The notes beneath the pieces are model-generated. The model made no database searches. It was not told the DNA's origin and saw nothing but the letters and a program-made list of their open reading frames with translations. From Marinicella sp. (GTDB taxonomy: Bacteria; Pseudomonadota; Gammaproteobacteria; Xanthomonadales; Marinicellaceae): a stretch of DNA of 64,000 bases. This document shows, one piece after another, positions 1 through 64,000 of this stretch. The stretch spans positions 3,776,001 through 3,840,000 of the forward strand of contig OZ246001.1 of NCBI GenBank assembly GCA_965230295.1, written 5' to 3'. Made by a program: the position numbers and the translations under genes. Position 1 is the first letter of the stretch. Every line of letters begins with the position of its first letter.

Positions 1-293
1 TCTGTTATCGAATTCATAAGCTTGGCATTGTATCTGATTGGCAGTATAGAAATTTTTGTATTGAAATAAGAAAAAGGTATGGAAAGTCCGAACCTGCCTC
101 AATTCAAAGTAAAGGATCTTCTTTGTGGAGGATGATTTTTTCTGAACTCTGGAAAGAAAAGATCACAATAAATCACATTGCCAAAGAGCTTGCGTTACCT
201 GTTAATGAAATCATTGGCCTCACAAAGTTTGAATCCTTGGACGTAGCTGAAAAAGATAAAAACAAAGGAAATAGCCTCAAACTCGTAAATTAA
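1..293 (+). CDS. 3' end of XRE-family HTH / ImmA-IrrE metallopeptidase protein (partial, runs off window)
   Basis: Hand translation of frame 3: CYRIHKLGIVSDWQYRNFCIEIRKRYGKSEP...LKLVN*, resembling the YRLxxLGxxSDWQYRxxCI...EP C-terminus of XRE-ImmA/IrrE proteins; stop TAA at 291-293. Confidence 0.65.
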   Translation, partial: CYRIHKLGIVSDWQYRNFCIEIRKRYGKSEPASIQSKGSSLWRMIFSELWKEKITINHIAKELALPVNEIIGLTKFESLDVAEKDKNKGNSLKLVN

Positions 294-316
294 AAGTAGG
301 ATAAAGTCAAAAATCT

Positions 317-352
317 CACTATGTCCGATACGCTTTAGTATTGGACATAGTG
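317..352. promoter_or_regulatory. Inverted repeat, putative tyrosine-recombinase binding/crossover site
   Basis: cactatgtccgatac-gcttta-gtattggacatagtg: 15-bp arms (1 mismatch), 6-bp spacer, 43 bp upstream of the recombinase ATG. Confidence 0.55.
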
Positions 353-395
353 TGAAAATCCATATATACTGTCGTTTTAGATTTTTATACGTCGC

Positions 396-1637
396 ATGGC
401 AATCAAAAAACCATTTCCTTTGTATCCCTTGTACAGCGAATTAAAAGAAATTTCACTGTCAGATTACCCACAGCTTGAAGCTGAGTTACAAACAATGAAT
501 GACTGGCAAAGACAGCATTTTTGTTGGGGCCAAATGTTTCTAGAATACATTGGAAGAAATAAATCTGAACACACTTACACACGATTTAGAAATGAAACAG
601 AACGATTTCTGCTTTGGTCGATGTACGTAAAAAATAAACCAATCGACACTTTTAAGAAATCTGACATTCTTGAGTATGCAGATTTTTGCTGGAAGCCACC
701 AGCTTCATGGATAGCCACACGCAATCACGATAGATTTGTCTGGGACAATGGATTTTTTACTTCCAACAGATCATGGAAACCTTTCAAACTCCAGGCACCC
801 AAAAGTCAAAAAGACAAAGAGATTTTAAAGAAAAAATATAAACCATCTCAACAAACATTAACCTCAACATTTACAGGAGTGATATCTTTTTTCAACTATT
901 TGATGGGTGAAGAACTGGTGTTGGGAAACCCAGCACAAATTGCTAAAAAAGACTGTAAGCATTTCATCACAGAGTCGCAAATAAAAGAACCCAAGCGGTT
1001 GACTGAAGATCAATGGGAATTTGTTCTGAAAACTGCAGTTTTGATGGCAGATGAAAACCCAATATTTGAACGCAACTTATTCATCATTGCTTCATTGAAA
1101 GTATTGTTTTTAAGGATTTCAGAGCTATCTGAACGCAAAGAATGGTCGCCAGAAATGTCTCATTTTTGGGAAGATGCCACAAAAAACTGGTGGCTACGTG
1201 TGTATGGAAAAGGACGAAAAATAAGAGATGTCACTGTACCTGCAGACTTTTTGCATTTTTTAAAAAGATATCGAGAGTCTAGAAGCCTTAGCCCCCTACC
1301 CGACAGCAGTGATAAATCACCTTTGATTGAAAAAATTCGTGGGACTGGTGGCATGACGTCTCGACATCTTAGGAGACTTGTTCAAGATACTTTTGATCAT
1401 GCGTATAGCTCCATGAGTAAGTCTGCTGGCAAAATCGAAGCAAGAAAGCTTAAAGAAGCCACCACACATTGGCTCAGACACACTGGTGCGAGCATGGAAA
1501 TTGAAAGAGGAAGATCTTTAAAAGATCTATCTGAGGATTTGGGTCATGCCAGTATGGCTACCACTGATACGGTTTATGTACAAACTGAGAATAAAAAGCG
1601 TGCAGAAAGTGGTAAGACCAGAAAAGTCATTAAATAA
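396..1637 (+). CDS. Tyrosine recombinase/integrase
   Basis: Catalytic motifs LRISE (R), GKGRK (K), HWLRH (HxxR), LGH and TVY (Y). Confidence 0.93.
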   Translation: MAIKKPFPLYPLYSELKEISLSDYPQLEAELQTMNDWQRQHFCWGQMFLEYIGRNKSEHTYTRFRNETERFLLWSMYVKNKPIDTFKKSDILEYADFCWKPPASWIATRNHDRFVWDNGFFTSNRSWKPFKLQAPKSQKDKEILKKKYKPSQQTLTSTFTGVISFFNYLMGEELVLGNPAQIAKKDCKHFITESQIKEPKRLTEDQWEFVLKTAVLMADENPIFERNLFIIASLKVLFLRISELSERKEWSPEMSHFWEDATKNWWLRVYGKGRKIRDVTVPADFLHFLKRYRESRSLSPLPDSSDKSPLIEKIRGTGGMTSRHLRRLVQDTFDHAYSSMSKSAGKIEARKLKEATTHWLRHTGASMEIERGRSLKDLSEDLGHASMATTDTVYVQTENKKRAESGKTRKVIK

Positions 1638-1773
1638 AGTTTTCTTTTCAATAGTATAAAAGGCTTTTCTAAAAGTTCAGATCACTTCAATCTGACCGCT
1701 GCTAATACCTTCTACGTATAGGTTTGATGCTCAAACTGTCATTAAATCATAAGAATTGTATATGCGAGGTTGT

Positions 1774-2427
1774 TTAGCCACCTGGTGTAAACAGTTGAAT
1801 GAACTCACTCCAGTCAATGAAGATTGACATGATGGTGGCAACGATGCTTAACAATGCAAGAATACGTGACACTAAATCATATGATTTACTTGTAGCAAGC
1901 GTGTCGTATCTTTGTTGGTTAATGATGCCAAAGAATTTGAGTAGTCCAATGGGTGCTCTGATGATCCGTTTAATGCCTCTGGGGTAAAGGTTTGCAAAAG
2001 AATAGCTGAGTTCGGGTGATTTCTGTAACTGTTCCAACTGTCCATTTAACTTCAACAATGTGTCATTTAAACGGTTGTATACCTCCGTGGCCAAACGCCC
2101 TGTGCTTGTTAAGAGTTCATCCCTTAATTCCGGAACAAAATTAAGAAACAATTGATAATTCGTGTGGATATATGATGCACCAATTGGCTGGTATTGAAAT
2201 CGTGTACCGAACTTGTTTGATATTGACTGCATCTTTTGTGATGATTTCATCAGCCATGAATATTGATCATCAGAACGTGCACGTGTTTTGTAATACTCAG
2301 TCAATTTATCTTGGTAAAGAATAATGAATTCATTTTGATCGGATATTGACTGTTTCATCTTTGCAACGCTCATAAAACCTAGCAAGTAAGGTAGCGACAA
2401 AATGCCGATGATGATTATGTATTCCAT
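1774..2427 (-). CDS. Hypothetical membrane protein (N- and C-terminal hydrophobic helices)
   Basis: 217-aa ORF with hydrophobic segments at both ends. Confidence 0.7.
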   Translation of the reverse strand: MEYIIIIGILSLPYLLGFMSVAKMKQSISDQNEFIILYQDKLTEYYKTRARSDDQYSWLMKSSQKMQSISNKFGTRFQYQPIGASYIHTNYQLFLNFVPELRDELLTSTGRLATEVYNRLNDTLLKLNGQLEQLQKSPELSYSFANLYPRGIKRIIRAPIGLLKFFGIINQQRYDTLATSKSYDLVSRILALLSIVATIMSIFIDWSEFIQLFTPGG

Positions 2428-2715
2428 ATACTATTTGATTGATTTTGGTGTTTTGGGGCCCGGCGCATGCAAAAAAATAGATATCAACATCATTAGCACA
2501 CATCCTTCACTCGCAAGACAATGTACATCAATCAATAATAAATGTATACCGTCATGCTTTGATAAGCATGATCTGATGCGCCGTACACTGAACCTTAACT
2601 TTCCACATCACTCAAAGTATCAAAATATAAAAAGCAAGCAAATAAAACCCTTAATATCTGCAGCTTAAGTGATCACTGATGCATAATTTGGCTGGATATT
2701 GTCCAACACCCTTCT

Positions 2716-2922
2716 AAAGCTCGCAAACTTAAAGAAGCCACAACTCATTAGCTACGTCATACAGGAGCCAGTATGGAGATTGAACGTGGACATGCTTTAA
2801 AAGATCTGTCGGAAGATTTAGGACATGCGAGCATGGCAATGACTGATACTGTCTATGTTCAAACTGAGAATAAAGTCAGAGCTGAAAGCGGAAAAAGTAG
2901 AAAAGTTGACTCTGAAAAGTAA
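2716..2922 (+). pseudogene. Remnant of the 3' end of a paralogue of the 396-1637 recombinase
   Basis: Translates KARKLKEATTH*LRHTGASMEIERGHALKDLSEDLGHASMAMTDTVYVQTENKVRAESGKSRKVDSEK*, nearly identical to the C-terminus of 396-1637 but with W replaced by TAG and no 5' part. Confidence 0.9.
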
Positions 2923-2994
2923 ACTGTTTCAATAGCTTACATAGGTTTGGTGTCCATTTTTGGTTAAATCCGGCACTTCACCCTATATTCATTG

Positions 2995-3007
2995 TAAGTC
3001 ATTGATT
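2995..3007 (-). promoter_or_regulatory. IHF-like binding site
   Basis: Reverse complement AATCAATGACTTA fits WATCAANNNNTTR; lies between the recombinase remnant and the second recombinase. Confidence 0.4.
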
Positions 3008-3190
3008 TCACACTTGGCAGGGATTTTTTGAGTGTACAAATAACAAATTCTGAACGGATATAAATACACAAATGCAATCATATCCGCATATTACGGGCTA
3101 AAAGTTGATTTTGAGGTTTTTTTCTTTGGATATGATTCTGCGCCAGGTCGTCAGGTAACACTTAGTTAGCATATTTCCACCCATTAATTA

Positions 3191-3218
3191 GTACCACATA
3201 AAACACGTTATGTTATAC
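3191..3218 (+). promoter_or_regulatory. dif-like 28-bp recombination site
   Basis: gtaccacataa-aacacg-ttatgttatac: 11-6-11 layout resembling E. coli dif (ggtgcgcataa-tgtata-ttatgttaaat), 27 bp upstream of the recombinase ATG. Confidence 0.6.
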
Positions 3219-3245
3219 TAATAGGGCATTCATAGATTAGCCAGA

Positions 3246-4196
3246 ATGGACCTAACTACACTCAATAATTCCCAGCTACCTTCTATTATTACTGTTGAGC
3301 CAGTAGCAACGCAGAAAGCTTTCATCAATTTCTTTACTGCATCGATACAAAATTCCAATACACGCCAGGCATATTACAGGAACACATTGCGTTTTTTAAA
3401 ATGGGTGATGGCCAGACAAATGAAGTTAGGAGATGTTGAGCCATTTCATGTAGCAGCATATAGGGAAGTGCTGATCAAAGATTTATCAGCACCAACAGTC
3501 AAGCAACATCTATCTGCATTGAAAATGCTGTTTGATTTTATGGTAGAAAAACAGTGCATTGCATTTAATCCTGCTGCAGGTGTAAAACCACCCAAGCACT
3601 CATACAAGAATGGCAAAACACCAAAGCTGACCCAAGAACAAACAAGGATGTTCTTTGATAGTATGGATGGTACTAAGTTAATTGATTACCGAGACAGGGC
3701 TTTAATTTCGGTTATGCTTTTTTCATTTGCACGTATTTCAGCGACCGTTGGAATGCGAATATGTGATTACCGAGTAAATGGACGAGAAGCTGAGTTTTTG
3801 CTGATCGATAAAGGAGGGCAGGAGAAAATAATACCAGTACATCATATAGCAGCTAGGTATGTAGATGAATACATAGAACAAGCTGGTTTTCACTCACAGT
3901 CTAACGAATATCTGTTCCGTAGTTTTGAAAAAGGTAAATCTGAATTATCAAATAAGCCACTTGACCGAACGAATGCCTGGGCAATGGTTAAACGTAGAGC
4001 GAAAAGGGCTGGCCTATCTAATTTAATTTCAAACCATACATTCCGGGGAACAGGTATGACTAATTTTTTAGAAAATGGCGGAGAACTAGAAATTGCTCAA
4101 GAAATAGCTGGACACTCTGACGTAAGAACTACAAAATTGTACGATGGAAGAAAACATAAAGCGACAAAATCAGAAATTGAAAGAATAAGGTTTTAA
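3246..4196 (+). CDS. Tyrosine recombinase (Xer-like resolvase/integrase)
   Basis: N-terminal VKQHLSALKMLFD...NPA; catalytic ARIS (R), DKGG (K), HTFR, AGH, KLYD (Y). Confidence 0.93.
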   Translation: MDLTTLNNSQLPSIITVEPVATQKAFINFFTASIQNSNTRQAYYRNTLRFLKWVMARQMKLGDVEPFHVAAYREVLIKDLSAPTVKQHLSALKMLFDFMVEKQCIAFNPAAGVKPPKHSYKNGKTPKLTQEQTRMFFDSMDGTKLIDYRDRALISVMLFSFARISATVGMRICDYRVNGREAEFLLIDKGGQEKIIPVHHIAARYVDEYIEQAGFHSQSNEYLFRSFEKGKSELSNKPLDRTNAWAMVKRRAKRAGLSNLISNHTFRGTGMTNFLENGGELEIAQEIAGHSDVRTTKLYDGRKHKATKSEIERIRF

Positions 4197-4317
4197 TCTG
4201 TTACTTCTATTATTCAAAGGAGGGATAAAATTAATCAAGTTAGATCCATAATATTTTAGAAGTGGTATTTATTTCTAAAATGGACTTCAAAAACATAACT
4301 TTTTAGGAGAAATTATA

Positions 4318-5451
4318 GTGGCTTCAACTGATGCAGAACTTATTGAATTCTTTGAACTGAATCAAGGGACTCTTACTCAGGAGAGGAGTGATTTCTTACT
4401 GCCTCAAATTGTAGATTTTGTTGTTGATAGAAAATGGATTAATGCATCACCCGAATATCAGAGGCGTCAAGTATGGGACAACAAAAAGAAATCTCGGCTT
4501 ATTGAGTCTTTATTAATGAATGTTCCAATACCACCTATTTACCTTTTTGAAAATGATTACAACCGCTACGAAGTTATGGATGGTCAACAAAGGCTTCATG
4601 CTGTAGTAGACTTTTATAAAAATACGCTCAAATTGACCGGCCTTGATTCTTGGAAGTCTTTTAATGGCCTAACATATGACAGTCTTCCAGAGAAAATTAA
4701 AAGAGGCTTAGATAGAAGACGCTTAAATTCAACCGTAATAATAACAGATCTAAAAAATCAAGCTTACGACACATCGGATATAAGACGACAAGTTTTTGAT
4801 AGGCTTAACACTGGCGGTATGCCACTTCAAGCTCATGAACTCCGTAACTGCCTATTTCCAGGTAAGTTTAATAAATTATTAATTGAACTTTCATCCCACC
4901 CAATTTTTACTGATGCATTTAAGATACCTCGTCATTCTGCTCATGTAACTCAGGGGGGAAGAATAAACCCAACATTAGCAAAAAATTCTTTGTTCAGAAG
5001 AATGAAAGACTGTGAGTATGTACTTCGTTTCTTTGCCTTTCGACCAGAGAAAGCTATCAGAAGCTCAATCCCTAAAATTTTAGACCGGTGCATGGAAGAG
5101 AATCTTGAATGCAATGAAACAACAGTTAATAAGTTTAGATTAGACTTTGAAAGATGCCTAAATCTATCAAGTCAAATGTTTGAAGAAAAGGTGTTTCAGT
5201 TGCCTGGTAGCTATGGAAATGGTAAGGCATCTGTACCATTGTATGATGCAACAATGATTGCGATTGATCGATTGAAAGGACATGATGATGAGCTGTTAAA
5301 AGCAGGCCCCAAAGCCATGAAAATTTTAGAAGAGAAATTAGAAGATACCAATTACTATGAAATAGTTATTGGTAAAACTGGTACAGCTAAAGCTATGAAG
5401 GCTAGAATAAATCTTCTAACAGCAATACTTAAAGAGGCAGCGAATATTTGA
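4318..5451 (+). CDS. DUF262 (ParB-like / GmrSD N-terminal) domain protein
   Basis: PEYQRRQVW, LIESLLMNVPIPPIYL, VMDGQQRL and FDRLNTGG are DUF262 hallmarks; GTG start after an AGGAG RBS. Confidence 0.88.
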   Translation: MASTDAELIEFFELNQGTLTQERSDFLLPQIVDFVVDRKWINASPEYQRRQVWDNKKKSRLIESLLMNVPIPPIYLFENDYNRYEVMDGQQRLHAVVDFYKNTLKLTGLDSWKSFNGLTYDSLPEKIKRGLDRRRLNSTVIITDLKNQAYDTSDIRRQVFDRLNTGGMPLQAHELRNCLFPGKFNKLLIELSSHPIFTDAFKIPRHSAHVTQGGRINPTLAKNSLFRRMKDCEYVLRFFAFRPEKAIRSSIPKILDRCMEENLECNETTVNKFRLDFERCLNLSSQMFEEKVFQLPGSYGNGKASVPLYDATMIAIDRLKGHDDELLKAGPKAMKILEEKLEDTNYYEIVIGKTGTAKAMKARINLLTAILKEAANI

Positions 5452-6242
5452 TGCCACTTTCTAATACTTTGAAAGCATTTGAGGCGAGGCTTGATGAGAT
5501 AGCTACACATCAACAATTTGTTTCCTCTTCTTTGAAAATAGGCAGAGAAGCTTCTTCTTATTGGGATTACAAGACACTCACACAAGTGAATAATATTAAA
5601 AGTTTAGTTAATGAACATCAAGCTGGAAGTAAGCAAGTTCGGCTTGAAGATTTATGTGGTGCGTTATCTGTACAATTATTTGCTGCTGTTGAGTGGTTTA
5701 TTGGTCAAACATTAACTAAGTCTGTGCAAAGAATTAGTAATTTAGTTGAAAATTTTGATGATCTTCCTCCCGAGGTTAACAAAAACCATATCATTCTGAC
5801 AGGAAGGGCTCTTACTAGAATATTTGAGTCACCACCTCATGAACGTTTAGATAAAGATAAATTATTTAGAAGCCTTTCAGGATGTGTAAAAGGTAGTAAG
5901 TCTTTTGAGATTAATGACGACATTTTTTCATTTTATTTACCTAATATTGATTCAACCAACTTATCTAAATGCTTATTAAGAATTGGATTAAAACTTGATT
6001 GGGATTTAATTGGTGAAAATAAAAATTTACAAAAACTTTTTCAAGTGACATCCAAGAGAAAGACTGCTAATGAATGTTCAACTTTTTTAGATCAGTGTGC
6101 AAAAAACAGAAATGCTGTTGCACACAGAGGTGATGGTTCTGCTACCACTGAATTTGAAGAGCTTACAAAACAGATTTTTTTCTTTAGGAATTTATCCAAG
6201 TCATTGGTTGAACAGGTTATTTCACATTTAAATCAAATTTAA
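5448..6242 (+). CDS. HEPN-domain protein (MAE_28990/RiboL-PSP-like), putative RNase effector
   Basis: RNAVAH = HEPN Rx4H motif near the C-terminus, E motif in FAAVEWF; 4-bp overlap with the DUF262 gene. Confidence 0.75.
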   Translation: MMPLSNTLKAFEARLDEIATHQQFVSSSLKIGREASSYWDYKTLTQVNNIKSLVNEHQAGSKQVRLEDLCGALSVQLFAAVEWFIGQTLTKSVQRISNLVENFDDLPPEVNKNHIILTGRALTRIFESPPHERLDKDKLFRSLSGCVKGSKSFEINDDIFSFYLPNIDSTNLSKCLLRIGLKLDWDLIGENKNLQKLFQVTSKRKTANECSTFLDQCAKNRNAVAHRGDGSATTEFEELTKQIFFFRNLSKSLVEQVISHLNQI

Positions 6243-6309
6243 TAGAATTTTGGGCTACAAGTATCATCAGTATTATTTCTTTAAAATTCATAAAATATTA
6301 CTGGATACC

Positions 6310-6533
6310 AAATTAACCACTTTAATAGGAAATTAACTCCTTTAGTTGTAGAAAAGTAACCACTTTGGTTGGACGTCCAAAACTAAAGATACAACTAAAC
6401 CACTAAACATAATCAGCTCGTAAGTTATTGATTTTCCCATTCTGAAACAACTTTTACAACTAACCTACTAAACAAAATGGCTTGGATTGCTCAATTATTT
6501 CTGAAGTTCTTATTAACAACTAACCCACTAAAC
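6310..6533. repeat. Clustered short direct repeats plus IHF site (att-arm-like)
   Basis: aaa(t/g)taac(ca/tc)cttt at 6310, 6330, 6353; acaactaa(ac/ct/cc)-type 18-mers ending actaaac at 6391, 6456, 6516; IHF-like taagttattgatt at 6421-6433. Confidence 0.55.
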
Positions 6534-7481
6534 TAACACACCACGATTAGTTCTAATAATTTCATGATTAGTTTAAATCCTATTTCACCTAGGTTTAAGC
6601 TTGGTGTAGGGGGCATCGAAACCTTTCCGTATTACCAAGGCTGCTGAACCTTGTAGACAAAAACACAATAACATGAAATGTGAAAGAAACAGTGCCTGGA
6701 GAAGGTTCAAAAATATAACTCCAATTCCTAGTAATGTACGTTTATATTTAATATGCTCGCCCAACCAACCTGGTCTGGATTTAACACTGATTCTGGTTTT
6801 TTCGTGACTCTAATTTCACTCATTATTTTCCTTCTTTATTGGGAACATAGCATTTATACCTTTATAAACGCTCAATTTTCCTAACACATTAGGAAAATAG
6901 TTTACCTGTACACCGGAGCAGTCTGTTCTTCCAATATTTTGGTATGGGTTAAAGTTGGGCAGGTTTTACCCGATTCCACTATCTTCGTGATAGTGTGTTA
7001 CAAAGTTTGGTTTATTTCATTCCAATTTTCATCATCTTATCTTTTAATACTTTTAAAACATTAACTGCTACAAAATTTATTTAAAATTCAACAAATTTAA
7101 TAACTGTCATGAGGCATGTTTATTAAGCTGAGTGAATATGCAATTGAAGTCTATGAGCCAGTGTCTCATTAATGTCAACTTGTTCGTGCCTTTGATTTAG
7201 ATTTTGAATTAAAAAAGGGTTTGAGCAATTATTTAAGGCATTCAAGCATGAATCAAGTTTCAATTGCAGATGATCTAGAAGCCAAAATAAAAGCGTGCCT
7301 TAAAAAGGCGGGTTTAACGTAAAAAAAAGTTCATATTGCTAGGTCTCTGGATTAGTGAAATTAATGTTTTGGCAACATCGTTAAGATGTTGATGAGACTA
7401 TCTATTAGCAAGGTCTTGTCATATCACTATTCTGTTAAAAGACATTAATTAATCTCAAACAACTAAATGCGGAGATAAAAA

Positions 7482-9752
7482 ATGATAAGCATGATTCATA
7501 AGTCCCTATTTATCCTTGGGTTGATTATATTGAGCATAAAGTCTAATGCTTGCGGTGGCAATACTGATATGTTTGTTACCACATGGCAAACAAACATTGC
7601 AAACCCAAATGAGCAATCTTTACATATTGTTCTAACCAATGGTGGATTTGATGACTATAGCTATAATGTAGATTGGGACTGTGACGGCGAGTTTGATGAA
7701 ACAGATATTACTGGTGATTTGGTTCACACATTTGGTTCCCCTGGCACATACCAAATTGGTATATATGGTGATTTTCCATCTTTCAAATTAGTTCACAGCG
7801 CAATAAACGAGAAGCAGAAACTAGTTGGAATTGAACAATGGGGTACCAACAACTGGAGGAGCATGTCAAGGGCGTTTCAAGGTGCTTCTAATTTAGTTGT
7901 TAACGCAACTGATATTCCAAATCTTTCATCTGTGAGCGGATTGAATAACATGTTTGAAGGTGCCACCTATGCCAACCCAGATGTAAGCAACTGGGATCTT
8001 TCAAATATAGATAATATTTCAGGCATGTTCCGCGCGGTAAACTTTAACCCTGATGTCAGCAATTGGGATACATCTAATATTGTAACAATGGTCCGAGTTT
8101 TTGAAAATGCATTGGGCGCGGAACCTGATGTCAGCAACTGGAATACCTCCTCAGTTACCAACATGAGCTATATGTTCTCTGGAGCGAGCAGTGCTGACCC
8201 TGATGTAAGTGGTTGGGATACCTCCAACGTAACCAACATGAGTAATATGTTTTCTGGAGCGAGCAGCGCTGAGCCTGATGTAAGTAGTTGGGATACCTCC
8301 AATGTGACCAGAATGAACTCAATGTTTCGAGATGCTACCAAGGCTAACCCTGATGTAAGTGGTTGGGACACCTCCAACGTGACCTACATGAGTAGTATGT
8401 TTTTTGGAGCGAGCAGTGCTGAGCCTGATGTAAGTGGTTGGGACACCTCTAACGTGACCAGCATGGTCTCAATGTTTTTTGGAGCGAGCAATGCTAACCC
8501 TGATGTAAGTGGTTGGGATACTTCCAACGTGACTGACATGAGCGCAATGTATTATGGAGCGAGCAATGCTAATCCTGATGTAAGTGGTTGGGATACCTCC
8601 AATGTGACCAGAATGAACTCAATGTTTCGAGATGCTACCAAGGCTAACCCTGATGTAAGTGGTTGGGATACTTCCAACGTGACTGACATGAGCCTAATGT
8701 ATTATGGAGCGAGCAATGCTAATCCCGATGTAAGTGATTGGGATACTTCCAACGTGCTCAACATGGGTTTTATGTTTTTTGAAGCGAGCAGTGCTAACCC
8801 TGATGTAAGCGGTTGGGATACTTCCAACGTGACTGACATGAGCGCAATGTATTATGGAGCGAGCAATGCTAACCCTGATGTAAGTGATTGGGATACTTCC
8901 AACGTGGTCAACATGGGTTCTATGTTTTTTGAAGCGAGCAGTGCTAACCCTGATGTAAGCGGTTGGGATACTTCCAACGTGACCAACATGGGTTTTATGT
9001 TTTTTGAAGCGAGCAGCGCTAACCCTGATGTAAGTGGGTGGGACACCTCCAACGTGACCAACATGAATTTTATGTTTTCTGGAGCGAGCAACGCTCACCC
9101 AAATATACTTTCCTGGAACATTGAAATGGTAATCCATATGTATAAATTCTTGACTGATTCATCTCTACCACCGAGGCAATATGACCTAACACTCCAAAAC
9201 TTTGCTTCTCAAAATGTTCAAAGTGATGTCGATTTTTCTGCAGGGGATTCTTGGTACTGTGATGATGTTAATAGGCAGGTACTTATTAATAAAGGCTGGG
9301 ATATTTTCGATGCAGGTCAAGGCTGTGGTTTGGACTTGTCAGTTTCCATAAATAATATTGCCCCTCATGTAGTTGGTGGAGAGATAGTGAAATACATTGT
9401 TACGGTAAAGAACACTGGATATGAGGACTCACTACCAGGAAACTCAACACTGGAAATCAATTATTCTCCAGCTCATTTTAACCTAGTAAGCTTCGAGTGT
9501 TTATCACTTGTCAATGCAACTTGTTTTGACGATGGCGGCATATTAAGTTTTACAATTGATGCATTTGCTGAGAGCGAGATGAAGGTGTTGATATCGGCAG
9601 TACCGAATGCTTTAATTGGTTCACAGGTGAATATGCAAAGCAACATTTCAGTGGTTAATCAGGAGGACCTGTTTATGCCAGATAATCAAGACGAACTGAT
9701 CGAAGTTGTTCTGGCTTCTGATGATCCTATTTTTTACAGTCGTTTTGACTAA
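7482..9752 (+). CDS. Secreted DUF285/BspA-type repeat surface protein with DUF11-like C-terminal domain and DPIFYSRFD tail
   Basis: Signal peptide, PKD-like VDWDCDG...HTF, ~15 repeats of the 25-aa unit NPDVSGWDTSNVTxMxxMFxGASxA, DLSVS...YIVTVKNTG Ig-like domain. Confidence 0.88.
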   Translation: MISMIHKSLFILGLIILSIKSNACGGNTDMFVTTWQTNIANPNEQSLHIVLTNGGFDDYSYNVDWDCDGEFDETDITGDLVHTFGSPGTYQIGIYGDFPSFKLVHSAINEKQKLVGIEQWGTNNWRSMSRAFQGASNLVVNATDIPNLSSVSGLNNMFEGATYANPDVSNWDLSNIDNISGMFRAVNFNPDVSNWDTSNIVTMVRVFENALGAEPDVSNWNTSSVTNMSYMFSGASSADPDVSGWDTSNVTNMSNMFSGASSAEPDVSSWDTSNVTRMNSMFRDATKANPDVSGWDTSNVTYMSSMFFGASSAEPDVSGWDTSNVTSMVSMFFGASNANPDVSGWDTSNVTDMSAMYYGASNANPDVSGWDTSNVTRMNSMFRDATKANPDVSGWDTSNVTDMSLMYYGASNANPDVSDWDTSNVLNMGFMFFEASSANPDVSGWDTSNVTDMSAMYYGASNANPDVSDWDTSNVVNMGSMFFEASSANPDVSGWDTSNVTNMGFMFFEASSANPDVSGWDTSNVTNMNFMFSGASNAHPNILSWNIEMVIHMYKFLTDSSLPPRQYDLTLQNFASQNVQSDVDFSAGDSWYCDDVNRQVLINKGWDIFDAGQGCGLDLSVSINNIAPHVVGGEIVKYIVTVKNTGYEDSLPGNSTLEINYSPAHFNLVSFECLSLVNATCFDDGGILSFTIDAFAESEMKVLISAVPNALIGSQVNMQSNISVVNQEDLFMPDNQDELIEVVLASDDPIFYSRFD

Positions 9753-10273
9753 TTTAATGCATAAGTACTTTATGGCACAAATAAATACTGTTCTGAATAA
9801 GTGGAAAAAGTATATATTGTTTGCTTTTCATATAAAGATGTATCGGAATCAGTCATGAAAGAACATAAACATTAAGAGATAATGAGCCTGGTATAATCAT
9901 CCAGTATGTTTACAAATAATTCTAACCCCAGCCAATAATCTTGAAGTAAGTAAAATCATTCTGCCAAATCTGATTCATTCGGGTACTGGGTTTGTCAAAC
10001 TTATCTAAAGCTTGCACCAGAATGTAAGCTGGAGATTTAACCAAGCCTTGTAACTTCAACAGCCTTTACTTTGATTATGATATATGAAACCTTGGGAATC
10101 GCTATATTTGACCGTCAGTTCTTGTGGCGTTACATTGGCATGGTTCAAAGCCATTTCAGCAATGGCTTGTTTCAGTGATAAAGTTTCTGCGCAAAGATTT
10201 TTTGAGAACCAAAAGAGTGCAGGATACTCTGGCCTTACAACAACGCCCTCATATTACATTTAGCTAATTTGTT

Positions 10274-10337
10274 TGCAACAATTTTAAAATTTATTGCAAC
10301 CAGCTTAATATCGCCCCTAAAACATTATTCATATTAT
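10274..10337 (+). promoter_or_regulatory. TGCAAC-N15-TGCAAC box with -10 element
   Basis: tgcaac 10274 and 10295 (21-bp period); TATTAT at 10332. Confidence 0.7.
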
Positions 10338-10421
10338 GTGTGTATGCACGATTTTTTCTGAATTTTCGTGAACTGAGAAAAATCAATCATTTGAATGGCT
10401 TAGATCTACTGATCAATATTA

Positions 10422-11825
10422 ATGAGGTATACCATGAATACAAAGGTTCTTAACAATAACAAAATTTTATTAACAACAGCAATATTAATGGAATTAACCA
10501 CTCGACCTACGACTGTCAACGCCGCCACTATCTTCGTCGACCAAGAAAATTGTCATTTAGCTTCAGCAATCGTTGCTGCAAATACTGATTCTGCTGTATT
10601 TGGTTGTACAGCTGGTTTTGGAGCAGATGAGATCGTTTTAAGCTCAAGAACCCAGATTGTTCTGAATGAGGCCCTGCCAATTATTAACAGTTCCATCACT
10701 ATACAAGGCAATGAATCAAGCATTGAAAGAAATAGTACAGATATATTCAGGGTGATAGATGTTCAGGCTGGTTCCTTAACTTTAAACGACGTTACTTTGA
10801 GTGGCGGTGCTTCTGAAAATTCAGGTTATAGGACGGATTATGGTGCAGGTATAAGGGTGTCATCTGGAAAACTGTATACAAACAATGCTATTGTTAAGAA
10901 CAACAGCGGAATTGGTGTTGCTGTATTGAACAATAGTATCGCAACCATCAACAACTCTGTGGTTGAAAATAATAACGGTTTGGCAACATATTTCAGCGGT
11001 GGAGGCGGGCTTCATATTGAAGGCAGCCAAGTAGATGTGCTCAACAGTGATATTTCAAATAATAACAACAATTCAACTGGGTTTGGTGGGGGTGGTGTCT
11101 ATATTTCAAATTACAATGCCCTATCAATTGTGAACATCAACAGCAGCAGTATTAATAACAACACTTCAATCCGCAGTGGTGGTGGAATAAGTGCCATTGC
11201 CAGTGGTGCAGGGGGGGCAGATGCTATTACTTTAAATATAAGAAACTCAACCATTAGTGGAAATACAACTGATGAAAATGGTGGAGGCATACACTGTAAC
11301 CTTATCAATTCATCAATCATCAGTAGTACAATCTCCGCAAACACAGCTACTGGATACAGGGGCGGTGGGATTTCATGCGGCATCAGTTTTTTACCAGCAG
11401 GATCTGTTGTTAACATTGAGCACAGCATTATATCTGGAAATATTGCGGAAATTGGTAGTGAGATTAACGATTTGGATTCGGTATTTTCAAATGGCTATAA
11501 CATCATAGGTCAGCTGGGTTACAATGGAATAGCAGGACCACTCACGCCTGTTGTATCAGATTTGGTGCCCACCGTTAGTATCGAAAATATAATCAAAAAC
11601 CTTGCTGATAACAGTTCTAACAATAACAAGGGTATGACTCATAATTTAGTGACTGCTAGCCCAGCCATTGACTTGATTAACAACAACATTGATTGCGAAA
11701 CAAGGGATCAAAACGGAGTAATCCGACCACTTGATGGAGATGGGTCCTCAACTAGCGAGTGCGATGCGGGTGCTGTTGAATACGAATTTCACTCTGATTT
11801 GATTTTCAGCGACGGCTTCGAATGA
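10422..11825 (+). CDS. Secreted parallel beta-helix protein with choice-of-anchor Q domain and DLIFSDGFE tail (start probably 10434)
   Basis: CHLASAIVAAN N-terminal motif, GGGI/NSTISGN repeats, C-terminal LADN...THNL...SPAID...DQNG..RPLDGDG...CDAGAVE. Confidence 0.85.
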   Translation: MRYTMNTKVLNNNKILLTTAILMELTTRPTTVNAATIFVDQENCHLASAIVAANTDSAVFGCTAGFGADEIVLSSRTQIVLNEALPIINSSITIQGNESSIERNSTDIFRVIDVQAGSLTLNDVTLSGGASENSGYRTDYGAGIRVSSGKLYTNNAIVKNNSGIGVAVLNNSIATINNSVVENNNGLATYFSGGGGLHIEGSQVDVLNSDISNNNNNSTGFGGGGVYISNYNALSIVNINSSSINNNTSIRSGGGISAIASGAGGADAITLNIRNSTISGNTTDENGGGIHCNLINSSIISSTISANTATGYRGGGISCGISFLPAGSVVNIEHSIISGNIAEIGSEINDLDSVFSNGYNIIGQLGYNGIAGPLTPVVSDLVPTVSIENIIKNLADNSSNNNKGMTHNLVTASPAIDLINNNIDCETRDQNGVIRPLDGDGSSTSECDAGAVEYEFHSDLIFSDGFE

Positions 11826-11843
11826 CTAACACGCCACCAATTT

Positions 11844-11913
11844 GTGCACTTATTGAAATTATATTTACTAACACTACCTTTAAATTATGTCATTAGATAA
11901 GTGCGCATTTTTT
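11844..11913 (+). terminator. Large-loop 3' hairpin (family member)
   Basis: gtgcacttat...ataagtgcgc followed by a T-tract, 18 bp after the stop. Confidence 0.55.
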
Positions 11914-12666
11914 CCATTTTTACCTTTTTACAATAACACTAAAAGCGACCTATGCTTTTATATTGTAAAAACATATAAAACAATAGTTAGTTTAATCCTA
12001 ATTTCACCACTATTACTTTTAATCCAATAGAAAGTGATTTTACTGTGAATGATTTAATTGCTTTTAGAAATTTTGACTGACTTATAATTACCTATTTACT
12101 GAATTTAATCCTTATACCAATTTTTTACTTTTTATTCCTGTTAATAAACAACACTATGGGTACGTCTTCAATTTCATCAATTCAATAAGATATATTCAAT
12201 TTGCTTACTATTTATTTTTTCTTGTATCACAATTTACAGATACTTACATCATTCCAAAAATCATAATTATCCCTTTGTTTTAAAATAACCAAAGTTATTT
12301 AAACATCATCGAAGTCATTGAGTGTTTTGACTTTATCTTCATCAAATGTATGGAAAGATAATTGCAATTAACCTATAGAAAAACGAGAACATAGCGCGTT
12401 CTTTAACACGATATTTATCAGTGTGTAAAACCCAAAAAATTTACACTAATAAAACAATTTCACTTACAATGACTGTGTGTGCTTTAAAAAATATTTTATC
12501 CATCATAAATTACTCAGGTAATGAATGATTTGTCATTCTTGTAATAACATTCGTCTTATCTGTTTTTGTGTTGGCATCTAAGGTTATGGAATCAGTTCAT
12601 CCAATGAGATTGATGATGTATAATTCTGGTGAATTCAATATCTATTGACTACGGTAATTAAACATT

Positions 12667-15600
12667 TTGAAAAAAATTATTTTTATAATATTTTTATGTT
12701 GTAGTTTTACAACCAATGCCAATAAATATTTTGGGCAGCCCCTTGCGGAAATATATACACCAAGTGAAATTCAAGGACATTTCCAAAACTGGTGTCTGTA
12801 TCAAACTAATAATGATTTCATCTACGTGTGTAATGGTAACAGTATTCGAGTCTGGGATGGCGAGTCATGGAGTTTGTTGAGGCTGCCGAATAATTTAGGT
12901 CCAAGGCAACTAACAGAATGGAAAGGGCAGATATATTTGGGATTACCAAAAGATTTAGGTCTATTGAGCGAAAATGGTCAAGGGGTAAAGCAATTCAAAA
13001 GTTTGCTTACTGATGATGAAACACTAGAAATTGATCAAATTTGGTCAGTGGCTGCCACAGAAGATTATTTGTACTTTGTTGATACTAGTCAAATTTTTGT
13101 TTGGGATAATGAAAACTTAACACAATATGACATCCCCGACTTTAAAAGCAAAGTTTACAAATTTAAAAATAAGCTGTATTTAAAAACTTATGATGACATA
13201 TATGTCTACGAAATAACACCCACAGGCCTAAATAAAACTAATTGGCAATTACCGGAGAGGGGTTTGATTCGAGGAATGTTTCAAACAGCATATGGTGATT
13301 TTATGGTCACCAACAACTTTGGTATATATTCTATAGGTTCTGAACTAGAACTGATCAAAAACCCCTTTAACTCAGACGTATTCATTTTTAACAGCATCCT
13401 CACAAATGATGGGTATTTATATGTTGCATCTATCAACAAGGGCCTTTTCATACTTGATCATAAACTAGATATTCGATTGAATTTGACGCAGTCAGACAAA
13501 TTTGGCATGAGCCAAGTGGCTGATGTTATCCAAGATCGACAAGGGAATATATGGGCGGCTGGTTCTCCAAATATAGTGGTTATGCAACCACCACACATAA
13601 TGGGTAAAATCGTATTTGATGGTGATAATAACACTGTTTTGAATATTAAAAATATAGGCGATGAAACTATTGCGCTTGGTCGAGGGGCTTACAAATTGTC
13701 TGATGATAATGAGAGGCATCAGGCAAAATTTAAACATTGGTTGGAATTCAGAACTGTCAATGATGTTATTGAATATGATTATGATATCCTGGTATTTGCC
13801 CATAGCACAGGGATACAAGTTGTCAATTATGTCAATGGCCAGGCAAGAAAAAAGCAAAACCTATTAACAGGAACTCATGTTAATTCGTTATTCCGTCACC
13901 CAAGGACATCTTTTATTTATGCAGCTTCAGATGATGGCCTATTTGAAATAAAACAAGAACGAAATCAATGGATTGTTGAGTCTGTAGATGGTGTTTCCGA
14001 AGATGTTAGTCGGTTGATAATGGGAGACCAAGGCTATTTATGGGTGGGCGATGATTATGGAAATATATTTCAAGTTGAACCCAGCCAAATTGGAACTTCT
14101 AGTAAATTAATCAGGGTGTTTACTGAAAAGAATGGAATAGCCCAAAGCAACGTTGTACCTTTTGTCATAAATAATCAAACCTATATTGGAACATTTGATG
14201 GCGCCATGCAATGGGATGAATTCAATGATAATTTACAAATGGCAGAAGGCTTGCCAGAGATTTTTACAACCAAAGGGCAAGACATTCACCGAGTTTACCA
14301 AGATCATGATAATAACACTTTTTACCGTATCGGTAACCACAGTGGGTTAGCAAAATTTAATCAAGAAAAATGGAGTATAAATGAAAAATTGTTTTTACCA
14401 TTTAAAGCTAATTCAATTCAATCATTTTTGAAGGTCGAATCGACTTTATATTTTGTTGTTCCAGGTGTAGGTGTCTATTATTTAAACCAACCCGAGCATT
14501 CGATTTTACCTCCACAAGGTAAATTACATTTTAGAGCCGTTGAAGATAAACACAAGGGAGAATTACTATTTGATAATGCTGATAACTTAGATTCAATAAA
14601 TCGTAACTATAATGACACTGCACTCCGCTTGCTTTTTGCTTTTACTGATTACTCCTTACCTAACAAAACTTTATACAGAAGTAGGGTTGTTGGGTCAATT
14701 TCTCCTTCATGGTCGGTATGGAATACAGAAAATTTTCGTGAAGTTGATATAACGAAGGGAGGAACTTACGAACTAGAAATCCAAGCTAAGGACGGTTGGG
14801 AAAGACTCTCTGAAATCAAAAGCATTACGTTTACTATTGAACCACCTTGGTTTGCTTCATTTTGGGCTTATACCGCTTATGCCATTCTATTTATAATTAT
14901 TAATATCTTGATTGCGAATTATTATTCGAGATACCGAAATATGAAACTTGAAAAGGCTAAGTTACAACTACAAAAAACAGTCAAGGAAAAAACAAAAAAT
15001 GTTTATATTAAGGCCATGGAACTTGAACAAACACAAATGGCAAAAGATCGTTTCTTTGATGATTTCTCTCACGAATTAAGAACCCCACTGTCCTTGGTAA
15101 TGGCACCTTTAGAACAGTTGAGAGACAAAGATAAGAATGATGATCGGATGTTAGATTTGGCAATTCAAAATGCAGATAAATTGAGAAACCAAGTCAATCG
15201 ATTGTTTCAGATCCATGATGCAAATTTTAACAGCAACGACCTGTCTAAATCAGTGGTAGATTTAAGGGCCCGGGTACAAGAATTGGTAAAAGAATTTATG
15301 CCTTGGTCGATTAAATTGAAGCAACACATGGAGTTAGTTACTAACAAGCAAGAAATATCATGTTTTTGTGATGCCGATAAAATGGATGCTGTATTTAGGA
15401 ACCTGTTAAGCAATGCAATCAAGTACAGTGGTCAACAATCAAATATAAATGTGAATATGGCGCACGATTCGGAGAAGGTTGTTGTTTCAGTAATAGATGA
15501 TGGACCAGGAGTTGCCCAGCAAGATCAACAAAAGGTCTTTTCTCGGGACTTCAAAAGCGATGAGAATAATCAAAGTGATCAACCAGCTGTTGGCATTGGT

Positions 15601-16524
15601 TTGTCTATCGTTAAAGATGTAGTAGAAGCGCATAATGGTTCGATCACATTAAGTACCAATCAGCCTCACGGGGCACATTTTATGGTAATGATTCCAACCG
15701 GGATGAACGCAAATTGTGCAACTATTGAGAATGAGTCAAGAAATGAGGAAGACTCAACCGAACAATTGCAATTACCTAAAAACGACATAATGACCATTAT
15801 GTTGGTTGAAGACAATGACGAATTAAGGGAATTTCTTATTTATGTGTTTGCCACATCATACAAAGTAGTTGACTATGCGAATCCAGTAGAGGCACTGAAG
15901 GATATTGATGAAATACTGCCTGACGTTATTGTCAGTGATGTCATGATGCCAGAAATGAACGGTATTGAATTCACTGTAGCAGTTAGGGAAAAAACAGTAT
16001 TTAGCGCGATACCGATCATTTTATTGACAGCCAAATCAACTCAAAGTGATGTGGAAAAAGGTTTAACCCTAGGGGCGACCGATTACATGGTTAAGCCATT
16101 TAGCCCCAAAGAATTGTTATTGAGGGTAGATAATCACATTAATACGCTTAAGTCGATCGTATCGCATTATAAAATACCTCTTAAAAGTGCTAAAGCTGTC
16201 AGTAAGACATTGCAAAAAATCAATGAAATCATAAAGAACAACTTACATGATACAAATTTCAGCACTTCAGCATTAGCAGAAATGATGTTTATGGATCGAA
16301 CCACGTTATTCCGTAAAATAAAAAAGGAGGTAGGACTCTCTCCTGTAAAATATATTAAATCCTTTAAAATGGAAGTAGCTGCTCAACTATTGATGGAAAA
16401 AGACGTAAGTGTTAGTGAAGTGGCTTATTTAACTGGATTTGATAGTTTGGCTTATTTTTCTGCCAATTTTAAAGCGCATTACCAACAAACACCTTCAGAA
16501 TATATAGCAAAGTTAGACAGGTAG
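12667..16524 (+). CDS. Hybrid two-component sensor histidine kinase / response regulator / AraC (HTCS)
   Basis: Signal peptide, beta-propeller sensor (QDRQGNIW), Y_Y_Y-like domain, TM helix, H-box SHELRTPL, N-box NLLSNAIKY, DDGPG, GIGL, receiver (VEDND, SDVMMP, KPF), AraC HTH (EVAYLTGFDSLAYFS...TPSEY). Confidence 0.95.
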   Translation: MKKIIFIIFLCCSFTTNANKYFGQPLAEIYTPSEIQGHFQNWCLYQTNNDFIYVCNGNSIRVWDGESWSLLRLPNNLGPRQLTEWKGQIYLGLPKDLGLLSENGQGVKQFKSLLTDDETLEIDQIWSVAATEDYLYFVDTSQIFVWDNENLTQYDIPDFKSKVYKFKNKLYLKTYDDIYVYEITPTGLNKTNWQLPERGLIRGMFQTAYGDFMVTNNFGIYSIGSELELIKNPFNSDVFIFNSILTNDGYLYVASINKGLFILDHKLDIRLNLTQSDKFGMSQVADVIQDRQGNIWAAGSPNIVVMQPPHIMGKIVFDGDNNTVLNIKNIGDETIALGRGAYKLSDDNERHQAKFKHWLEFRTVNDVIEYDYDILVFAHSTGIQVVNYVNGQARKKQNLLTGTHVNSLFRHPRTSFIYAASDDGLFEIKQERNQWIVESVDGVSEDVSRLIMGDQGYLWVGDDYGNIFQVEPSQIGTSSKLIRVFTEKNGIAQSNVVPFVINNQTYIGTFDGAMQWDEFNDNLQMAEGLPEIFTTKGQDIHRVYQDHDNNTFYRIGNHSGLAKFNQEKWSINEKLFLPFKANSIQSFLKVESTLYFVVPGVGVYYLNQPEHSILPPQGKLHFRAVEDKHKGELLFDNADNLDSINRNYNDTALRLLFAFTDYSLPNKTLYRSRVVGSISPSWSVWNTENFREVDITKGGTYELEIQAKDGWERLSEIKSITFTIEPPWFASFWAYTAYAILFIIINILIANYYSRYRNMKLEKAKLQLQKTVKEKTKNVYIKAMELEQTQMAKDRFFDDFSHELRTPLSLVMAPLEQLRDKDKNDDRMLDLAIQNADKLRNQVNRLFQIHDANFNSNDLSKSVVDLRARVQELVKEFMPWSIKLKQHMELVTNKQEISCFCDADKMDAVFRNLLSNAIKYSGQQSNINVNMAHDSEKVVVSVIDDGPGVAQQDQQKVFSRDFKSDENNQSDQPAVGIGLSIVKDVVEAHNGSITLSTNQPHGAHFMVMIPTGMNANCATIENESRNEEDSTEQLQLPKNDIMTIMLVEDNDELREFLIYVFATSYKVVDYANPVEALKDIDEILPDVIVSDVMMPEMNGIEFTVAVREKTVFSAIPIILLTAKSTQSDVEKGLTLGATDYMVKPFSPKELLLRVDNHINTLKSIVSHYKIPLKSAKAVSKTLQKINEIIKNNLHDTNFSTSALAEMMFMDRTTLFRKIKKEVGLSPVKYIKSFKMEVAAQLLMEKDVSVSEVAYLTGFDSLAYFSANFKAHYQQTPSEYIAKLDR

Positions 16525-16530
16525 ACTGTA

Positions 16531-16594
16531 TGCAACAAAGCTTATATTCACTGCAACAAGCATAATAACCCCTCTAATACATTCTGCGTAGGAT
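16531..16594 (+). promoter_or_regulatory. TGCAAC-N15-TGCAAC box with -10 element
   Basis: tgcaac 16531 and 16552; TAGGAT at 16589; begins 7 bp after the HTCS stop. Confidence 0.7.
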
Positions 16595-16694
16595 GTGACT
16601 CTACTGATTTATCGTTTTGAAAAAAATATAAATCTCTGAATTAACAGAATGAAAAACATTCAATTAACATGACATATCTGATGAGGAAAACGTA

Positions 16695-16920
16695 ATGAAA
16701 ATACTTAAAGTACCTCTTGCTGTGCATGGATGCATCGAGTTTGAATTTGATGAGTTTGAATTTAATTTATCAGGTTCTTCTGGTTGTTCCGCTATTAATG
16801 ATGGCAATGTTAAGGGCAAAAATCAGCGTAGAGGTAGAAGTATGTGGAATTTTGAAACTGGCAGCTATGTGATATTGAATGCATGGGAAAGAAAAACCCA
16901 ATTTTACTAGTGAAAATTAA
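16695..16920 (+). pseudogene. Internally deleted FG-GAP gene remnant
   Basis: 3' part (gaaactggcagctatgtgatatt...gggaaagaaaaacccaatttt) matches the 3' end of 17676-19256; flanked by the same promoter box and 3' hairpin. Confidence 0.65.
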
Positions 16921-16938
16921 TCACTAAGCAACGAGTAT

Positions 16939-17003
16939 GTGTGCACTTATCGAAAGCTTGTTTCCCCCCCCTTTTTTTTAGTTAGTAGATAAGGGCACAT
17001 TTT
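16939..17003 (+). terminator. Large-loop 3' hairpin (family member)
   Basis: gtgcacttatc...C/T-rich loop...gataagggcac followed by a T-tract. Confidence 0.55.
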
Positions 17004-17269
17004 AAATTCATTTAGGAAAAATGTATCAGGTTTTGAGGCATGCTAGATGAAACACAAAAGAAGGTCAATTTATTATAAAGGTGAATTTATCGTTAATGAT
17101 TTAATAACTGCACATAATTTTGAGTGACTCTTTAAAGTGCCACTCCTCCTAATTGTGCTCCAACCTTAAATTCTGGCAAATACAACTCACCTCGTGTATA
17201 ACAGAATGGTTGGAGCGCAATCCTTACGTTATACGTGCGGCTGACCACTAATTCGATCGAGTAACAAAT

Positions 17270-17530
17270 AGCATACAAGATACACATTTCAGCACTCAAA
17301 GTGTTTGTTAGTCGAAATGATGTTTATGTATCGAATCACTTTACCCCGTAAAATAAAAAAGATAATAGGTGCTCTCCTGTAAAACATAATAAAACCATTA
17401 ATATGTAATCAACTGCTTAACTATTGCTAAAAAGTTAGTCTGCGTTGGCGTAGTGGCTTACTTTCTTTCGATTTTAAAGCGTTATTGCTAATAAATACCT
17501 TCATAAAGTATAGCAAATTCAATCTAATAG
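17270..17530 (+). pseudogene. Decayed duplicate of the HTCS AraC-domain 3' end
   Basis: gatacacatttcagcact, gaaatgatgtttatg, ccgtaaaataaaaaag, ctctcctgtaaaa and attttaaagcg align with 16240-16524. Confidence 0.8.
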
Positions 17531-17536
17531 GCTTTC

Positions 17537-17600
17537 TGCAACAAAGCTTATATTCATGCAACAAGCATAATAATTTCCTCTCAAGCATTCTGTATAAAAT
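17537..17600 (+). promoter_or_regulatory. TGCAAC direct-repeat box with -10 element
   Basis: tgcaac 17537 and 17557 (20-bp period here); TAAAAT at 17595. Confidence 0.65.
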
Positions 17601-17675
17601 TCGTATCAGTGGTTTATCGTTTTTCGGTTTACAAAAGTATAAATCATGATTTAAACAAAATGAGAGAGAAATATC

Positions 17676-19256
17676 ATGGATAAAATTACATTTGTGTATA
17701 TGATTTCAAGTTTGCTTTTTCTAGCTATAAACGGTTTACTCAGTCCGAGCCGGAATATTAATTTAGCTGACATCAATGGAAACAACGGCTTGGTGATTCA
17801 TGGGGAGCAAACTTCAGATTTTTCAGGTTATTCGGTCAGTAGTGCAGGTGATGTTAATGGAGACGGGATTGATGACATAATTATTGGTGCTTTTGAACCA
17901 GATCAGAACACAAAATACAATACTGGGCGCAGTTATGTGGTTTTTGGTAGTGATCAAGGGTTTTCTAATCCATTGGGTTTGGAAAACCTGAATGGATCTA
18001 ACGGTTTTGTTATAAATGGTGCTGAACACAATGATTCATCGGGCATGTCAGTTGCCTCAGCAGGTGACTTTAATAACGATGGGGTTGGAGATTTGCTTAT
18101 AGGAGCACCTGATGCATCAACAGGCATTGGATCAGTTTATATCATTTGGGGTAACAGGGAAGAACAATTCCCCAGCCCATTTGAATTGTCAGACATTAAT
18201 GGTGTTAACGGACTGGTTATCCATGGCGAAGAAGTTCAAGGGAAACTGGGTTTTTATGTCAGTTCAGCGAGTGATGTTAATGGTGACGGAATCAATGATA
18301 TGATTATTAGCTCACCAAAATCGGATGGCAATGGTACTGTCGATTCTGGTGCTATTTATGTGATATTTGGGAATGAATTGGGGCTTCCAAACCCATTTCG
18401 TGTCGGCTCCATTAATGGGGTGAATGGATTTAAGATCAATGGAGTTCCAACTACTGGTGCTCAGTCTGGTTTTTCTGTTAGCAAAGCAGGTGATATTAAT
18501 GCTGACGGTATTTCTGACCTTCTAATTGGTGTTCCATTTGATTCTAGTAACGGTAATTTGTTGTCAGGAAAAGTATACATTATTTTTGGAAAAAATAATG
18601 TATACCCAAATCTCTTTGAACTCTCAAGTATAAATGGATTGAATGGCATTCAGATTAATGGAGAAAATCAGGATGATCATTTAGGTTATTCTGTCAGTTT
18701 GGCTGGCGATGTCAATGGCGATAGTATAGACGACATCATTCTGGGAGCGCCATTTGCACAAGCTAATAATAGCGTGCAAGCTGGTGCCGCATATGTGATA
18801 TTTGGCAGCAATAAAAGACTACCAAACCCATTCAATATATCTACTATCAATGGTTTGAACGGATTCAAGATCACTGGAAATATCATTGGAGGCAAGCTTA
18901 GTCATTCAGTAAGTGGTGGAAGCGATATCAATGGCGATGGCTTAACCGACATAATAATAGGAGAACCTGATTCTAGGGCAGGAAGGAGTCATGTAATTTT
19001 TGGAAGCAACGAGGATTTCTCTAACCCATATAGCGTTGACTCTATCAATGATTCAACTGGATATACCATTAACGGTGTTAATGGTGGTGATTTACTGGGA
19101 TTCTCAGTCAGTGGTGCTGGAGATTTTAACGATGATGGTATTGGTGACATTATATTAGGTGCACATGGTGCTGATCCAAATGATATTTTTGAAGCTGGTA
19201 ACAGCTATGTGATATTTGGGAAAGAACAACCCGTTTTTGCTAATGGATTTGATTAA
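17676..19256 (+). CDS. Secreted FG-GAP (integrin-alpha-like) 7-repeat beta-propeller protein, QPVFANGFD tail
   Basis: Seven G-x-SV...GD[VFI]NxDGxxDxxIGA...YVIFG repeats with Ca-binding DxNxDG loops. Confidence 0.9.
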   Translation: MDKITFVYMISSLLFLAINGLLSPSRNINLADINGNNGLVIHGEQTSDFSGYSVSSAGDVNGDGIDDIIIGAFEPDQNTKYNTGRSYVVFGSDQGFSNPLGLENLNGSNGFVINGAEHNDSSGMSVASAGDFNNDGVGDLLIGAPDASTGIGSVYIIWGNREEQFPSPFELSDINGVNGLVIHGEEVQGKLGFYVSSASDVNGDGINDMIISSPKSDGNGTVDSGAIYVIFGNELGLPNPFRVGSINGVNGFKINGVPTTGAQSGFSVSKAGDINADGISDLLIGVPFDSSNGNLLSGKVYIIFGKNNVYPNLFELSSINGLNGIQINGENQDDHLGYSVSLAGDVNGDSIDDIILGAPFAQANNSVQAGAAYVIFGSNKRLPNPFNISTINGLNGFKITGNIIGGKLSHSVSGGSDINGDGLTDIIIGEPDSRAGRSHVIFGSNEDFSNPYSVDSINDSTGYTINGVNGGDLLGFSVSGAGDFNDDGIGDIILGAHGADPNDIFEAGNSYVIFGKEQPVFANGFD

Positions 19257-19275
19257 CCATTAAGCAAGCAAGTTT

Positions 19276-19345
19276 GTGCTCTTATCGAAAGCTTGGTTTT
19301 TCCCCTTTCCCTTTTTATCCTAGTTAATAGATAAGAGCACTTTTT
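19276..19345 (+). terminator. Large-loop 3' hairpin (family member)
   Basis: gtgctcttatc...gataagagcac perfect 11-bp stem, C/T-rich loop, T-tract. Confidence 0.6.
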
Positions 19346-19649
19346 AAATTCACTGGTGGAAAATAGATCAAGTTTCGATGACATAAAAGATGAAACACAA
19401 AATAACATTAAATCATCCATGTTCAGCCTTTTTAGAAGCTACATTAAAGATATACAAATAAGATTAAGTCTAAAAAAGCTATAACTGCGTTCCAATCAAA
19501 TTTCTTAATTACTGATCTTTTTAGAATTTTAGGAATGGATTTAATTACTATTCCACCTGTATCTTATTTGTAAATTTTTACAATCTTATGTGGCAATTTA
19601 TTCTTTTCAATAAAATAACGTGACAAAAAAATGCTCATATTGCGATGTT

Positions 19650-19714
19650 TGAAACAATTCTCATGACCATCGCAACATTTACAATATGTGACCATAAAAA
19701 TTTTTAGATATTCT
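19650..19714 (+). promoter_or_regulatory. Degenerate TGCAAC box with -10 element
   Basis: tgaaac 19650 and cgcaac 19671; TATTCT at 19709. Confidence 0.5.
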
Positions 19715-19750
19715 TTCCTGCCTTATACCACACTAATCCAGAGGAGAAAA

Positions 19751-21940
19751 ATGAAGTTATCATTGCTATTAGTTTTATTAATCATCAAACAGCCTATTCA
19801 AGCTGGAGAAACTGAGCTCTCAAATCCAATTATGTTTGTTACGCAGTTTCCTATATCGAGTGACTTTGGCACAATTGGATCAACATTTGCAAATCACAGA
19901 GCTGACATAGCGGCTGTAGGTAGAGGCGGTGATTTGTACATCAGATACACTAATGGTGACTTAAGAAACTTAACCAGAGAGGCTGGTTTTGGCCAAGTGG
20001 GATTGCAAACGGGTAACGGGATTGCTGTTCGTGATCCAAGTATACATTGGAGCGGTGAAAAAGCATTGTTTAGTATGGTTGTCGGAGCTCCAGAAAGATT
20101 CGGTTCTAATGAATATTATTGGCAATTATATGAGATAACTGGTTTTGGAGTAGGAGAAACGGTTTCAATAACTAAGATACAAAACCAACCAACTGATTAC
20201 AACAATATCACTCCGATATATGGATCGGATGATGCAATCATTTTTACCTCAGATATGCCCAGGAGCAAAAACAGGCATAATTACCCACAATATGATGAAT
20301 ATGAATCAACACCCACTAATACAGGGTTATGGAGACTTAAAGAAGGTCGTGTCTCTTTGATACAACACTCACCATCTGGTTCTTTTAGTCCCTTAGTTGA
20401 TAGTTATGGTCGACTGGTATTTACACGTTGGGATCATTTGCAAAGAGATCAACAAGCTTCCCCAATAAATATAAATGGAGCCTTTAACTACAGCAGTGAA
20501 TCTCCAAACGCTCAATTACTGAATGAAATCACTGAAGTATTTCCGGAACCAAGACCAATTGAGTTCGATTTATTAAATGGAACCAATCTAGTTGGGCATA
20601 GAAGCAATCATTTCTTCCCTTGGCAAATCAATCAGGATGGCACTGAGGAAGAAACATTAAACCATGTGGGTCGTCATGAGCTTCATAGTTTTTTTGCTAG
20701 ATCTATAAACGATGATTCAAATGTAGTAGATTTCATAATTGGACAAAATCGCCCAAATCAAAACGCCATTCTTAACACCCTTCACTTGAATGAAGATCCC
20801 AACAATCCAGGGAGGTTCCTTGCTATTGATGCTCCAGAATTTCAGACACATTCAGGCGGACAATTGATTTCTTTTGATTTACCACTCGGTGCTGATCCTT
20901 CTTTAGTAACTGTCAGCTATATGAGCCATGAAAGTACTCGCTATGTGGTAGCAGATGGTACCACCGCTTCTCCAGAGCACGTTGGTTTTTTTCGCGAAGC
21001 AAGAACATTAACTGATGGTACTATCATAGCTTCACATACTTCTGAAACGAGGAAGGCCGGTAATGAAGGAACGTTAACTAATCCAGACCCCAGGTATGAT
21101 TTTACCATCAAAACTTTAACTCAAAACCAATCAGGAAATTGGGTGCCTGATTCCAGAATAACAAATTTAAACACAGTCAACATATCCTATTACAATCCTG
21201 ATGAGTTGGTGGATTATACTGGTCCTTTATGGGAGCTAATGCCTGTTGAAGTTGTGGCTCGAGAAGTACCTACTTACACCAGCGAAATTTTGCAGCCCCC
21301 CGAGCTTCAGGTTTTTGCTGAGGAAAATGTTGATGTCCAGTTATTTAAGGAATTTCTGAAAAACTATCGATTGGCACTTGCGGTGATGCGCGATGTAACT
21401 ACAAGGGATGAATTAGATTTACAACAGCCCTATAACCTCAAAGTGGCAAGCAGTGATCATCAAACTATTGCTAATAGTGGTCAATTATATGAAATTTCAC
21501 ACATGCAATTTTTCCAAGGAGATCAAATCAGGGGATATGGTGGAATAGATTCCCCCTTAAGTGGGCAGAGAGTTTTGGCTCAATTTCAACATGATTTAGC
21601 AGCCGATAAATATAATCTTCCATTCTCATCAAACCCACCTGGAAGTACTGAAATCTTTTCAGATGGTTCAGTTGCATTCTTAGTACCTGCTAACCGAGCG
21701 ATGAGCTGGCAAACTCTCGCTCCTGATGGTGAGGCTGTTGTGCGAGAACGTTACTGGGTAAACTTCCAACCAGGTGAAATTAGGGCGTGTGGTGGATGCC
21801 ATGGAGTCAATCAAGTTGATCAAGCAGGGCAGTTACCGTCCACTCAAAAACCAGAAGCTTTGCGAGCATTGTTAGCACATTGGAAAAACACATTCACAGA
21901 CTTAATTAAGAAGCATGACTTTGAGGTTGTTGAGCAATGA
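19751..21940 (+). CDS. Secreted HzsA (hydrazine synthase alpha)-like beta-propeller protein with C-terminal CxxCH heme-binding motif
   Basis: GAGGAG RBS before ATG 19751; TolB-like propeller motifs (RDPSIHWSG, FSPLVDSYGR); WVNFQPGEIRACGGCHG; degenerate tail DLIKKHDFE. Confidence 0.75.
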   Translation: MKLSLLLVLLIIKQPIQAGETELSNPIMFVTQFPISSDFGTIGSTFANHRADIAAVGRGGDLYIRYTNGDLRNLTREAGFGQVGLQTGNGIAVRDPSIHWSGEKALFSMVVGAPERFGSNEYYWQLYEITGFGVGETVSITKIQNQPTDYNNITPIYGSDDAIIFTSDMPRSKNRHNYPQYDEYESTPTNTGLWRLKEGRVSLIQHSPSGSFSPLVDSYGRLVFTRWDHLQRDQQASPININGAFNYSSESPNAQLLNEITEVFPEPRPIEFDLLNGTNLVGHRSNHFFPWQINQDGTEEETLNHVGRHELHSFFARSINDDSNVVDFIIGQNRPNQNAILNTLHLNEDPNNPGRFLAIDAPEFQTHSGGQLISFDLPLGADPSLVTVSYMSHESTRYVVADGTTASPEHVGFFREARTLTDGTIIASHTSETRKAGNEGTLTNPDPRYDFTIKTLTQNQSGNWVPDSRITNLNTVNISYYNPDELVDYTGPLWELMPVEVVAREVPTYTSEILQPPELQVFAEENVDVQLFKEFLKNYRLALAVMRDVTTRDELDLQQPYNLKVASSDHQTIANSGQLYEISHMQFFQGDQIRGYGGIDSPLSGQRVLAQFQHDLAADKYNLPFSSNPPGSTEIFSDGSVAFLVPANRAMSWQTLAPDGEAVVRERYWVNFQPGEIRACGGCHGVNQVDQAGQLPSTQKPEALRALLAHWKNTFTDLIKKHDFEVVEQ

Positions 21941-22016
21941 TGTGTTTGATGAAAAAAATACAAATTGGTTTTTAAATAAATAATAAATCAGATCTATTAA
22001 AACATGGAATGACTGG

Positions 22017-22451
22017 ATGAGAAGACGAATAATTACAAAAGAAATTTTAATTGATGCCAGACCTGAAAAGGTATTTGATGCCTTGACAACGCCTGAAAAA
22101 ATCATAATTTTTTTTCCAGTTAGCGAAGTGATCTCAAATTGGGAAGTTGGAGGAGTTGTTGAATTTAAAGGAGGTACAAATGATCAATCCTTTACAAACT
22201 ATGGTGTAATAACAGAGTTTACCAAGCCTCATCATTTTACCTATCAATACTGGATTAATAACTATGGAGAAGAAAAAACCCCTGAGAACCATATTTATAT
22301 CAGCTACTCTTTAACAAGAAAAGATAACCTAACTAAGCTACAAGTGGTTCAAAGGAACATAAGATCACAAGAGTTGTTTGAAACTATGGATAACGTTGTT
22401 TGGGGCAATATCCTTAATAGCCTTAAAAATTATGTAGAGTTAGATACGTAA
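22017..22451 (+). CDS. SRPBCC/AHSA1 (START-like) domain protein
   Basis: ITKEILIDARPEKVFDALT...W.VG...WGNILNSLKNYVE pattern. Confidence 0.85.
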   Translation: MRRRIITKEILIDARPEKVFDALTTPEKIIIFFPVSEVISNWEVGGVVEFKGGTNDQSFTNYGVITEFTKPHHFTYQYWINNYGEEKTPENHIYISYSLTRKDNLTKLQVVQRNIRSQELFETMDNVVWGNILNSLKNYVELDT

Positions 22452-22804
22452 TAACACTTCTTCAATAACTTTTACATCAATGTTGAAATCGGATAATAAA
22501 TTAAAATTTCAGGCTTCGAATGTATTTTGGTGTGATTGTCATACTATTCTGATTTGATTGTTAACAAAGAAAACCGAACTTAATAGATGATGAATTTTAA
22601 GTTATACATGTACCCAACTATTATGTTTGGCTTAAATACAGTGAAAATTTTGAAAATTAACCACTCTAACATATCAATATTTTAGACTTAATCTTACTAG
22701 AACAATTCGAATTAAAATATTTAGTAACTTGTCACAAGTTATCTTTCAGTTAATGATTTTATTGATTGTGATTACTATTAATGAAGAATTAGTACGAGGG
22801 AAAA

Positions 22805-25800
22805 ATGAAATTCATAATTACAATTGCACTACTTTTGGGATTGGTGGCTGCACCCGTTGATGCAGAAAAAAAAGAATCATCTAAATTGATGACAGATAAA
22901 CTGTTTTCTGGGATGAAACTAAGAAATATTGGTCCTGCTTATATGTCAGGACGAATTGCGGATATTGAAGTTGACCCAAACAATCCTTCGATTTGGTATG
23001 TGGCTGTTGGCTCAGGTGGGGTATGGAAAACCGCTAATGGCGGCATTACCTGGGATCCAATTTTTGATAGCCAACCCGTTTATTCGATCGGTGATGTCAC
23101 TCTTGATCCTAGTAACTCAAACATTGTTTGGGTAGGCACAGGCGAAAACAATGCTGGTCGTCACTTGAGTTTTGGTGATGGCATTTACCGTTCACTTGAT
23201 GGTGGTGCTACTTGGACCAACATGGGGCTAAAAAAATCTGAACATATTTCAGATATTATTATTCACCCCAAAGATTCCAATACGGTTTGGGTTGCTGTTC
23301 AAGGCCCTTTATGGACTAAAGGTGGTCAAAGAGGATTATATAAAACTACTGATGGTGGTATGAACTGGAAAAACATACTTGAATTTAATGAGTGGACAGG
23401 TGTTACATCATTAGTCATGGATTCTCGAAATCCAGATAAACTTTATGCGGCCAGTTGGCAAAGACAGAGAACATTGCCAACCTATGTAGGAACCGGCCCC
23501 GGTTCTGGTATTCATACCACAGATGATGGTGGTAAAACCTGGAGAAAATTAAGTGGAGGTTTACCTATTGAAGATATGGGTAAAATTGGCTTAGCCATTT
23601 CAGCCCAAAATCCTGATGTTGTTTATGCCGCGATTGAAGTAAACCAACGTAAAGGTGGTGTTTATCGCTCAACTAACCAAGGTGCCAGCTGGAACAAAAT
23701 GTCCGATGAAGTAGGAAGTGGAACCGGTCCTCACTATTACCAAGAAATCTATACTGACCCACATCGTGATGATCGAATTTACTTAATGAGTAATAACAGT
23801 AAATACAGTAATGACGGTGGTAAGACTTGGGCCAATTTAAGTAATCAGTATAAGCATGTTGATGATCATGCCATGGCTTTTCATCCAAAAGACCCTTATT
23901 TTATGCTAGTGGGCAGTGACGGTGGTGTGTATGAATCAAGAGACGACATGAAGAATTGGCGTTATATGCAGAATTTACCAATTACTCAGTTTTATAAAAT
24001 AGCAGTTGATGATTCTATGCCTTTTTACTATATTTATGGCGGTACTCAAGATAATGCATCCCAAGGAGGCCCTTCACGAACAACCAGAGCACATGGAATT
24101 AAGAATAGTGACTGGTTTTTGATTTTGAATTGGGACGGACACCAACCGGCTACAGAACCTGGTAACCCAGATATTGTTTATGGGCAAAGACAAGAAGGTA
24201 ATCTGGCTCGATACCATCGCAAAACCAACGAATACGTATCAATTCAACCACAAGCCAGACCAGGTGAGCCAGGCGAGCGTTACAATTGGGATGCTCCAAT
24301 TTTAGTTTCAGCTCATGATCCGAAGCGCCTTTACCATGCTTCCCAGAGAGTATGGCGTTCTGATGATAGAGGTAACAGTTGGCGCACCATTTCAGGCGAT
24401 TTAACCAAGAATGAAAACAGAATGCATATACCGGTAATGGATCGTACGTGGTCAGTAAATTCTGGGTTTGATCTTTACGCTATGTCTAATTACAACACCA
24501 TCACAAACATCGCTGAATCACCACTTGATGAAAATATTTTGTACGTCGGTACGGATGATGGCTTGATTCAAGTGACATCAGATGGTGGAGCAAATTGGCA
24601 GCGTCATCAACTGGCTAACATCAGAGGCGTCCCTGAAACTGCATATGTGAACGACATTCGAGCAGATTTATTTGACAAAGACACGGTTTATGCTGCTTTA
24701 GATAATCACAAGCATGGTGATTACAACCCTTATCTGATTAAAAGTACCAATCGTGGAAAGTCTTGGAAATCTATCGCATCGAATTTACCCAATAATCATT
24801 TCGTTTGGAGGATTGTCCAAGATCATGTGAATAAAAATCTATTTTTTGTGGGTACAGAATTTGGATTGTTCTTTACTGTTAATGCAGGTAAAGATTGGGT
24901 TAAATTAACAGGTGATGTACCAACTATTTCTTTCCGAGATGTAAAAATTCAACGCCGCGAGAATGACTTGGTTGCAGGCAGTTTTGGCCGTGGTATATTT
25001 ATTTTAGATGACTATTCACCCTTGCGGAGTATCAGTGAATCAACACTTAGACAAGATGCTTTGTTGTTTCCCTCAAGAGATGCCCTCTGGTACATACCAG
25101 ATGCCTTACATACAAATTCGCACGGGGATTTTGAATACCGAGCCAAGAATCCAGATTTTGGTGCCACATTCACTTATTATCTGCGCGATGGTGTTAAATC
25201 AATGAAAGCGCTTCGAGAGGAGAAAGAGCAAAAGAACATACAGAAGGGAGAGTACCCATTGTATCCGGCCTTGGATATGATTGAGGCTGAAGTCAGAGAA
25301 ACAAAACCAGAAGTTTATTTACTTATAAAAGACAGTGAAGACAACATTGTTCGCAAGGTTGCTGCAAAAACAGGAAAAGGGCTTCACCGAGTCACTTGGA
25401 ATTTGCGCAAACCGTCTACAAATGCATTAGGCACAGCGCCAAGCTTTTTTGGAAATGTAGGCTCTTTAGTAGCGCCAGGTGAGTACAGTGCATCGTTGCA
25501 CGCAAAAATCGGTGGTCAAACGAGTATGTTGACACCAGCTGTTCGTTTTAATGTAATAGCACTTCATCAAGAAAATGAGGATGGTGCCGTTTCACCTCAA
25601 AAACGTACTGAGCTTATGCATGATGTTGATAATTTAAGGCGACATGTTTCAACAGCAAACAGTCAAGTCAAATTTCTAGAAAGTCAATTGACTTTCATAC
25701 AAACTGCGATGGATCGCTCTGCTACAATTTCTGCTGAATTGGAAGATAAATACCAACAATTGAGAGCAGCTGTATTTGAAATAGATAAGGTTCTAAATGG

Positions 25801-26059
25801 TTACTCATTCAGTAGAGGCTTAAATGCCATAGGTGCTGCACCTGCCACACTTTCAGACCGTATGTTTATGATTGAATTTGCCAAAGCCAACACTTGGGGT
25901 CTGACAGATACTCAAAAACAACAAATTGTATATGTGAAAGATGCATTAGGTAAGTTGCAGCCAAAAATTAAAAGATTGATGCAAAAAGAGTTCCCAGCTT
26001 TTAAAGCTTCACTTCTGAAAGCAGGTGCCCCCGGGATTCCAGCAGGTGTAATTGAATAA
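22805..26059 (+). CDS. Secreted VPS10/sortilin-like BNR (Asp-box) repeat glycosyl-hydrolase-like protein
   Basis: RNIGPAYMSGRIAD N-terminus, many S/TxDGGxTW Asp-boxes, GGTQDN motif, C-terminal coiled coil; lacks the FxxGF tail. Confidence 0.88.
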   Translation: MKFIITIALLLGLVAAPVDAEKKESSKLMTDKLFSGMKLRNIGPAYMSGRIADIEVDPNNPSIWYVAVGSGGVWKTANGGITWDPIFDSQPVYSIGDVTLDPSNSNIVWVGTGENNAGRHLSFGDGIYRSLDGGATWTNMGLKKSEHISDIIIHPKDSNTVWVAVQGPLWTKGGQRGLYKTTDGGMNWKNILEFNEWTGVTSLVMDSRNPDKLYAASWQRQRTLPTYVGTGPGSGIHTTDDGGKTWRKLSGGLPIEDMGKIGLAISAQNPDVVYAAIEVNQRKGGVYRSTNQGASWNKMSDEVGSGTGPHYYQEIYTDPHRDDRIYLMSNNSKYSNDGGKTWANLSNQYKHVDDHAMAFHPKDPYFMLVGSDGGVYESRDDMKNWRYMQNLPITQFYKIAVDDSMPFYYIYGGTQDNASQGGPSRTTRAHGIKNSDWFLILNWDGHQPATEPGNPDIVYGQRQEGNLARYHRKTNEYVSIQPQARPGEPGERYNWDAPILVSAHDPKRLYHASQRVWRSDDRGNSWRTISGDLTKNENRMHIPVMDRTWSVNSGFDLYAMSNYNTITNIAESPLDENILYVGTDDGLIQVTSDGGANWQRHQLANIRGVPETAYVNDIRADLFDKDTVYAALDNHKHGDYNPYLIKSTNRGKSWKSIASNLPNNHFVWRIVQDHVNKNLFFVGTEFGLFFTVNAGKDWVKLTGDVPTISFRDVKIQRRENDLVAGSFGRGIFILDDYSPLRSISESTLRQDALLFPSRDALWYIPDALHTNSHGDFEYRAKNPDFGATFTYYLRDGVKSMKALREEKEQKNIQKGEYPLYPALDMIEAEVRETKPEVYLLIKDSEDNIVRKVAAKTGKGLHRVTWNLRKPSTNALGTAPSFFGNVGSLVAPGEYSASLHAKIGGQTSMLTPAVRFNVIALHQENEDGAVSPQKRTELMHDVDNLRRHVSTANSQVKFLESQLTFIQTAMDRSATISAELEDKYQQLRAAVFEIDKVLNGYSFSRGLNAIGAAPATLSDRMFMIEFAKANTWGLTDTQKQQIVYVKDALGKLQPKIKRLMQKEFPAFKASLLKAGAPGIPAGVIE

Positions 26060-26149
26060 TTAAAAGAGTGTTTTTTTACATCATTGAACACGACTTTCAG
26101 AGAGGGAGGAACTGTTTCCTCTAATTTTCAAGAAAATTAATCCTGTATC

Positions 26150-26230
26150 ATCGAAGTTGTATATTTAACTGGTTTTGACAGATCGTCTTATTATACACGT
26201 AACATTTTATTTCATTAACAATAACATAAA
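26150..26230 (+). pseudogene. Tiny remnant of an AraC-HTH 3' end
   Basis: gaagttgtatatttaactggttttgacag (EVVYLTGFD) matches HTCS EVAYLTGFD; followed by a TGCAAC box as at 16531. Confidence 0.5.
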
Positions 26231-26259
26231 GTATGGCCTAACCCTGATGTTAGTTTATG

Positions 26260-26323
26260 TGCAACAATTTCAATGCATTTGACAACAATGTTAATAATTA
26301 ATAATTATTTGCTGTACTAAAAT
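26260..26323 (+). promoter_or_regulatory. TGCAAC box with -10 element (orphaned)
   Basis: tgcaac 26260 and gacaac 26281; TAAAAT at 26318. Confidence 0.55.
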
Positions 26324-26864
26324 TTAGACATGCCATAAGTGTTTAAGACAATATGGAATTAGTAAAGAAAACAACTTAAGGCATTTTGCAATCGCGCCCT
26401 GAGAAATGAAGGCAGCTTTCTATCACACACTCACTAACCTGCTGGATTATCAATGGGCGCCTTTCAACTTCATGGAAAGGTTTAAGAGTCAACTGATTTT
26501 GTGATGAAATATCGTTTATATCACCGCACTTGAGTATTTAATTATTCTTAAATTTTGAAGCACATAAATTTAATAGGGCAGGTGTAATATTGAATTGTTA
26601 GCTCTAAGAATAAAATAACTTCAAAAAAATTATTTCAACCTATCGTGCTGACCTATCAATTGCATGTCATTCAACATCGTTACAATCCATTTTGTAGACC
26701 ACCACGACTACTAGTTCAGCTAGTAAGTGGTGGGATACCACAGTGCATCAATTTTAATTGAAATTGCAATTTTATTAATAACGACATCACATGCTAGAAA
26801 ATAAAATAATTGAATTAGGGTTCGCTTCTTAAAGCTAACTCAATTTTTTTGAATTTTAATATGT

Positions 26865-27443
26865 GTGTTTAAAATTATGATAAAAACTATTAATCAATTG
26901 GTAATTTTGGCTGGTCCCAAGTGTGTAGGGAAATCCACTTTCATGAGCGATTTATTAGATAATGAACCACCATTTATACACAAGTGTTTGGGTACTGATG
27001 AAAATCAAAAGTGGCATTTATTGAAACCAGAATATCTTGATAAAAAAGAATGGCCTGCTGCATCAAATCTTATTTGGGATTATGACTTTAATCACCCAAT
27101 CATCAGAAATCTTAAAAGCTATAAAGATGATAGCATGGTGTGTTTAATTAGATCTGCGAAACTTATAAATTTTGTAACAATGTGGTGCCCCAAACATGAA
27201 ATGATTAATCGCTTAAATAATCAGATTTTAAAAATGGATGATGAGAGTTTAAAAAATAAACTAATATGGCTTAGATGGTTGTACCAAACTGATGGCTTGT
27301 TAAGCAAAGTTTATTCCAATTGGTTTAAATTTATTACAGAATTTGAGGCTAATAACTGGCTGTTATTAAATAGTCAAAATGAAATAGAGCTTTCTGCTCT
27401 TAATATTGATAAATATCACTCAAATGTTGCCCCTTACATTTAA
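26865..27443 (+). CDS. Small P-loop protein (kinase/sulfotransferase-like), start possibly 26877
   Basis: LVILAGPKCVGKST Walker A at the N-terminus. Confidence 0.65.
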   Translation: MFKIMIKTINQLVILAGPKCVGKSTFMSDLLDNEPPFIHKCLGTDENQKWHLLKPEYLDKKEWPAASNLIWDYDFNHPIIRNLKSYKDDSMVCLIRSAKLINFVTMWCPKHEMINRLNNQILKMDDESLKNKLIWLRWLYQTDGLLSKVYSNWFKFITEFEANNWLLLNSQNEIELSALNIDKYHSNVAPYI

Positions 27444-27494
27444 TTTTATATATGTATAAAAACTTAGCTGAAATTGAACCACACTAAAGTGTTC

Positions 27495-27564
27495 GCGCCC
27501 TTGAATGAGAAGTTTGTTTTCTCTCTCTCTTCAAACAGATATTTCATCTCAAGGGCGCCTTTTT
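27495..27564 (+). terminator. Large-loop 3' hairpin (divergent family member)
   Basis: gcgcccttga...(ct)n loop...tcaagggcgc followed by a T-tract. Confidence 0.55.
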
Positions 27565-27814
27565 ATATTACAGTTCATGTAAAATTGACTTAAACGCTGA
27601 ATGTTTTTTGTACAACTAAAAAAGATCAGATCCCACATACACTTTATTTCCTTCATAATTGCAACCACAAAACCGTTGGTACATTTAAAACCTTAATTAA
27701 TGTGTGCACCATCAATTCAACTTGAGTGTTTTGTTTAGCAGCTGTTCTCAGGTTGCAATTTATTATTAATGCGCCTCCATTTAAAACCTTTTCAATAAGT
27801 CGCTTAAATGGCCT

Positions 27815-27879
27815 TGCAACAAAACTGATAGAAGTTGCAACGAACCTGATCGTTATTTTTTCATGTGCAAGTGTAAACT
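27815..27879 (+). promoter_or_regulatory. TGCAAC-N15-TGCAAC box with -10 element
   Basis: tgcaac 27815 and 27836; TAAACT at 27874. Confidence 0.75.
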
Positions 27880-27982
27880 CTTCGACATAGTAATTCTTCC
27901 GATATGTGACTCGCTTTCACTACAAGATTTAGGTTCGCATTGACTTGTATGGACATGCATTAAAAACAAAACAGGTTTAGTT

Positions 27983-29635
27983 ATGAAAATAAACAAAATA
28001 GTATTTTTACTGACGCTATTATTCAGTCATCTATCTGTGATGGCACAATTACTCAGCGAAGTCGACTTATCTAGTTTGGATGGTCAAAATGGCTTTGTCA
28101 TCAATGGTGAATCTTTAGGTCTTTTTGGCGGTTCAGTCAGTTCTGCAGGCGATGTCAATGGTGATGGGCTTGGTGATTTTATTGTTGGGGCTCCGTTCGC
28201 CTCTAGTTCAAACAGTGATGTGGAGGTTCGTGAGAGGGTTGGCAAGAGTTATGTGATCTTTGGCAGTGAGGAAGGTTTTTCCAATCCGTTTGATTTATCC
28301 ACTCTCGATGGCGGGAATGGATTTGTTATAAATGGCGAGAATGCAGATGATCTTACGGGTTATTCTGTCAGTTCAGCCGGCGATGTCAATAGTGATGGTA
28401 TTGATGATTTAGTCATTGGTGCGTATGGCGCAGATCCATATGGTGGGCCAGAAAATGCTGGTAGAAGTTATGTGATTTTTGGCAGTGACGAAGAGAATGG
28501 TTTTTCCAGTTCGTTAAACGTGACTGATGTTGATGGTGAAAATGGCTTTGTCATCAATGGTGAAAATATGAATGATTATTCGGGTGTTTCAGTCAGTTTG
28601 GCGGGTGATGTTAATGGTGATGGGGTTGGTGATTTAATTATCGGGGCAGATTTTGCTGATCCGCATGGATTAAAAAATGCTGGTGTATGTTATGTGATTT
28701 TTGGCAAAAGGGTTGATGGCAGTAAGATTGGTTTTCCTCATCCGTTTAACCTATCTACTCTCGATGGTGAGAACGGCTTTGCTATCAATGGCGGAAGTGT
28801 AAGTGGTTTTCTGGGACGTGAAGTCAGCTCGGCCGGTGATGTCAATGGTGATGGGATTGATGATTTGATCATGGGTGCAGCTAGTGCAGATATAGGCGGT
28901 CAGTTTAATGTTGGTAAAAGTTATGTGATTTTTGGCAGCGACGAAGAGAATGGTTTGCCTCATCCGTTTAACCTGGTTGACCTTAATGGTGACAATGGAT
29001 TTGTCATTATTGGCGAAAATGAAGATGATTCGTCGGGTAGATCTGCCAGTTCAGCTGGCGATGTCAATGGTGATGGAATTGACGATCTGATAGTTGGAGC
29101 GTCTGGAGCTAATAAAAATTATGTGATCTATGGCCGCAGAATTGATTTCCCTCATCCATTTAACCTATCCACCCTGGATGGTGGTAGAAATGGTTTTGTT
29201 ATTAATGGCGAAAATGCAGGTGACGCTTTGGGTTCGTCAGTCAGTGCATTAGGCGATCTCAATGGTGATCAAATTGATGATTTGTTTGTTGGGGCTCCTG
29301 GTGCAGATCCTGATGGCAGATCAAATGCCGGTAAAAGTTATGTTGTCTTTGGGAGGAACGGTGGTTTACCCAATCCGTTTAATCTGTCTAACCTTAACAT
29401 CGACAACTGTCATAAAGGTATTACCATTAATGGTGAAAGTATAGATGATCTTTCAGGTTGGAGACTCAGTTCAGCAGGTGATGTCAATGGTGATGAAATT
29501 AATGATTTGATTATTGGAGTACCTGGTGCAGGTTCGGTTGGTAAAAGTTATGTGATCTTTGGAAAGAATGATAGCGCTGATATAGGCGGCGACAATGGTG
29601 ACACAATCTTTAAAAGCGGTTTTGAATGTATCTAG
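27983..29635 (+). CDS. Secreted FG-GAP 7-repeat protein, DTIFKSGFECI tail
   Basis: Signal peptide ending VMA-Q, seven FG-GAP repeats. Confidence 0.92.
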   Translation: MKINKIVFLLTLLFSHLSVMAQLLSEVDLSSLDGQNGFVINGESLGLFGGSVSSAGDVNGDGLGDFIVGAPFASSSNSDVEVRERVGKSYVIFGSEEGFSNPFDLSTLDGGNGFVINGENADDLTGYSVSSAGDVNSDGIDDLVIGAYGADPYGGPENAGRSYVIFGSDEENGFSSSLNVTDVDGENGFVINGENMNDYSGVSVSLAGDVNGDGVGDLIIGADFADPHGLKNAGVCYVIFGKRVDGSKIGFPHPFNLSTLDGENGFAINGGSVSGFLGREVSSAGDVNGDGIDDLIMGAASADIGGQFNVGKSYVIFGSDEENGLPHPFNLVDLNGDNGFVIIGENEDDSSGRSASSAGDVNGDGIDDLIVGASGANKNYVIYGRRIDFPHPFNLSTLDGGRNGFVINGENAGDALGSSVSALGDLNGDQIDDLFVGAPGADPDGRSNAGKSYVVFGRNGGLPNPFNLSNLNIDNCHKGITINGESIDDLSGWRLSSAGDVNGDEINDLIIGVPGAGSVGKSYVIFGKNDSADIGGDNGDTIFKSGFECI

Positions 29636-29763
29636 GAATAAATTGTTTATTAAAAAGAATTCTCAGTTCTGAGGAGCAAGGCTGACCCTTTTGTGTATAT
29701 AGGCGTCAGACTGGGTTAGCCATTCTGGCAAATGTTATTTAATTAATAAAAATAAAGAAAGTT

Positions 29764-31398
29764 ATGAAAAAAAGTAAAAATGTATATGTAATTATATTAT
29801 TGGCAGTATTAGGCCATCAAGCTGCGTTTGCACAGTTTACAAGTGAATTAAATCTGTCAGATCTGAATGGTCAAAATGGCTTGATCATCATTGGTGAAAA
29901 TGGAATTGATTTTTTTTCGGGCTACTCTGTCAGTTCAGCCGGTGATGTTAATGGAGATGATGTTGATGATTTAATTATTGGAGCCTTTGGAGCTGACTTG
30001 GATGGGCTGGAAGGTGCTGGTAAAAGTTATGTGGTCTTTGGTAGTGAGGGCCGTTTGCCCAACCCTATTAATCTGTCTAACCTCAACGGGCAAAATGGTT
30101 TTATGATCAACGGCGAAAACAGGGATGATGCCTCAGGTATTTCCGTCAGCTCAGCTGGTGATGTTAATGGAGATGATGTTGATGATTTGATCATTGGAGC
30201 CTTAAGAGGAAATCCGAATGGCCAGACAAATGCTGGTAAAAGTTATGTGGTTTTTGGGAGCGCCGATGGTTTTTCAAGTCCGTTTAACCTGTTCCTTCTC
30301 AACGGACAGAATGGCTTTATTATCGATGGCGAAAGTGCAGGTGATTTCTCGGGCCATTCAGTCAGTTCTGCCGGTGATGTTAATAATGATGGATTTGACG
30401 ATTTAATTATTGGAGCATTTGGTGCTAATACAGGTGGTCAGCCATTTGCAGGAAAAAGTTATGTGGTCTATGGTAGTGGAAATAGTTTTCCAAATCCTCT
30501 TAACCTGTCTACCCTCAATAGTGAGAACGGGTTTGCTATTAATGGCGAATTTGCAGGTGATGAATCTGGCCGTTCAGTCAGTTCTGCTGGCGATATAAAT
30601 GGTGACGGAGTGGGTGATTTTGTAATTGGAGCCCATCCTGCAGATTTGGGTGGAGATGTAAATGTTGGTAAAAGTTATGTAGTCTTTGGTAGAAACGGCG
30701 GTTTGACCGATCCGTTCAACCTGCTTCAACTCAACGGACGGAATGGCTTTGTCATTAATGGTGAAAATGCAGGTGATAATTCAGGCATCTCGGTTAATTC
30801 AGCCGGTGATATAAATGGTGATGGCATTGATGATTTAATCATCGGTGCTTCTGGTGCAGATCCAAATGGTCAGTCGAATGCTGGAAAAAGCTATGTATTT
30901 TTTGGCATTGAAGATGAGGAAGGGGAGTTGGTTTTCCCCAATCCGCTTAACTTAATTGACATTAACGGACAGAATGGCTTTGTGATTTATGGAGAAAATG
31001 CAGGTGATGAATCAGGTATTTCGGTCAGTTCAGCTGGGGATGTTAATGATGATGGAATTGATGATTTGATTATTGGAGCTAGTAAGGCAAATCCGAATGG
31101 TGCTTTTGGTGCTGGTAAAAGCTATGTGGTTTTTGGTAATTCGACCTGTTTTCCTAGCCCACTTTACTTATCAACCCTCAATGGTAACCATGGTTTCACT
31201 ATTAATGGCGAAAATGAAGGTGATGAATCTGGCATTTCCGTTAGTTCAGCTGGTGATTTTGATAATGATGGAATTGATGATTTGATTATTGGAGCCAGTA
31301 GAGCAGATCTGAAAGGAGCTTTTGGTGCTGGTAAAAGCTATGTGGTTTTTGGTGGCAAGAGCGATATGGTTTTTGCAGATGGTTTTGATTGTAATTAA
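29764..31398 (+). CDS. Secreted FG-GAP 7-repeat protein, DMVFADGFDCN tail
   Basis: Signal peptide AFA-Q, seven FG-GAP repeats. Confidence 0.92.
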   Translation: MKKSKNVYVIILLAVLGHQAAFAQFTSELNLSDLNGQNGLIIIGENGIDFFSGYSVSSAGDVNGDDVDDLIIGAFGADLDGLEGAGKSYVVFGSEGRLPNPINLSNLNGQNGFMINGENRDDASGISVSSAGDVNGDDVDDLIIGALRGNPNGQTNAGKSYVVFGSADGFSSPFNLFLLNGQNGFIIDGESAGDFSGHSVSSAGDVNNDGFDDLIIGAFGANTGGQPFAGKSYVVYGSGNSFPNPLNLSTLNSENGFAINGEFAGDESGRSVSSAGDINGDGVGDFVIGAHPADLGGDVNVGKSYVVFGRNGGLTDPFNLLQLNGRNGFVINGENAGDNSGISVNSAGDINGDGIDDLIIGASGADPNGQSNAGKSYVFFGIEDEEGELVFPNPLNLIDINGQNGFVIYGENAGDESGISVSSAGDVNDDGIDDLIIGASKANPNGAFGAGKSYVVFGNSTCFPSPLYLSTLNGNHGFTINGENEGDESGISVSSAGDFDNDGIDDLIIGASRADLKGAFGAGKSYVVFGGKSDMVFADGFDCN

Positions 31399-31487
31399 TA
31401 ATTAATAGTAAATTAAAAGAGTTTTTACGGTCAGGATACGGTGATCTTTTTATGAAAATTTTTATCTCTGTGGAGTTAATTAAACAT

Positions 31488-33116
31488 ATGAAAAAAACAA
31501 ATATATGTGTGTTCTTATTGTTACTGACAGTATTAAGCCATCAAACTGTGTTCGCGCAATTCCTCAGTGAATTTGAGCTGTCTGAATTGAATAATAAAAA
31601 TGGCTTTATTATCAAAGGTGAAAATGAAGGTGATCTTTCAGGCTTTTCTGTCAGTTCAGCAGGTGATGTCAATGGTGATGGGATTGATGATTTAATTATT
31701 GGGGCTTTCGGCGCAGATCCGGGCGGAGAGTCAAGTGCTGGTAAAAGTTATGTGATCTTTGGGAATAGGAATGGTTTCTCCAATCCGTTGAACCTATCCA
31801 CCCTAAACGGTGAAAACGGGTTTGTGATTAATGGCGAAGATACAGATGATTTTTCCGGCATTTCAATTAGTTCAGCAGGCGATGTCAATGGCGATGAGAT
31901 TGATGATTTAATTATTGGGGCCTCCGGTGCAGACCCAGGTGCTGTATCAAGAGCAGGTAAAAGTTATGTGATTTTTGGTAGTAGGATTAAATTTCCACAT
32001 CCATTTAGCCTTTCTACACTCAATAGTAGAAATGGTTTTGCTATACATGGTCAACATCATAGCGATTTTTCAGGCCGTTCAGTTAATTCTGCAGGTGATT
32101 TCAATGGCGATGGAGTTGATGATTTGATTATTGGAGCCCATGGAGCAAATCCAGGTGTTGGAGCAAATACTGGTAAAAGTTATGTGATTTTTGGCAGCGA
32201 CGAAGAGAATGGTTTGCCTCATCCGTTTGATTTATTTCATATCAATCCACAGAATGGCTTTGTTATTAATGGCGAAGATGCGGGTGATGATTCGGGAATT
32301 TCAGTCAATTCTGCAGGCGATGTCAATGGCGATGGTATCGATGATTTAATCATTGGGGCGGATGGTGCTGATCCAGATGGCAAATTAAATGCTGGTAAAA
32401 GTTATGTGATCTTTGGTAGAACCGAACCGTTGACCAGCCCGTTCAATTTATCTGAACTCAACAGCCAAGACCAAGACGGGTTTGTCATCAAAGGTGAAAA
32501 TGAATTTGATAATTCGGGCGTATCAGTCAGTTCAGCTGGTGATTTCAATGGCGATGGGATCGATGATTTAATTATTGGTGCTAATGGTGCAGGTCTAATT
32601 GGCCAACCCGATATTGGTAAAATTTATGTGATCTTTGGAAGTGATCATGAATTGACGAATCAGTTTAATCTATCTAATGTTAATGGACTAAATGGTTTCG
32701 TTATAAATGGTGAAAATGCAGGAGATAATTCGGGAATTTCAGTCAATTATGCAGGTGATGTTAATGGCGATGGTGTCGATGATTTAATCATTGGGGCAGA
32801 TGGTGCTGATCCAGATGGCAAATCAAATGCTGGTAAAAGTTATGTGGTTTTTGGAAAAAATGGCTGTTTACCCAGTTCACTTAATCTATCAAATCTTGAT
32901 GGTAATAATGGTTTTACTATCAACGGTGAAAATGAAGGTGATAATTCGGGAAATTCAGTCAATTCTGCAGGTGATGTTAATGGTGATGAGATTGATGATT
33001 TGATTATCGGAGCTTATACTGCCGATCCGAATGGTGCTTCTGGTGCTGGTAAAAGCTATGTGGTCTTTGGCAGCAAGAGCGATATTATTTTCGAAAGTGC
33101 GTTTGACTGTAATTAG
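31488..33116 (+). CDS. Secreted FG-GAP 7-repeat protein, DIIFESAFDCN tail
   Basis: ORF track starts at 31452; MKKTN start at 31488 matches paralogues and follows GGAG; seven repeats. Confidence 0.9.
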   Translation: MKKTNICVFLLLLTVLSHQTVFAQFLSEFELSELNNKNGFIIKGENEGDLSGFSVSSAGDVNGDGIDDLIIGAFGADPGGESSAGKSYVIFGNRNGFSNPLNLSTLNGENGFVINGEDTDDFSGISISSAGDVNGDEIDDLIIGASGADPGAVSRAGKSYVIFGSRIKFPHPFSLSTLNSRNGFAIHGQHHSDFSGRSVNSAGDFNGDGVDDLIIGAHGANPGVGANTGKSYVIFGSDEENGLPHPFDLFHINPQNGFVINGEDAGDDSGISVNSAGDVNGDGIDDLIIGADGADPDGKLNAGKSYVIFGRTEPLTSPFNLSELNSQDQDGFVIKGENEFDNSGVSVSSAGDFNGDGIDDLIIGANGAGLIGQPDIGKIYVIFGSDHELTNQFNLSNVNGLNGFVINGENAGDNSGISVNYAGDVNGDGVDDLIIGADGADPDGKSNAGKSYVVFGKNGCLPSSLNLSNLDGNNGFTINGENEGDNSGNSVNSAGDVNGDEIDDLIIGAYTADPNGASGAGKSYVVFGSKSDIIFESAFDCN

Positions 33117-33222
33117 AAATAAATCTATGACTCGAAAGGTTATTAGCTTTTGGGAGTGTGGCGACCTTTTTAGTAAACTCACTACTATGTCACTGTGATT
33201 TTACTATTTATTTTTTTAGCAT

Positions 33223-33540
33223 GTGACAAAAAGAACAAATATAGTTTTTTGTCTTATTATCCATCAAGTAGCTCTTGCTCAGTTTTCCTTTGAATTAGAC
33301 TTGTCTAATTCAAACGGCCAAAATGGTTTCATTATCAATGGCAAAAATGCAGGAGATGAATTGGGTTATTCAGTCAGTTCAGCTGGTGATGTCAATGGAG
33401 ATGGAGTCGATGATTTGATTATTGGTGCCTTTAGTGCCAATCCAAATGATACTTTTGGGGCAGGTAAAAGTTATATAGTCTTTGGCAGCAAGGGCGATAA
33501 AGTTTTTAAAAGCCCGTTTGATGGGTTTGTCTGTCATTAG
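33223..33540 (+). pseudogene. Single-blade FG-GAP minigene (internal deletion), tail DKVFKSPFDGFVCH
   Basis: 5' part nearly identical to 33646 onward (shortened signal peptide), 3' part resembles the last blade of 31488-33116; upstream intergenic 33115-33222 duplicates 33540-33645. Confidence 0.7.
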
Positions 33541-33632
33541 GAATAAATCTTTGACTCAAGAGATTACTAATTTTAAAGAGTACGGTGACCTTTTTAATAA
33601 ACTCCACTATGTCAGTGTGAGTTTACTATTGA

Positions 33633-35045
33633 TTGTTTTTAGTATATGAAAAAAAGAAAAATATAGTTTTTGCCTTATTATCAACTGTGCTGAGTCATCA
33701 AGTAGTTTTTGCTCAGTTTTCCGTTGAATTAGACTTGTCTGATTTAAACGGCCAAAATGGTTTCATTATCAATGGCGAAAATGCAGGAGATGAATTGGGT
33801 TATTCAGTCAGTTCAGCAGGCGATGTCAATGGTGATGGGATTGATGATTTAATTATTGGTGCCAATGGTGCACGTCATAATGGTGAGTCAAGTGCTGGCA
33901 ATAGCTATGTGATATTTGGTAACGAGGGGTTTTTATCTGGTTCATTTAACCTACCCAATCTCAATGGTAAAAATGGATTTGTTATTAATGGACAAAATGG
34001 AGTTGATTTTTCATCGGGTTGGTCAGTCAGTTCAGCTGGCGATGTCAATGGTGATGGTGTTGATGATTTGATTATTGGCGCATCTAATGTAGATCCAAAT
34101 CATCAGTTAAGAACAGGAAAAAGTTATGTGATCTTTGGTAGTTTAGACATTTTCCCGCGCTCTCTTAATTTAGCCACTCTTAATGGTGATAATGGTTTTG
34201 TTATCAATGGCGAAAATAGAGGTGATTATTTGGCTCAATCAGTCAGCTCAGCAGGTGATGTCAACAATGACGGGGTTGATGATTTAATCATTGGAGCCCT
34301 TGGTGCAGATCCGGATGGTCGGTCTAATGCAGGGAAAAGTTATGTGATTTTTGGCAGTGACGAAGAGAATGGATTATCTCATCCGTTTAACCTGATTGAT
34401 ATCAATGGTGAAAACGGATTTGTCATCATTGGCGAGAATGCAGATGATTTTTTGGGTTATTCTGTCAGCTCAGCAGGTGATGTCAACAAAGACGGGATTG
34501 ATGATTTGATCATTGGTGCATATCGTGCAGAATCAGATGCCGGGAAAAGTTATGTTATTTTTGGCAGTGACGAAGAGAATGGCTTACCTCATCCGTTTAA
34601 CCTGATTGACATCAATGGTGAGAATGGTTTTGTTATCAATGGTGAAAATGATGGTGATGAATCGGGCCGTACAGTTAGTTCAGCTGGTGATGTCAATGGT
34701 GATGGGGTCGATGATTTGATTATTGGAGCTTATAAAGCAGATTCAGATGGTCGGCCAAACACAGGTAAAAGTTATGTGGTATATGGCAGTAAAATTGAGT
34801 TTCCTAGCCAGTTAAACCTATCCACCCTCGATGATGAAAATGGCTTCGTGATCAATGGCAAAAAAAATGGTGATGGACTGGGTCGTTCAGTTAGTTCAGC
34901 TGGTGATTTCAATAATGATGGAGTGTCCGATATGATTATTGGGGCACCTAATAATAAATGTGATAATTCAGGTAAGAGTTATGTTATTTTTGGAATGAAT
35001 GACAATAACGAAGTTGTTTTCAGAAATGGGTTTGATTGCATTTAG
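33633..35045 (+). CDS. Secreted FG-GAP protein with 6 repeats, EVVFRNGFDCI tail; paralogue-equivalent ATG (33646) is out of frame
   Basis: Six GD[VF]NxDG repeats; ATG AAA AAA AGA AAA ATA TAG at 33646 is one base short relative to paralogues. Confidence 0.8.
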   Translation: MFLVYEKKKNIVFALLSTVLSHQVVFAQFSVELDLSDLNGQNGFIINGENAGDELGYSVSSAGDVNGDGIDDLIIGANGARHNGESSAGNSYVIFGNEGFLSGSFNLPNLNGKNGFVINGQNGVDFSSGWSVSSAGDVNGDGVDDLIIGASNVDPNHQLRTGKSYVIFGSLDIFPRSLNLATLNGDNGFVINGENRGDYLAQSVSSAGDVNNDGVDDLIIGALGADPDGRSNAGKSYVIFGSDEENGLSHPFNLIDINGENGFVIIGENADDFLGYSVSSAGDVNKDGIDDLIIGAYRAESDAGKSYVIFGSDEENGLPHPFNLIDINGENGFVINGENDGDESGRTVSSAGDVNGDGVDDLIIGAYKADSDGRPNTGKSYVVYGSKIEFPSQLNLSTLDDENGFVINGKKNGDGLGRSVSSAGDFNNDGVSDMIIGAPNNKCDNSGKSYVIFGMNDNNEVVFRNGFDCI

Positions 35046-35136
35046 GTTGAGAATATTCCATTCACAAATTAGTCAGCAAGCAGCCATTTTTCCATTTTTG
35101 AATTAAATCCATTGAAATCAATTATTAAAAAAACCT

Positions 35137-35200
35137 TGCAACAAAACTGATGGCTGCTGCAACGAAGCTTATAGTTGATTTTTGTGTGTAAATGTAAACT
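35137..35200 (+). promoter_or_regulatory. TGCAAC-N15-TGCAAC box with -10 element
   Basis: tgcaac 35137 and 35158; TAAACT at 35195. Confidence 0.75.
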
Positions 35201-35558
35201 TGTCATGTTGCATAGTTTTCTTGATTAACAGATCAATTTATTGTGCATCTTTTGATGGTAAGATTCATGCCGACACCAGGGCTGACTGCTAGTGACATGA
35301 TGCCTAAACTCATCCCTGAGAATCTATCTTTCAAAGTGAAAAAGACGTTTTGACATTACGACAGTTTTAATATCGAATCGATTTTTATAGGGAATGAAAT
35401 CATTATTGATGCCAAGTGTGGGCAAGTTAATAGACACATGGGATGATTAAAAGGAGTGGTGGCGTAAAACACATCGCTATTTTTAAAATCGATACCATTG
35501 AAGTTTGGTTATGTGGTGGTTTTTCTTAATTACAAAAAAGCAAAATGAGGTTTGAGTT

Positions 35559-37154
35559 ATGAAAATAAAGAAAAAAGTAAGTGTAACATTATTGTTGGCT
35601 TTATTGAGCCATCAAATAGCTTTGGCACAATTTCCAGTTGAGCTAGAGTTATCTGATTTGAATGGCCAAAATGGCATTGGCATTAATGGAGAAAAATTTG
35701 GTGATTTTTCAGGCTCTTCAGTCAGTTCTGCTGGTGATTTCAATGACGATGGGATCGATGATTTGATTATTGGGGCCTATAATTCAGGTGCAGGTAAAAG
35801 CTATGTGATCTTTGGAAGTTCTACTGGTTTGAATCTATTTAACTTGGGTTCCCTTAATGGCAAAAATGGTTTTGTGATAAATGGCGAAAGCTATGGCGAT
35901 GATTCAGGTCTTTCGGTCAGTTCAGCCGGTGATTTCAATGGCGACGAAATTGATGATTTGATTATTGGAGCCCCCGATGCGTTTCTAAATGGTGGACGAT
36001 CTGTTGGTAAAAGTTATGTAGTCTTTGGTAGATCGGAAGGTTTGCCCAACTCATTAAATTTGTCCGAGCTCAATGGTGAAAATGGCTTTGTGATCAACGG
36101 CGAAAATGAAAGAGATTTTTTAGGTAGATCAGTCAGTTCGGCTGGTGATTTTAATGGTGATGAAATTGATGATTTAATTATTGGGGCTTTCGGCGCAGAT
36201 CCGGACGGAGAAACAAATGCTGGTAAAAGTTATGTGGTGTTTGGTAGTACGGCAGATTTGCCTCGCACACTTAATTTGTCTACCCTAAATGGAGAAAATG
36301 GTTTTGTTATCAATGGCGAAAACGCAGGTGACCATTTGGGTTATTCAGTCAGTTCAGCTGGAGATTTTAATGGTGATGAAGTTGATGATTTGATTTTAGG
36401 AGCCTATGGTGCAGATCCAGACGGCCAATCATTTGCAGGTAAAAGTTATGTGGTCTTTGGCAGTGACGATGAAAACGGTTTACCAAATTCTTTTAACCTT
36501 TCCTCCCTCAATGGCGAGAATGGTTTTGCAATACATGGCCAAAATCAAGATGATTTTTCGGGTCAATCAGTCAGTCTTGCCGGTGATGTCAATGGCGATG
36601 GGTTAGATGATTTGATTATTGGAGCCTTTAATTCAGGCGCAGGCGCAGGTAAAAGTTATGTGGTCTTTGGCAACACTGAAGGTTTATCCAATCCACTAAA
36701 CTTATCCACCCTCAACGGCGAGACTGGATTCGTTATCAACGGCGAAAATGAGAATGACGGTTCGGGTTATTCAGTCAGTTCAGCCGGTGATGTTAACGGT
36801 GATGGGGTTGATGATTTAATTATCGGCGCAGATTTAGCAGATTCTGATGATGCAATAAATGCTGGTAAAAGTTATGTGGTCTTTGGTAGCACAGAGGGTT
36901 TTCCCAATCCGTTTAACCTCTCCGATCTTGATGGTTTAAATGGTTTTGTTATCAATGGTGAAAATAGGGGGGATCTTTCGGGACATTCAGTCAGTTCAGT
37001 CGGTGATGTTAATGGTGATGAAGTTGATGATTTAATTATTGGAGCATATTTTGCTTGTGACCGTTCGGGTAGGAGTTATGTGGTCTATGGTCAGAATAAC
37101 GATGGGAGTAATAATGGTGACATAATTTTTAAAAATGGATTTGGATGTATGTAG
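35559..37154 (+). CDS. Secreted FG-GAP 7-repeat protein, DIIFKNGFGCM tail
   Basis: Signal peptide ALA-Q, seven repeats, GAGG RBS. Confidence 0.92.
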   Translation: MKIKKKVSVTLLLALLSHQIALAQFPVELELSDLNGQNGIGINGEKFGDFSGSSVSSAGDFNDDGIDDLIIGAYNSGAGKSYVIFGSSTGLNLFNLGSLNGKNGFVINGESYGDDSGLSVSSAGDFNGDEIDDLIIGAPDAFLNGGRSVGKSYVVFGRSEGLPNSLNLSELNGENGFVINGENERDFLGRSVSSAGDFNGDEIDDLIIGAFGADPDGETNAGKSYVVFGSTADLPRTLNLSTLNGENGFVINGENAGDHLGYSVSSAGDFNGDEVDDLILGAYGADPDGQSFAGKSYVVFGSDDENGLPNSFNLSSLNGENGFAIHGQNQDDFSGQSVSLAGDVNGDGLDDLIIGAFNSGAGAGKSYVVFGNTEGLSNPLNLSTLNGETGFVINGENENDGSGYSVSSAGDVNGDGVDDLIIGADLADSDDAINAGKSYVVFGSTEGFPNPFNLSDLDGLNGFVINGENRGDLSGHSVSSVGDVNGDEVDDLIIGAYFACDRSGRSYVVYGQNNDGSNNGDIIFKNGFGCM

Positions 37155-37280
37155 GTACAAGTCATTCAAGAAAGAATTTTTAATTGTGAGGTCTGCGGCG
37201 GTTTTTATAAAGTCTGACATCACTGAAACCTATTTCGTAATTTTTCATTACTTATATGCAAATAACATAAGTCTACATTT

Positions 37281-38879
37281 ATGAAAATAAGAAAAATATT
37301 TATCATTTCTTTAATTTTAGGGTTGAACAACCAAATAGTCTTAGCGCAGTTTCCAGCAGAAATTGAACTAACTGACTTGAACGGTCTAAATGGACTAATT
37401 ATCAATGGCGAAAATACAGGCGATGTTTCAGGTTTCTCTGTAGCTTCAGCAGGCGATGTCAATGGTGATGGGATTGATGATTTAATTATTGGGGCTTTCG
37501 GCGCAGATCAGGGCGGAGAGTCAAGTGCTGGTAAAAGCTATGTGATCTTTGGGAGTAGGAATGGTTTCTCCAATCCGTTGAACCTATCCACCCTCAACGG
37601 TGAAAACGGGTTTGTGATTAATGGCGAAGATACAGATGATTTCTCAGGTATTTCTGTCAGTTTAGCTGGAGATTTTAATGGTGATGAGATTAATGATTTG
37701 ATCATTGGGGCATCTGGTGCAGACCCAGATGCGCAGTCAAGGGCTGGAAAAACTTATATTATATTTGGTAATAGATATTTTCCTAGTTCGCTTCATTTAT
37801 CCGCCCTCAACAGTGAGAATGGGGTTGTCATCAATGGTGAAAATACAAATGATAATGCTGGTAAGTCAGTCAGTTCAGCTGGTGATTTCAATAATGATGG
37901 GATTGGTGATTTGATTATTGGGGCCTATGGTGCAGAAACAATAACAGGTAAAAGTTATGTGGTCCTTGGCAGCACTAGAGGTTTACCCAACAATCCGTTT
38001 GATCTGGCCACTCTCAACGAAGAAAATGGCTTCGTTCTCAATGGTGAAACCATTGGTGATAGCTCAGGAGCACATGTCAGTTCCGCAGGTGATGTCAATG
38101 GTGATGGAATTGATGATTTGATTATTGGGGCCTATACTGCAGATTCAGGTATTATATTTAATGCAGGTAAAAGTTATGTGGTTTTTGGTACTACCGACGA
38201 ATTACCCAGTCCGTTTCACTTGTCCGATCTTGATGGCTTAAATGGTTTTGTCATTCATGGTGAAAATGATAGTGATAATGCTGGTGTTTCAGCCAGTTCA
38301 GCTGGGGATGTTAATGGCGATGGAGTTGATGATTTAATTATTGGAGCTTATAAAGCAGATTCAGATGGTCGACCAAACACAGGTAAAAGTTATGTGGTAT
38401 ATGGCAGTACAACTGCATTTTCTAATCGGTTGAAACTTCGCGACCTAAATGGTGAAAATGGCTTTGTTATCAATGGCGAAAATACAAATGATTTCCTAGG
38501 AGGTTCAGTCAGCTCTGCAGGTGATGTCAATGGTGATGGGTTTAGCGATTTGATCATTGGGGCTACTGGTGCAGATTCAGGTGCGGGTAAAAGCTATGTG
38601 GTTTTTGGGAATTTAACTTCCTGTTTATCGAAGTCACTTAATCTAGACACCCTCAATGGTGAAAATGGATTTGTTATCAATGGTGAAAAAGCGGGAGATA
38701 ACGCAGGTATTTCAGTCAGTTCAGCTGGTGATGTCAATGGGGATGGGATTGACGATTTGATTATTGGAGCTTATAGTGCTGATCACAATAACGAATCAAA
38801 TGCTGGTAAAAGCTATGTAGTCTTTGGAATCAATAACAATGACGATATGATTTTCGAAGATGGGTTTGATTGTATTTAG
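37281..38879 (+). CDS. Secreted FG-GAP 7-repeat protein, DMIFEDGFDCI tail
   Basis: Signal peptide VLA-Q, seven repeats. Confidence 0.92.
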   Translation: MKIRKIFIISLILGLNNQIVLAQFPAEIELTDLNGLNGLIINGENTGDVSGFSVASAGDVNGDGIDDLIIGAFGADQGGESSAGKSYVIFGSRNGFSNPLNLSTLNGENGFVINGEDTDDFSGISVSLAGDFNGDEINDLIIGASGADPDAQSRAGKTYIIFGNRYFPSSLHLSALNSENGVVINGENTNDNAGKSVSSAGDFNNDGIGDLIIGAYGAETITGKSYVVLGSTRGLPNNPFDLATLNEENGFVLNGETIGDSSGAHVSSAGDVNGDGIDDLIIGAYTADSGIIFNAGKSYVVFGTTDELPSPFHLSDLDGLNGFVIHGENDSDNAGVSASSAGDVNGDGVDDLIIGAYKADSDGRPNTGKSYVVYGSTTAFSNRLKLRDLNGENGFVINGENTNDFLGGSVSSAGDVNGDGFSDLIIGATGADSGAGKSYVVFGNLTSCLSKSLNLDTLNGENGFVINGEKAGDNAGISVSSAGDVNGDGIDDLIIGAYSADHNNESNAGKSYVVFGINNNDDMIFEDGFDCI

Positions 38880-38990
38880 GCATAAGTGTAAATTCAAAGT
38901 ATATTCTTCCCTAAAAAATGTCTAACAAATAGTAAATTGATATTTCTCTTTCATAATCAAACCTATTGCAATCAGATATTCAGAAGGCGT

Positions 38991-39055
38991 AGCAACAAAA
39001 TTGATTGATGTTGCAACTAACTTCATAGTTGATTTTTCATGTGTATGTGTAAACT
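38991..39055 (+). promoter_or_regulatory. TGCAAC box with -10 element
   Basis: agcaac 38991 and tgcaac 39012; TAAACT at 39050. Confidence 0.7.
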
Positions 39056-39400
39056 TAATTGACTGTGTTTTAATTTACAGTAATTAGACATGATAAGTTC
39101 ATAGCAAGCAAACGCTTAATGTTTTGATTGTAAAAATGGCGCCTCGTTACATTACAGTTATGCAGCATGCCTAATTTCTGGAAATCTATTAACAGCTAAT
39201 AACTTTGGAATTGCTCAGTCTACAACACGTTTATACTGTTTGGCTTTACTTGCTTACGGAAAAAATGTGTGTCATTTCATGGGATAGAAGCCGGAGAAGA
39301 AGTTGACTAGAGAGTTAGTGATAACAATAAGTGGATTATGAAGTGTTTTATCGCTTTAATTTGAATGTGAATTGGCCGTGTAAATTTAAAACAAAATGAG

Positions 39401-41038
39401 ATGTTTATGAAAATAAGAAAAAAAGCAAGTTTTGCTTTATTATCAACAGTATTGGGGCATAATTTAGCGTTCGCCACATTACCTCGTCAATTAGATTTAT
39501 CTGATTTGAATGGTCAAAATGTCTTGGTTTTTAATGGTGAAAATGCTAATGATCGCTTGGGTCGATCTGTAAGTTTTGCAGGTGATGTCAATGGAGATGA
39601 AATCGATGATTTAATTATTGGTGCCTATAATGCAGATTCAGGTAGTGAATCACGTGCAGGTAAAAGTTATGTAGTCTTTGGTACTGAGGATAACTTGCCT
39701 AGCTCATTTGATCTGTCTACACTCGATGGTGAGAATGGCTTTGTTATCAATGGCGAAAATAGCCGTGATCTATCGGGTTATTCTGTCAGTTCAGCCGGAG
39801 ACTTTAATAATGATGGTGTTGATGATTTAGTTATTGGAGCATTTGGTGCCAGTATCGATACTAATTTAAGTGTTGTTTCAGATGTCGGTAAAAGTTATGT
39901 GATTTTTGGTAGTAAATTAGGTTTTCCTAGTTTACTTGAATTGTCCACTCTCAATGGTGTAAATGGTTTTATTATCATTGGTGAAACTGAAGAAGATTAT
40001 TCGGGGGTTTCAATCAGTTCAGCAGGTGATGTCAATGGAGATGAAATTGATGATTTAATTATTGGGGCGTATGGTGCAGGATCTGATGCCGGTAAAAGTT
40101 ATGTGATTTTCGGCAGTGAGGAAGAATTAACCAGCCCGTTAAATTTATCAAATCTCGATGGTGAGAATGGTTTTGTAATCAATGGCGAGAATGCAGGCGA
40201 TTCTTCTGGCCTTTCTGTCAATTCAGCTGGCGATGTAAATCATGATGGGATTGATGACATAATTATTGGGGCTTTCGGCGCAGATCCGGGCGGAGAGTCA
40301 AGTGCTGGTAAAAGTTATGTAATCTTTGGCAGTGACGATGAGAACGGCTTGCCTAATCCTTTTAACTTATCCTCCCTCAATGGTGAAAATGGTTTTGCAA
40401 TACATGGTCAATATGATGGTGATTTATCGGGCGAATCAGTCAGTTCAGCAGGTGATGTCAATGGTGATGGAATTGATGACTTGGTTATTGGTGCATTCGG
40501 CGCAGATCCAGGTGAAGTGTTAGGTGCTGGAAAAAGTTATGTGATCTTTGGTAGCCCGGATAATATACCCCATCCGTTTGACCTATTTGATATCAATGGA
40601 CAGAATGGTTTTGTTATTAATGGTGAAAATGCATTTGATGCATCTGGTCATTCAGTGAGTTCAGCCGGCGATATCAATAATGATGGGATCGATGATTTGA
40701 TTATTGGGGCTCTGGGTGCTGATCTGGGTACTGACTTAGATGTTGGCAAAATTTATGTGGTCTTTGGCAGTGATGAGACTTTTCTCAACCCGTTTAACTT
40801 GTCTGACATCAACTTCAAATGTGAAAATACTTTTCTTCAAAATGCTTTTCTCATTAAAGGCGAAAATACAGGTGATAATGCTGGCACCTCCGTCAGTTCA
40901 GCCGGTGATTTTAATCATGATGGGATTGGTGATTTGATCATTGGAGCCGAAGGGGTTAATTCAAGAACTGGCAAAAGCTATGTTGTCTTTGGCCGCGAGA
41001 GCGAAATCATTTCTGCAAATGGCTTTGATTGTATGTAA
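39401..41038 (+). CDS. Secreted FG-GAP 7-repeat protein, EIISANGFDCM tail
   Basis: Signal peptide AFA-T, seven repeats. Confidence 0.92.
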   Translation: MFMKIRKKASFALLSTVLGHNLAFATLPRQLDLSDLNGQNVLVFNGENANDRLGRSVSFAGDVNGDEIDDLIIGAYNADSGSESRAGKSYVVFGTEDNLPSSFDLSTLDGENGFVINGENSRDLSGYSVSSAGDFNNDGVDDLVIGAFGASIDTNLSVVSDVGKSYVIFGSKLGFPSLLELSTLNGVNGFIIIGETEEDYSGVSISSAGDVNGDEIDDLIIGAYGAGSDAGKSYVIFGSEEELTSPLNLSNLDGENGFVINGENAGDSSGLSVNSAGDVNHDGIDDIIIGAFGADPGGESSAGKSYVIFGSDDENGLPNPFNLSSLNGENGFAIHGQYDGDLSGESVSSAGDVNGDGIDDLVIGAFGADPGEVLGAGKSYVIFGSPDNIPHPFDLFDINGQNGFVINGENAFDASGHSVSSAGDINNDGIDDLIIGALGADLGTDLDVGKIYVVFGSDETFLNPFNLSDINFKCENTFLQNAFLIKGENTGDNAGTSVSSAGDFNHDGIGDLIIGAEGVNSRTGKSYVVFGRESEIISANGFDCM

Positions 41039-41154
41039 GTGATAATCCTTGATTACAAAAATTCAACTATGAGGAAATTTCAACAGGTCATTTTGTGATC
41101 TCAAAATTGCTGGTGTTGGATGATTTGTTGTTTGTATATAAAAGGTTTAGGGTT

Positions 41155-41371
41155 GAACTAAAAAAAATTATTTCTGGTTATCGTTATGACATTGTTTAAT
41201 CCGCAAATAGTTCTCGTGCATTTTTCCAGTAAATTTAACTTGCCTGATTTGAATGTTCAAAATAGCCCTTTCCTCACTAGAGAAAATACAGGTGATACTT
41301 TGAATTATTCAGCTAACTTATTAGCTGACGATTTCAGTGGTGAACAACAGTCAGTTTCAGAAACCAGGTAA
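41155..41371 (+). pseudogene. Decayed 5' end of an FG-GAP paralogue
   Basis: NPQIVLVHFSSKFNLPDLNVQN...ENTGDTLNYSA resembles paralogue N-termini (NQIVLAQF..E.DL.DLNGQN...GENTGD..G.SV). Confidence 0.65.
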
Positions 41372-41505
41372 TTATGAATTCAATCTCGATTTCACAAACA
41401 TCATGACACTTACACTTATCAAAACAGGGTTATTTATCAATTATGCTATATAACAAATGGTTATGATCAAACTAACAATAGCTAAATTTAAACAGAGAAA
41501 TGTCG

Positions 41506-41712
41506 ATGAATATTAAAATATTTATAACTTTGATTTTGATGTTATTCGCATGCTACACGTATGCAGAGCGGGAAACGACAGTTATTCCACCAAATTTTCA
41601 CCTATGAATGAAGCATTGATTTCTGTCATTGATATTCCCGAGTTCGCTTCAGTTGAATATTAAGTTCCTGTATGTCTGATTGTTCATGGTTCTGGGGGTG
41701 TTTTCTTCCAAT
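41506..41712 (+). pseudogene. Decayed 5' copy of the 45154 alpha/beta hydrolase gene
   Basis: DNA aligns with 45154-45360 (tatgcaga, gtcattgatattcc, gttcatggttctgg) but contains in-frame stops/frameshift. Confidence 0.8.
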
Positions 41713-42034
41713 GAAGTTAAGGATAAAAGTGTGAGGCAATATTGAAATGGATTAAATGGCTATATGAAACCGGTGGCCTACTAAACAGAGTTTATATGAA
41801 TTTGTTGGACAACATTGGCTATTGTTAATAACAGCATGAGCCAAATGGAGTTAACAGCTTCCAATCACGATAAGTTCCATTGCTCTGGTTCACCATTTAT
41901 AAAAGTAATTAAATTTAACTTTTTGGCTTTCTATCGAAGATGCAAATTTTGTCAGATGGAATGGTCGTACCAATACAAGGTATAGTGATTAAACACACTA
42001 AACCTTTTAAAAACAACACATGAGGTCTTATAAC

Positions 42035-42694
42035 ATGACAAAACGAATTTTGATTAGTGGAACAAGAAACGCGTCCAGTTGGGCTTTTCGAGCTTGGTTG
42101 GCCCTGAAAGAACAGAACATTCCATTCGAAGAGCGCATCATTGACATACGGCGTCCGCAAAGGTGGAGCAATCTCAAAGACATAAAAAAAATTTCTCCTG
42201 CCGGTTGTGTTCCAATTTTAAAAGATCAGGGCGCTGTCATCTTTGATTCATTAGCAATTATGGAATATGCCAATGACATCGGTGAATATGATTTGTTACC
42301 AAATGATGTAAAAGAAAAGGCCCGCGCACGAAGTTATATGGCTTGGCAACATTCCTCTTTTGGGAAAGTTTGTCCTTGCCTTTCATTTGAAAGTGCTTTT
42401 TACCCTGAAAAGAAAAATTTATCCGAAGCAGAAAAACAACAAATTAATTGGATATATGGAGTATGGGAAAAGTCCATAATTTCATCTGGTGGCTCCTATT
42501 TAGTAGGAAATTACTCTTTGGCTGACATCATGTCTGTCCCTTCTTTAATAAGACTTTCATCTCATTTACGCCCATCAAAAATGTTTCCTTCCGTTCAAAA
42601 TTGGATGTCTGAATTATTGGGAAGAAAATATGTAATTGAGTGGATGAAAGAAGCCAATGAATTAGATCCAATTTATTTGCCAGGATATTTGTGA
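42035..42694 (+). CDS. Glutathione S-transferase family protein
   Basis: SSWAFRAWLAL, SPAGCVPIL, DSLAIMEY, YSLADIM motifs; GAGGT RBS favours ATG 42035 over 42020. Confidence 0.9.
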   Translation: MTKRILISGTRNASSWAFRAWLALKEQNIPFEERIIDIRRPQRWSNLKDIKKISPAGCVPILKDQGAVIFDSLAIMEYANDIGEYDLLPNDVKEKARARSYMAWQHSSFGKVCPCLSFESAFYPEKKNLSEAEKQQINWIYGVWEKSIISSGGSYLVGNYSLADIMSVPSLIRLSSHLRPSKMFPSVQNWMSELLGRKYVIEWMKEANELDPIYLPGYL

Positions 42695-43084
42695 GTAATG
42701 TCGCATAAACACACAACTAGTTTAGTCTGATCAATGTTACTGTGGTAATAAGCACATTAAATTCTCATGTTTGTCTAATTGCAACATTTCTCATGCATGG
42801 CTTTTAGGATTTTTTATAAACTTTCCAAGCTGTTCATGCGTATGTAAATGCCACAGAATTAATCTAAGTTAACTATACAGGACAGTTAAATCTCTGTTCA
42901 AAAGAACTGCAATTCTAAGAATATTTGCAAGCATGTTGGGAACAAATATTAACATATTTACTGATTTACTGATTTAATTTTTTCTCATGGCTTTAGAGGT
43001 TGTTTAAAACCAAACTGTCATTGTCAATAAATAGTTTATCAAAAAAATAATAAATTTACACCCTTTGAATCTTGGAATGATCGA

Positions 43085-43495
43085 ATGCGAAAGCGTATAA
43101 TCATGAAAGATATCTTAATTGATGCTAGGCCCGAAAAGGTATTTGATGCTATTACAACTTCTGAAAAAGCCATAATTTTTTCCGGCTAAAGAAATAGTTT
43201 CAGATTGGAAAGTTTGATGAGTTATTTAGTTTAAAGGGTATGCAAATGGTCGCCCTTTTACTAATTATGGGGTAATAACTGAATTCACAAGACCTCGTCA
43301 ACTTACTTACCAATATAGGAACAATAGTCAGAATCCTTGAGAACCACATTCATATCAGCTACTGTTTAACACGAGCTGATAATCAAACTAAACTGCAAGA
43401 AGTTCAAAGAAATATTAGTTCACAAGATCTATTTAAGGCAATAGATAGTCTCGTTTGAGTCAATATTTTTCATGATCTTAATAAATATAGAGAGC
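43085..43495 (+). pseudogene. Frameshifted copy of the 22017 SRPBCC gene
   Basis: MRKRIIMKDILIDARPEKVFDAITT... aligns with 22017-22451 along its length, with frameshifts and stops. Confidence 0.85.
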
Positions 43496-43499
43496 AAAT

Positions 43500-43820
43500 C
43501 CTGGAGATTTTTCAGGTAGTTCAGTCAGCTCACGGCCGAAGATGTTAATGTTGACGGAGTTGATGATTTCATTATTGGGGCATATGGTACAGTTTAAAAT
43601 ACAGGTAAAAGTTATGTGATATTTGGCAGTTCTGGGAATTATCACAATCCGTTTAACCTATCCAGAATTGATGGTGAGAAGGCTGGTGGTCGTTCGGATG
43701 TTTCAGTCAGACAGTTCGCCGGCCATGTCATTGGTGCTGGCTTTGCTGGTTAGATTATTGGAGCTTATAAAGCAAACACGGATAATCATCTCAATTCCGA
43801 CAAAAGTTGTGTATGTGACC
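43500..43820 (+). pseudogene. Decayed FG-GAP blades
   Basis: gttcagtcagctca, gatgttaatgttgacggagttgatgat, ggtaaaagttatgtgatatttggcag and attattggagcttataaagca match paralogue DNA but are broken. Confidence 0.75.
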
Positions 43821-44708
43821 AGTCATACAAGTTTTTCACCATCTTATGTGGGGACTAAGGTTTTTGTAGAGTTTATTATCTGCAGACCTTTGCTTATATA
43901 CTTACACAAAGACCGTCCATTGCAAGTTGAATACCACTAAGATTCCGATCACAGCATAGCAAGATCGCCACATGCCACCTGCGAGTCATTTCGCAAGGTG
44001 GATCTCAAATTGCATAAAAGTCTGTTGAGAGGCTACAAAACGGCATTGGGTGAATGGGGTTTATTGCTGCAATAACCACACGCGAATCAGGGTGAGATCT
44101 GTTGCATAAGAATCCCTATGGAGACTTTCACAAATGGCTTTCTTTCCCTTTGCGAAAATTGGTGGTTTCGATTGCTGCGGACACATCCTTGCCCTAGCCT
44201 AAGTCCGGCAGACCAGGCTTGTCAGATCGAGATGAGAGCACATCACCACATGCCCAAAAACCTCAAATCATAACCTCCTAATTACTCATTAAATTCATTG
44301 TAACATTATTGATTTTTTGCATCAAATTTAGAACAGTGAAGCCTAAATTGTACTCTGTATTTTGGGCATGTGCTGTTAATGAATTAAGTATCCACCAGGC
44401 ACTCCAGGTAACCGCGCCTTTGGATGGAAAAATTGTTTCTCTCTCTAACACACGCTCAAACAATTTTTCATTTCAGGGACTTCTTGTTATCGTTCATGAA
44501 AACTTTTCGGCCGATTGCAAACAGCACTTTGCCTCCTTGGGCTTAGCCACATTAGCCACGCTCATCATCATGTACATGTATTTTACCATCGATGCCCACG
44601 CAGAGTATTTCTAATCCAATGGTTACTCGCAAAACAGCAAACAAGCCGACCAACATGGCATCAATGTGATTTGATTTAAAGATATAATAATTAATGTCTA
44701 CAGCATTC

Positions 44709-44773
44709 CGCAACATCATTGATAGTGATTGCAACAAAAACCATATTCATGCTTGCATGTTGAGAGTTAATCT
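44709..44773 (+). promoter_or_regulatory. TGCAAC box with -10 element
   Basis: cgcaac 44709 and tgcaac 44730; TAATCT at 44768. Confidence 0.6.
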
Positions 44774-44823
44774 ACACAAGTGTCTAACTTGAGGCATGGC
44801 TATGGAAATTAAGAGTAATAAAT

Positions 44824-45084
44824 GTGGCATTATCATCGATACTGTTGAGCAATGATATGTCCATTGCACAATTCACCAAAGAACTCGATTTATCTGATTT
44901 AAATGGTCAAAATTGCTTGATCATTAATGGTGAAAACGCAGGCGATTATTCGGGCTATTCAGTCAGCTCAGAGGGTGATGTCAACGGCGATGGAGTTGGT
45001 GATTTGATCATCGAGGCATACGATGTTGGATTATATGCAAGTAAAAGCTATGTGACTTTTGAATGTAGGTTTGATTGTGATTAG
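44824..45084 (+). pseudogene. Single-blade FG-GAP minigene/remnant ending FECRFDCD
   Basis: AQFTKELDLSDLNGQN...one GDVNGDGVGD repeat fused directly to an FDC tail. Confidence 0.7.
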
Positions 45085-45153
45085 GTGATTGAGAGTTGGT
45101 TGTTTAATTGTTTTTTTTAACGACCATAAAAAATAATAGAGGTAGACTTAAAT

Positions 45154-46269
45154 ATGAAAATTAGACTTTATAAGCCCTTGATTTTGATTTTATTTTCTTA
45201 CTGTACATATGCAGAACGAATTACAACGCTCATTCCACAAAAATTGCACCCATTGGATGAAACATTAATCGCTGTCATTGATATTCCTGAATTTGCCACC
45301 ACCGAACAGACAGTTCCTGCCTGTTTGATCGTTCATGGTTCTGGCGGATTATTTTCTGCGGGTGAGGTGGGTGAAGATTGCGATACAAGTGTAGATAATA
45401 TAGATAGTCGCTATGAAGATCTTATGGATCTTCTGGCCGGTGTTCATGTGGCCACGTTAGCCCCCTCCAGTTTTGTTTCAAGAGACCCCAGATTTTGCGA
45501 AGACAATGATGAAGATTATTTTCAGTTTGTGGCCCCTCCATTTCACCATCCGAATGACGGGGTTCCCCCCCAGCGAGATAATTATTATGAAATGCGAAGA
45601 ATAGTGATCAGAACATTAGATATGTTTGCCGGATACAGTTTCTTGTGCTCTTTAGAAAATATTGATTGTTCCAACACATGTATGGTCGGAACATCTAATG
45701 GTGCAAGCACCATCTTCAGTTACATAGGGAATGATATTGGGCGGCACATCAAAGAGTATACTGACATAACTCAACAGAGAGAACATGAAACTCAATCTAA
45801 TTTTGAAGATAGGATAACCGCTTTTCAGAATTTTCCTAATTTGCCAGAAAACATTGATGATTGGCTTAATCATAAAATTGAACCAAAATTTGCGAACGCC
45901 ATTTCTCCTGGGTGTTTTCTACGGAAATTGATTCCAACCATCACTGCCGGTGACAGTGATTTTGATGCAAAAAAACATATGACAGATCTTTATTACCCAT
46001 CCGGTCAAACCAATTTATACCTCGAAATTGGCACTGAGGACGGTATACCGGACAATTGTTACGATGGAGGAATCAGACAAATTCAAGCAAGTGACTATGA
46101 ATTTCTTAACTCAATTCCATTGGAAGATTCCAAGTACATCATCTCCACGTATGAAAATGCTCCGCATAATTTATTGAGAGAAGAAAAGGCAGGGCAATTG
46201 ATCCGTGACAAGATTAAAAAATCAGCCATTGACTATTTCTATTTAATTTTTCGTAATACATTCGAATGA
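45154..46269 (+). CDS. Secreted alpha/beta-hydrolase (dienelactone-hydrolase-like), YLIFRNTFE tail
   Basis: Signal peptide, VHGSGG oxyanion motif, GTSNG nucleophile elbow, GTED acid and APHN His. Confidence 0.8.
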   Translation: MKIRLYKPLILILFSYCTYAERITTLIPQKLHPLDETLIAVIDIPEFATTEQTVPACLIVHGSGGLFSAGEVGEDCDTSVDNIDSRYEDLMDLLAGVHVATLAPSSFVSRDPRFCEDNDEDYFQFVAPPFHHPNDGVPPQRDNYYEMRRIVIRTLDMFAGYSFLCSLENIDCSNTCMVGTSNGASTIFSYIGNDIGRHIKEYTDITQQREHETQSNFEDRITAFQNFPNLPENIDDWLNHKIEPKFANAISPGCFLRKLIPTITAGDSDFDAKKHMTDLYYPSGQTNLYLEIGTEDGIPDNCYDGGIRQIQASDYEFLNSIPLEDSKYIISTYENAPHNLLREEKAGQLIRDKIKKSAIDYFYLIFRNTFE

Positions 46270-46532
46270 TTTTCATGGTCATGGTTATTTCAACCTTGTT
46301 TTTAAAAATAGGACAGGTAATCTTGTTTATTAAAAATAAATAATTAACTTCAACTTCTTGCGTTCCAAGGGCTTCAGAACACCGGCAATCCCTAGAGGGA
46401 TGTCTGATCATAAAAACCATAACTTAAGTAATAAAAATTTTCAGTACTGAACTGCACAACATTTTGGGAGTTACCTGGTCAATCATCATAAAGACATCCT
46501 AACATATAAAAAATTTAAATAAGCAGGTCATT

Positions 46533-46596
46533 TGCAACAAAGCTTATATTCAACACAACAAAATTAATAACCTCTCCGGAACGTCCTAAATAAAAT
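46533..46596 (+). promoter_or_regulatory. TGCAAC box with -10 element
   Basis: tgcaac 46533 and cacaac 46554; TAAAAT at 46591; spacer nearly identical to 16531/17537. Confidence 0.65.
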
Positions 46597-46678
46597 TTAC
46601 TTGCGAGCAATTTATTTTTTTGCTTTTTCAAGAATTTAAATTAGTCTTTCAGTAACAAAACAAAATTAGGGGTAAAAT

Positions 46679-48268
46679 ATGAAAACGATTAAAATTGGCA
46701 TATGGATTGTTTATGCCTTGTTGATTCAAGGAACAAAAGCTTTTGCTGGATTTGGTGCGGAGTTTAACCTAGCTGATGTAAATGGAAATAATGGTCTGAC
46801 AATTCACGGAGAGCACGCCGATGATCGTTCTGGTGTTTCGGTTAACAGTGCAGGTGATGTTAATGGAGACGGAATTTCTGACATCATCATCGGTGCTCCA
46901 AACGCAGGTCGCAGCTATGTGGTATTTGGCAGTGATCATGGATTTTCTGACCCATTTTCTCACCCTTTGTATTTGGCAAGTTTGAATGGGACAAACGGCT
47001 TCATTATCAATGCCGCAGAAAACAATGATGGTTCGGGCCAGTCTGTTGCCTCCGCTGGCGATTTTAATAAAGATGGCATTACAGATTTACTCATAGGGGC
47101 ACCAAGGGCATTATCAAGTAACGCCGGAGCCGCTTATGTCATATTTGGCAATAGAGAAGAAGATTTCGCAAACCCATTCGAATTGTCTGATGTGGATGCT
47201 GATAACGGATTGGTTATCCATGGTCATGATTTCGCTGAGCAATTGGGGTTTTCTGTTAGTTCAGCTGGTGATATCAATGGTGATGATATAGATGACATCA
47301 TCATTGGCGCACACAGAGGCACTAGTAATGGCTTTGTCGATAATGGTACAATTTATGTGGTATTTGGCAATGAAGCAGGACTTTCAAGCCCATTTAATGT
47401 GAGTTCTATTGATGGAATCAATGGCTTCAAAATCAATGGCCTTCAAGAACATTCTGCACGGTCCGGGGCTTCTGTTGACAAAGCTGGTGATGTCAATGGT
47501 GACGGTATTTCAGATCTTCTGATTGGCGTGCCTGACGCCACATCTAATGGCATGGAAGACTCAGGCATGGCATTTATAATTTTTGGAACAATCAATGGAT
47601 TTCCCAACCCCATTAACCTTTCAAGTGTAGATGGAGTGAATGGTATTCAAATCAATGCTGAACACCCTAGAGGCCTACTAGGTCGGTCTGTCAGTTCACT
47701 TGGTGATGTTAATGGTGATGGCACAGACGACATCATCCTTGGAGCACCAACACCTGCAACTGATAGTACCGGTGAAGGGGTTGCGTATGTCATCTTTGGT
47801 AGTGATGATCAATTGGCACATCCATTTAATGTATCAACCATCAATGGGTTGAATGGATTCAAAATCACAAGCAACACACTCCATTCCAAACTTGCTAGTT
47901 CAGTAAGTGGAGCTGGCGATATCAATGGTGATGGATTAACAGATATCATAATAGGTGAACCTGAATCTCACCCAGATGGCGTTTTTGAGGCAGGAAGAGG
48001 TCATGTGATATTTGGTAGGAATCAGCGCTTCTCTAATCCTTATAACATTGATAATGTTAATGGTACAACAGGGTATGTCATTAATGGCATAAATGAACTT
48101 GACTTATCAGGAGTCTCTATCAATGAAGCGGGAGATTTTAACCACGATGGCTATGGTGATATCGTTATTGGAGCAAGTGGTGCTGATCCATTTGCTGCTC
48201 CTGACGCTGGCAGCAGTTATGTGATATTTGGGAAAGAACAACCCATTTTTGCTGATGGGTTTGATTGA
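46679..48268 (+). CDS. Secreted FG-GAP 7-repeat protein, QPIFADGFD tail (closest paralogue of 17676)
   Basis: Signal peptide AFA-G, seven repeats collinear with 17676-19256. Confidence 0.92.
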   Translation: MKTIKIGIWIVYALLIQGTKAFAGFGAEFNLADVNGNNGLTIHGEHADDRSGVSVNSAGDVNGDGISDIIIGAPNAGRSYVVFGSDHGFSDPFSHPLYLASLNGTNGFIINAAENNDGSGQSVASAGDFNKDGITDLLIGAPRALSSNAGAAYVIFGNREEDFANPFELSDVDADNGLVIHGHDFAEQLGFSVSSAGDINGDDIDDIIIGAHRGTSNGFVDNGTIYVVFGNEAGLSSPFNVSSIDGINGFKINGLQEHSARSGASVDKAGDVNGDGISDLLIGVPDATSNGMEDSGMAFIIFGTINGFPNPINLSSVDGVNGIQINAEHPRGLLGRSVSSLGDVNGDGTDDIILGAPTPATDSTGEGVAYVIFGSDDQLAHPFNVSTINGLNGFKITSNTLHSKLASSVSGAGDINGDGLTDIIIGEPESHPDGVFEAGRGHVIFGRNQRFSNPYNIDNVNGTTGYVINGINELDLSGVSINEAGDFNHDGYGDIVIGASGADPFAAPDAGSSYVIFGKEQPIFADGFD

Positions 48269-48293
48269 CCATTAAATATTAAACAGCCAGTTT

Positions 48294-48360
48294 GTGCTCT
48301 GAAAACTTAACTTTTCCCCTTTCGAAGCTGGTTAATAGGTAATAGGTAGGAGCACTTTTT
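48294..48360 (+). terminator. Large-loop 3' hairpin (family member, partly decayed)
   Basis: gtgctct...ttttcccctttc...ggagcac followed by a T-tract. Confidence 0.5.
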
Positions 48361-48788
48361 ATAATTCCAAGCAAAAGAACAATCATAGCAAATCAGCATG
48401 AATGTTTCTGAATATTTAATCATCAATATCAATAGAAATACACATAAAGCTCATAATTTGAATGATGGGATGGTTGCAAGACCAAGGTGCGAGAGCTTTT
48501 TTGAATTCAAAAGAGGGGGGAGAAACTTAAAAGAAGAAATAAATATAGCAGGTACTGTTTCTGGGTAGGTTACAAGTTTTTAAATGAGTTCTGACATTTC
48601 CGATATTAGTCGTACCTGAGTCTGGCACATTGTTTAGAAAAGTAAGGGTTATCGGTTTTATTAAAGATGCATTTTATTGATTTAAACAGTAGAGATAACC
48701 CTTATTAACAAATCATAATCCAAAAAAATCAAACTGTAGCAAACTCAGCCTTGTCTGGCTCCTTTCTAAGCATTAAGGACAATACAAT

Positions 48789-50009
48789 CTAAAGATTGTC
48801 TTCATACATCTCTGCAATGTCTCCAATAGAGTAGGTTCCAAATGGTGAGCTTGCATCAGCAGCGCTGGTTTTTCCAGTCACATAGGATACAGAGATCAAT
48901 CCATTTTCCTCCTCGCTTGTCGTAGCAACATAATAATCAATCTGGTAATAAACAACTTGGCCCAACACATTAGTTACATTGATCCACGGGCTTGCCAAAT
49001 GAATTTTTTTCACATCATACCCTTCCTTCTCCAGATATACTTTCATTTGCTCTTCTAAGTGTTTGGGGTTAGAAACTTTATTCCCTCCAGTATATCTGGG
49101 AGGAAATCTATACTCTGTTCTGGCTTGCAAAATTTCTTCTTCTCTTTTGTTTTTTATGTCATCAACTTCATCCAACAGCTTTTCGACTTTTTCTTTAGTT
49201 CTCATATCTAGTTCTAAACGAATTAATTGATTAAGCATACTTTTTGTATCATTAATAAGGTCAGCCAGGTTTTTACCTTTTTGATATTTTGTTATCAGCA
49301 TATTTGTCTTTACACTTCCAATTACACTGTTAATAAAATTCACCTTTAATTCCATACTTTCTTCCATAGCAAACTTCATTTCTGTTACTTTCGGTGAGGT
49401 CGCATTATGTACATAACCTATATCCAACTCAGAAGAAAGTTTCAGTCTTTGCAAAGGCTCCCAAAGACCACTTCCGGATATTTCTTCTTTAGCTGCTTTC
49501 AAGGCTTCTTGATAATAAAAGCTAAAATCATTGCTGTATTTTTCATCAAACTCCGGAATTACTTTTTCTGCTAACAATTTACCTGTACCTTCAAAATCAT
49601 TAATGGCATCTACACCATTCATTACTTGACTGATGATTTCAGCTCCTGACCCACTGAAGCTTAATCTTTCAATCACATCGTCATATTTATTGAATATCTC
49701 CATAAACTGTTCTTCGTATGCATTATAAATAGCGACATCCTGGCGAATTTTATCCAAAGCAAGTACCATTGGTAGCTTCTCCTTATCAACAGAAAGAATG
49801 GGCAAATCCACTTCAAGGTTAGAAACAGATATCTGGTATGGAGAAAGTACTTTTGCTGCTGAATTCTGACTATCCTTGTGATTGACTTCCGGAGGTATTG
49901 AATCGGATCCGCACCCAGTTAAAATAAGTGTGAAAATGATTAAATTAAATGAATTAAACTGTTTTTTTGTTGATAATATTTTTGAAAGCATAAGTTTCCT
50001 TCCTGACAA
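48789..50009 (-). CDS. Hypothetical lipoprotein (helical, acidic)
   Basis: LIIFTLILTGC lipobox after a basic N-terminus; 406 aa. Confidence 0.75.
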   Translation of the reverse strand: MSGRKLMLSKILSTKKQFNSFNLIIFTLILTGCGSDSIPPEVNHKDSQNSAAKVLSPYQISVSNLEVDLPILSVDKEKLPMVLALDKIRQDVAIYNAYEEQFMEIFNKYDDVIERLSFSGSGAEIISQVMNGVDAINDFEGTGKLLAEKVIPEFDEKYSNDFSFYYQEALKAAKEEISGSGLWEPLQRLKLSSELDIGYVHNATSPKVTEMKFAMEESMELKVNFINSVIGSVKTNMLITKYQKGKNLADLINDTKSMLNQLIRLELDMRTKEKVEKLLDEVDDIKNKREEEILQARTEYRFPPRYTGGNKVSNPKHLEEQMKVYLEKEGYDVKKIHLASPWINVTNVLGQVVYYQIDYYVATTSEEENGLISVSYVTGKTSAADASSPFGTYSIGDIAEMYEDNL

Positions 50010-50081
50010 TGTAAAAGTAATAATTATTAGTCTGGAAATTTGAGATTGTTTAATTCTAGACTTTTAATATTAAGTGATCGA

Positions 50082-50146
50082 AGTTTAATTCTGAATGCAA
50101 AATATGCATTAGCTAATTTATTGCAAATTCTTTCATTATTGTTGCG
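50082..50146 (-). promoter_or_regulatory. TGCAAC-type box with -10 element driving the lipoprotein gene
   Basis: Minus strand CGCAAC (50146) and TGCAAT (50125), 21-bp period; TAAACT starting 38 bp further (50087). Confidence 0.5.
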
Positions 50147-50666
50147 TATATTGTCACAAGGCTCTTTCAGAGGACGCAATATTGGTTTGACCTGCAACAT
50201 CTTCCTGATACATATAAGGTTTACCTTATTTAGCATCTGCATAGGATCAATATTCTCGCAAGGTTATATACTGGTTAAATGATAATTTAGGCCCGTCACC
50301 CAACTCAAAAACTACCTAGCATCAAAGTTTATATCAATCACAACATTCCTGATAACTCAGGAATGTCACGCCGTAATACCATTGCAGTTAATAAATTTAC
50401 GAGCGCCTTCTAATAGGGAAGACGTAATTGATGCATTCAAAAAGTAAAGCGGATGCTTTTAAAGTATTGTTGTTTTTCAACTGTCAGAATGACAGAGTTT
50501 AATGTGAAATTTGACTTGACTATAAAAGAACTCAATGATTCAGAGCTTAACATGAATGGACAAACACTCATTTATCAGTTAGCGCTGTCAGTGGTGTCGC
50601 TGATGTGAATGGCAATGACGACCTCATTGGATTGTATACGCATTAATCTAATAAATAAGGTTTTTT

Positions 50667-52254
50667 ATGAAAGTAAGAAAAAAAGTAAGAATAGTTTTAA
50701 TATCGGTAGTATTGTGGTATCAAGGAGCCCTTGCGCAATTACCAAACGAACTCGATTTATCTACATTGAATCATCAAAATGGCATAGGTATCAATGGCGA
50801 GAATACTGGTGATAATTCAGGTATATCAGTCAGTTCAGCAGGTGATTTCAATAATGATGGGATTGATGATTTGATTATTGGCGCATACCGTGCCTCGAGT
50901 CGGAATGGTGATGAAACTGGGAAGAGTTATTTGGTTTTTGTCAATCGGCGCTATTTACCCAACTCGTTAGATCTGTCCACCCTCGATGGCGAAAATGGTA
51001 TTATTTTCATTGGCGGAAATGCAGGTGATGAATCGGGTCGTTCAGTCAGTTCAGCAGGCGATGTCAATGGGGATGGAGTTGATGATTTGATTATTGGGGC
51101 CTCTGGTGCAGATACGTATGTAAAGTCAAATGTTGGTAAAAGTTATGTGATCTTTGGTAGTGAAACTAGTTTACAAAACCCGTTTGATCTGTCCACACTC
51201 GACGGCAAAAATGGTTTCATTATCATTGGCGAAAGTGAAAATGATTATTCAAGGCTATTCTGTCAACTCAGCAGGAGATGTTAATGGCGACAGTATTGAT
51301 GATTTAATCATTGGGGCTTATGGAGCAGAGTCAAATGCTGGTAAAAGTTATGTAATCTATGGTAGTAGAGTCAATTTACCTACTTCATTAAACCTGTCTG
51401 ATCTCGATAGTGAAAATGGTTTTATTATCAATGGCGAAAGTGCAAATGATATTTCGGGAGTTTCTGTCAGTTCGGCCGGTGATGTCAATGGTGATGGAAT
51501 TTATGATTTGATTATTGGGGCCTCTGGTGCAGACTGGGATGCAGGCTCAGATTCTGGTAAAAGTTATGTGATCTTTGGTAGTGACGATGAGAATGGTTTA
51601 CCAATACCTAATCCTTTAAATCTGTCCACACTCGATGCTAGAAATGGTTTCGTTATCAATGGCGAAAATGCGGGTGATTTCTCGGGCCATTCAGTCAGCT
51701 CAGCTGGTGATGTCAATGGGGATGGGATTGATGATTTAATAATAGGAGCACCTTCTGCAGAATCAAGCACGGGTAAAAGTTATGTGGTGTTTGGTAGTAG
51801 GGTTTCTTCACACTATCCTTTAAATCTTTCTGATCTCAATGGTGAAAATGCGAATGATCTTTCGGGATTTTCAGTTAGTTCTGCCGGTGATTTAAATAAA
51901 GATGGGTTTAATGATATTATTATTGGAGCTTCTTTTGCAGACCCAGATGCACACTCGGATGCTGGTAAAACTTATGTGATCTTTGGCAAAAGCGGCCTTT
52001 TTTCCAGTCCATTGAACTTGACTGATCTCAATACCAACTTTCAAAATGGTGGTGTTGTCATCAATGGAGAGCACACATTTGATGAGTCGGGGTTCTCAGT
52101 CAGTTCAGCAGGTGATATCAATGGCGATGGAGTTGATGATTTAATCATTGGGGCTCCTGGTGGAGGTGTGAATGCTCATTCAAGTGCTGGTAAAAGCTAT
52201 GTCGTCTTTGGAATGGAAAACTCAGATGTTATTTTTGAAACGGGGTTTGAGTGA
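50667..52254 (+). pseudogene. FG-GAP 7-repeat gene split by a +1 frameshift near 51252, DVIFETGFE tail
   Basis: gat tat tca A ggc tat versus paralogue gat tat tcg ggc tat; ORFs 50667-51284 and 51154-52254 join into one 7-repeat protein. Confidence 0.85.
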
Positions 52255-52578
52255 GTTTGGACATATGAGCGTAGCGTTGATTAAATGAATTTTAACTGTG
52301 ATAGATGTTGTGGATAGCTTGTCGGGAAAATCGATATTTCAAAAGCTTAATTGTTTAATGGTCTTTTTTAAATTACAAAACACATGGTTTAAGCTATTGA
52401 TTGTAAGGAAAATTATTCTTATTCTTTTATTCTTTTAATGTTTTATTTTGATAGCCGAATAGGGTCGGCACAGTGTTTTGGTTAAAACAATAAAAGAAAT
52501 GATAATCCAAAGTGTGGCACTGATGTTTTTTGTGGTCGATCTGTAATTTGTTCCCCAAAATATAAACTGGAGATAATA

Positions 52579-54300
52579 ATGAAAAAAATATTCGCTCTAT
52601 ATTTTACATTGGTATTCGCTCAAGAATTATTGGCACAGTATTCACTGTTTGATGACTCTTATCTACATGAAATTAGAATCACTTCAACAGATCCGAATTT
52701 TTGGGAAATCTTGGAAAATGACTGGCAGCCAGTTGGTGACATTCCTTACCGATCAGCCACCGTTGAAATAGATGGTTTCAAATTGACAGAAGTGGGGGTG
52801 CGTCAAAAAGGTTTTTCTTCAAACTTCTTTGTAAATACCACCAAAAAACCATTGAAGCTTCATTTCAGCAAATTTGTTGATGATCGTGAATATGATGGAG
52901 TCAGAAAGTTGAATTTAATGAATGGAGTGGGTGATCCGGCTTTGCTCAAAGACAAAATGGCCTATGACATGTTCAGATATCACGGAATACCTGGGCCCAG
53001 AGTTGCTCATACCAAACTTTATATCAATGATGTCTTTTGGGGAGTATATGGCATGATTGAGCAAATTGACAAACGTTATTTAAAACGTAACTTTGCTGAC
53101 AATGACGGTAATTTGTGGAAAAACCAAGGAAATTCTGACCTCAGTTGGCATGGTTCTGACCCAACCAGCTACAGTTTTGAACTGCAGACTAATGTAGAGG
53201 GTAACGATTGGAGTAAATTTATAGAGTTTGTTGACTTCATTAACAATGCCACAGATATTGAATTTGAAAATAATTTTACCGATATTTTTCATTTGGATGA
53301 ATATTTAAGGATTGTGGCGATTGATATTCTAATAAATAACTGGGATTCCTATTTAGATCATGGTCGCAATTGGTACATGTACCATGAGCCTAGATCTGAC
53401 AAAATTCACTGGCTCCCTTGGGACTACAACTTTGCATTTGACCGTCTGGTGGATGGTTCCAATGACCTTGATTTAATACAGAATGACTTAGGTAAAATAC
53501 TCAATGTCAGAATTTTTAATACTCCTGAGTTTCGCACCCAAATAATGGGCTACATGTGTGAGTTATTGGATCATAATTTCACCAGTGATAGACTGACACC
53601 AATGATGGATACCCAATTGTCATTAATAGAAAATGACTGGAACTCCAACAATAATTTTTTCTCTATCCAAGACATAGAAGATTATATCAATGGCGCCACA
53701 TGGACAGGCAGTCAAATAGGTGGAACGTTTCAAGGCTTGAAAGAATTTATTTTAGATCGCAGGGGCAGTATTCAAGCTGATTTGAGTAATCAAAACCATG
53801 CTTGTAGCTCATTACCTGCTGCTGTTGGTTTTCAAGATTTGGTCATTAATGAATTTATGGCCGATAACGACGATGACAGCCCATGGATGGACCAAGATGG
53901 TGAGTTTGATGACTGGATTGAAATTTATAACAACACCAACCAAACGGTCAATTTAGACAACTATTTTCTCAGCGATACCAGCACTTTTGAACACAAATGG
54001 GAATTCCCTAACATTGATATTCCGGCCAATGGATACCTTATAGTTTGGGCCGATAAAGACGTCGATCAAACCGGCTTGCACACTCAGTTCAGTTTGGATA
54101 AAGATGGCGGTGAAATAATCTTATCTCATATAGATAATACAGTCGTCGACAGTGTTTCTTACGGTGAGCAATCAGGCAACATAAGTATGTCAAGAGTCCC
54201 AAATGGCATAGGTAATTTTATTAGTACAGAAACAGTTACACATGGGTCTGCCAATGTACCAATTGATGACTTAATCTTTACCAACAGTTTCGAAAGTTGA
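52579..54300 (+). CDS. Secreted CotH-kinase family protein with lamin-tail domain, DLIFTNSFES tail
   Basis: VGVRQKGFSS, NWDSY...RNWYMY, WLPWDYNFAF (CotH); LVINEFMADN...DWIEIYN (LTD). Confidence 0.9.
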   Translation: MKKIFALYFTLVFAQELLAQYSLFDDSYLHEIRITSTDPNFWEILENDWQPVGDIPYRSATVEIDGFKLTEVGVRQKGFSSNFFVNTTKKPLKLHFSKFVDDREYDGVRKLNLMNGVGDPALLKDKMAYDMFRYHGIPGPRVAHTKLYINDVFWGVYGMIEQIDKRYLKRNFADNDGNLWKNQGNSDLSWHGSDPTSYSFELQTNVEGNDWSKFIEFVDFINNATDIEFENNFTDIFHLDEYLRIVAIDILINNWDSYLDHGRNWYMYHEPRSDKIHWLPWDYNFAFDRLVDGSNDLDLIQNDLGKILNVRIFNTPEFRTQIMGYMCELLDHNFTSDRLTPMMDTQLSLIENDWNSNNNFFSIQDIEDYINGATWTGSQIGGTFQGLKEFILDRRGSIQADLSNQNHACSSLPAAVGFQDLVINEFMADNDDDSPWMDQDGEFDDWIEIYNNTNQTVNLDNYFLSDTSTFEHKWEFPNIDIPANGYLIVWADKDVDQTGLHTQFSLDKDGGEIILSHIDNTVVDSVSYGEQSGNISMSRVPNGIGNFISTETVTHGSANVPIDDLIFTNSFES

Positions 54301-54424
54301 ATGAATTGATATTTTCAAAATTCATAAATTGTTACAAGACAATAGTGATTTTATTGATATTGACCAACGATTAGCACGTGAGGAAGAGTATGACGAGCAC
54401 ATGCTGAGTACTTAGGAATGCTTT

Positions 54425-54495
54425 GACAACAATTTTACCAATAGATGCATCAAATTTGATAACTACTTAATAACAACTTTACACAAAGATACGAT
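54425..54495 (+). promoter_or_regulatory. Degenerate TGCAAC box
   Basis: gacaac 54425 and tgcatc 54446 (21 bp); region 54330-54590 parallels 57830-58085; -10 not at the usual distance. Confidence 0.45.
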
Positions 54496-54669
54496 GCAAC
54501 ACTTAATTTCTTGTCTAAATCTTATGACCAGAATTAGTTAACTCAAATATTTTAATAAATTAAACATAATGATTATCAATCATTTGATATGACTCAGTTT
54601 CCAAATTCAATAACAGATGGACGACATAAATAAAACTGATTCGCAATTAAATCAACAAGCTGAGGGTTT

Positions 54670-55872
54670 ATGAAAATGAAATTATTAGTCACATTATTAA
54701 CCATATTTATGTTTTTTAACATAGATGTTTGGGCTTTTGATTGTTCGAACCCAGATGTTTCTGTAGCTGAGTGTAATGCGTTAAATGATATGTACGGCCC
54801 TTTAGGCATAGCGAGTTCATCATTAATTGCTGTAGATATAATTAGTTGGGGAGAAGAAACTGACAATACTGTTTGTGACATATCAGTAATTGAATGCGAC
54901 TCATCTATCCCTAAACGTGCTGTTCATTTACTTTTATCTCGCAAAGACTTGATAGGCACTATCCCCGACCTGAGTGCTTTGGCCAGTTTGCAACGCCTTG
55001 ACCTGAGTAATAATAATCTCAGTGGTCACATCCCTGACCTGAGTGCCTTGACCAATTTGAAATTCCTTTACCTGAATCAAAATAATCTTAGTGGCCACAT
55101 CCCTGAGCTAGATGCCTTGACTAATTTGCAACAACTTTACCTACATATTAACGATCTCAGAGGTCCCATCCCTGACTTGAGCGTCTTAACTAATTTGAAA
55201 CACCTTCTCCTATATCGTAACAATCTGAGTGGCCCCATTCCTGACTTGAGCGCCTTGACCAGTTTATATAGCCTTATTCTGGAGGATAACAATCTCAATG
55301 GCACCATTCCAGACTTGAGTGCCTTGACTAATTTGCAAAACCTTTACCTAAGTCGTAACGACCTCAATGGTCCCATCCCTAACTTGAGTACCTTGACCAA
55401 TTTACAATACCTTTACCTGAGTGGTAATGATTTCAGTGGCCCCATTCATCGTTTAAGTACCTTAACCAGTTTGAAACACCTAACCTTAAACGATAACAAT
55501 TTCAGTGGTACCATCCATAGCTTGCGCACTTTGATCAATTTGCAAGTTCTTTTCCTGAGTGATAACAATCTTAGTGGTCCCATCCCTGACTTGAGCGCCT
55601 TAACCAATTTGCAACTCTTTTATTTGGCTAACAACTATTTCTTTGGACACTTTCCCGATCTCAGGCAAACAGATTTGCCAGAAGGAAATACGTTGAATTT
55701 TCATTCAAACTGCATAGAGCCGAATGTTAATAACTTTGTTAATGACTGGACTAATGCCAGAACTAGTCCTGCTAATGGCTTTGATAATCAACACGCAGAT
55801 ATAAATACATGCTTGGACGTGTATGCAGACTTCATCATTACAGATACGGTTTTCATCGATACATTTGAGTAA
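54670..55872 (+). CDS. Secreted leucine-rich repeat protein (~11 x 23-aa plant-type-like LRR), DTVFIDTFE tail
   Basis: LxxLxLxxNxLSGPIPDLSALTN repeats between Cys-containing caps (ECNALNDMY...CD...C; NC...C). Confidence 0.9.
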   Translation: MKMKLLVTLLTIFMFFNIDVWAFDCSNPDVSVAECNALNDMYGPLGIASSSLIAVDIISWGEETDNTVCDISVIECDSSIPKRAVHLLLSRKDLIGTIPDLSALASLQRLDLSNNNLSGHIPDLSALTNLKFLYLNQNNLSGHIPELDALTNLQQLYLHINDLRGPIPDLSVLTNLKHLLLYRNNLSGPIPDLSALTSLYSLILEDNNLNGTIPDLSALTNLQNLYLSRNDLNGPIPNLSTLTNLQYLYLSGNDFSGPIHRLSTLTSLKHLTLNDNNFSGTIHSLRTLINLQVLFLSDNNLSGPIPDLSALTNLQLFYLANNYFFGHFPDLRQTDLPEGNTLNFHSNCIEPNVNNFVNDWTNARTSPANGFDNQHADINTCLDVYADFIITDTVFIDTFE

Positions 55873-55977
55873 GTTCTTTACATCAATATGAAATTCATAT
55901 TTCTCAAGTAAGTTTATATCTGCAATACAACCAGTTGTAGTCAATTATCTTTAATATATTTTGAGTACTCAAACATT

Positions 55978-57738
55978 ATGAAACCAATAATAACTTTACT
56001 ATTTATTTTTTCTTTCTCATCTTCTTTTGCTGGTGGTGATATTGATCCATTTGTCATTACCATCACTACCACACCCCGCAACCAAGCAGACACAAACACT
56101 TTATTCAAATACGATTTACCAACTACTGAATATGAATACTCATATGATGTTGATTGGGACTACAATGGAGTCTTTGAAGCAGATGAAGTAGATGTAAATG
56201 GAATTTTAGAACATGATTACGGTAATCCTGGAGAATATACCATTGCTATTAAAGGGATATTTCCTAAATTTGGTTCATCACGCCCTGATCATATAGATCA
56301 ATTAGTAAGCATAGATCAATGGGGAGATATTGTTTGGAAAAGTTTTGAAAGCTCTTTTCGTGGTCAATATGATATCCGACCCGCTAGTTATATTGTAAAT
56401 GCAACAGACATTCCTGACTTGTCAATGGTTAACTCTCTATCAGAAATGTTTTTTATTTCAAGCCAAGCTAATCCAGATGTGACTGGGTGGGATACATCCA
56501 ATGTTACTGACATGAGCTTTATGTTTTCTGTTACTGACGCAGCCAACCCAAATGTGAGTGGATGGGATACATCCAACGTTACTGACATGAGCTTTATGTT
56601 TTCTTTTGCTGACGCAGCCAACCCAAATGTAAGTGGGTGGGATACCTCCAATGTTACTGACATGAGCGGTATGTTTTTTGATTCTGCCATAGCCAACCCA
56701 GATGTGAGCTTATGGGATACATCCAACGTTACTGACATGAGCTTTATGTTTTCTTTTGCTGACGCAGCTAACCCAGATGTGAGTGGGTGGGATACATCCA
56801 ATGTTACTAAAATGGGCGATATGTTTGCAATAGCAAGATTAGCTAACCCAGATGTGAGTGGATGGGATACATCCAATGTTACTGACATGACCCGTATGTT
56901 TTATGGTGCTGATGCAGCAAACCCAGATGTGAGTTTATGGGATACATCCAATGTTACTGACATGACCCGCATGTTTTTTGGTGCTATCTTAGCCACCCCA
57001 GATGTGAGTTTATGGGATACATCCAATGTTGCTGATATGAATGAATTGTTCGCTTATGCAGGATCTGCTAATCCTGATTTAAGAAACTGGGTTATTGAAA
57101 ATGTTAATAGCATGAATGACATGTTTAACTCTAACAAAATGAAACGCAGTAATTATGAAGCCGCACTGATTTCTTTTGCGACGCAATTTACGAATAATAA
57201 TGTTAATTTTGCTGCTGGTTCTTCTCTGTATTGCTCATCAGCTGCTGAAAATGCAAAAACCTTTCTTACAGGCCCTACCAAGAATTGGACGATAGTCGAT
57301 GGATCTGATGGTTTACCAAGTTGCGACATAAATGATGTTTCTGTTTCTATAGAAAGTAATCGTAGCCTACTTGCCCCAGGAGGTATGGTTACTTACCACA
57401 TCAGTATTAAAAATGATGGGGATAGGGATATTGATGATTTGAATGTGATCACCAATACAATGTTATTAACCAACTTGAATTGGGGATGTGAGGCCGTCAG
57501 CGCCACATGTCAAGATTCAGCTGGTAATGGTCCAATTTTGCACAGTAGTACAATAAATTCAGGTGGTGAAATCACTTATATTATCAATGCTACTAATGCA
57601 GGTATGAATGGTGAATATGCTATGATTTCTATTACAGCACAAAGCATCGATACCCCAGATGATTTTCTAAGAGATAATACTGCAACTTTGAATAGCAGAA
57701 CATCAGATGATATTATTTTTTATAATTCACTCGATTAA
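55978..57738 (+). CDS. Secreted DUF285/BspA-type repeat protein with DUF11-like domain, DIIFYNSLD tail
   Basis: Signal peptide, 8 full NPDVSxWDTSNVTDMxxMF repeats, VTYHISIKNDG Ig-like domain; paralogue of 7482. Confidence 0.9.
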   Translation: MKPIITLLFIFSFSSSFAGGDIDPFVITITTTPRNQADTNTLFKYDLPTTEYEYSYDVDWDYNGVFEADEVDVNGILEHDYGNPGEYTIAIKGIFPKFGSSRPDHIDQLVSIDQWGDIVWKSFESSFRGQYDIRPASYIVNATDIPDLSMVNSLSEMFFISSQANPDVTGWDTSNVTDMSFMFSVTDAANPNVSGWDTSNVTDMSFMFSFADAANPNVSGWDTSNVTDMSGMFFDSAIANPDVSLWDTSNVTDMSFMFSFADAANPDVSGWDTSNVTKMGDMFAIARLANPDVSGWDTSNVTDMTRMFYGADAANPDVSLWDTSNVTDMTRMFFGAILATPDVSLWDTSNVADMNELFAYAGSANPDLRNWVIENVNSMNDMFNSNKMKRSNYEAALISFATQFTNNNVNFAAGSSLYCSSAAENAKTFLTGPTKNWTIVDGSDGLPSCDINDVSVSIESNRSLLAPGGMVTYHISIKNDGDRDIDDLNVITNTMLLTNLNWGCEAVSATCQDSAGNGPILHSSTINSGGEITYIINATNAGMNGEYAMISITAQSIDTPDDFLRDNTATLNSRTSDDIIFYNSLD

Positions 57739-57761
57739 ATAGCTTAATCAGCAGCAAGCCT

Positions 57762-57803
57762 TTGTTGCCTAACTCATAAACTTAAAGGGAAGTAGGCAAC
57801 AAC
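57762..57803 (+). terminator. Hairpin after the DUF285 gene
   Basis: ttgttgccta...taggcaacaa inverted repeat. Confidence 0.5.
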
Positions 57804-57927
57804 TTGCAAATGTATTAGTTTCAGTAGATATTATTGCAAGCCGGTAGTGACTTTGTTGATATTGATCAACCATCAGTAAGTCAGAAAAAACATGAAAAAC
57901 ACATCCTTAGCTTTTACGTATGCTTTG

Positions 57928-57991
57928 TGCAACAATTTTATCACTTATTGCAACAGTCTTAATATCGACTTTGGTTTTTCTTCAATAAAAT
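57928..57991 (+). promoter_or_regulatory. TGCAAC-N15-TGCAAC box with -10 element
   Basis: tgcaac 57928 and 57949; TAAAAT at 57986. Confidence 0.75.
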
Positions 57992-58107
57992 ATGTCTCTA
58001 AATTCTTCATTGTCTTGTAAACCTTTCAATCGAAGTTAATTTAAGTTTTTAAAATGTTTTGAGCATACTGAAAATCAATCATTACGATTTTGTTTGATTT
58101 CATTGCC

Positions 58108-58197
58108 CAATAGGTTAGATTACAATAGGTTAGATTACAATAGGTTAGATTACAATAGGTTAGATTACAATAGGTTAGATTACAATAGGTTAGATTA
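58108..58197 (+). repeat. Perfect 15-bp tandem repeat (caataggttagatta)x6
   Basis: Directly visible; ends 1 bp before ATG 58199. Confidence 0.97.
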
Positions 58198-58198
58198 T

Positions 58199-59053
58199 AT
58201 GAAAATAAAATTATTAATCATATTTATGTTTTTTTTAAGCATGGATGTTTGGGCATTTGATTGCTCTAGCCCAGATGTATCTGTAGCTGAGTGTAATGCG
58301 TTAAATGATATGTATGGCCCTTTAGGCATAGCGGGCTCATCATTGCCTGCAGCAGACATAAACAGCTGGGGGGAAACTACCGACAATACCGTTTGTGACA
58401 TATCACGAATTACATGCGATTCATCCACACCAAGACGTGTTACTCGCTTACATCTAGTCGGCGCGGACTTGAGAGGCACTATCCCTGACTTGAGTGCATT
58501 TACTAATTTGCAAGATCTTTGGTTAGCTAATAACCAGCTCATTGGTCACATCCCTGACTTGAGTGCCTTGGCCAACTTACAATCTCTTGATTTACAGCGT
58601 AATCAACTCAGTGGTCCCATCCCTGACTTGAGCGCCTTAACCAATTTACAACGCCTTTTCTTGCATGTTAATCAGCTCACAGGCCCTATCACTGAGTTGA
58701 GCGCCGTGACCAGTTTGCAACGCATTTACCTGCAATTTAACAATCTCAGTGGCCCTATCCCTGACTTGAACGCCTTGGACGATTTGCAACAACTTTCTTT
58801 GGATAACAATTATTTTTTCGGAGAATTTCCCGACCTCAGAGAAACAGGACTACAAGAAGGACGTACGTTGGGTTTTCATACAAACTGCATAGAACCGAAT
58901 GTAAATAATTTAATTAATGACTGGGTAAATGCCAGAACCAGTCCTAATAACCATTTTAATAATCAACGTGCAGATATAAATACATGCTTGGATGAATTCA
59001 TCATTACTGATATGATTTTCATTGATACATTTGAGTTCGATGCGTTTGAATAA
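58199..59053 (+). CDS. Secreted LRR protein (~6 x 23-aa LRR), DMIFIDTFEFDAFE tail; paralogue of 54670
   Basis: MKIKLLIIF start matches paralogue MKMKLLVTL; the upstream YNRLD translation is just the VNTR; caps nearly identical to 54670. Confidence 0.9.
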   Translation: MKIKLLIIFMFFLSMDVWAFDCSSPDVSVAECNALNDMYGPLGIAGSSLPAADINSWGETTDNTVCDISRITCDSSTPRRVTRLHLVGADLRGTIPDLSAFTNLQDLWLANNQLIGHIPDLSALANLQSLDLQRNQLSGPIPDLSALTNLQRLFLHVNQLTGPITELSAVTSLQRIYLQFNNLSGPIPDLNALDDLQQLSLDNNYFFGEFPDLRETGLQEGRTLGFHTNCIEPNVNNLINDWVNARTSPNNHFNNQRADINTCLDEFIITDMIFIDTFEFDAFE

Positions 59054-59289
59054 GTAGCAATTTTACTCGCATTAAATAAAAATTAAGCCATATAGTGTTG
59101 GCACGGATGCCAAACAAACTGTTGTGCCCCTTCCGAATAGGCCATGCGTGGGCTTCAACCAGAAGAAGTTATTCGCTTACTATCTAGGCATAAAAAGCAT
59201 TTTTTTATAGCCAAATTTTAAATATACGGCAAGTGTTTAAATAAGTAGCATACTTGACATCATTATTTTTATGACCTCAACTGCTATTT

Positions 59290-59699
59290 CATAGTCTGGT
59301 AAACTGGAAACATGCTGTAAATCCAACCTCTATTTAGCAAGGAACTCTCAAGTTAAGTTCCTGCCTAGACATCTTTAAGGTGCAAAGTTTTCGCACGAAG
59401 ATTTTTCACTTCTTCAGAACTGGCTTCACGATTAAAACCACTAGCCAGGTTTTTCATTCCAGTCTCCATGAATTTTTTCGACAAATTGCCACATTGGCGT
59501 AAGGCAGCGATGCATTCCTTACCACTAAGACCTTCGACCAGGGTACGAATTTTATCCTCAGCTGGATAATTTTTAAGAGTACGAAGATGGATGTCTCGTA
59601 CAGTTTTCTACTTTGTTTACTTCTGTTATTAGAGATAAGAAAGAACCGAAAGCGTCTCTTAGCTAATTAGCCTTAGTAGCCCACATGGTGCTAACAGCA
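59290..59699 (-). mobile_element. Decayed IS3-family insertion sequence (orfA remnant)
   Basis: Minus strand ~59607-59365 translates KTVRDIHLRTLKNYPAEDKIRTLVEGLSGKECIAAL...KFMETGMKNLA...REASSEEVKNLRA, matching IS3-family OrfA (KTVRDIRR.TRR.YSAEEKIRIVLEGLRGE.SIA...EFLEAGKKRLAGD..REATS.EVK.LR); TG-starting end near 59699. Confidence 0.8.
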
Positions 59700-59835
59700 T
59701 ATTAACAAAAAATGATTGCAATAAAGCGACTTTTATTCATATCAAAGAATTTTATACGTGGTTCAAGTAATATTAACTCAAACAAATGATCTAATATTCA
59801 AATTCAATGCATCGATACTACTTGATAAACCTACG

Positions 59836-59899
59836 TGCAACAAGATTGAAGACCTTTGCATCAAATCATATAACTATTTTCCTTCCAGCCTAATAGACT
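59836..59899 (+). promoter_or_regulatory. TGCAAC box with -10 element
   Basis: tgcaac 59836 and tgcatc 59857; TAGACT at 59894. Confidence 0.6.
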
Positions 59900-59924
59900 T
59901 TCACGTACCAATACATCATCGCTG

Positions 59925-60440
59925 ATGTCTTTAAAACACAGGAGTAGTTCAATGATCTCAAAAAATCAAAACGGAGCCGCAATAGGCTTTTATTTTGCTG
60001 CCTTTACCTTCAATGGAGACAATGGCTTTCGGCTGGACGGTGGAGTTGGTGTGGATTCCATGTTTGGAAGTGCACTCAGCGAAGCAAAAGATGTGAATCT
60101 AGATGGTATAGATGACATCATAATTGGCTCATCGATTGGTTTTGTGGGCTCAGTTCTAGCTGCGGGTAAAAGTTATGTTGTATTCGGTAACGATGAGGGA
60201 GTGAGCCATCCTTTAAATATTTCTGAATTAAATGGGAGCAACGGCTTTTCCATTTTGGGAGCTGATGTCAATGGATATCTGGGAACCAGCGTCAGCGGAA
60301 TTGGTGATTTCAATGATGATGGAATTGGAGATGTGATGATGAGTGCACCACGAGCGGATGTTGGTGGAGAAAACGAAACAGGTAAAAGCTTTATCATATT
60401 CGGAAATGAACAGGCCATCTTTGTCAATGGTTTTGACTGA
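59925..60440 (+). pseudogene. Truncated FG-GAP gene (last two blades), QAIFVNGFD tail
   Basis: Two repeats (DVNLDGIDD, DFNDDGIGD), no intact signal peptide. Confidence 0.7.
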
Positions 60441-60467
60441 TTATCCACCATAAAAATTTGTGAGTAT

Positions 60468-60542
60468 TGTGCCTGTATTGAACGATTTTCTGTTCCTGCC
60501 TCCTACTATCAGCAGTAAATTCAATAGGTATGGGCACATTTT
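60468..60542 (+). terminator. Large-loop 3' hairpin (family member)
   Basis: tgtgcctgta...ttcctgcctcct loop...tatgggcaca followed by a T-tract. Confidence 0.5.
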
Positions 60543-60581
60543 AATAAATATGAATTATTTGGTCATAGTTATTTTCAATAA

Positions 60582-61400
60582 CTAGCCTATGCTTATTTGT
60601 AAAACCAGCTGTTGTTTTATTGAGTTTATGCCACCTAGAAAGGCTGTCCAAACAATTTTGGATCCATACTTTGGTTTACTATCATAAACTGATAAAACAT
60701 TTTGATACTTGAAAATTAATTCAAAACTCCAAGGGCCTTTATACGTGCCCTTGTGGTAAATGTTGATCAATAAGAGCAGATGTTTATGCTCGTTTTGAAA
60801 AATAGCCCTGAGTTTTTCAGTTATTGGTTACAGTACAACTAACTCAAAGGCCAGGGCTTAATGCAAATGCGGTAGATGAACAATGCACCCTTGTGAAATC
60901 CGTTGAAATCACTAAAAATTAGTTATTCAAGGGTAATGAGTTTAGAGGTGAGTAATATTTAGGGCAAGGCATCAGCCGAGCTCAGGTACGCTGGAAAACC
61001 AGGTTTTCATCGTCTCCATCCTGATTAATCCATTAGGATTTTTTAATAATTTCATTGTAAATAGTATTTATTTCTTGGCTAATTTTTGAACTTATAAATT
61101 CTTTTGAATAAACTGCATTTAAGTTATATAGAATTATTGGTGTGGTTTTTGACAATCCTAAATTCGTCAATAACTGAATAGGGCTGATCTCAAAGTTTAA
61201 TTAGCTATTCATACCATATGTATGCCGGAGCCATTGAGCAGTTGCTTTTTCACATTTTTTTAATATCTTCTTCAAAGTATTTTTCTAAGACCGTGTTTTT
61301 TATACAGCGGCTGATTTTGCAGAATCAATTTACTTATATCATCAAAAACTATTATTATATTGGTAATTTGACGTATAGAAACTGTTTTTTGAGATACACG
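60582..61400 (-). pseudogene. Possible heavily decayed sensor histidine kinase
   Basis: Minus-strand fragments MKTWFSSVPELG (cf. MKTRFFxNISHELR) and SVYDSKPKYGSKIVWTAFLG (cf. SVESxPGxGSxFxxxLPLG); weak. Confidence 0.3.
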
Positions 61401-61722
61401 TTTGGCTACAAAAGAAATATTACCTGAATCTAACTCATTGGAGTTTTGCGCACATTCCCTCTAAATTCACATATTTTTTGCTAAGTGATTGATTGTGAAT
61501 GTCATGTATTTGTTAATAGAACAATGGTCAAAAAATGTGATCATCATTGTTTTTTGAAGATTACAACGACACCCATTCTGACCAGTTTTAATCCTAACAT
61601 TTATAATGTATCTAATCTAATGTTTACAACTTTAAGTACTGAACCAATAATCATTCAAAGTTATCGGTGGCTATTCAATAATTGACCCAAAAAATTAATT
61701 TAATTCTTAAATACAATAAGGA

Positions 61723-61788
61723 GTGCACTTATTTACTGACAAGAGTGGAAAGGGAAAATATAAAGAGTCTAGCTTTCGATAAGTGCAC
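61723..61788 (-). terminator. Large-loop 3' hairpin (family member)
   Basis: Minus strand gtgcacttatcgaaagct...ttttccctttccactc...ataagtgcac, 18 bp after the 61807 stop. Confidence 0.55.
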
Positions 61789-61806
61789 AAACTGGTTGTT
61801 TAATGA

Positions 61807-63387
61807 TTAATCAAATTCAAACCCGTTAGTAAAAATGGCTGATTCTTTGCCAAAGATCACATAGCTTCTACCAGGTGATGTATCAGCCGGACCTGCATCA
61901 GGAGCCCCAATGATCAAATCATCAAACCCATCATCATTGACATCACCAGCTGAACTGACTGAAAAACCAGAGGAGTCAGCTGTATTTTCACCATTGATAA
62001 CAAAGCCATTTTTACCATTTATTGAGGACAGTTCAAACGGATTGGGTAAACCACTAGCACTGCCAAAAATCACATAGCTTTTTCCTGCATCTGTATTACC
62101 ATTTGGATCGGCAAGATTGGCTCCAATAATCAAATCAAAAATTCCATCACCATTGACATCACCCGCTGAACTGACAGAGTGACCTGACTCATCACCTGTA
62201 TTTTCACCATTGATAACAAAGCCATTTTTACCATTTATTGAGGACAGTTCAAACGGATTGGGTAAACCACTGGCACTGCCAAAAATCACATAGCTTTTAC
62301 CTGCATTTGTCTTACCATTTGGATCGGCAAGTTTAGCTCCAATTATCAAATCATCAATCCCATCGTCATTGACATCACCTGCTGAACTGACAGAAAAGCC
62401 CAAATAATCATCAATATTTTCACCATTGATAACTAGACCAATCGGGCTAGTTAGACTAGACAGAGTTAACGGATTAGGAAAACCACTATTCCTATTCCTG
62501 CCAAAGATCAAATAGCTTTTACCATCGCTTTCTGCTCCAGGTGCCCCTACAATTAAATCATCAACCCCATCATCATTAATATCACCAGCTGAGCTAACTG
62601 AACGGCCTGACCAATCATTTTCATTTTCGCCTTCGATAACAAACCCATTTTCATCTTTGAGATTTGATAGGTTTAGCGATCCCGAAAAACCACTTTTACT
62701 GCCAAAAACCACATAGCTTTTACCTGCAGATGATTCGTTATTCGGGCTTGCAGAAAAGGCCCCAATAATTAAATCAACAACCCCATCACCGTTTACGTCA
62801 CCAGCAGAACTGACTGAATAACCCGAATAATCATCTTCATTTTCGCCATTAATCATAAAACCATCCACGCCATAGGGAAATGAAAGATCAATCGGATTAG
62901 GTAAATCATCCTCACTGCCATACACCACATAACTTTTACCAGCTTTTGACTGTGCGCCATAAGCTCCAATGATCAAGTCATCAATCTCATCGCCATTGAC
63001 ATCACCTGCTGAACTAACTGAAATACCTGAAAAATAGAACCTATTAACACCATTGGCAACAAAACCATTCTCACCATCAAGAGCTGAAAGGCTCAACAGC
63101 TTGGGAAAATCACCCTCACTGCCATACACTACATAGCTTTTACCAGCATTAAATCTACCACCTAAACCAGCGCTAAAAGCCCCAATGATCAAATCATCAA
63201 TTCCATCACCATTGATATCACCAGCTGAACTGACTGAAAAACCAGAGGAATCACCTTCATTTTCGCCGTTCATAACAAAGCCGTTGCTGCCATCAATATC
63301 TTCTAAGTTAAGACTTGAATAATACTCAGCAAATCCATCAGTAGAAATAAGTATCAAAGTAAAAGTTATATAAATAAATGTTTTCAT
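61807..63387 (-). CDS. Secreted FG-GAP 7-repeat protein, SAIFTNGFEFD tail
   Basis: Signal peptide GFA-E, seven repeats; blades 5-6 share a near-identical duplicated segment. Confidence 0.92.
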   Translation of the reverse strand: MKTFIYITFTLILISTDGFAEYYSSLNLEDIDGSNGFVMNGENEGDSSGFSVSSAGDINGDGIDDLIIGAFSAGLGGRFNAGKSYVVYGSEGDFPKLLSLSALDGENGFVANGVNRFYFSGISVSSAGDVNGDEIDDLIIGAYGAQSKAGKSYVVYGSEDDLPNPIDLSFPYGVDGFMINGENEDDYSGYSVSSAGDVNGDGVVDLIIGAFSASPNNESSAGKSYVVFGSKSGFSGSLNLSNLKDENGFVIEGENENDWSGRSVSSAGDINDDGVDDLIVGAPGAESDGKSYLIFGRNRNSGFPNPLTLSSLTSPIGLVINGENIDDYLGFSVSSAGDVNDDGIDDLIIGAKLADPNGKTNAGKSYVIFGSASGLPNPFELSSINGKNGFVINGENTGDESGHSVSSAGDVNGDGIFDLIIGANLADPNGNTDAGKSYVIFGSASGLPNPFELSSINGKNGFVINGENTADSSGFSVSSAGDVNDDGFDDLIIGAPDAGPADTSPGRSYVIFGKESAIFTNGFEFD

Positions 63388-63455
63388 AATATCTCTCTAG
63401 TCTTCAAGGAAATTATATTTCGTCAGTTGACTAGCTTTAAGTCTGTTGAATACAA

Positions 63456-63519
63456 ATTTTATTTTGGATGCTTCAAAAGTGCTGTGGAATATGTTGCAAT
63501 GGGTATTGACTTTGTTGTA
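63456..63519 (-). promoter_or_regulatory. TGCAAC box with -10 element
   Basis: Minus strand TACAAC (63519) and TGCAAC (63498); TAAAAT starting at 63461 (37 bp). Confidence 0.65.
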
Positions 63520-63649
63520 AACGACCTCTTGGTTTAATTCTGCAATAATTTCTGAAGGCCTTTGATTATGTATTGAGGATCAATGACCCAATAAACAATG
63601 AGACCGCAATTGGCATCAATAATGTGGGTGGGTTTAGGTGCGCAGACCA

Positions 63650-64000
63650 CTGGAGGTGATATTTTATTGGTTGATTTGAATGGCTCATCACCTGGTTTAC
63701 TTGTCGCGGGTAACACTGTGATTTATGAAATCATGATTAGCAACGATGGGCCGATGGATGCCACCGATGTGGACGTCAGTGATACAACCTGAATTTAGTC
63801 GCTGTGGCTGGTGACACCTCCTGTGCACCAGCCAGTTTTATATATACCATCGCTTCACTCCCCAGTGTCACCAGTGAAAAATTAACTGTCTTAACCACCA
63901 TTAATGCGGTTGGGGTCTTTGATAATGTATATTCTGTGGGCGCAGATCAACCAGACGGCAATCAGTCAAATAATATCGATGATACAGGTAATGGTGGTGA
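63650..64000 (+). pseudogene. Disrupted DUF11 (Ig-like) domain fragment
   Basis: GNTVIYEIMISNDGPMDATDVDVSDTT* followed in another frame by TIASLPS...VFDNVYSVGADQPDGNQSNN. Confidence 0.55.

Follow-up and report, generated by a model that had tools for sequence, protein, structure and literature searches.

The question raised by this locus, a window of 64,000 nucleotides on contig OZ246001.1 of Marinicella sp. (G000), is why many of its exported proteins should end in nearly the same nine residues although they belong to unrelated families. An earlier note had seen such tails on about 22 ORFs and had read them as an undescribed sorting or anchoring signal. All the tails that it quoted were found at the 3' ends of the named ORFs. 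With a matrix built from the tails of the genome itself (at least 16 bits, the motif followed by no more than 6 residues), 16 ORFs of the window end in D-[LV]-I-F-x-[DN]-G-F-[ED] followed by 0–5 residues, and 5 more carry degenerate versions, giving 21 carriers instead of about 22. They are the following, each assigned from the ORF end and the matrix unless another basis is given:

9723..9749, +, degenerate tail DPIFYSRFD-stop, DUF285/PARCEL lipoprotein-like protein 7482-9752 (ORF end; DUF285, Pfam; PARCEL repeats, NCBIfam)
11796..11822, +, tail DLIFSDGFE-stop, choice-of-anchor Q/beta-helix protein 10422-11825 (matrix, 26.6 bits)
19227..19253, +, tail QPVFANGFD-stop, FG-GAP (Pfam) protein 17676-19256
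21899..21925, +, very degenerate DLIKKHDFE then VVEQ, HZS_alpha-domain protein 19688-21940, a doubtful member (ORF end; Pfam)
29600..29626, +, tail DTIFKSGFE then CI, FG-GAP paralogue 27983-29635 (also Pfam)
31363..31389, +, tail DMVFADGFD then CN, FG-GAP paralogue 29764-31398
33081..33107, +, tail DIIFESAFD then CN, FG-GAP paralogue 31452-33116
33496..33522, +, degenerate DKVFKSPFDGFVCH, that is DKVFKSPFD then GFVCH, 105-aa FG-GAP fragment 33223-33540 (ORF end)
35010..35036, +, tail EVVFRNGFD then CI, FG-GAP paralogue 33633-35045
37119..37145, +, tail DIIFKNGFG then CM, FG-GAP paralogue 35559-37154
38844..38870, +, tail DMIFEDGFD then CI, FG-GAP paralogue 37281-38879
41003..41029, +, degenerate tail EIISANGFD then CM, FG-GAP paralogue 39401-41038 (ORF end; below matrix threshold)
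46240..46266, +, tail YLIFRNTFE-stop, exported protein 45154-46269
48239..48265, +, tail QPIFADGFD-stop, FG-GAP protein 46679-48268
52225..52251, +, tail DVIFETGFE-stop, FG-GAP gene fragment 51154-52254 (its N-terminal portion in a different frame, 50667-51284)
54268..54294, +, tail DLIFTNSFE then S, CotH kinase + LTD protein 52579-54300 (also Pfam)
55843..55869, +, tail DTVFIDTFE-stop, LRR protein 54670-55872 (also Pfam)
57709..57735, +, degenerate tail DIIFYNSLD-stop, DUF285/PARCEL protein 55978-57738 (ORF end; PARCEL)
59009..59035, +, tail DMIFIDTFE then FDAFE, LRR protein 58094-59053
60411..60437, +, tail QAIFVNGFD-stop, FG-GAP fragment 59925-60440
61816..61842, -, tail SAIFTNGFE then FD, FG-GAP protein 61807-63387

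The family labels given earlier were recovered with Pfam (DUF285, FG-GAP, HZS_alpha, CotH with LTD, LRR) and NCBIfam (choice-of-anchor Q), except for the supposed hydrolase at 45154-46269, which has no match in either. As had been remarked, the tail is missing from the HTCS-like protein (12667-16524), the Sortilin/VPS10 protein (22805-26059) and the ORF at 48789-50009 on the minus strand. The window is low in GC and rich in tandem paralogues. The earlier observation is confirmed as real and is larger in extent than reported, and the interpretation put on it is supported in part: as a C-terminal element the tail is modular and confined to exported proteins, it varies among lineages, and a longer form of it occurs in another phylum. 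The mechanism proposed earlier, in which the tail would be a strand donated to an outer-membrane transporter or scaffold, is not directly supported.

Over the whole genome (3424 ORFs, 1.22 million residues), 86 of the 123 matches to a regular expression fall within 6 residues of the C-terminus. The matrix, at 16 bits or more, finds 115 C-terminal copies and 18 at other positions, compared with 2 matches, neither of them C-terminal, in the residue-shuffled proteome; since it was trained on the 86 regular-expression matches, only 29 additional ones are independent of training. Backwards patterns used as controls gave 0–2 matches, and the carriers are scattered over the whole chromosome. The C-terminal placement holds as a preference but is not strictly terminal, the motif being the exact end in 67 of the 115 carriers and having 1–6 residues beyond it in 48. 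Among the 18 remaining copies, 3 lie directly after signal peptides and some precede linkers or an 85-aa module; behind some of the internal copies come additional domains or A/P-rich linkers, so that a free C-terminus is not required.

The carriers have been found to be exported, in agreement with the earlier claim of N-terminal signal peptides. A lenient test for a hydrophobic N-terminus, made with crude home-made scripts, is passed by 107 of the 115 carriers, vs 1858 of all 3424 ORFs; each of the 8 that fail is a gene fragment, spans the contig origin or has a signal peptide that can be recognised by eye. Their leaders are of the Sec, Tat and lipoprotein types, with twin-arginine leaders on 2 carriers. 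Proteins of cytoplasmic appearance were not seen among the 115. The families are indeed unrelated: after removal of the tail the carriers fall into 67 BLAST-unrelated clusters, including FG-GAP, DUF285, LRR, CotH and beta-helix proteins, and the tail also occurs outside the solenoid families (on CotH kinase and Tat-exported enzymes) and on proteins as short as 86 aa. No membrane helix accompanies it, as had been said (a later hydrophobic 19-mer in 0/86 carriers and an Arg-rich cluster likewise in 0/86), and its end is non-aromatic, closing in D or E in 105 of 115 cases.

The codons of the motif are mixed at every position (e.g., TTT 52 and TTC 34, and four Gly codons), a diversity from which it follows that the protein, and not the DNA, is what is selected; each of the three stop codons is found after the tails. 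In fact, the tail is under purifying selection at the protein level. When the choice-of-anchor Q protein of the window is compared with 23 homologues (34–73% identity), I457 and F458 never vary and D455, G461, and F462 reach at least 90% conservation, against a mean column identity of 38%; three conserved hydrophobic residues are found in the tail. AlphaFold2, from an input alignment of only 23 rows, models the beta-helix of this protein with confidence and gives its last 19 residues pLDDT values of 31–42, with residues 445–463 below 50, so the tail is predicted to be unstructured and not packed onto the carrier fold.

Within the order of the host, the tail has been found in 39 of 41 genomes (13–62 matches, controls 0–10), both genomes of one family (f2) being nearly free of it with 0 and 3 matches, and of 299 genomes from the rest of the class none exceeds 2 strict matches. 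Occurrence in Marinicella, Dokdonella, and Wenzhouxiangella, as given in the earlier note, was correct, the named matches including Marinicella spp., Dokdonella spp., Pseudofulvimonas, Rudaea, Rhodanobacteraceae, and Wenzhouxiangellaceae. Position 7 differs by lineage: G here (G 69, D 20, S 11, and R 0 among the 115 tails), R in one family and S in another, each family being represented by one or two genomes and related genomes not being independent. For example, FxDRFE occurs 47 times in G030, a genome of another family, vs 2 in the control, and at 15 of 20 sampled sites the motif stands 1–6 residues from the stop codon, in long ORFs that are mostly unrelated to one another and use different codons for the Arg; FADSFE occurs 7 and 8 times in G029 and G040, vs 0 in the control. 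That one residue should be fixed in a genome across proteins without kinship points to a common reader that co-evolves with the tail.

A longer form exists in Thermoanaerobaculia, where two genomes have 84 and 54 copies (control 1) of [LI]F.DGFE.G.T..WS..VP-stop, of about 19 residues. All 34 copies of a sample lie 7–17 residues from the stop, exactly 12 in 20 of them, and the form is C-terminal in 110 of the 120 best database matches (subtilases, FG-GAP, ELWxxDGT, M14, and beta-helix proteins). The nine-residue tail is the short form of this one; the length of about 9 aa stated earlier is right for the short form and does not extend to the other phylum. The long-tail profile also finds the motif 2–4 times within multidomain proteins, and in P0242, P0266, and P0254 a PF14099 (HMM position 1) or CBM_4_9 (HMM position 3) domain starts at most 5 residues from it. 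The long form matches the first strand or strands of ConA-like jelly-roll domains (PF14099 Polysacc_lyase, PF02018 CBM_4_9), with which the tail shares an identical [hydrophobic]-x-D-G-F-E-x(4-8)-W, although the tails lack the other 150–190 residues of the domain and only 0–6 (short) or 12 (long) follow. PF14099 was absent from the 5 genomes searched and CBM_4_9 occurs in no more than 4 of 41, which makes the domains that would be the parents of the tail very scarce here.

The reading preferred here, with a probability of about 0.6, is that of an undescribed tag, for sorting or docking, that another molecule recognises, as suggested by the lineage variants across unrelated proteins together with the unpacked tail of the AlphaFold2 model. 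The carriers would cross the inner membrane first, by Sec or Tat, and the tail would then be recognised by a periplasmic, outer-membrane or surface component, leading to transfer across the outer membrane or to holding at the cell surface. Within this reading, non-covalent retention or docking at the surface is put forward tentatively, a recognition handle for outer-membrane export (e.g., by the type II system) is doubtful, and some other recognition in trans has only a slight chance. The 18 copies away from the C-terminus weigh against this reading, as does the match of the long form to jelly-roll strands, which leaves some weight to a relic or structural origin. Alternatively, the tail might be a relic or domain-boundary motif: a C-terminal ConA-like or CBM jelly-roll would have been lost apart from its first beta-strand (short form) or first hairpin (long form), and what is left might now close a linker or be a site of processing by a protease, without any part in sorting. 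The adjacency to PF14099 and CBM_4_9 inside multidomain proteins and the internal copies leading into domains or A/P-rich linkers speak for this origin, but it is unlikely: a relic would not remain invariant at 4–5 positions on 115 proteins of 67 families, the same cut residue every time and a concerted shift to R or S in other lineages would not be expected of it, its parent domains are scarce, and a motif with nothing after it (67/115) leaves nothing to process.

An intramolecular role is very unlikely too. The tail would here be a C-terminal cap or folding nucleus shielding the exposed hydrophobic edge of beta-rich, solenoid exported proteins (beta-helix, LRR, DUF285, beta-propeller), in keeping with its three hydrophobic residues and with the many repeat carriers; however, it is left unpacked beside a confident beta-helix (in the model from 23 rows), it is identical on CotH kinase, Tat-exported enzymes and 86-aa proteins, and a contact within the protein is not expected to give genome-wide variants across unrelated folds. 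A sortase-like transpeptidase or peptidase of the periplasm or surface might cleave within the motif or immediately behind it and attach the carrier covalently to a surface molecule, with G-F-[DE] plus 0–6 residues as leaving group. The variable, unconserved 0–6 residues beyond the motif would suit such a cut, as would the residue three positions before its end, mostly Asx (D 58, N 31 of 115), which may resemble the sites of Asx-specific peptide ligases. This possibility is nevertheless highly improbable, because in 23% of the tails this place is taken by S, T, H or a different residue, no candidate enzyme came to light (the one sortase of this genome adjoins its own LPXTG-like target), and all sorting transpeptidases known to us need a membrane-held substrate. 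Finally, the low GC content and tandem paralogues of the window could favour an artefact of chance or repeated DNA (a mobile element or terminator-linked repeat) producing similar ORF ends, an explanation refuted by the diverse codons and stops, the absence of C-terminal matches in the shuffled proteome (0–2 with backwards patterns) and the chromosome-wide spread.

The co-occurring machinery that profiling of tail-rich genomes had been expected to reveal did not emerge, neither receptor, peptidase nor transporter being found. TIGR03032, PapD-like chaperones, PF14099, and CBM_4_9 were rejected as partners because their distribution departs from that of the tail; PapD-like chaperones, for instance, are absent from this genome and present in 5 of 41, both tail-free ones among them. 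Within the order a single family tracks the tail, and its members look like substrates. GspD is present in every complete tail-bearing genome searched and in nearly all genomes, and therefore cannot discriminate. Searches of this genome turned up no exosortase, nor any rhombosortase above cut-off, and a SprA search gave no match here, its control matching nowhere either.

No NCBIfam, Pfam or PDB entry covers the short or the long form, and the literature search found no curated model or descriptive paper, consistent with the earlier statement that no mechanism had been characterised. Several known systems are nonetheless comparable. The T9SS CTD (Por_Secre_tail) is carried by proteins that must cross the outer membrane and, like the tail, is C-terminal, lacks a membrane segment and occurs on dozens of Sec-exported proteins per genome; it is a folded Ig-like domain of about 70–100 residues in Bacteroidota, whereas the tail, in Gammaproteobacteria and Acidobacteriota, is as much shorter as had been claimed (9–19 residues, predicted unstructured). 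The BAM beta-signal and the C-terminus of chaperone-usher pilins, read by periplasmic or outer-membrane machines via strand pairing (donor-strand complementation), are likewise short, beta-strand-like and conserved in their aromatics, although the beta-signal ends in an aromatic and the tail in D/E, often plus extra residues, and tail carriers are soluble-type proteins, not barrels. In Vibrio and Shewanella, type II substrates can carry GlyGly-CTERM, an additional signal at the C-terminus that determines whether they stay on the surface or are released; this signal involves a TM helix and rhombosortase cleavage in the inner membrane, features that the tail does not show. More generally, the tripartite signals (LPXTG/sortase, PEP-CTERM/exosortase, GlyGly-CTERM/rhombosortase, MYXO-CTERM/myxosortase, IPTL-CTERM) resemble the tail in being C-terminal, in many copies per genome, on unrelated signal-peptide proteins, patchy across lineages and behind "choice-of-anchor" domains. 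These resemblances match 4 of the 7 identifying attributes listed in bioRxiv 10.1101/2023.06.07.544157. Unlike them, the tail, 9 (19) residues in all, has no hydrophobic TM segment or Arg-rich cluster, and without such a segment intramembrane or membrane-anchored sorting enzymes cannot hold it. The idea that the tail fills the choice-of-anchor slot was upheld: the choice_anch_Q domain (NCBIfam) spans residues 399–455 of 467 and the tail, directly behind it, residues 459–467, a place where homologues carry other C-terminal signals (among 120 homologues, the tail in 22, its long form in 2, a TM helix with a basic cluster in at least 10 and an xLPxhh tail in 15).

Exported proteins of the source genome (a single contig of 4,008,074 bp and 44% GC, whose proteins have their nearest named relatives in Marinicella species) share a nine-residue C-terminal tail, D-[LV]-I-F-x-[DN]-G-F-[ED]. 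A regular expression for this motif gave 123 matches in 3424 de-overlapped ORFs, 86 of them within 6 residues of the stop codon, and a position matrix trained on these 86 tails found, with scores of at least 16 bits, 115 copies at the C-terminus and another 18 at other places; in the shuffled proteome the same matrix had 2 matches, of which 0 were C-terminal. The tail carriers represent about 3% of the proteome (115/3424 ORFs). Among the 115 copies, position 1 is D in 93 and is followed by L, V, P or I, then by I in 103 and F in 114; position 5 is variable, and position 6 is mostly D, N or S (58, 31 and 17 copies), position 7 G, D or S (69, 20 and 11), position 8 F (112) and position 9 E or D (64 and 41). 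The motif is the exact end of the protein in 67/115 carriers and 1–6 unconserved residues follow it in the other 48. Codons are mixed at every motif position and all three stop codons are used, so the conservation lies in the protein and not in a DNA repeat. Once the tails are removed, the carriers fall into 67 clusters unrelated by BLAST, the largest of which is the FG-GAP family with 19 members. A signal-peptide-like N-terminus was recognised, by a lenient home-made test, in 107/115 carriers versus 1858/3424 ORFs overall, and the eight carriers that fail it are fragments, have a visible signal peptide, or correspond to an ORF over the contig origin; twin-arginine leaders are present on two carriers, and a lipoprotein-type leader on one carrier of the window.

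Sixteen of the 115 carriers are located inside the window (contig positions 3776001–3840000; at least 16 bits, no more than 5 residues following the motif), the others being spread around the chromosome, and five further ORFs of the window have degenerate tails. The earlier note had proposed a C-terminal tag shared by unrelated secreted proteins of this region; all the tails that it quoted are indeed found at ORF ends, and the observation is borne out and extended to the genome, the order and a second phylum. The families DUF285/PARCEL, FG-GAP, HZS_alpha, CotH+LTD, LRR and choice-of-anchor Q are backed by Pfam and NCBIfam, while the note's "hydrolase" at 45154–46269 has no match in either. Two groups of carriers deserve separate mention (G000:C1 designates the contig of the source genome):
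Window 27983–41038: seven tandem FG-GAP paralogues, with six strong tails and a degenerate one at 39401–41038
G000:C1:1421560–1424421, 1502239–1506363 and 3172793–3178705: three large proteins with the same C-terminal module, about 85–90 residues long, behind the motif
In all seven tandem paralogues a Cys and one more residue (CI, CN or CM) come after the tail, and the GC skew of this region is very strong (0.26–0.31); the GC content of the window is 34–41% versus 44% for the genome. The module of the three large proteins ends in D-x-D-G-D-G-x-x-N-x-x-D-x-x-P, which resembles a calcium site.

The distribution of the tail was followed with a strict DNA pattern, I-F-x-x-G-F-[DE]-stop, the same pattern backwards serving as control. 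It occurs 28 times in the source genome, 10–49 times in 23/23 genomes of the genus, 58 times in the sister genus and 2–16 times in most other families of the order, with 0–2 matches for the backwards controls; none of 300 further genomes across the class, including two (G025 and G036) that belong to family f2 of the order, has more than 2. Named matches belong to Marinicella, Dokdonella, Pseudofulvimonas, Rudaea, Rhodanobacteraceae, Wenzhouxiangellaceae and Lysobacterales MAGs. In families f6 and f7 of the order the tail is missed by the strict pattern and found as variants. For example, homologues in genome G030 end in IFSDRFE-type tails plus 1–6 residues, and FxDRFE occurs there 47 times versus 2 in the control; FADSFE is found 7 times in G029 and 8 in G040, versus 0 in the control. 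Sampled sites are located 1–6 residues before the stop of long ORFs in 15/20 cases for G030, with just two pairs of related ORFs, and at the C-terminus in 11/12 cases for FADSFE in G029 and G040; in f2 the proportion is 0/4. A variant-accepting pattern has 13–62 matches in 39/41 genomes of the order (controls 0–10); the other two, both of f2, have 0 and 3. R at position 7 was not found among the 115 tails of the source genome. The residue at this position is fixed genome-wide across unrelated proteins and differs by lineage, as a shared, co-evolving reader predicts. One locus with the FADSFE variant contains very small carriers:
G040:C424:1–13500 (locus L206): three paralogous exported proteins of 86–88 aa ending in LFADSFE-stop
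Two of these three paralogues are beside low-GC3 genes of 640–765 aa, and an 802-aa tail carrier lies between them.

The known C-terminal sorting tags of prokaryotes are of two kinds, tripartite signals that a membrane enzyme cleaves and folded domains, of which the T9SS CTD is an example. The tail resembles the former (PEP-CTERM, GlyGly-CTERM, MYXO-CTERM, IPTL-CTERM, LPXTG) in being a near-C-terminal motif present in many copies on proteins with signal peptides. According to bioRxiv 10.1101/2023.06.07.544157, tripartite signals are defined by a motif, a TM helix and a basic cluster. Unlike them, the tail has neither a hydrophobic segment of TM length after the motif (a hydrophobic 19-mer beyond residue 50 was found in 0/86 carriers) nor a basic cluster, since it ends in E, D or a few unconserved residues. 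In the source genome, exosortase has 0 matches, the six rhomboid-like matches are all under the rhombosortase cut-off, and the one sortase (1120140–1120502) is beside its own target, which bears a TM-type anchor. The loci with a TM-type or classical-build anchor are the following:
G000:C1:1120140–1124372: proteobacterial sortase gene, adjoined by the genes for two proteins of 699 aa (TM-type anchor at the C-terminus) and 427 aa
G000:C1:3056–3868, 820214–821107, 982792–983415, 2285626–2286402, 2778439–2783760 and 3946541–3948502: six proteins with a classical-build anchor
The 427-aa protein has two tandem tail motifs close to its C-terminus. The anchor of the other six consists of a P-V-P-rich motif, a hydrophobic helix and basic residues, which we take to be IPTL-CTERM-like; the best of the six rhomboid-like genes, under the rhombosortase cut-off (3944852–3945235), adjoins the gene for one of these proteins.

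The remaining classes of signal differ from the tail as well. The T9SS CTD is a folded domain of about 70–100 residues, whereas the tail is conserved over 9 (19 in its long form, see below) and is modelled with low pLDDT; a search for SprA of this system had no match in the source genome, its control search being also without match in any genome. The BAM beta-signal has a terminal F, Y or W on a beta-barrel, whereas the tail ends in D or E in 105/115 cases and is borne by members of soluble repeat or enzyme families. Type I signals are found in proteins without an N-terminal signal peptide, whereas the carriers have Sec, Tat or lipoprotein-type leaders. NCBIfam models had no match on 10 whole carriers (E≤0.01), on the C-terminal 30 residues of 10 tails (E≤10) or on 19 long tails; no Pfam model covers the short or the long form; and no PDB chain has either as its C-terminal tail, profile searches giving chance internal matches with E of at least 0.018. 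Searches of literature listings found no description of the tail, and the consulted text of bioRxiv 10.1101/2024.05.07.592856 does not mention C-terminal tails. No known class of C-terminal signal accommodates the tail.

The relation of the tail to the folded part of a carrier is best seen in the choice-of-anchor Q protein. In 23 homologues with 34–73% identity, the residues of the tail vary little or not at all, against a mean column identity of 38%, and AlphaFold2 run on this alignment predicts a confident beta-helix with a pLDDT of 31–42 over the last 19 residues. Among the 120 best database homologues, the short tail follows the domain end in 22, the long form in 2 and an xLPxhh tail in 15; at least 10 have a TM helix with a basic cluster in this slot, 5 have a ..V.F.L end and 2 have LLLLN, while 64 could not be classified. 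The [FY]LP[LIM][IV]x[KR]-like tails (database proteins P0011, P0030, P0038, P0050, P0061, P0074, P0089, P0091, P0092, P0099, P0106–P0109 and P0119) and the ...V.F.L tails (P0049, P0051, P0087, P0088 and P0116) have no membrane helix; their bearers come from other lineages, and these ends may be further undescribed C-terminal tags.

From this evidence we infer that the function of the tail is probably sorting or docking: with a probability of about 60%, it is a tag without membrane segment that another molecule recognises once Sec or Tat has exported the protein. The main rival explanation comes from the long form, first seen in two Thermoanaerobaculia (Acidobacteriota) MAG matches in which the motif continues as ...GFEWGSTKFW-stop. 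In these two genomes FxDGFE occurs 84 and 54 times versus 1 in the control, and all the copies in 20 sampled loci (34/34) are 7–17 residues from the stop, 20 of them at exactly 12, with the consensus [LI]F.DGFE.G.T..WS..VP. A profile of the long tail matches 280 database proteins at E≤10, the carriers including subtilases, FG-GAP, ELWxxDGT and beta-helix proteins and M14 peptidases; the few named ones are from Thermoanaerobaculia or Acidobacteriota. The motif is C-terminal in 110 of the best 120 matches and internal and repeated in the other 10. In the three internal-motif proteins scanned, PF14099 (P0242, P0266) or CBM_4_9 (P0254) starts at most 5 residues from the motif, so the tail has the same sequence as the opening strand(s) of a ConA-like jelly roll. 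The tail might then be a relic or boundary motif derived from such domains, which we consider unlikely. The whole domain (PF14099 / PF02018) covers about 136–210 profile positions, whereas the tail corresponds to the first strand(s) only, no jelly-roll domain was found by Pfam in the window carriers or in 19 long tails, and PF14099 was present in 0/5 genomes searched and CBM_4_9 (PF02018) in 4/41 of the order. A still more speculative explanation is that the detached first strand (short form) or hairpin (long form) is a universal docking handle: it would be donated by the exported proteins to a surface or outer-membrane acceptor whose sheet misses that strand, and donor-strand complementation would thus be applied to a whole secretome. 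The variation at position 7 (G, R or S) would reflect an acceptor that co-evolves with the tail, and this membrane-segment-free sorting principle would be common to Gammaproteobacteria (GTDB Xanthomonadales) and Acidobacteriota (Thermoanaerobaculia).

The 9-residue tag has neither the TM/basic tripartite build nor a folded domain, and its 19-residue relative is on 54–84 proteins per genome in another phylum. If its role is in sorting or docking, it would imply a new receptor, or a new route by which proteins of environmental diderms cross the outer membrane or are displayed on the surface, would make the secretomes of Marinicella, Dokdonella, Wenzhouxiangella and Thermoanaerobaculia predictable from sequence, and would provide a very small portable tag for surface display. 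Several candidate partners were considered, the first two of which correspond to these loci:
G000:C1:570623–572896 (minus), 988615–990657 (plus) and 3021874–3022914 (minus): the TIGR03032/DUF4915 genes of the genome, three in all, with a tail carrier at most three genes away in each case
G000:C1:855496–856917 (outside the window): member of an exported family of about 470 aa, directly downstream of gspD
G000:C1:233751, 494636, 495996, 1418106, 2432775–2436986, 2579249, 2682126 and 3720947: paralogues of the gspD-linked family
TIGR03032/DUF4915 was found in 26/41 genomes and 7/16 genera, versus 39/41 genomes for the tail, and not in the tail-rich complete genomes G015, G023 and G026–G028; it was rejected as machinery because its spread differs from that of the tail. 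One of the three genes is fused to an Asp/Asn beta-hydroxylase domain, and a second one to a GT9-like segment and TPR repeats. The gspD-linked family has 12 matches in the source genome and is present in 39/41 genomes of the order, usually beside gspD, being missing there from tail-free f2 alone; it is nearly absent from Thermoanaerobaculia genomes and occurs in 9/299 other genomes of the class, those without clear tail enrichment. It has no Pfam or NCBIfam match, and its named homologues (2356 at E≤1e-10) are all "hypothetical protein". Its AlphaFold2 model is confident (pLDDT 88.5) and all-beta, and Foldseek found no structural match at E≤0.001, the weak top matches being ConA-like sandwiches. 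One paralogue ends in a tail-like DLIYLDGFEN, and the family is more likely a substrate than a receptor.

GspD itself exceeds the cut-off in 39/41 relatives, including every complete tail-bearing genome of the order, and within f2 it is present in G036 and absent in G025; the two Thermoanaerobaculia genomes have just secretin matches under the GspD cut-off. Being in nearly all genomes, GspD cannot discriminate as a partner; its presence is compatible with a possible dependence of the carriers on type II secretion. PapD_N was rejected (5/41 genomes, none in the source genome, both f2 genomes positive), and so was a conserved jelly-roll acceptor of PF14099 or CBM_4_9 type, given the counts of both domains. 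By distribution, none of TIGR03032, GspD, the gspD-linked family, PapD_N, PF14099 and CBM_4_9 qualifies as receptor. The neighbourhoods of 13 loci in tail-poor genomes and of one contig with four tail genes revealed no shared neighbour, as judged with a simple ORF caller that is poor on high-GC genomes. Family f2, the sole tail-free family of the order, has PapD_N chaperones (2 and 4 matches) and is without the gspD-linked family. Finally, a possible link with regulation is provided by gene pairs coding for an ECF sigma factor (TIGR02999 type) and a Ser/Thr kinase of 860–960 aa with TPR:
G000:C1 1522272–1525769, 2290581–2293972 and 2520369–2523807: examples of ECF sigma factor/kinase pairs
G000:C1 3157254–3160447, 3244198–3247427 and 1136103–1138685: further pairs
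These pairs flank six tail-carrier genes, which suggests a dedicated regulation of parts of the tail secretome.

Follow-up and report, generated by a model that had tools for sequence, protein, structure and literature searches.

In a low-GC island of a Marinicella genome, 19 promoters carry the same pair of direct-repeat half-sites at a fixed distance from a -10 hexamer. They form a genuine regulon with an ordinary mechanism. We think it probable, on balance, that these are sigma-70 promoters that depend on an activator and belong to a single regulon restricted to the island, and that the AraC-type hybrid two-component system (HTCS) encoded there is their most likely binder. All positions refer to the window, the whole stretch of 64,000 nucleotides that was analysed.

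Sequence and confinement of the motif

Each site consists of two 17-bp half-sites, tGCAACAA-N3-T-N-ATA, in direct repeat, with a period of 21 bp in 18 of the 19 sites and of 20 bp in one (17537). In the half-sites of the 15 sites listed by the first-pass annotation, the information peaks at positions 1 to 7 (GCAACAA) and at positions 11 and 13 to 15 (T-N-ATA), and the 19-site alignment has the same peaks. The conserved blocks, GCAAC (positions 1 to 5) and T-N-ATA (positions 11 to 15), are one helical turn (10 bp) apart, a spacing that fits one AraC-type domain per half-site. All 15 pairs listed earlier are real, with correct coordinates and strands, and the half-site proposed then, TGCAACA-N4-TNATA, agrees with the computed one. 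Their description as TGCAAC repeats at 21 bp holds for pairing and spacing, but the hexamer is exact in both half-sites at this period in only 5 of the 15 (10274, 16531, 27815, 35137, and 57928). At 17537 both hexamers are exact at a period of 20 bp, and the other nine listed sites deviate by one or two mismatches (19650 reads TGAAAC/CGCAAC and 54425 reads GACAAC/TGCATC, for instance). Shuffled sequences contained on average 0.02 exact 21-bp pairs, and the observed number of five was reached in none of 100 shuffles. The lone hexamer is not enriched (47 found versus 43.7 expected); the signal is the pairing and spacing of TGCAAC, not the hexamer itself.

All five exact TGCAAC dimers of the genome lie inside the window. 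A position-matrix scan for dimers over the 4.008-Mb genome, with a cut-off of at least 24 bits, returned 19 sites, all between window positions 7066 and 73685, and none outside the island. Eighteen of these sites are within the window and one is 9.6 kb past its end. When the threshold was lowered to 16 bits, 24 matches were found at the 21-bp spacing versus one to six at each of 13 other spacings. Four sites are additional to the 15 listed, namely 7066(+), 26744(+), 50318(+), and window-equivalent 73622(+) (L001:9622), and with 19 sites instead of 15 the observation is stronger than first described. Circularity was removed by a leave-one-cluster-out test, in which held-out sites were scored against both strands of the approximately 3.93 Mb outside the island. 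Here 17 of the 19 held-out sites scored above every outside position, and 19650 and 50146 were each equalled by one. Site 7066 reached 26.5 when held out, versus an outside maximum of 22.2.

Promoter layout and target genes

A TAnnnT hexamer starts 37 to 38 bp after the proximal half-site in 18 of the 19 sites. The annotation had reported this for 14 of its 15 promoters, which proved correct; the sole exception in both sets is 54425, where the nearest TAnnnT is at +44. Counted over independent cluster representatives, the hexamer is at +37/38 in 12 of 13, against a background rate of 0.038 (binomial P of about 1e-16). The -10 hexamers match TATAAT at 4.3 of 6 positions on average, and the best TTGACA match at a 16- to 18-bp spacing averages 2.6 of 6, which means a weak -35. 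The host RpoD (613 amino acids) is of the proteobacterial type with a Sigma70_ner region, and therefore reading these hexamers as sigma-70 -10 boxes is appropriate. As claimed earlier, the promoters are oriented with the downstream gene; all 19 sites face an ORF on their downstream side. The distance to the first ORF with an ATG start and at least 60 amino acids is 84 to 422 bp for 18 sites and 617 bp for 26260. The 21-bp direct repeat, the bipartite half-site of 15 to 17 bp, and, with the predicted start, a proximal half-site at a weak -35 and a fixed distance from the -10 are the features of an AraC/XylS-type class II operator, so that the earlier proposal of an island-wide set of such operators stands.

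The first promoter, 7066..7129(+) (half-sites 7066 and 7087; -10 TAAGCT at 7124), is one of the new ones and lies upstream of a DUF285 gene (7482-9752), and 10274..10337(+) (half-sites 10274 and 10295; TATTAT at 10332) is upstream of a tagged choice-of-anchor-Q protein gene (10422-11825). Promoter 16531..16594(+) (half-sites 16531 and 16552; TAGGAT at 16589) begins 7 bp past the HTCS stop codon, ahead of a decayed FG-GAP gene copy, and is followed by 17537..17600(+) (half-sites 17537 and 17557; TAAAAT at 17595), upstream of an FG-GAP gene (17676-19256). The weakest site, 19650..19714(+) (TATTCT at 19709), precedes a run of untagged genes starting from ATG 19751, which encode HZS-alpha-like (19688-21940), AHSA1 (22017-22451), and Sortilin/BNR (22805-26059) proteins. 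No ORF of at least 60 amino acids is found within 600 bp downstream of 26260..26323(+) (half-sites 26260 and 26281; TAAAAT at 26318), and neither this site nor 16531 is directly followed by an intact gene. The new promoter 26744..26807(+) (half-sites 26744 and 26765; TAAAAT at 26802) precedes an untagged ORF of 188 to 192 amino acids (26865-27443). Three promoters with TAAACT as the -10 come next: 27815..27879(+) (half-sites 27815 and 27836; -10 at 27874) before four consecutive FG-GAP genes (27983-35045), 35137..35200(+) (half-sites 35137 and 35158; -10 at 35195) before two (35559-37154 and 37281-38879), and 38991..39055(+) (AGCAAC/TGCAAC; -10 at 39050) before one (39401-41038). An FG-GAP fragment (44824-45084) and an ORF (45154-46269) lie behind 44709..44773(+) (CGCAAC/TGCAAC; TAATCT at 44768), and an FG-GAP gene (46679-48268) lies behind 46533..46596(+) (TGCAAC/CACAAC; TAAAAT at 46591).

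On the minus strand, 50082..50146(-) (CGCAAC at 50146 and TGCAAT at 50125; TAAACT at 50087-50082) lies upstream of an untagged ORF of 400 amino acids (48789-50009, minus strand). Divergent from it is the new promoter 50318..50382(+) (AGCATC/CACAAC; TACCAT at 50377), with a split FG-GAP gene (50667-52254) and a CotH/LTD gene (52579-54300) behind it. Promoter 54425..54495(+) (TACGAT at 54490) is upstream of an LRR gene (54670-55872) and a DUF285 gene (55978-57738), and 57928..57991(+) (half-sites 57928 and 57949; TAAAAT at 57986) is upstream of another LRR gene (ATG 58199), whose predicted leader contains a perfect tandem repeat of six 15-bp units (58108-58197). The last two in the window are 59836..59899(+) (TGCAAC/TGCATC; TAGACT at 59894), before a short FG-GAP ORF (59925-60440), and 63456..63519(-) (TACAAC at 63519 and TGCAAC at 63498; TAAAAT at 63461-63456), before an FG-GAP gene (61807-63387, minus strand). 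The regulon had been described as the tagged secretome, which is too broad. The C-terminal secretion-like tag pattern occurs in about 74 ORFs genome-wide, only 17 of them in the island, whereas the motif is absent outside the island, so that tagged proteins encoded elsewhere fall outside the regulon. Moreover, the first genes behind several motif promoters (19650, 26744, and 50146) are untagged.

The island HTCS as candidate activator

The candidate activator is encoded at 12667..16524(+) and has 1,285 amino acids. Pfam matches comprise HisKA (792-848), HATPase_c (902-1011), Response_reg (1044-1154), and the AraC-type HTH_18 (1203-1280). By sequence, these domains are preceded by a signal peptide, a periplasmic sensor, and a transmembrane helix near residues 735 to 760, so that sensor, membrane helix, kinase, REC, and AraC domains are joined in one polypeptide, as in AraC-type HTCSs. 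Of the Reg_prop beta-propeller and Y_Y_Y sensor domain of such systems, residues 1 to 800 contain a single Reg_prop repeat (21.4 bits, cut-off of 20.4) and no Y_Y_Y match. The annotation had proposed this protein as the activator, and it is the best candidate, since the scan of 57 ORFs, which covered the window and its flanks, found no other recognisable transcription factor domain in the island. Paralogous HTCSs, which the annotation named as an alternative, are unlikely regulators; the genome encodes three further proteins of HTCS size, whose HTH1 recognition helices differ and whose DNA-binding domains are only 26 to 33% identical, and none of the 17 other HTH_18 domains exceeds 33% identity to that of the island HTCS.

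The nearest homologues in three other species also have a repeat of the same type directly after the gene. In G004 (33% identical over the full length) and G014 (42% over 715 amino acids), TGCAAC-N15-[TC]GCAAC follows the stop codon at 137 bp and about 8 bp, respectively, and the next gene in both encodes an HYR-domain protein of about 1,700 amino acids with the same C-terminal tag. In G034, whose DNA-binding domain is 49% identical, TGCATCA...TGCAACA follows the stop codon. These three share the HTH1 helix DRTTLFRKIK, which reads DRSALFRKVK in G034; more distant HTCSs differ in this helix and lack such a site. The architecture of HTCSs is typical of Bacteroidota; homologues in other phyla, mostly Bacteroidota, are only 24 to 34% identical, apart from one partial contig with 50% identity over 58 residues of the DNA-binding domain.

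The operators resemble those of known systems. According to PMC4514859 and PMC5481539, XylS binds TGCA-N6-GGNTA-N6-TGCA-N6-GGNTA, two 15-bp direct repeats. As described there for Pm, the period is 21 bp and the half-sites are bipartite, with TGCA first and promoter-distal, a second block about one helical turn on, and a proximal site that reaches the -35 position, all as in the island. The second block is T-N-ATA here and GGNTA there, the island has 19 such promoters instead of one, and XylS is a soluble protein of about 300 amino acids with an effector-binding domain, whereas our candidate is a membrane phosphotransfer protein. For Bacteroides thetaiotaomicron, Ravcheev et al. (2013, PMC3878776) describe HTCSs with the same sensor, kinase, REC, and AraC architecture and with regulator genes that adjoin their targets; the operators that they predict for 16 Bacteroides HTCSs consist of direct repeats with a mean distance of 21 bp, one example being two 16-bp sites with a 5-bp spacer. 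REC-DBD fragments of HTCSs shift target promoter DNA in EMSA (PMC11253607). Unlike in the Bacteroides systems, the island host has a proteobacterial-type RpoD, and the targets are secreted FG-GAP, LRR, DUF285, CotH, and HYR proteins; no adjacent polysaccharide utilisation locus was recognised, as neither SusC/SusD nor glycoside hydrolase domains were detected in the 57 ORFs of the window and flanks.

Based on these results, we propose how the promoters may work. Each combines a reasonable -10 (TAnnnT) with two 17-bp half-sites where a usable -35 is lacking, and a transcription start about 7 nt past the hexamer would place the beginnings of the half-sites near -70 and -49. Within a half-site, the two helix-turn-helix motifs of one AraC-type domain would occupy neighbouring major grooves. 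A pair of these domains, separated by two turns, would share one face of the DNA, and at the -35 position the proximal member would contact RNA polymerase in class II activation, like XylS at Pm. On sensing a periplasmic ligand, the HTCS would transfer phosphate from its HisKA to its REC domain, and phosphorylated REC would free two tethered AraC domains for DNA binding.

Competing explanations

The regulon may be real and yet have a binder encoded elsewhere in the genome, such as one of 14 small AraC-family proteins, another HTCS, or a LytTR-type response regulator. Candidates are not scarce, with 18 HTH_18 matches genome-wide (17 besides the island HTCS) and 12 LytTR matches. LytTR operators of the AgrA/ComE type, 9-bp repeats with a 12-bp spacer, also have a 21-bp period and lie upstream of the -35, as in the island. 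Furthermore, the matrix scan found no site in front of the HTCS gene itself, and relatives G031 and G033 have similar sites but no HTCS within about 10 kb, and none is found on the short contigs G040 (8 kb) and G032 (5.7 kb) that also carry such sites. We nevertheless consider an outside binder unlikely. Because the motif occurs nowhere else, there would be nothing further for a chromosomal regulator to control. None of the 12 LytTR matches and no second AraC gene is in the island; the closest ones lie about 26 kb beyond the island end (AraC) and about 98 kb ahead of the window (LytTR). A half-site of 16 to 17 bp with two blocks 10 bp apart is the AraC pattern and not the 9-bp LytTR box, and the adjacency of HTCS stop codon and site recurs in three other species together with the shared recognition helix. 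The island HTCS thus remains, by sequence, the most likely binder of the 19 sites.

Most target genes are FG-GAP paralogues, and 16531/17537/46533 and 27815/35137/38991 are clear promoter paralogues, which could mean that the shared sequence is a mere remnant of promoters copied along with these genes, without a common regulator. This we regard as extremely improbable. Across 161 pairs between 13 unrelated promoter groups, the motif columns are 74% identical, whereas the spacers (31%), the upstream (29%) and downstream (29%) flanks, and the stretch from site to -10 (32%) are close to the random expectation of 28.7%; the conservation is footprint-like, not left over from duplication. In addition, the -10 distance is held in 12 of the 13 clusters, the motif precedes DUF285, LRR, choice-of-anchor-Q, and HZS-alpha-like (with following) genes, and in other genera similar sites precede unrelated tagged genes. 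It is also conceivable, but quite improbable, that the HTCS, once bound here, chiefly represses, or that it binds without phosphorylation. Its REC alpha3-beta4 loop reads SAIP, whereas SHIP is found in the genome's three other HTCSs and S/CHIP at the REC-DBD interface of Bacteroides HTCSs (PMC11253607), and therefore its control may differ from the Bacteroides model. According to the same source, a minority of true HTCSs carry non-consensus motifs, which are linked to loss of REC-DBD inhibition, and one HTCS represses. Five more distant subfamily homologues have QTLP, KTIP, NTIP, QNIP, and KIIP; in the closest homologues (G004, G014, and G034) the loop escaped the pattern search. We infer activation from the layout, as sites centred upstream of a poor -35, combined with a good -10, are the arrangement of activation rather than occlusion. 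Taken together, this organism probably switches on a battery of secreted repeat proteins in concert, most likely through the sensor-regulator encoded in the island.

Shared direct-repeat sites of the island

The promoters of the island, the low-GC region that carries the 19 sites of this genome, share a bipartite direct repeat. The window (3,776,001-3,840,000) has a G+C content of 37.3%, versus 44.0% for the single 4,008,074-bp contig in which it lies. The 15 sites reported in the first-pass annotation were all recovered, with correct position and strand. Both TGCAAC hexamers are exact at a 21-bp period in 5 of the 15, site 17537 (sites are named by the position of the distal half-site) is exact but has a period of 20 bp, and the others carry one or two mismatches. 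Alignment of 30 half-sites gave the consensus tGCAACAA-N3-T-N-ATA, with information peaks at positions 1 to 7 and again at 11 and 13 to 15, that is, in two blocks one helical turn apart.

The exact dimer TGCAAC-N15-TGCAAC occurs five times in the window, versus a mean of 0.02 in 100 dinucleotide-preserving shuffles of the window, none of which reached five, and these are the only five copies in the genome. The hexamer alone is not enriched in the window (47 found versus 43.7 expected). When a 17-bp half-site matrix was used as a dimer at 20 to 22 bp on both strands of the genome, 19 sites scored at least 24 bits, 18 in the window and 1 in the flank just to its right, at window-equivalent position 73622 (L001:9622). 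Four of them (7066, 26744, 50318, and 73622) were absent from the original list. All 19 lie in the island span and none elsewhere in the genome. At a threshold of 16 bits, a spacing of 21 bp gave 24 matches and each of 13 other spacings gave 1 to 6. Because the matrix had been trained on the listed sites, the scan was redone with one promoter cluster left out each time; 17 of the 19 held-out sites scored above all positions outside the island, and the two weakest, 19650 and 50146, were each matched in score by one outside position.

A sequence-only covariance model, built from a 69-column promoter alignment, returned 19 hits in its own genome at E values of at most 2.9e-5, which are its training sites and hence a circular result; the next hits had E values of at least 0.07, and no score in 43 other genomes of the family exceeded 22.6 bits. 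The exact dimer was unspecific as a family-wide probe, with hits in 38 of 44 genomes, mostly in coding-looking sequence, and was replaced by the matrix and profile scans. No other 6-mer was robustly enriched at a 21-bp period genome-wide, and the 19 sites showed no third upstream half-site at any consistent offset. The observation of shared sites is confirmed and extends beyond the original list.

Promoter geometry and origin of the shared motif

Each of the 19 sites faces a downstream ORF. The distance from the distal half-site to the first ATG-started ORF of at least 60 aa is 84 to 422 bp in 18 cases and 617 bp for 26260. The TAnnnT hexamer proposed as a -10 box starts, as had been described, 37 or 38 bp from the first base of the proximal half-site at 18 of the 19 sites, and at +44 for 54425. 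The hexamers match TATAAT at a mean of 4.3 of 6 positions, and for TTGACA at a spacing of 16 to 18 bp the best match has a mean of 2.6 of 6 and lies over the 3' end of the proximal half-site. With a predicted start about 7 nt past the hexamer, the half-sites would begin near -70 and -49. This geometry suggests that the predicted binder of the sites would act as an activator. The island genes may be coexpressed.

Several other readings of the sites were weighed. Duplicated promoters could share a motif simply as a relic of their common origin, and some of these promoters are indeed related: by ungapped flank identity the 19 form 13 clusters, the multimember ones being {16531, 17537, 46533, 63519}, {27815, 35137, 38991}, and {7066, 10274}. 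Over 161 between-cluster pairs, identity is 74% in the motif columns, a value somewhat inflated as these columns were chosen from the same data, and 31% in the intrasite spacers, 29% in the 38 bp upstream, 32% between site and -10 box, and 29% downstream, with a random expectation of 28.7%. The informative part of this comparison is that the flanks are at the random level, and not the 74%; flanks at this level around conserved motif columns make a duplication relic a very unlikely source of the shared motif. The hexamer is found at +37/38 in 12 of the 13 cluster representatives, with a background rate of 0.038 (binomial p of about 1e-16). Recombinase sites or transposon ends are rejected as well, since the repeats are direct, keep a fixed distance to a -10 box, and lie before genes across 66 kb. 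Hybrid two-component systems (HTCSs), of which the island encodes one, are typical of Bacteroidota, and a host from that phylum would have promoters of the TAnnTTTG type. This is ruled out by the host RpoD, a protein of 613 aa with a Sigma70_ner region, which among 14 control genomes was found only in those of E. coli and Caulobacter. A sigma-70 reading of the -10 box is therefore appropriate, despite the HTCS.

Island genes and the C-terminal tag

The motif-bearing span runs from 7066 to about 73,700. Besides the HTCS gene (12667-16524), it contains about 16 FG-GAP repeat genes or fragments, two genes each for DUF285 and LRR proteins, and one each for CotH/LTD, choice-of-anchor-Q, HZS-alpha-like, Sortilin/BNR, and GST proteins. 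Most products carry a signal peptide and a secretion-like C-terminal tag, [IVL]F-x-[NDS]-G-F-[DE], as in 10422-11825, 17676-19256, 27983-29635, 46679-48268, and 61807-63387(-). Members of other genera in the family also have proteins that end in this tag. In 10422-11825 the tag comes immediately after the choice-of-anchor-Q domain, a domain type that adjoins C-terminal sorting signals. It is possibly a sorting or secretion signal not described so far. The pattern D-[LV]-IF-x-[DN]-GF-[DE], sometimes with 1 to 4 further residues, is found in about 74 ORFs genome-wide, only 17 of them in the island, although the pattern is approximate: it misses a few island genes and gives a few clearly false hits. 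This makes the tag a lineage feature. The motif covers the island subset only, so the proposal of a coactivated tagged secretome can hold for that subset and not for the remaining tagged ORFs.

The island also shows traces of rearrangement and decay. At its low-GC left edge, to the left of the motif-bearing span (396-6242), two tyrosine-recombinase genes (396-1637 and 3246-4196) are adjoined by genes for a GmrSD_N protein (4318-5451) and a RiboL-PSP HEPN protein (5448-6242), which are likely a defence pair. To the right, the island is interrupted on the minus strand by a Tn7/Mu-like module (L001:583-6722, window-equivalent 64583-70722) that encodes an integrase-like protein, an uncharacterised protein, an AAA_22 ATPase, a protein with a Mu-transposase C-terminal domain, and a second uncharacterised protein; a 5'-truncated FG-GAP gene comes just after it. 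The FG-GAP gene at 50667-52254 looks broken into overlapping ORFs (50667-51284 and 51154-52254), and single-repeat FG-GAP fragments are found at 44824-45084, 33223-33540, and 59925-60440. Promoter 16531, directly after the HTCS stop, has only a decayed gene copy behind it (16531-17536): 16484-16652 shares 73% identity with 17490-17663, and 16850-17062 shares 75% with 19187-19405, the 3' end of the FG-GAP gene. Sites 26260 and 26744 are tandem motif promoters, and no ORF of at least 60 aa follows 26260 for about 600 bp; 26260 could be a relic or drive a small or noncoding transcript. No Rfam family was found in the window, including 26260-26865. Between promoter 57928 and the ATG of an LRR gene at 58199, a perfect tandem repeat of 15 bp x 6.0 (58108-58197; unit CAATAGGTTAGATTA) is possibly a length-variable leader.

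The candidate regulator, its relatives, and known systems

ORF 12667-16524 (+) encodes a protein of 1285 aa with a signal peptide, an N-terminal part of about 730 aa with one weak Reg_prop hit, a transmembrane segment, and HisKA, HATPase_c, REC, and HTH_18/HTH_AraC domains; this predicted architecture is that of an HTCS. Among 57 ORFs of at least 80 aa scanned in the window and flanks, several of which gave no hit at all, no other island ORF had a recognisable transcription-factor domain. HTH_18 has 18 matches in the genome, 4 of them in HTCS-size proteins; the island copy is at most 33% identical to the others, and its HTH1 helix, DRTTLFRKIK, is found in none of them. The regulator may instead be a chromosomal AraC or LytTR protein (the genome encodes 12 LytTR proteins, none in the island), but such a protein would have targets in this island only. 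Given its co-location with the sites, the uniqueness of its domain, and the adjacency conserved in relatives, we lean towards the island HTCS as their likely regulator.

Of the 44 genomes of the family, 40 have HTCS homologues, and in three a similar site follows the HTCS gene, as 16531 does 7 bp past the island HTCS stop. The best full-length homologue (33% identity, genome G004) is followed 137 bp past its stop by TGCAACAAAATTTAAAGCATT-TGCAACACC, with TAnnnT at +37, and then by a 1699-aa tagged HYR-domain protein. In G014, the HTCS, truncated by the end of its contig and 42% identical over 715 aa, has about 8 bp past its stop the site TGCAACA...CGCAACA and then a 1726-aa tagged HYR protein, and in G034 (49% identity in the DNA-binding domain) TGCATCA...TGCAACA follows. 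The island, G004, G014, and G034 proteins have a common HTH1 helix (DRTTLFRKIK, in G034 DRSALFRKVK), and more distant homologues have different helices; no site of at least 17 bits was found in 14 further homologue loci scanned. Similar sites with TAnnnT at +38 precede tagged genes in G031 and G032 (316 aa), G033 (1007-aa Kelch), and G040 (1745-aa HYR). In G031 and G033 the nearest 10 kb or so contain no HTCS, and the short contigs of G032 and G040 show none either. The occurrence of sites across relatives indicates that this operator type is a family feature; a genome usually has one or a few such predicted operators, a number that has expanded to 19 here. A search with the HTCS protein against species-representative genomes gave no orthologue among the 80 loci kept (24 to 34% identity, almost all in Bacteroidota), and the DNA-binding domain found 8 loci in metagenome contigs, none with DRTTLFRKIK or a site.

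Outside the window, at genome positions 474945-474990, lies a strong direct repeat with a 21-bp period, GGCACAAAATTAT...GTCACAAAATTAT, whose copies agree at 14 of 16 positions. It is the one striking repeat of this period around the genome's three other HTCS genes, near the paralogue at 470388-474137(-), and may be the operator of another HTCS.

Only a small number of HTCS operators have been defined, and most of those known to us were predicted computationally in Bacteroides. The site of XylS, TGCA-N6-GGNTA-N6-TGCA-N6-GGNTA, consists of two 15-bp direct repeats, each bound by one monomer whose two HTH motifs occupy neighbouring major grooves (PMC4514859, PMC5481539). The operators predicted for 16 Bacteroides HTCSs are direct repeats with a mean distance of 21 bp, such as a pair of 16-bp sites separated by a 5-bp spacer (PMC3878776). 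In EMSA, HTCS REC-DBD fragments bind target promoters, and this binding is controlled by a lock between REC and DBD of which an S/CHIP motif is the mark (PMC11253607). The present sites resemble these operators in their period, the length and bipartite structure of the half-site, and their position. The AraC-type regulon that had been proposed is supported. The case differs from the Bacteroides HTCSs in host lineage, in targets, among which no SusC/SusD or glycoside-hydrolase domains were detected, and in the REC alpha3-beta4 loop (residues ~1093-1125), which reads SAIP in the island HTCS and not S/CHIP. The genome's other three HTCSs have the Bacteroides-type SHIP, and five more distant subfamily homologues (L126, L128, L133, L135, and L138) have QTLP, KTIP, NTIP, QNIP, and KIIP. 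The mechanism is of a known kind, and the case is new, unusually large, and in an unexpected lineage.

A tentative scenario, which we regard as possible rather than probable, is that a distinct HTCS subfamily outside Bacteroidota, without the S/CHIP lock, was recruited to control, in place of glycan-utilisation genes, secreted beta-propeller, Ig-like, and LRR binding proteins with a lineage-specific C-terminal tag. In congeners the module would pair a single HTCS and a single operator with one giant HYR protein, and promoter-gene coduplication in a low-GC island would have led here to 19 operators and about 25 genes. If this is true, the island would be a snapshot of a regulon under construction by tandem duplication and would provide an inducible, diversifying adhesin-like repertoire under one extracellular cue. 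With 19 natural variants of one operator in a fixed geometry beside its presumed regulator, the locus is a ready test bed for how a membrane kinase uses its tethered AraC domains to read DNA and activate sigma-70 polymerase. HTCS-type control would here serve a repertoire of secreted repeat proteins and not sugar use, in a host whose RpoD is of the proteobacterial type, and the single candidate regulator offers a handle on the condition under which this organism makes its FG-GAP, LRR, and DUF285 proteins.

Follow-up and report, generated by a model that had tools for sequence, protein, structure and literature searches.

Integrin-like propellers are abundant in bacteria and their function is almost uncharacterised. 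As described in parts of Chouhan et al. (2011; PMC3192720), the bacterial propellers consist of seven FG-GAP repeats with a Ca2+ motif in each, show greater regularity and compactness than those of metazoan integrins and, in the cases treated there, do not amount to full-length integrins. The array reported here shares with the propellers in those parts of the paper the seven repeats, the Ca2+ motif per repeat, the regularity and the lack of a full-length integrin. In the databases, the relatives are mostly longer proteins in which RTX, Ig-like or Calx-beta domains are joined to the propeller, whereas the array propellers stand alone behind a signal peptide, and the array subfamily adds to the bacterial FG-GAP pattern a penultimate Cys, whose partner Cys is found near blades 6-7. 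Sections of Pereira and Lupas (2022; PMC9218822) set the mark for a highly repetitive propeller at a median internal blade identity of >60%, and a term search of that paper gave no occurrence of "gene conversion" or "recombination". For WD repeats, portions of Paoletti, Saupe and Clave (2007; PMC1805685) describe concerted evolution and repeat shuffling in Podospora HNWD/het-d/het-e. In our literature searches, we found no report of a tandem FG-GAP array with inter-blade exchange; the combination of FG-GAP with gene conversion returned only brown-alga and rotifer papers, as judged by titles and abstract openings, and Marinicella paired with FG-GAP returned nothing.

Antigenic variation by gene conversion of cassettes is exemplified by Neisseria pilE/pilS, Borrelia vlsE, Treponema tprK and Anaplasma msp2, in which a single expression site receives sequence from silent, truncated donor cassettes and switching occurs at high frequency.

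Propeller genes and their products

The window analysed is a 64,000-nt stretch of a Marinicella sp. genome (GCA_965230295.1, OZ246001.1:3776001-3840000), with positions counted from its first letter. Seven complete genes and a one-blade remnant lie at 27983-41038, their blades counted with a blade HMM:

27983-29635, + strand: gene A, signal peptide, seven FG-GAP blades, tail ...GFECI
29764-31398, + strand: gene B, signal peptide, seven FG-GAP blades, tail ...GFDCN
31452-33116, + strand: gene C, seven blades, protein chosen for the fold model
33223-33540, + strand: gene s, one blade behind a signal peptide, GTG start, tail ...GFVCH
33633-35045, + strand: gene D, only six blades, TTG the only start
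35559-37154, + strand: gene E, seven blades, tail ...GFGCM
37281-38879, + strand: gene F, seven blades, blades 1-2 in register with gene C
39401-41038, + strand: gene G, seven blades, tail ...GFDCM

Each member has its own start codon, leader and stop; the large ORFs (n=7) encode 470-554 aa and gene s 105 aa. For gene C, the second ATG, at 31488, is a likelier start than 31452, and in gene D an ATG preceding an A7 run is out of frame. GC skew is +0.26 to +0.33, with G on the non-template strand. No tRNA integration site was found in the 64-kb window, and scans for promoter-like sites (51 vs. 58.5 +/- 7.3 in shuffles) and terminator-like sites (6 vs. 11.1) were uninformative.

All eight array ORFs matched Pfam FG-GAP (PF01839) at 30-176 bits against a cut-off of 22.1, with 6-7 such stretches in each large ORF (E 1e-44 to 1e-53 in all seven). 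The AlphaFold model of the gene C protein (pLDDT 88.2, pTM 0.88) showed a regular four-strand repeat; its top Foldseek matches were all integrin alpha propellers (alpha5/alphaV/alphaIIb; E 1.8e-21 to 2.5e-18, with TM reaching 0.75 on the target), and phmmer against PDB found integrin alpha5 at 4.9e-8. The pattern GD[VIFLTA][NDS].[DN], our proxy for the Ca2+-binding D-x-[ND]-x-D-G-x-x-D loop and a marker of predicted metal sites, occurred in 7/7 blades of A, B, C, E, F, and G and in 6/6 of D. The N-terminal leader is hydrophobic, ends in ..A.AQF and lacks a lipobox Cys, and the proteins stop 10-20 residues past the last blade. No other Pfam domain scored above cut-off in the array proteins, and a C-terminal sorting domain was sought in A, C, and G with no NCBIfam match above cut-off. 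An integrin alpha subunit proper comprises thigh and calf domains and a transmembrane segment and pairs with a beta subunit; this identity was ruled out, since the array proteins end after the last blade with no further Pfam domain. The description of the products as integrin-alpha-like, seven-bladed propellers, made in a first-pass annotation of this DNA, was therefore borne out by Pfam, the AlphaFold model, phmmer and Foldseek. The array consists of tandem paralogues encoding Sec-exported, stand-alone, seven-bladed FG-GAP propellers with one Ca2+-loop motif per blade. By analogy with their fold and family, the proteins most likely serve as extracellular binding modules, perhaps lectin- or adhesin-like.

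Per-column entropy across the 48 array blades resolved a conserved scaffold and three variable stretches: two loops, one following the NGE strand and one bounded by IGA and GKSY, and a linker that follows FGS. Both this profile and the ORFs agree with the earlier account of seven large paralogues in 13 kb with a constant scaffold and variable loops. Going by integrin topology and the strand order of the model, the two loops would lie on the ligand-binding face.

The family, however, extends past 27983-41038, which the first-pass annotation had overlooked: there are 160 blade hits genome-wide, and the family amounts to about 20 genes in the 4.0-Mb genome of this marine gammaproteobacterium. Further members in the window are:

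17676-19256, + strand: distant seven-blade paralogue outside the array, without the Cys tail
44788-45084: one-blade paralogue
46679-48268, + strand: distant seven-blade paralogue, without the Cys tail
50667-52254, + strand: frameshifted paralogue, split into ORFs 50667-51284 and 51154-52254
59925-60440: two-blade paralogue
61807-63387, - strand: seven-blade paralogue, two of whose blades share an exact tract of 76 nt

Twelve of 18 same-genus genomes carry the family, several with arrays of 4-5 genes. Cyanobacteria and other phyla commonly have proteins 55-62% identical to that of gene C, with source names that include "integrin alpha" and "FG-GAP repeat protein".

Tracts shared between blades

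Four peptides had been reported as shared among these genes, and we found all of them in the genes and blades named (given below as gene letter and blade number), with DNA 88-100% identical. The DNA encoding GAFGAD[PQ]GGESSAGKSY is identical at 51/51 nt between C1 and G4 and at 49/51 nt both between C1 and F1 and between F1 and G4. For GAYKADSDGRPNTGKSYVVYGS, D5 and F5 agree at 65/66 nt; for FGSDEENGLPHPF, A4 and C3 agree at 39/39 nt, with 35-37/39 in the D copies; and for SDDENGLPNxFNLSSLNGENGFAIHGQ, E and G agree at 71/81 nt. The principal tracts are as follows:

31693-31753, + strand: blade 1 of C, 61 nt (LIIGAFGADPGGESSAGKSYV) that recur exactly at 40260-40320
40260-40320, + strand: blade 4 of G, 61 nt, exact out-of-register partner of 31693-31753
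28912-28969, + strand: blade 4 of A, 58 nt (GKSYVIFGSDEENGLPHPF) that recur exactly at 32171-32228
32171-32228, + strand: blade 3 of C, 58 nt, exact partner of 28912-28969
34725-34790, + strand: flanked loop YKADSDGRPNT in blade 5 of D, 65/66 nt against 38343-38408
38343-38408, + strand: blade 5 of F, partner of 34725-34790 in D
36462-36542, + strand: blade 4/5 junction of E, 71/81 nt against 40331-40411 in G

The last of these (36462-36542/40331-40411) looks like an older shared tract. Exact tracts between different array genes reach 61, 58, 55, 48, and 47 nt, that of 55 nt lying between C1 and F1. Overall, exact tracts span 25-61 nt, the shared stretch at >=90% identity is about 70-220 nt, and in the flanks identity falls to 0.17-0.80 per 30 nt (50-80% around the longest tracts). 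Genes C and F share, in register across blades 1-2, a tract of ~220 nt at >=90% per 60-nt window (88% over the whole of blade 1 and 79% over blade 2; in-register z 4.2); a partial gene duplication would give the same sharing.

Tract ends fall in conserved strand-coding blocks (DDLIIGA, GKSYV.FG, NGF.ING) and the cargo is one variable loop or linker. Among the top 20 tracts, 17 combine variable-loop or linker residues with conserved scaffold residues, and the other three (C4-C6, F1-G4, Y5-Y6) hold loop or linker residues and almost no scaffold. Sharing pairs occur within the same gene and between different genes, in and out of register, and most long tracts have gene C as a partner. A blastn search for HSPs of >=90% over >=40 nt returned one match only, because extension into divergent flanks dilutes identity, and was replaced by exact-match and windowed analyses.

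To gauge chance sharing, we permuted codon columns, a procedure that leaves the identity of a pair and the conservation of a column unchanged. Of the 3160 blade pairs, 20 had a weighted run score >=15, compared with a null mean of 1.62 (null maximum 7), and 9 vs. 0.26 expected had a score >=20; on a rebuilt alignment the same permutation gave 16 vs. 2.74 and 7 vs. 0.49, respectively. In a cross-genome control of 3984 blade pairs, one reached >=15 and none >=20. Exact matches of >=40 nt numbered 7 when the array genes were compared with one another (59 Mb^2), 0 when the array was set against other same-genome paralogues (231 Mb^2), and 0 when it was set against arrays of four same-genus genomes (306 Mb^2). 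Blade pairs within the relatives' genomes also exceeded the null (31 vs. 10.4). These permutations and exact-match controls uphold the claim that near-identical DNA is shared patchily, in and out of register, beyond chance or codon bias. Part of the tract excess could stem from partial duplications and uneven divergence and not from conversion.

Origin of the shared tracts

We interpret the locus as a secreted propeller array changed by ordinary recombination, with sporadic exchange and no dedicated diversification system, and give this reading a probability of about 0.7. The array would grow and change by ordinary homologous recombination between its repeats, and the shared tracts probably arose by RecA-type, non-reciprocal, short-tract ectopic gene conversion. 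Such exchange would be sporadic over evolutionary time, a by-product of repeat homology that selection has perhaps exploited. "Blade-level gene conversion", as previously proposed, stands as regards shared tracts beyond chance, but the unit is an exact tract of 25-61 nt and not a blade. Unequal recombination may have generated the blade-number variants (six in D, one in s, one in 44788-45084, two in 59925-60440); in its first 150 nt, gene s is identical to gene D at up to 59/60 per window, and we read it as a deletion derivative formed by recombination of a first with a last blade.

If there had been no conversion, the tracts would be remnants of blade or partial-gene duplication, kept unevenly by chance or by selection on DNA or RNA. 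Repetitive FG-GAP and VCBS propellers do arise by blade amplification, including that of local internal blades, according to parts of Pereira and Lupas (2022; PMC9218822). Moreover, within-gene neighbours are often closest (D3-D4, B6-B7, Y5-Y6, C4-C6), and gene labels required 34 changes on the blade tree vs. 40.2 +/- 1.8 when shuffled. However, both sides of a tract lie at background divergence (for A4-C3, identity per 30 nt runs 0.50/1.00/0.97/0.53), the out-of-register partners occur in genes all retaining seven blades, and matches cluster beyond each pair's overall identity in the permutation, so that we consider duplication without conversion unlikely.

Out-of-register clades appeared in the blade tree with good numbers: G4 with C1/F1 (support 88), C3-G5 (93), F4-G1 (89), C4-C6 (96), and A4 and A2 with D3/D4 (85 and 82). 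Position labels required 33 changes vs. 33.9 +/- 1.6 when shuffled, and same- and different-position blades were equally identical within the array (0.626 vs. 0.617), in comparisons with other paralogues (0.517 vs. 0.515) and in those with other genomes (0.560 vs. 0.562). Strict clustering of blades by position, which had been named as the result that would speak against exchange, was therefore not seen; since positional signal is equally absent between species, however, its absence in the array is no positive evidence for shuffling, and we discarded it as an uninformative test. The same caution applies elsewhere: consensus-like repeats that do not cluster by position are no evidence of shuffling.

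The patches could also be artefacts of mis-assembly or of polishing with mis-mapped short reads, considering that the region is highly repetitive and that short-read contigs break throughout it (of 94 contigs placed from run X1, the only run holding the locus, 40 lay only partly on the region and 30 fitted two places). On the other hand, the genome is one 4.0-Mb contig, tracts of 50-60 nt in flanks of 70-80% identity let ordinary-length reads map uniquely, and independently assembled relatives have like tracts. The read-built contigs of run X1, which is probably the sample behind the genome and thus not independent, showed 0 differences over the eight listed pieces and broke where a 31-mer graph must at a 61-nt repeat; one contig stops at 40289, after 30 nt of the G4 tract, which is how a k=31 graph behaves on reaching a genuine repeat. 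An artefact is therefore exceedingly improbable.

Variable loops and the extent of exchange

The array is of known kinds, and the exchange is best read as ordinary recombination between repeated genes, not a dedicated diversity machine. A programmed repertoire would instead have a dedicated, high-frequency generator swap loops between propellers in the population and so change binding specificity, as a bacterial parallel to antigenic variation from cassettes or to the shuffling of WD repeats in fungi. Such a system would be in keeping with tracts that carry variable loops and end in conserved DNA usable as homology arms, with the range of partners of gene C (A, E, F, G, and itself), with the blade-number variants, with the recurrence of arrays within the genus and with the G-rich non-template strand. 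However, all array members are complete genes with no blade fragments in between, synonymous sites outside the tracts are near saturation, and windows >=90% identical to any other copy cover 2-26% of each large gene (2-6% in A, B, E, and G), many of them merely conserved Ca-loop scaffold. In a by-eye reading of the blade list, nearly all of the 48 IGA-to-GKSY loops differ and about five are shared. Contigs of run X1 showed no indels against the array and a single base difference, at a contig end, which weighs little since contigs lose rare variants. Exchanges are few, a programmed or combinatorial repertoire is not supported, and we regard such a generator as very unlikely; the combinatorial repertoire put forward earlier is likewise not supported, given the same low window coverage, mostly unique loops, lack of silent cassettes and lack of variants in run X1. 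Almost as doubtful, and still decidedly unlikely, is that the array and its dispersed paralogues form a reverse transcriptase-independent repertoire of secreted binders, in which the invariant strand-coding DNA of the blades would provide homology arms moving ligand-face loops among ~50 blades and strains would differ in loops and binding.

With the cassette systems, the array would share short-tract, non-reciprocal transfer, variable segments in conserved flanks and independence of reverse transcriptase. Their donors, however, are silent and truncated, whereas the array has complete genes only, its intergenic stretches hold no silent fragments, and heterogeneity was unseen in run X1, itself a weak indication. 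A cassette-type locus with an expression site and silent donors was ruled out, since all members are complete and a six-frame blade-HMM scan found no silent blade fragments between the array genes. A diversity-generating retroelement was likewise ruled out: RVT_1 (PF00078) had 0 matches in the genome (97.9% complete), compared with matches in 3/14 control genomes, in accord with the original proposal that exchange operates without a reverse transcriptase.

No same-species strain was found: the genome and metagenome contigs searched with protein C gave pattern matches and no relative, a 30-nt tract had 0 matches in metagenome contigs, and against 23 other genomes of the genus the 13-kb array DNA reached at best 66-67% identity over long matches. 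Consequently, none of the putative conversion events was observed as such, nor could it be given a direction or an age.

Over the 14 closest blade pairs, dN/dS (NG86) was 1.00 for the variable columns (n=18) and 0.16 for the scaffold columns (n=54), the former figure being partly circular since the columns were picked for their variability. It is compatible with relaxed constraint and is no demonstration of diversifying selection. The Podospora HNWD genes, as treated in portions of Paoletti, Saupe and Clave (2007; PMC1805685), are likewise a propeller-repeat multigene family in which repeat DNA moves both inside a paralogue and from one to another, variation is focused at surface positions and repeat number varies. 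In those portions, however, they encode intracellular NOD-like receptors with concerted repeats, whereas the array is bacterial and secreted, with blades only about 69% identical in DNA, sporadic exchange and an omega of 1.00 from circularly chosen columns, which does not amount to positive selection. As it stands, the finding is one of ordinary ectopic gene conversion in an expanded secreted-protein family, and it helps annotation. The locus offers a complete-genome example in which a consensus-like blade scaffold is both protein framework and recombination substrate, so that loop-coding segments can move between blades and genes. If isolates differ in their loop sets, it would be a tractable model for diversifying a repeat-protein binding surface without a dedicated mutator, and if the repertoire reading were true, the locus would parallel fungal WD-repeat shuffling in a bacterial and extracellular setting.

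Same-residue codon identity between copies was 0.557, compared with 0.453 expected from codon usage, so that the copies are old and exchange sporadic. Blade identity was alike within genes, between genes and between species, and with this codon identity it rules out a single blade having been amplified recently. The similarity of cyanobacterial proteins to the array proteins is roughly that of the paralogues; together with the near-saturated synonymous sites, this indicates that the symmetry of the array comes from a constrained consensus blade and not from recent amplification. By the measure set in sections of Pereira and Lupas (2022; PMC9218822), B (0.64), C (0.64), D (0.61), E (0.66), and F (0.62) lie above a median blade-to-blade identity of 0.60, with G (0.60) and A (0.58) borderline, and the array resembles the propellers in those sections in combining blade-number variants with disrupted copies in one lineage.

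Array genes, fold and wider family

The tandem array comprises seven large ORFs (A-G, plus strand, 470-554 aa) and the one-blade ORF s.

Array genes, by start position or coordinates
27983, plus strand, A
29764, plus strand, B
31452, plus strand, C
33223-33540, s (105 aa)
33633, plus strand, D
35559, plus strand, E
37281, plus strand, F
39401, plus strand, G

All eight ORFs matched Pfam FG-GAP (PF01839), the large genes with E values of 1e-44 to 1e-53 over 6-7 stretches each, and a blade HMM made from 41 regular 72-residue units identified seven blades in every large gene except D, which has six, and a single blade in s. The AlphaFold model made for C, built on a 13-sequence alignment, showed a regular four-strand repeat (pLDDT 88.2, pTM 0.88). 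When the model was searched with Foldseek, the propellers of integrins alpha5, alphaV, and alphaIIb ranked first (E 1.8e-21, TM at most 0.75 on the target), and the same integrins were the nearest solved chains to C by sequence (4.9e-8). Considering that Pfam, model, Foldseek, and sequence match concur, the first-pass annotation was right to call these genes seven large integrin-alpha-like paralogues. They are propellers only, i.e., the thigh domain, calf domain, and membrane anchor are all absent from the array proteins. Earlier work has described integrin-type propellers in bacteria, each blade having one Ca2+ site (PMC3192720), and highly repetitive FG-GAP propellers of varying blade number (PMC9218822).

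The family extends beyond the coordinates originally assigned to it. Across the whole genome the blade HMM found 160 blades, 104 of them within 3.7-3.9 Mb, and the window holds these further paralogues.

Paralogues outside the array
17676-19256, paralogue
44788-45084, paralogue, one blade
46679-48268, paralogue
50667-52254, paralogue with a frameshift, giving overlapping ORFs 50667-51284 and 51154-52254
59925-60440, paralogue
61807-63387, minus strand, paralogue

Each array protein has a hydrophobic N-terminal leader ending in ..A.AQF and a C-terminus, ..IF..GF[DEG]C[INM], 10-20 residues past the last blade. The penultimate Cys occurs only in the seven array genes, s, and the one-blade ORF at 44788-45084, while in all remaining paralogues and in same-genus relatives the C-terminus reads ..NGFD or ..NGFE and lacks a Cys; the array is therefore a distinct subclade. 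One partner Cys is found near blade 6 or 7 in each of A-G; depending on the gene it sits in the linker of blade 6, where blade 7 begins, or in the loop of the last blade. This Cys pattern suggests that a subfamily-specific disulfide probably pins the tail.

ORF s consists of leader, one blade, and tail, with a GTG start. In D, an ATG with an A7 run after it falls outside the reading frame and the sole remaining start is a TTG without an obvious ribosome-binding site; the ATG-A7 start recurs in B and C, there in frame. Decay may be under way in both D and s, or else the A-run could serve as a slippage switch.

Shared tracts between blades

The four shared peptides quoted in the first-pass annotation were all located where it had placed them, with DNA identities of 51/51, 49/51, 65/66, 39/39, 35-37/39, and 71/81. 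Exact matches linking different array genes were longest for the following pairs (gene letter plus blade number).

Longest exact tracts
61 nt, C1 and G4
58 nt, A4 and C3
55 nt, C1 and F1
48 nt, D1 and F1
47 nt, C2 and F2

Identity per 30 nt around the 58-nt tract ran 0.53, 0.80, 0.70, 0.47, 0.77, 0.73, 0.50, 1.00, 0.97, 0.53, 0.73, and onward, i.e., the patch is flanked on either side by background divergence. This background is old, since codons were identical at 0.557 of same-residue aligned positions where 0.453 is expected from family codon usage. Beside such a pattern, the alternative that the tracts are remnants of duplication with no conversion, duplication being a process that our preferred reading also invokes, appears unlikely.

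Codon columns were permuted with per-pair identity and per-column conservation held constant over 3160 blade pairs. Results showed 20 pairs with a weighted run score of at least 15, compared to 1.62 under the null, and 9 with a score of at least 20, compared to 0.26. When the permutation was repeated on a new alignment with four same-genus genomes added, array-by-array pairs numbered 16 against 2.74 (at least 15) and 7 against 0.49 (at least 20), and array-by-other-genome comparisons gave 1 and 0, respectively, of 3984 pairs. Array-by-array comparison (59 Mb^2) yielded 7 exact matches of at least 40 nt. None turned up when the array was compared with other same-genome paralogues (231 Mb^2), whose codon usage is alike, or with relatives' arrays (306 Mb^2). 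On the basis of these three controls, the tracts are not produced by scaffold conservation or codon bias.

The window lies in a single contig of 4,008,074 bases. X1, the one sequencing run with the locus, contains 97% of sampled words, and its short-read contigs covered 30/30 bins with 0 differences from the window in eight listed pieces. One piece stops at 40289, exactly 30 nt into G's 61-nt tract, the point at which a 31-mer graph must branch if the repeat is true. Since X1 may be the genome's own source sample, its agreement is a consistency check rather than independent support; relatives that were assembled independently hold the same sort of tracts. As far as can be told, the tracts are genuine, and an assembly or polishing artefact is very improbable.

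Tract content and loop diversity

The top 20 tracts are exact over 25-61 nt. In 17 of these, variable-loop or linker residues are accompanied by conserved scaffold (DDLIIGA, GKSYV.FG, NGF.ING, SVSSAGD), and the remaining three (C4-C6, F1-G4, and Y5-Y6, neighbouring blades of a gene labelled Y) carry loop or linker residues nearly without scaffold. Longer patches were scored as at least 90% identity in 60-nt windows.

Longer patches
C/F, blades 1-2, about 220 nt
s/D, leader and blade 1, 150 nt
C4/C6, 138 nt
D5/F5, 130 nt
E3/C1, 110 nt
D3/4 and D4/5, 100 nt
A4/5 and C3/4, 75 nt
C1/G4, about 70-110 nt

The share of a gene lying in windows of this kind is 25.6% for C, 22% for D, and 20% for F, then 6% for both E and G, 2.6% for A, and 2.3% for B; many such windows are the conserved Ca-loop block only. 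Tract contents and 60-nt windows thus show the exchanged unit to be a short tract whose ends are conserved, rather than the blade as had been proposed.

Column entropy places the variation after NGE, from IGA to GKSY, and after FGS. Judging by strand order in the C model and by integrin blade topology, the first two stretches would lie on the ligand-binding face, as its 4-1 and 2-3 loops. Among the 14 closest pairs, with columns picked by variability, dN/dS was 0.16 for the scaffold, which is strongly constrained, and 1.00, i.e., about the synonymous rate, for the loops.

Our best reading, with a probability of about 0.7, is that this is a tandemly expanded family of propellers, exported, Ca2+-binding, and acting as extracellular binders, that changes through duplication and sporadic conversion. 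Duplication would expand the family, sporadic short-tract ectopic gene conversion between blades would end in conserved strand-coding DNA, and unequal recombination could yield the blade-number variants (six-blade D, one-blade s, and other short copies). Fold, tracts, tract excess above chance, and tract content are observed results, whereas the recombination mechanism, export, disulfide, and binding function are inferred. According to PMC9218822, VCBS/FG-GAP propellers are typically tied to carbohydrate recognition or protein-protein contacts.

Positional clustering of the blades is absent: a DNA tree of 56 blades required 33 changes for position labels (33.9 +/- 1.6 when shuffled) and 34 for gene labels (40.2 +/- 1.8 when shuffled); blade DNA identity was 0.69 within genes and, between genes, 0.695 at the same and 0.682 at different positions. 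In the array taken alone, this flat pattern looks like thorough shuffling. However, same- and different-position identities were 0.517 and 0.515 against other paralogues and 0.560 and 0.562 against other species, and the pattern was equally flat between relatives. Cyanobacterial proteins (55-62% identical to C) are about as close to C as most of its own paralogues (47-69%); blades are consensus-like everywhere. Therefore, although the strict positional clustering that the first-pass annotation named as refuting its claim is absent, the missing positional signal is no evidence for shuffling.

That annotation had also envisaged a combinatorial binder repertoire built without a reverse transcriptase. 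None was found in a genome search, as it held, but no combinatorial repertoire is visible: by our reading of the blade list, the 48 IGA-to-GKSY loops are nearly all distinct, with about five shared (C1=G4~F1, D5=F5, A6=D3, C4~C6, C2~F2). No silent blade fragments occur between array genes, and no variant forms appeared in the X1 contigs, a weak result since contigs drop rare variants. A programmed repertoire is accordingly quite unlikely compared with sporadic conversion. Cassette-type antigenic variation works by short-tract conversion, which it has in common with the array, although its architecture differs. The nearest mechanistic parallel is the Podospora WD-repeat family, for which PMC1805685 describes repeat exchange, concerted evolution, and positive selection at four surface positions. 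Our literature search found nothing on gene conversion among bacterial FG-GAP blades. The array is a clear, well-controlled example among known kinds.

Relatives and neighbourhood

By RpoB (best match 75%) the organism is a gammaproteobacterium close to Xanthomonadales/Lysobacterales, and a 54%-identical protein carries Marinicella as its source name. The family is present in 12/18 sampled same-genus genomes, and in 14/23 by genus-wide DNA search, and in several of them 4-5 seven-bladed genes form an array. Blades of a single gene in these arrays share exact tracts of up to 241, 93, and 91 nt, one tract of 53 nt joins two genes, and within-genome blade pairs numbered 31 against a permutation null of 10.4.

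Exact repeats in relatives
4689-5133, locus L008
7447-7738, locus L007
6081 and 8995, locus L009

Tract sharing is a trait of the family and is not confined to the array locus. Over long matches, DNA identity to other genomes peaked at 66-67%, and no conspecific strain was found. Certain relatives measure about 750 aa and carry an additional C-terminal part. In two same-genus genomes a conserved 344-345-aa ORF (L003, 189-1226; L006, 2919-3953) adjoins an FG-GAP gene, the two ORFs having identical first residues and identical last 12 residues.

Other secreted repeat proteins crowd the neighbourhood on the same strand (7482-9752, 12667-16524, 22805-26059, 52579-59053), including DUF285/BspA-like, LRR, CotH kinase plus lamin-tail domain, and BNR/sortilin-type glycosylhydrolase-like types. 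A 1285-aa hybrid histidine kinase-receiver-AraC protein is encoded nearby; such proteins perform glycan sensing in Bacteroides. The stretch 396-6242 may be an island edge; there are no tRNA genes within the window.

Genes at 396-6242
396-1637, tyrosine recombinase
3246-4196, tyrosine recombinase
4318-5451, GmrSD-type restriction gene
5448-6242, RiboL-PSP HEPN gene

Just past the stop codon in A, B, C, s, and E lies a short motif, ..GGTGACCTTTTTA or a variant of it, with a possible pairing partner before it.

Post-stop motif
29636-29700
31399-31450
33117-33180
33541-33600
37155-37210

A consensus terminator scan missed it; a weak terminator and a duplicated intergenic element are both possible readings. 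GC skew over the array (28001-42000) is +0.19 to +0.33. Ahead of the array it stays mostly at 0.0 to 0.13, and beyond it the range is -0.17 to +0.18. The skew over the array makes the non-template strand strongly G-rich, probably as an effect of the Gly/Asp/Ser/Val-rich coding strand.
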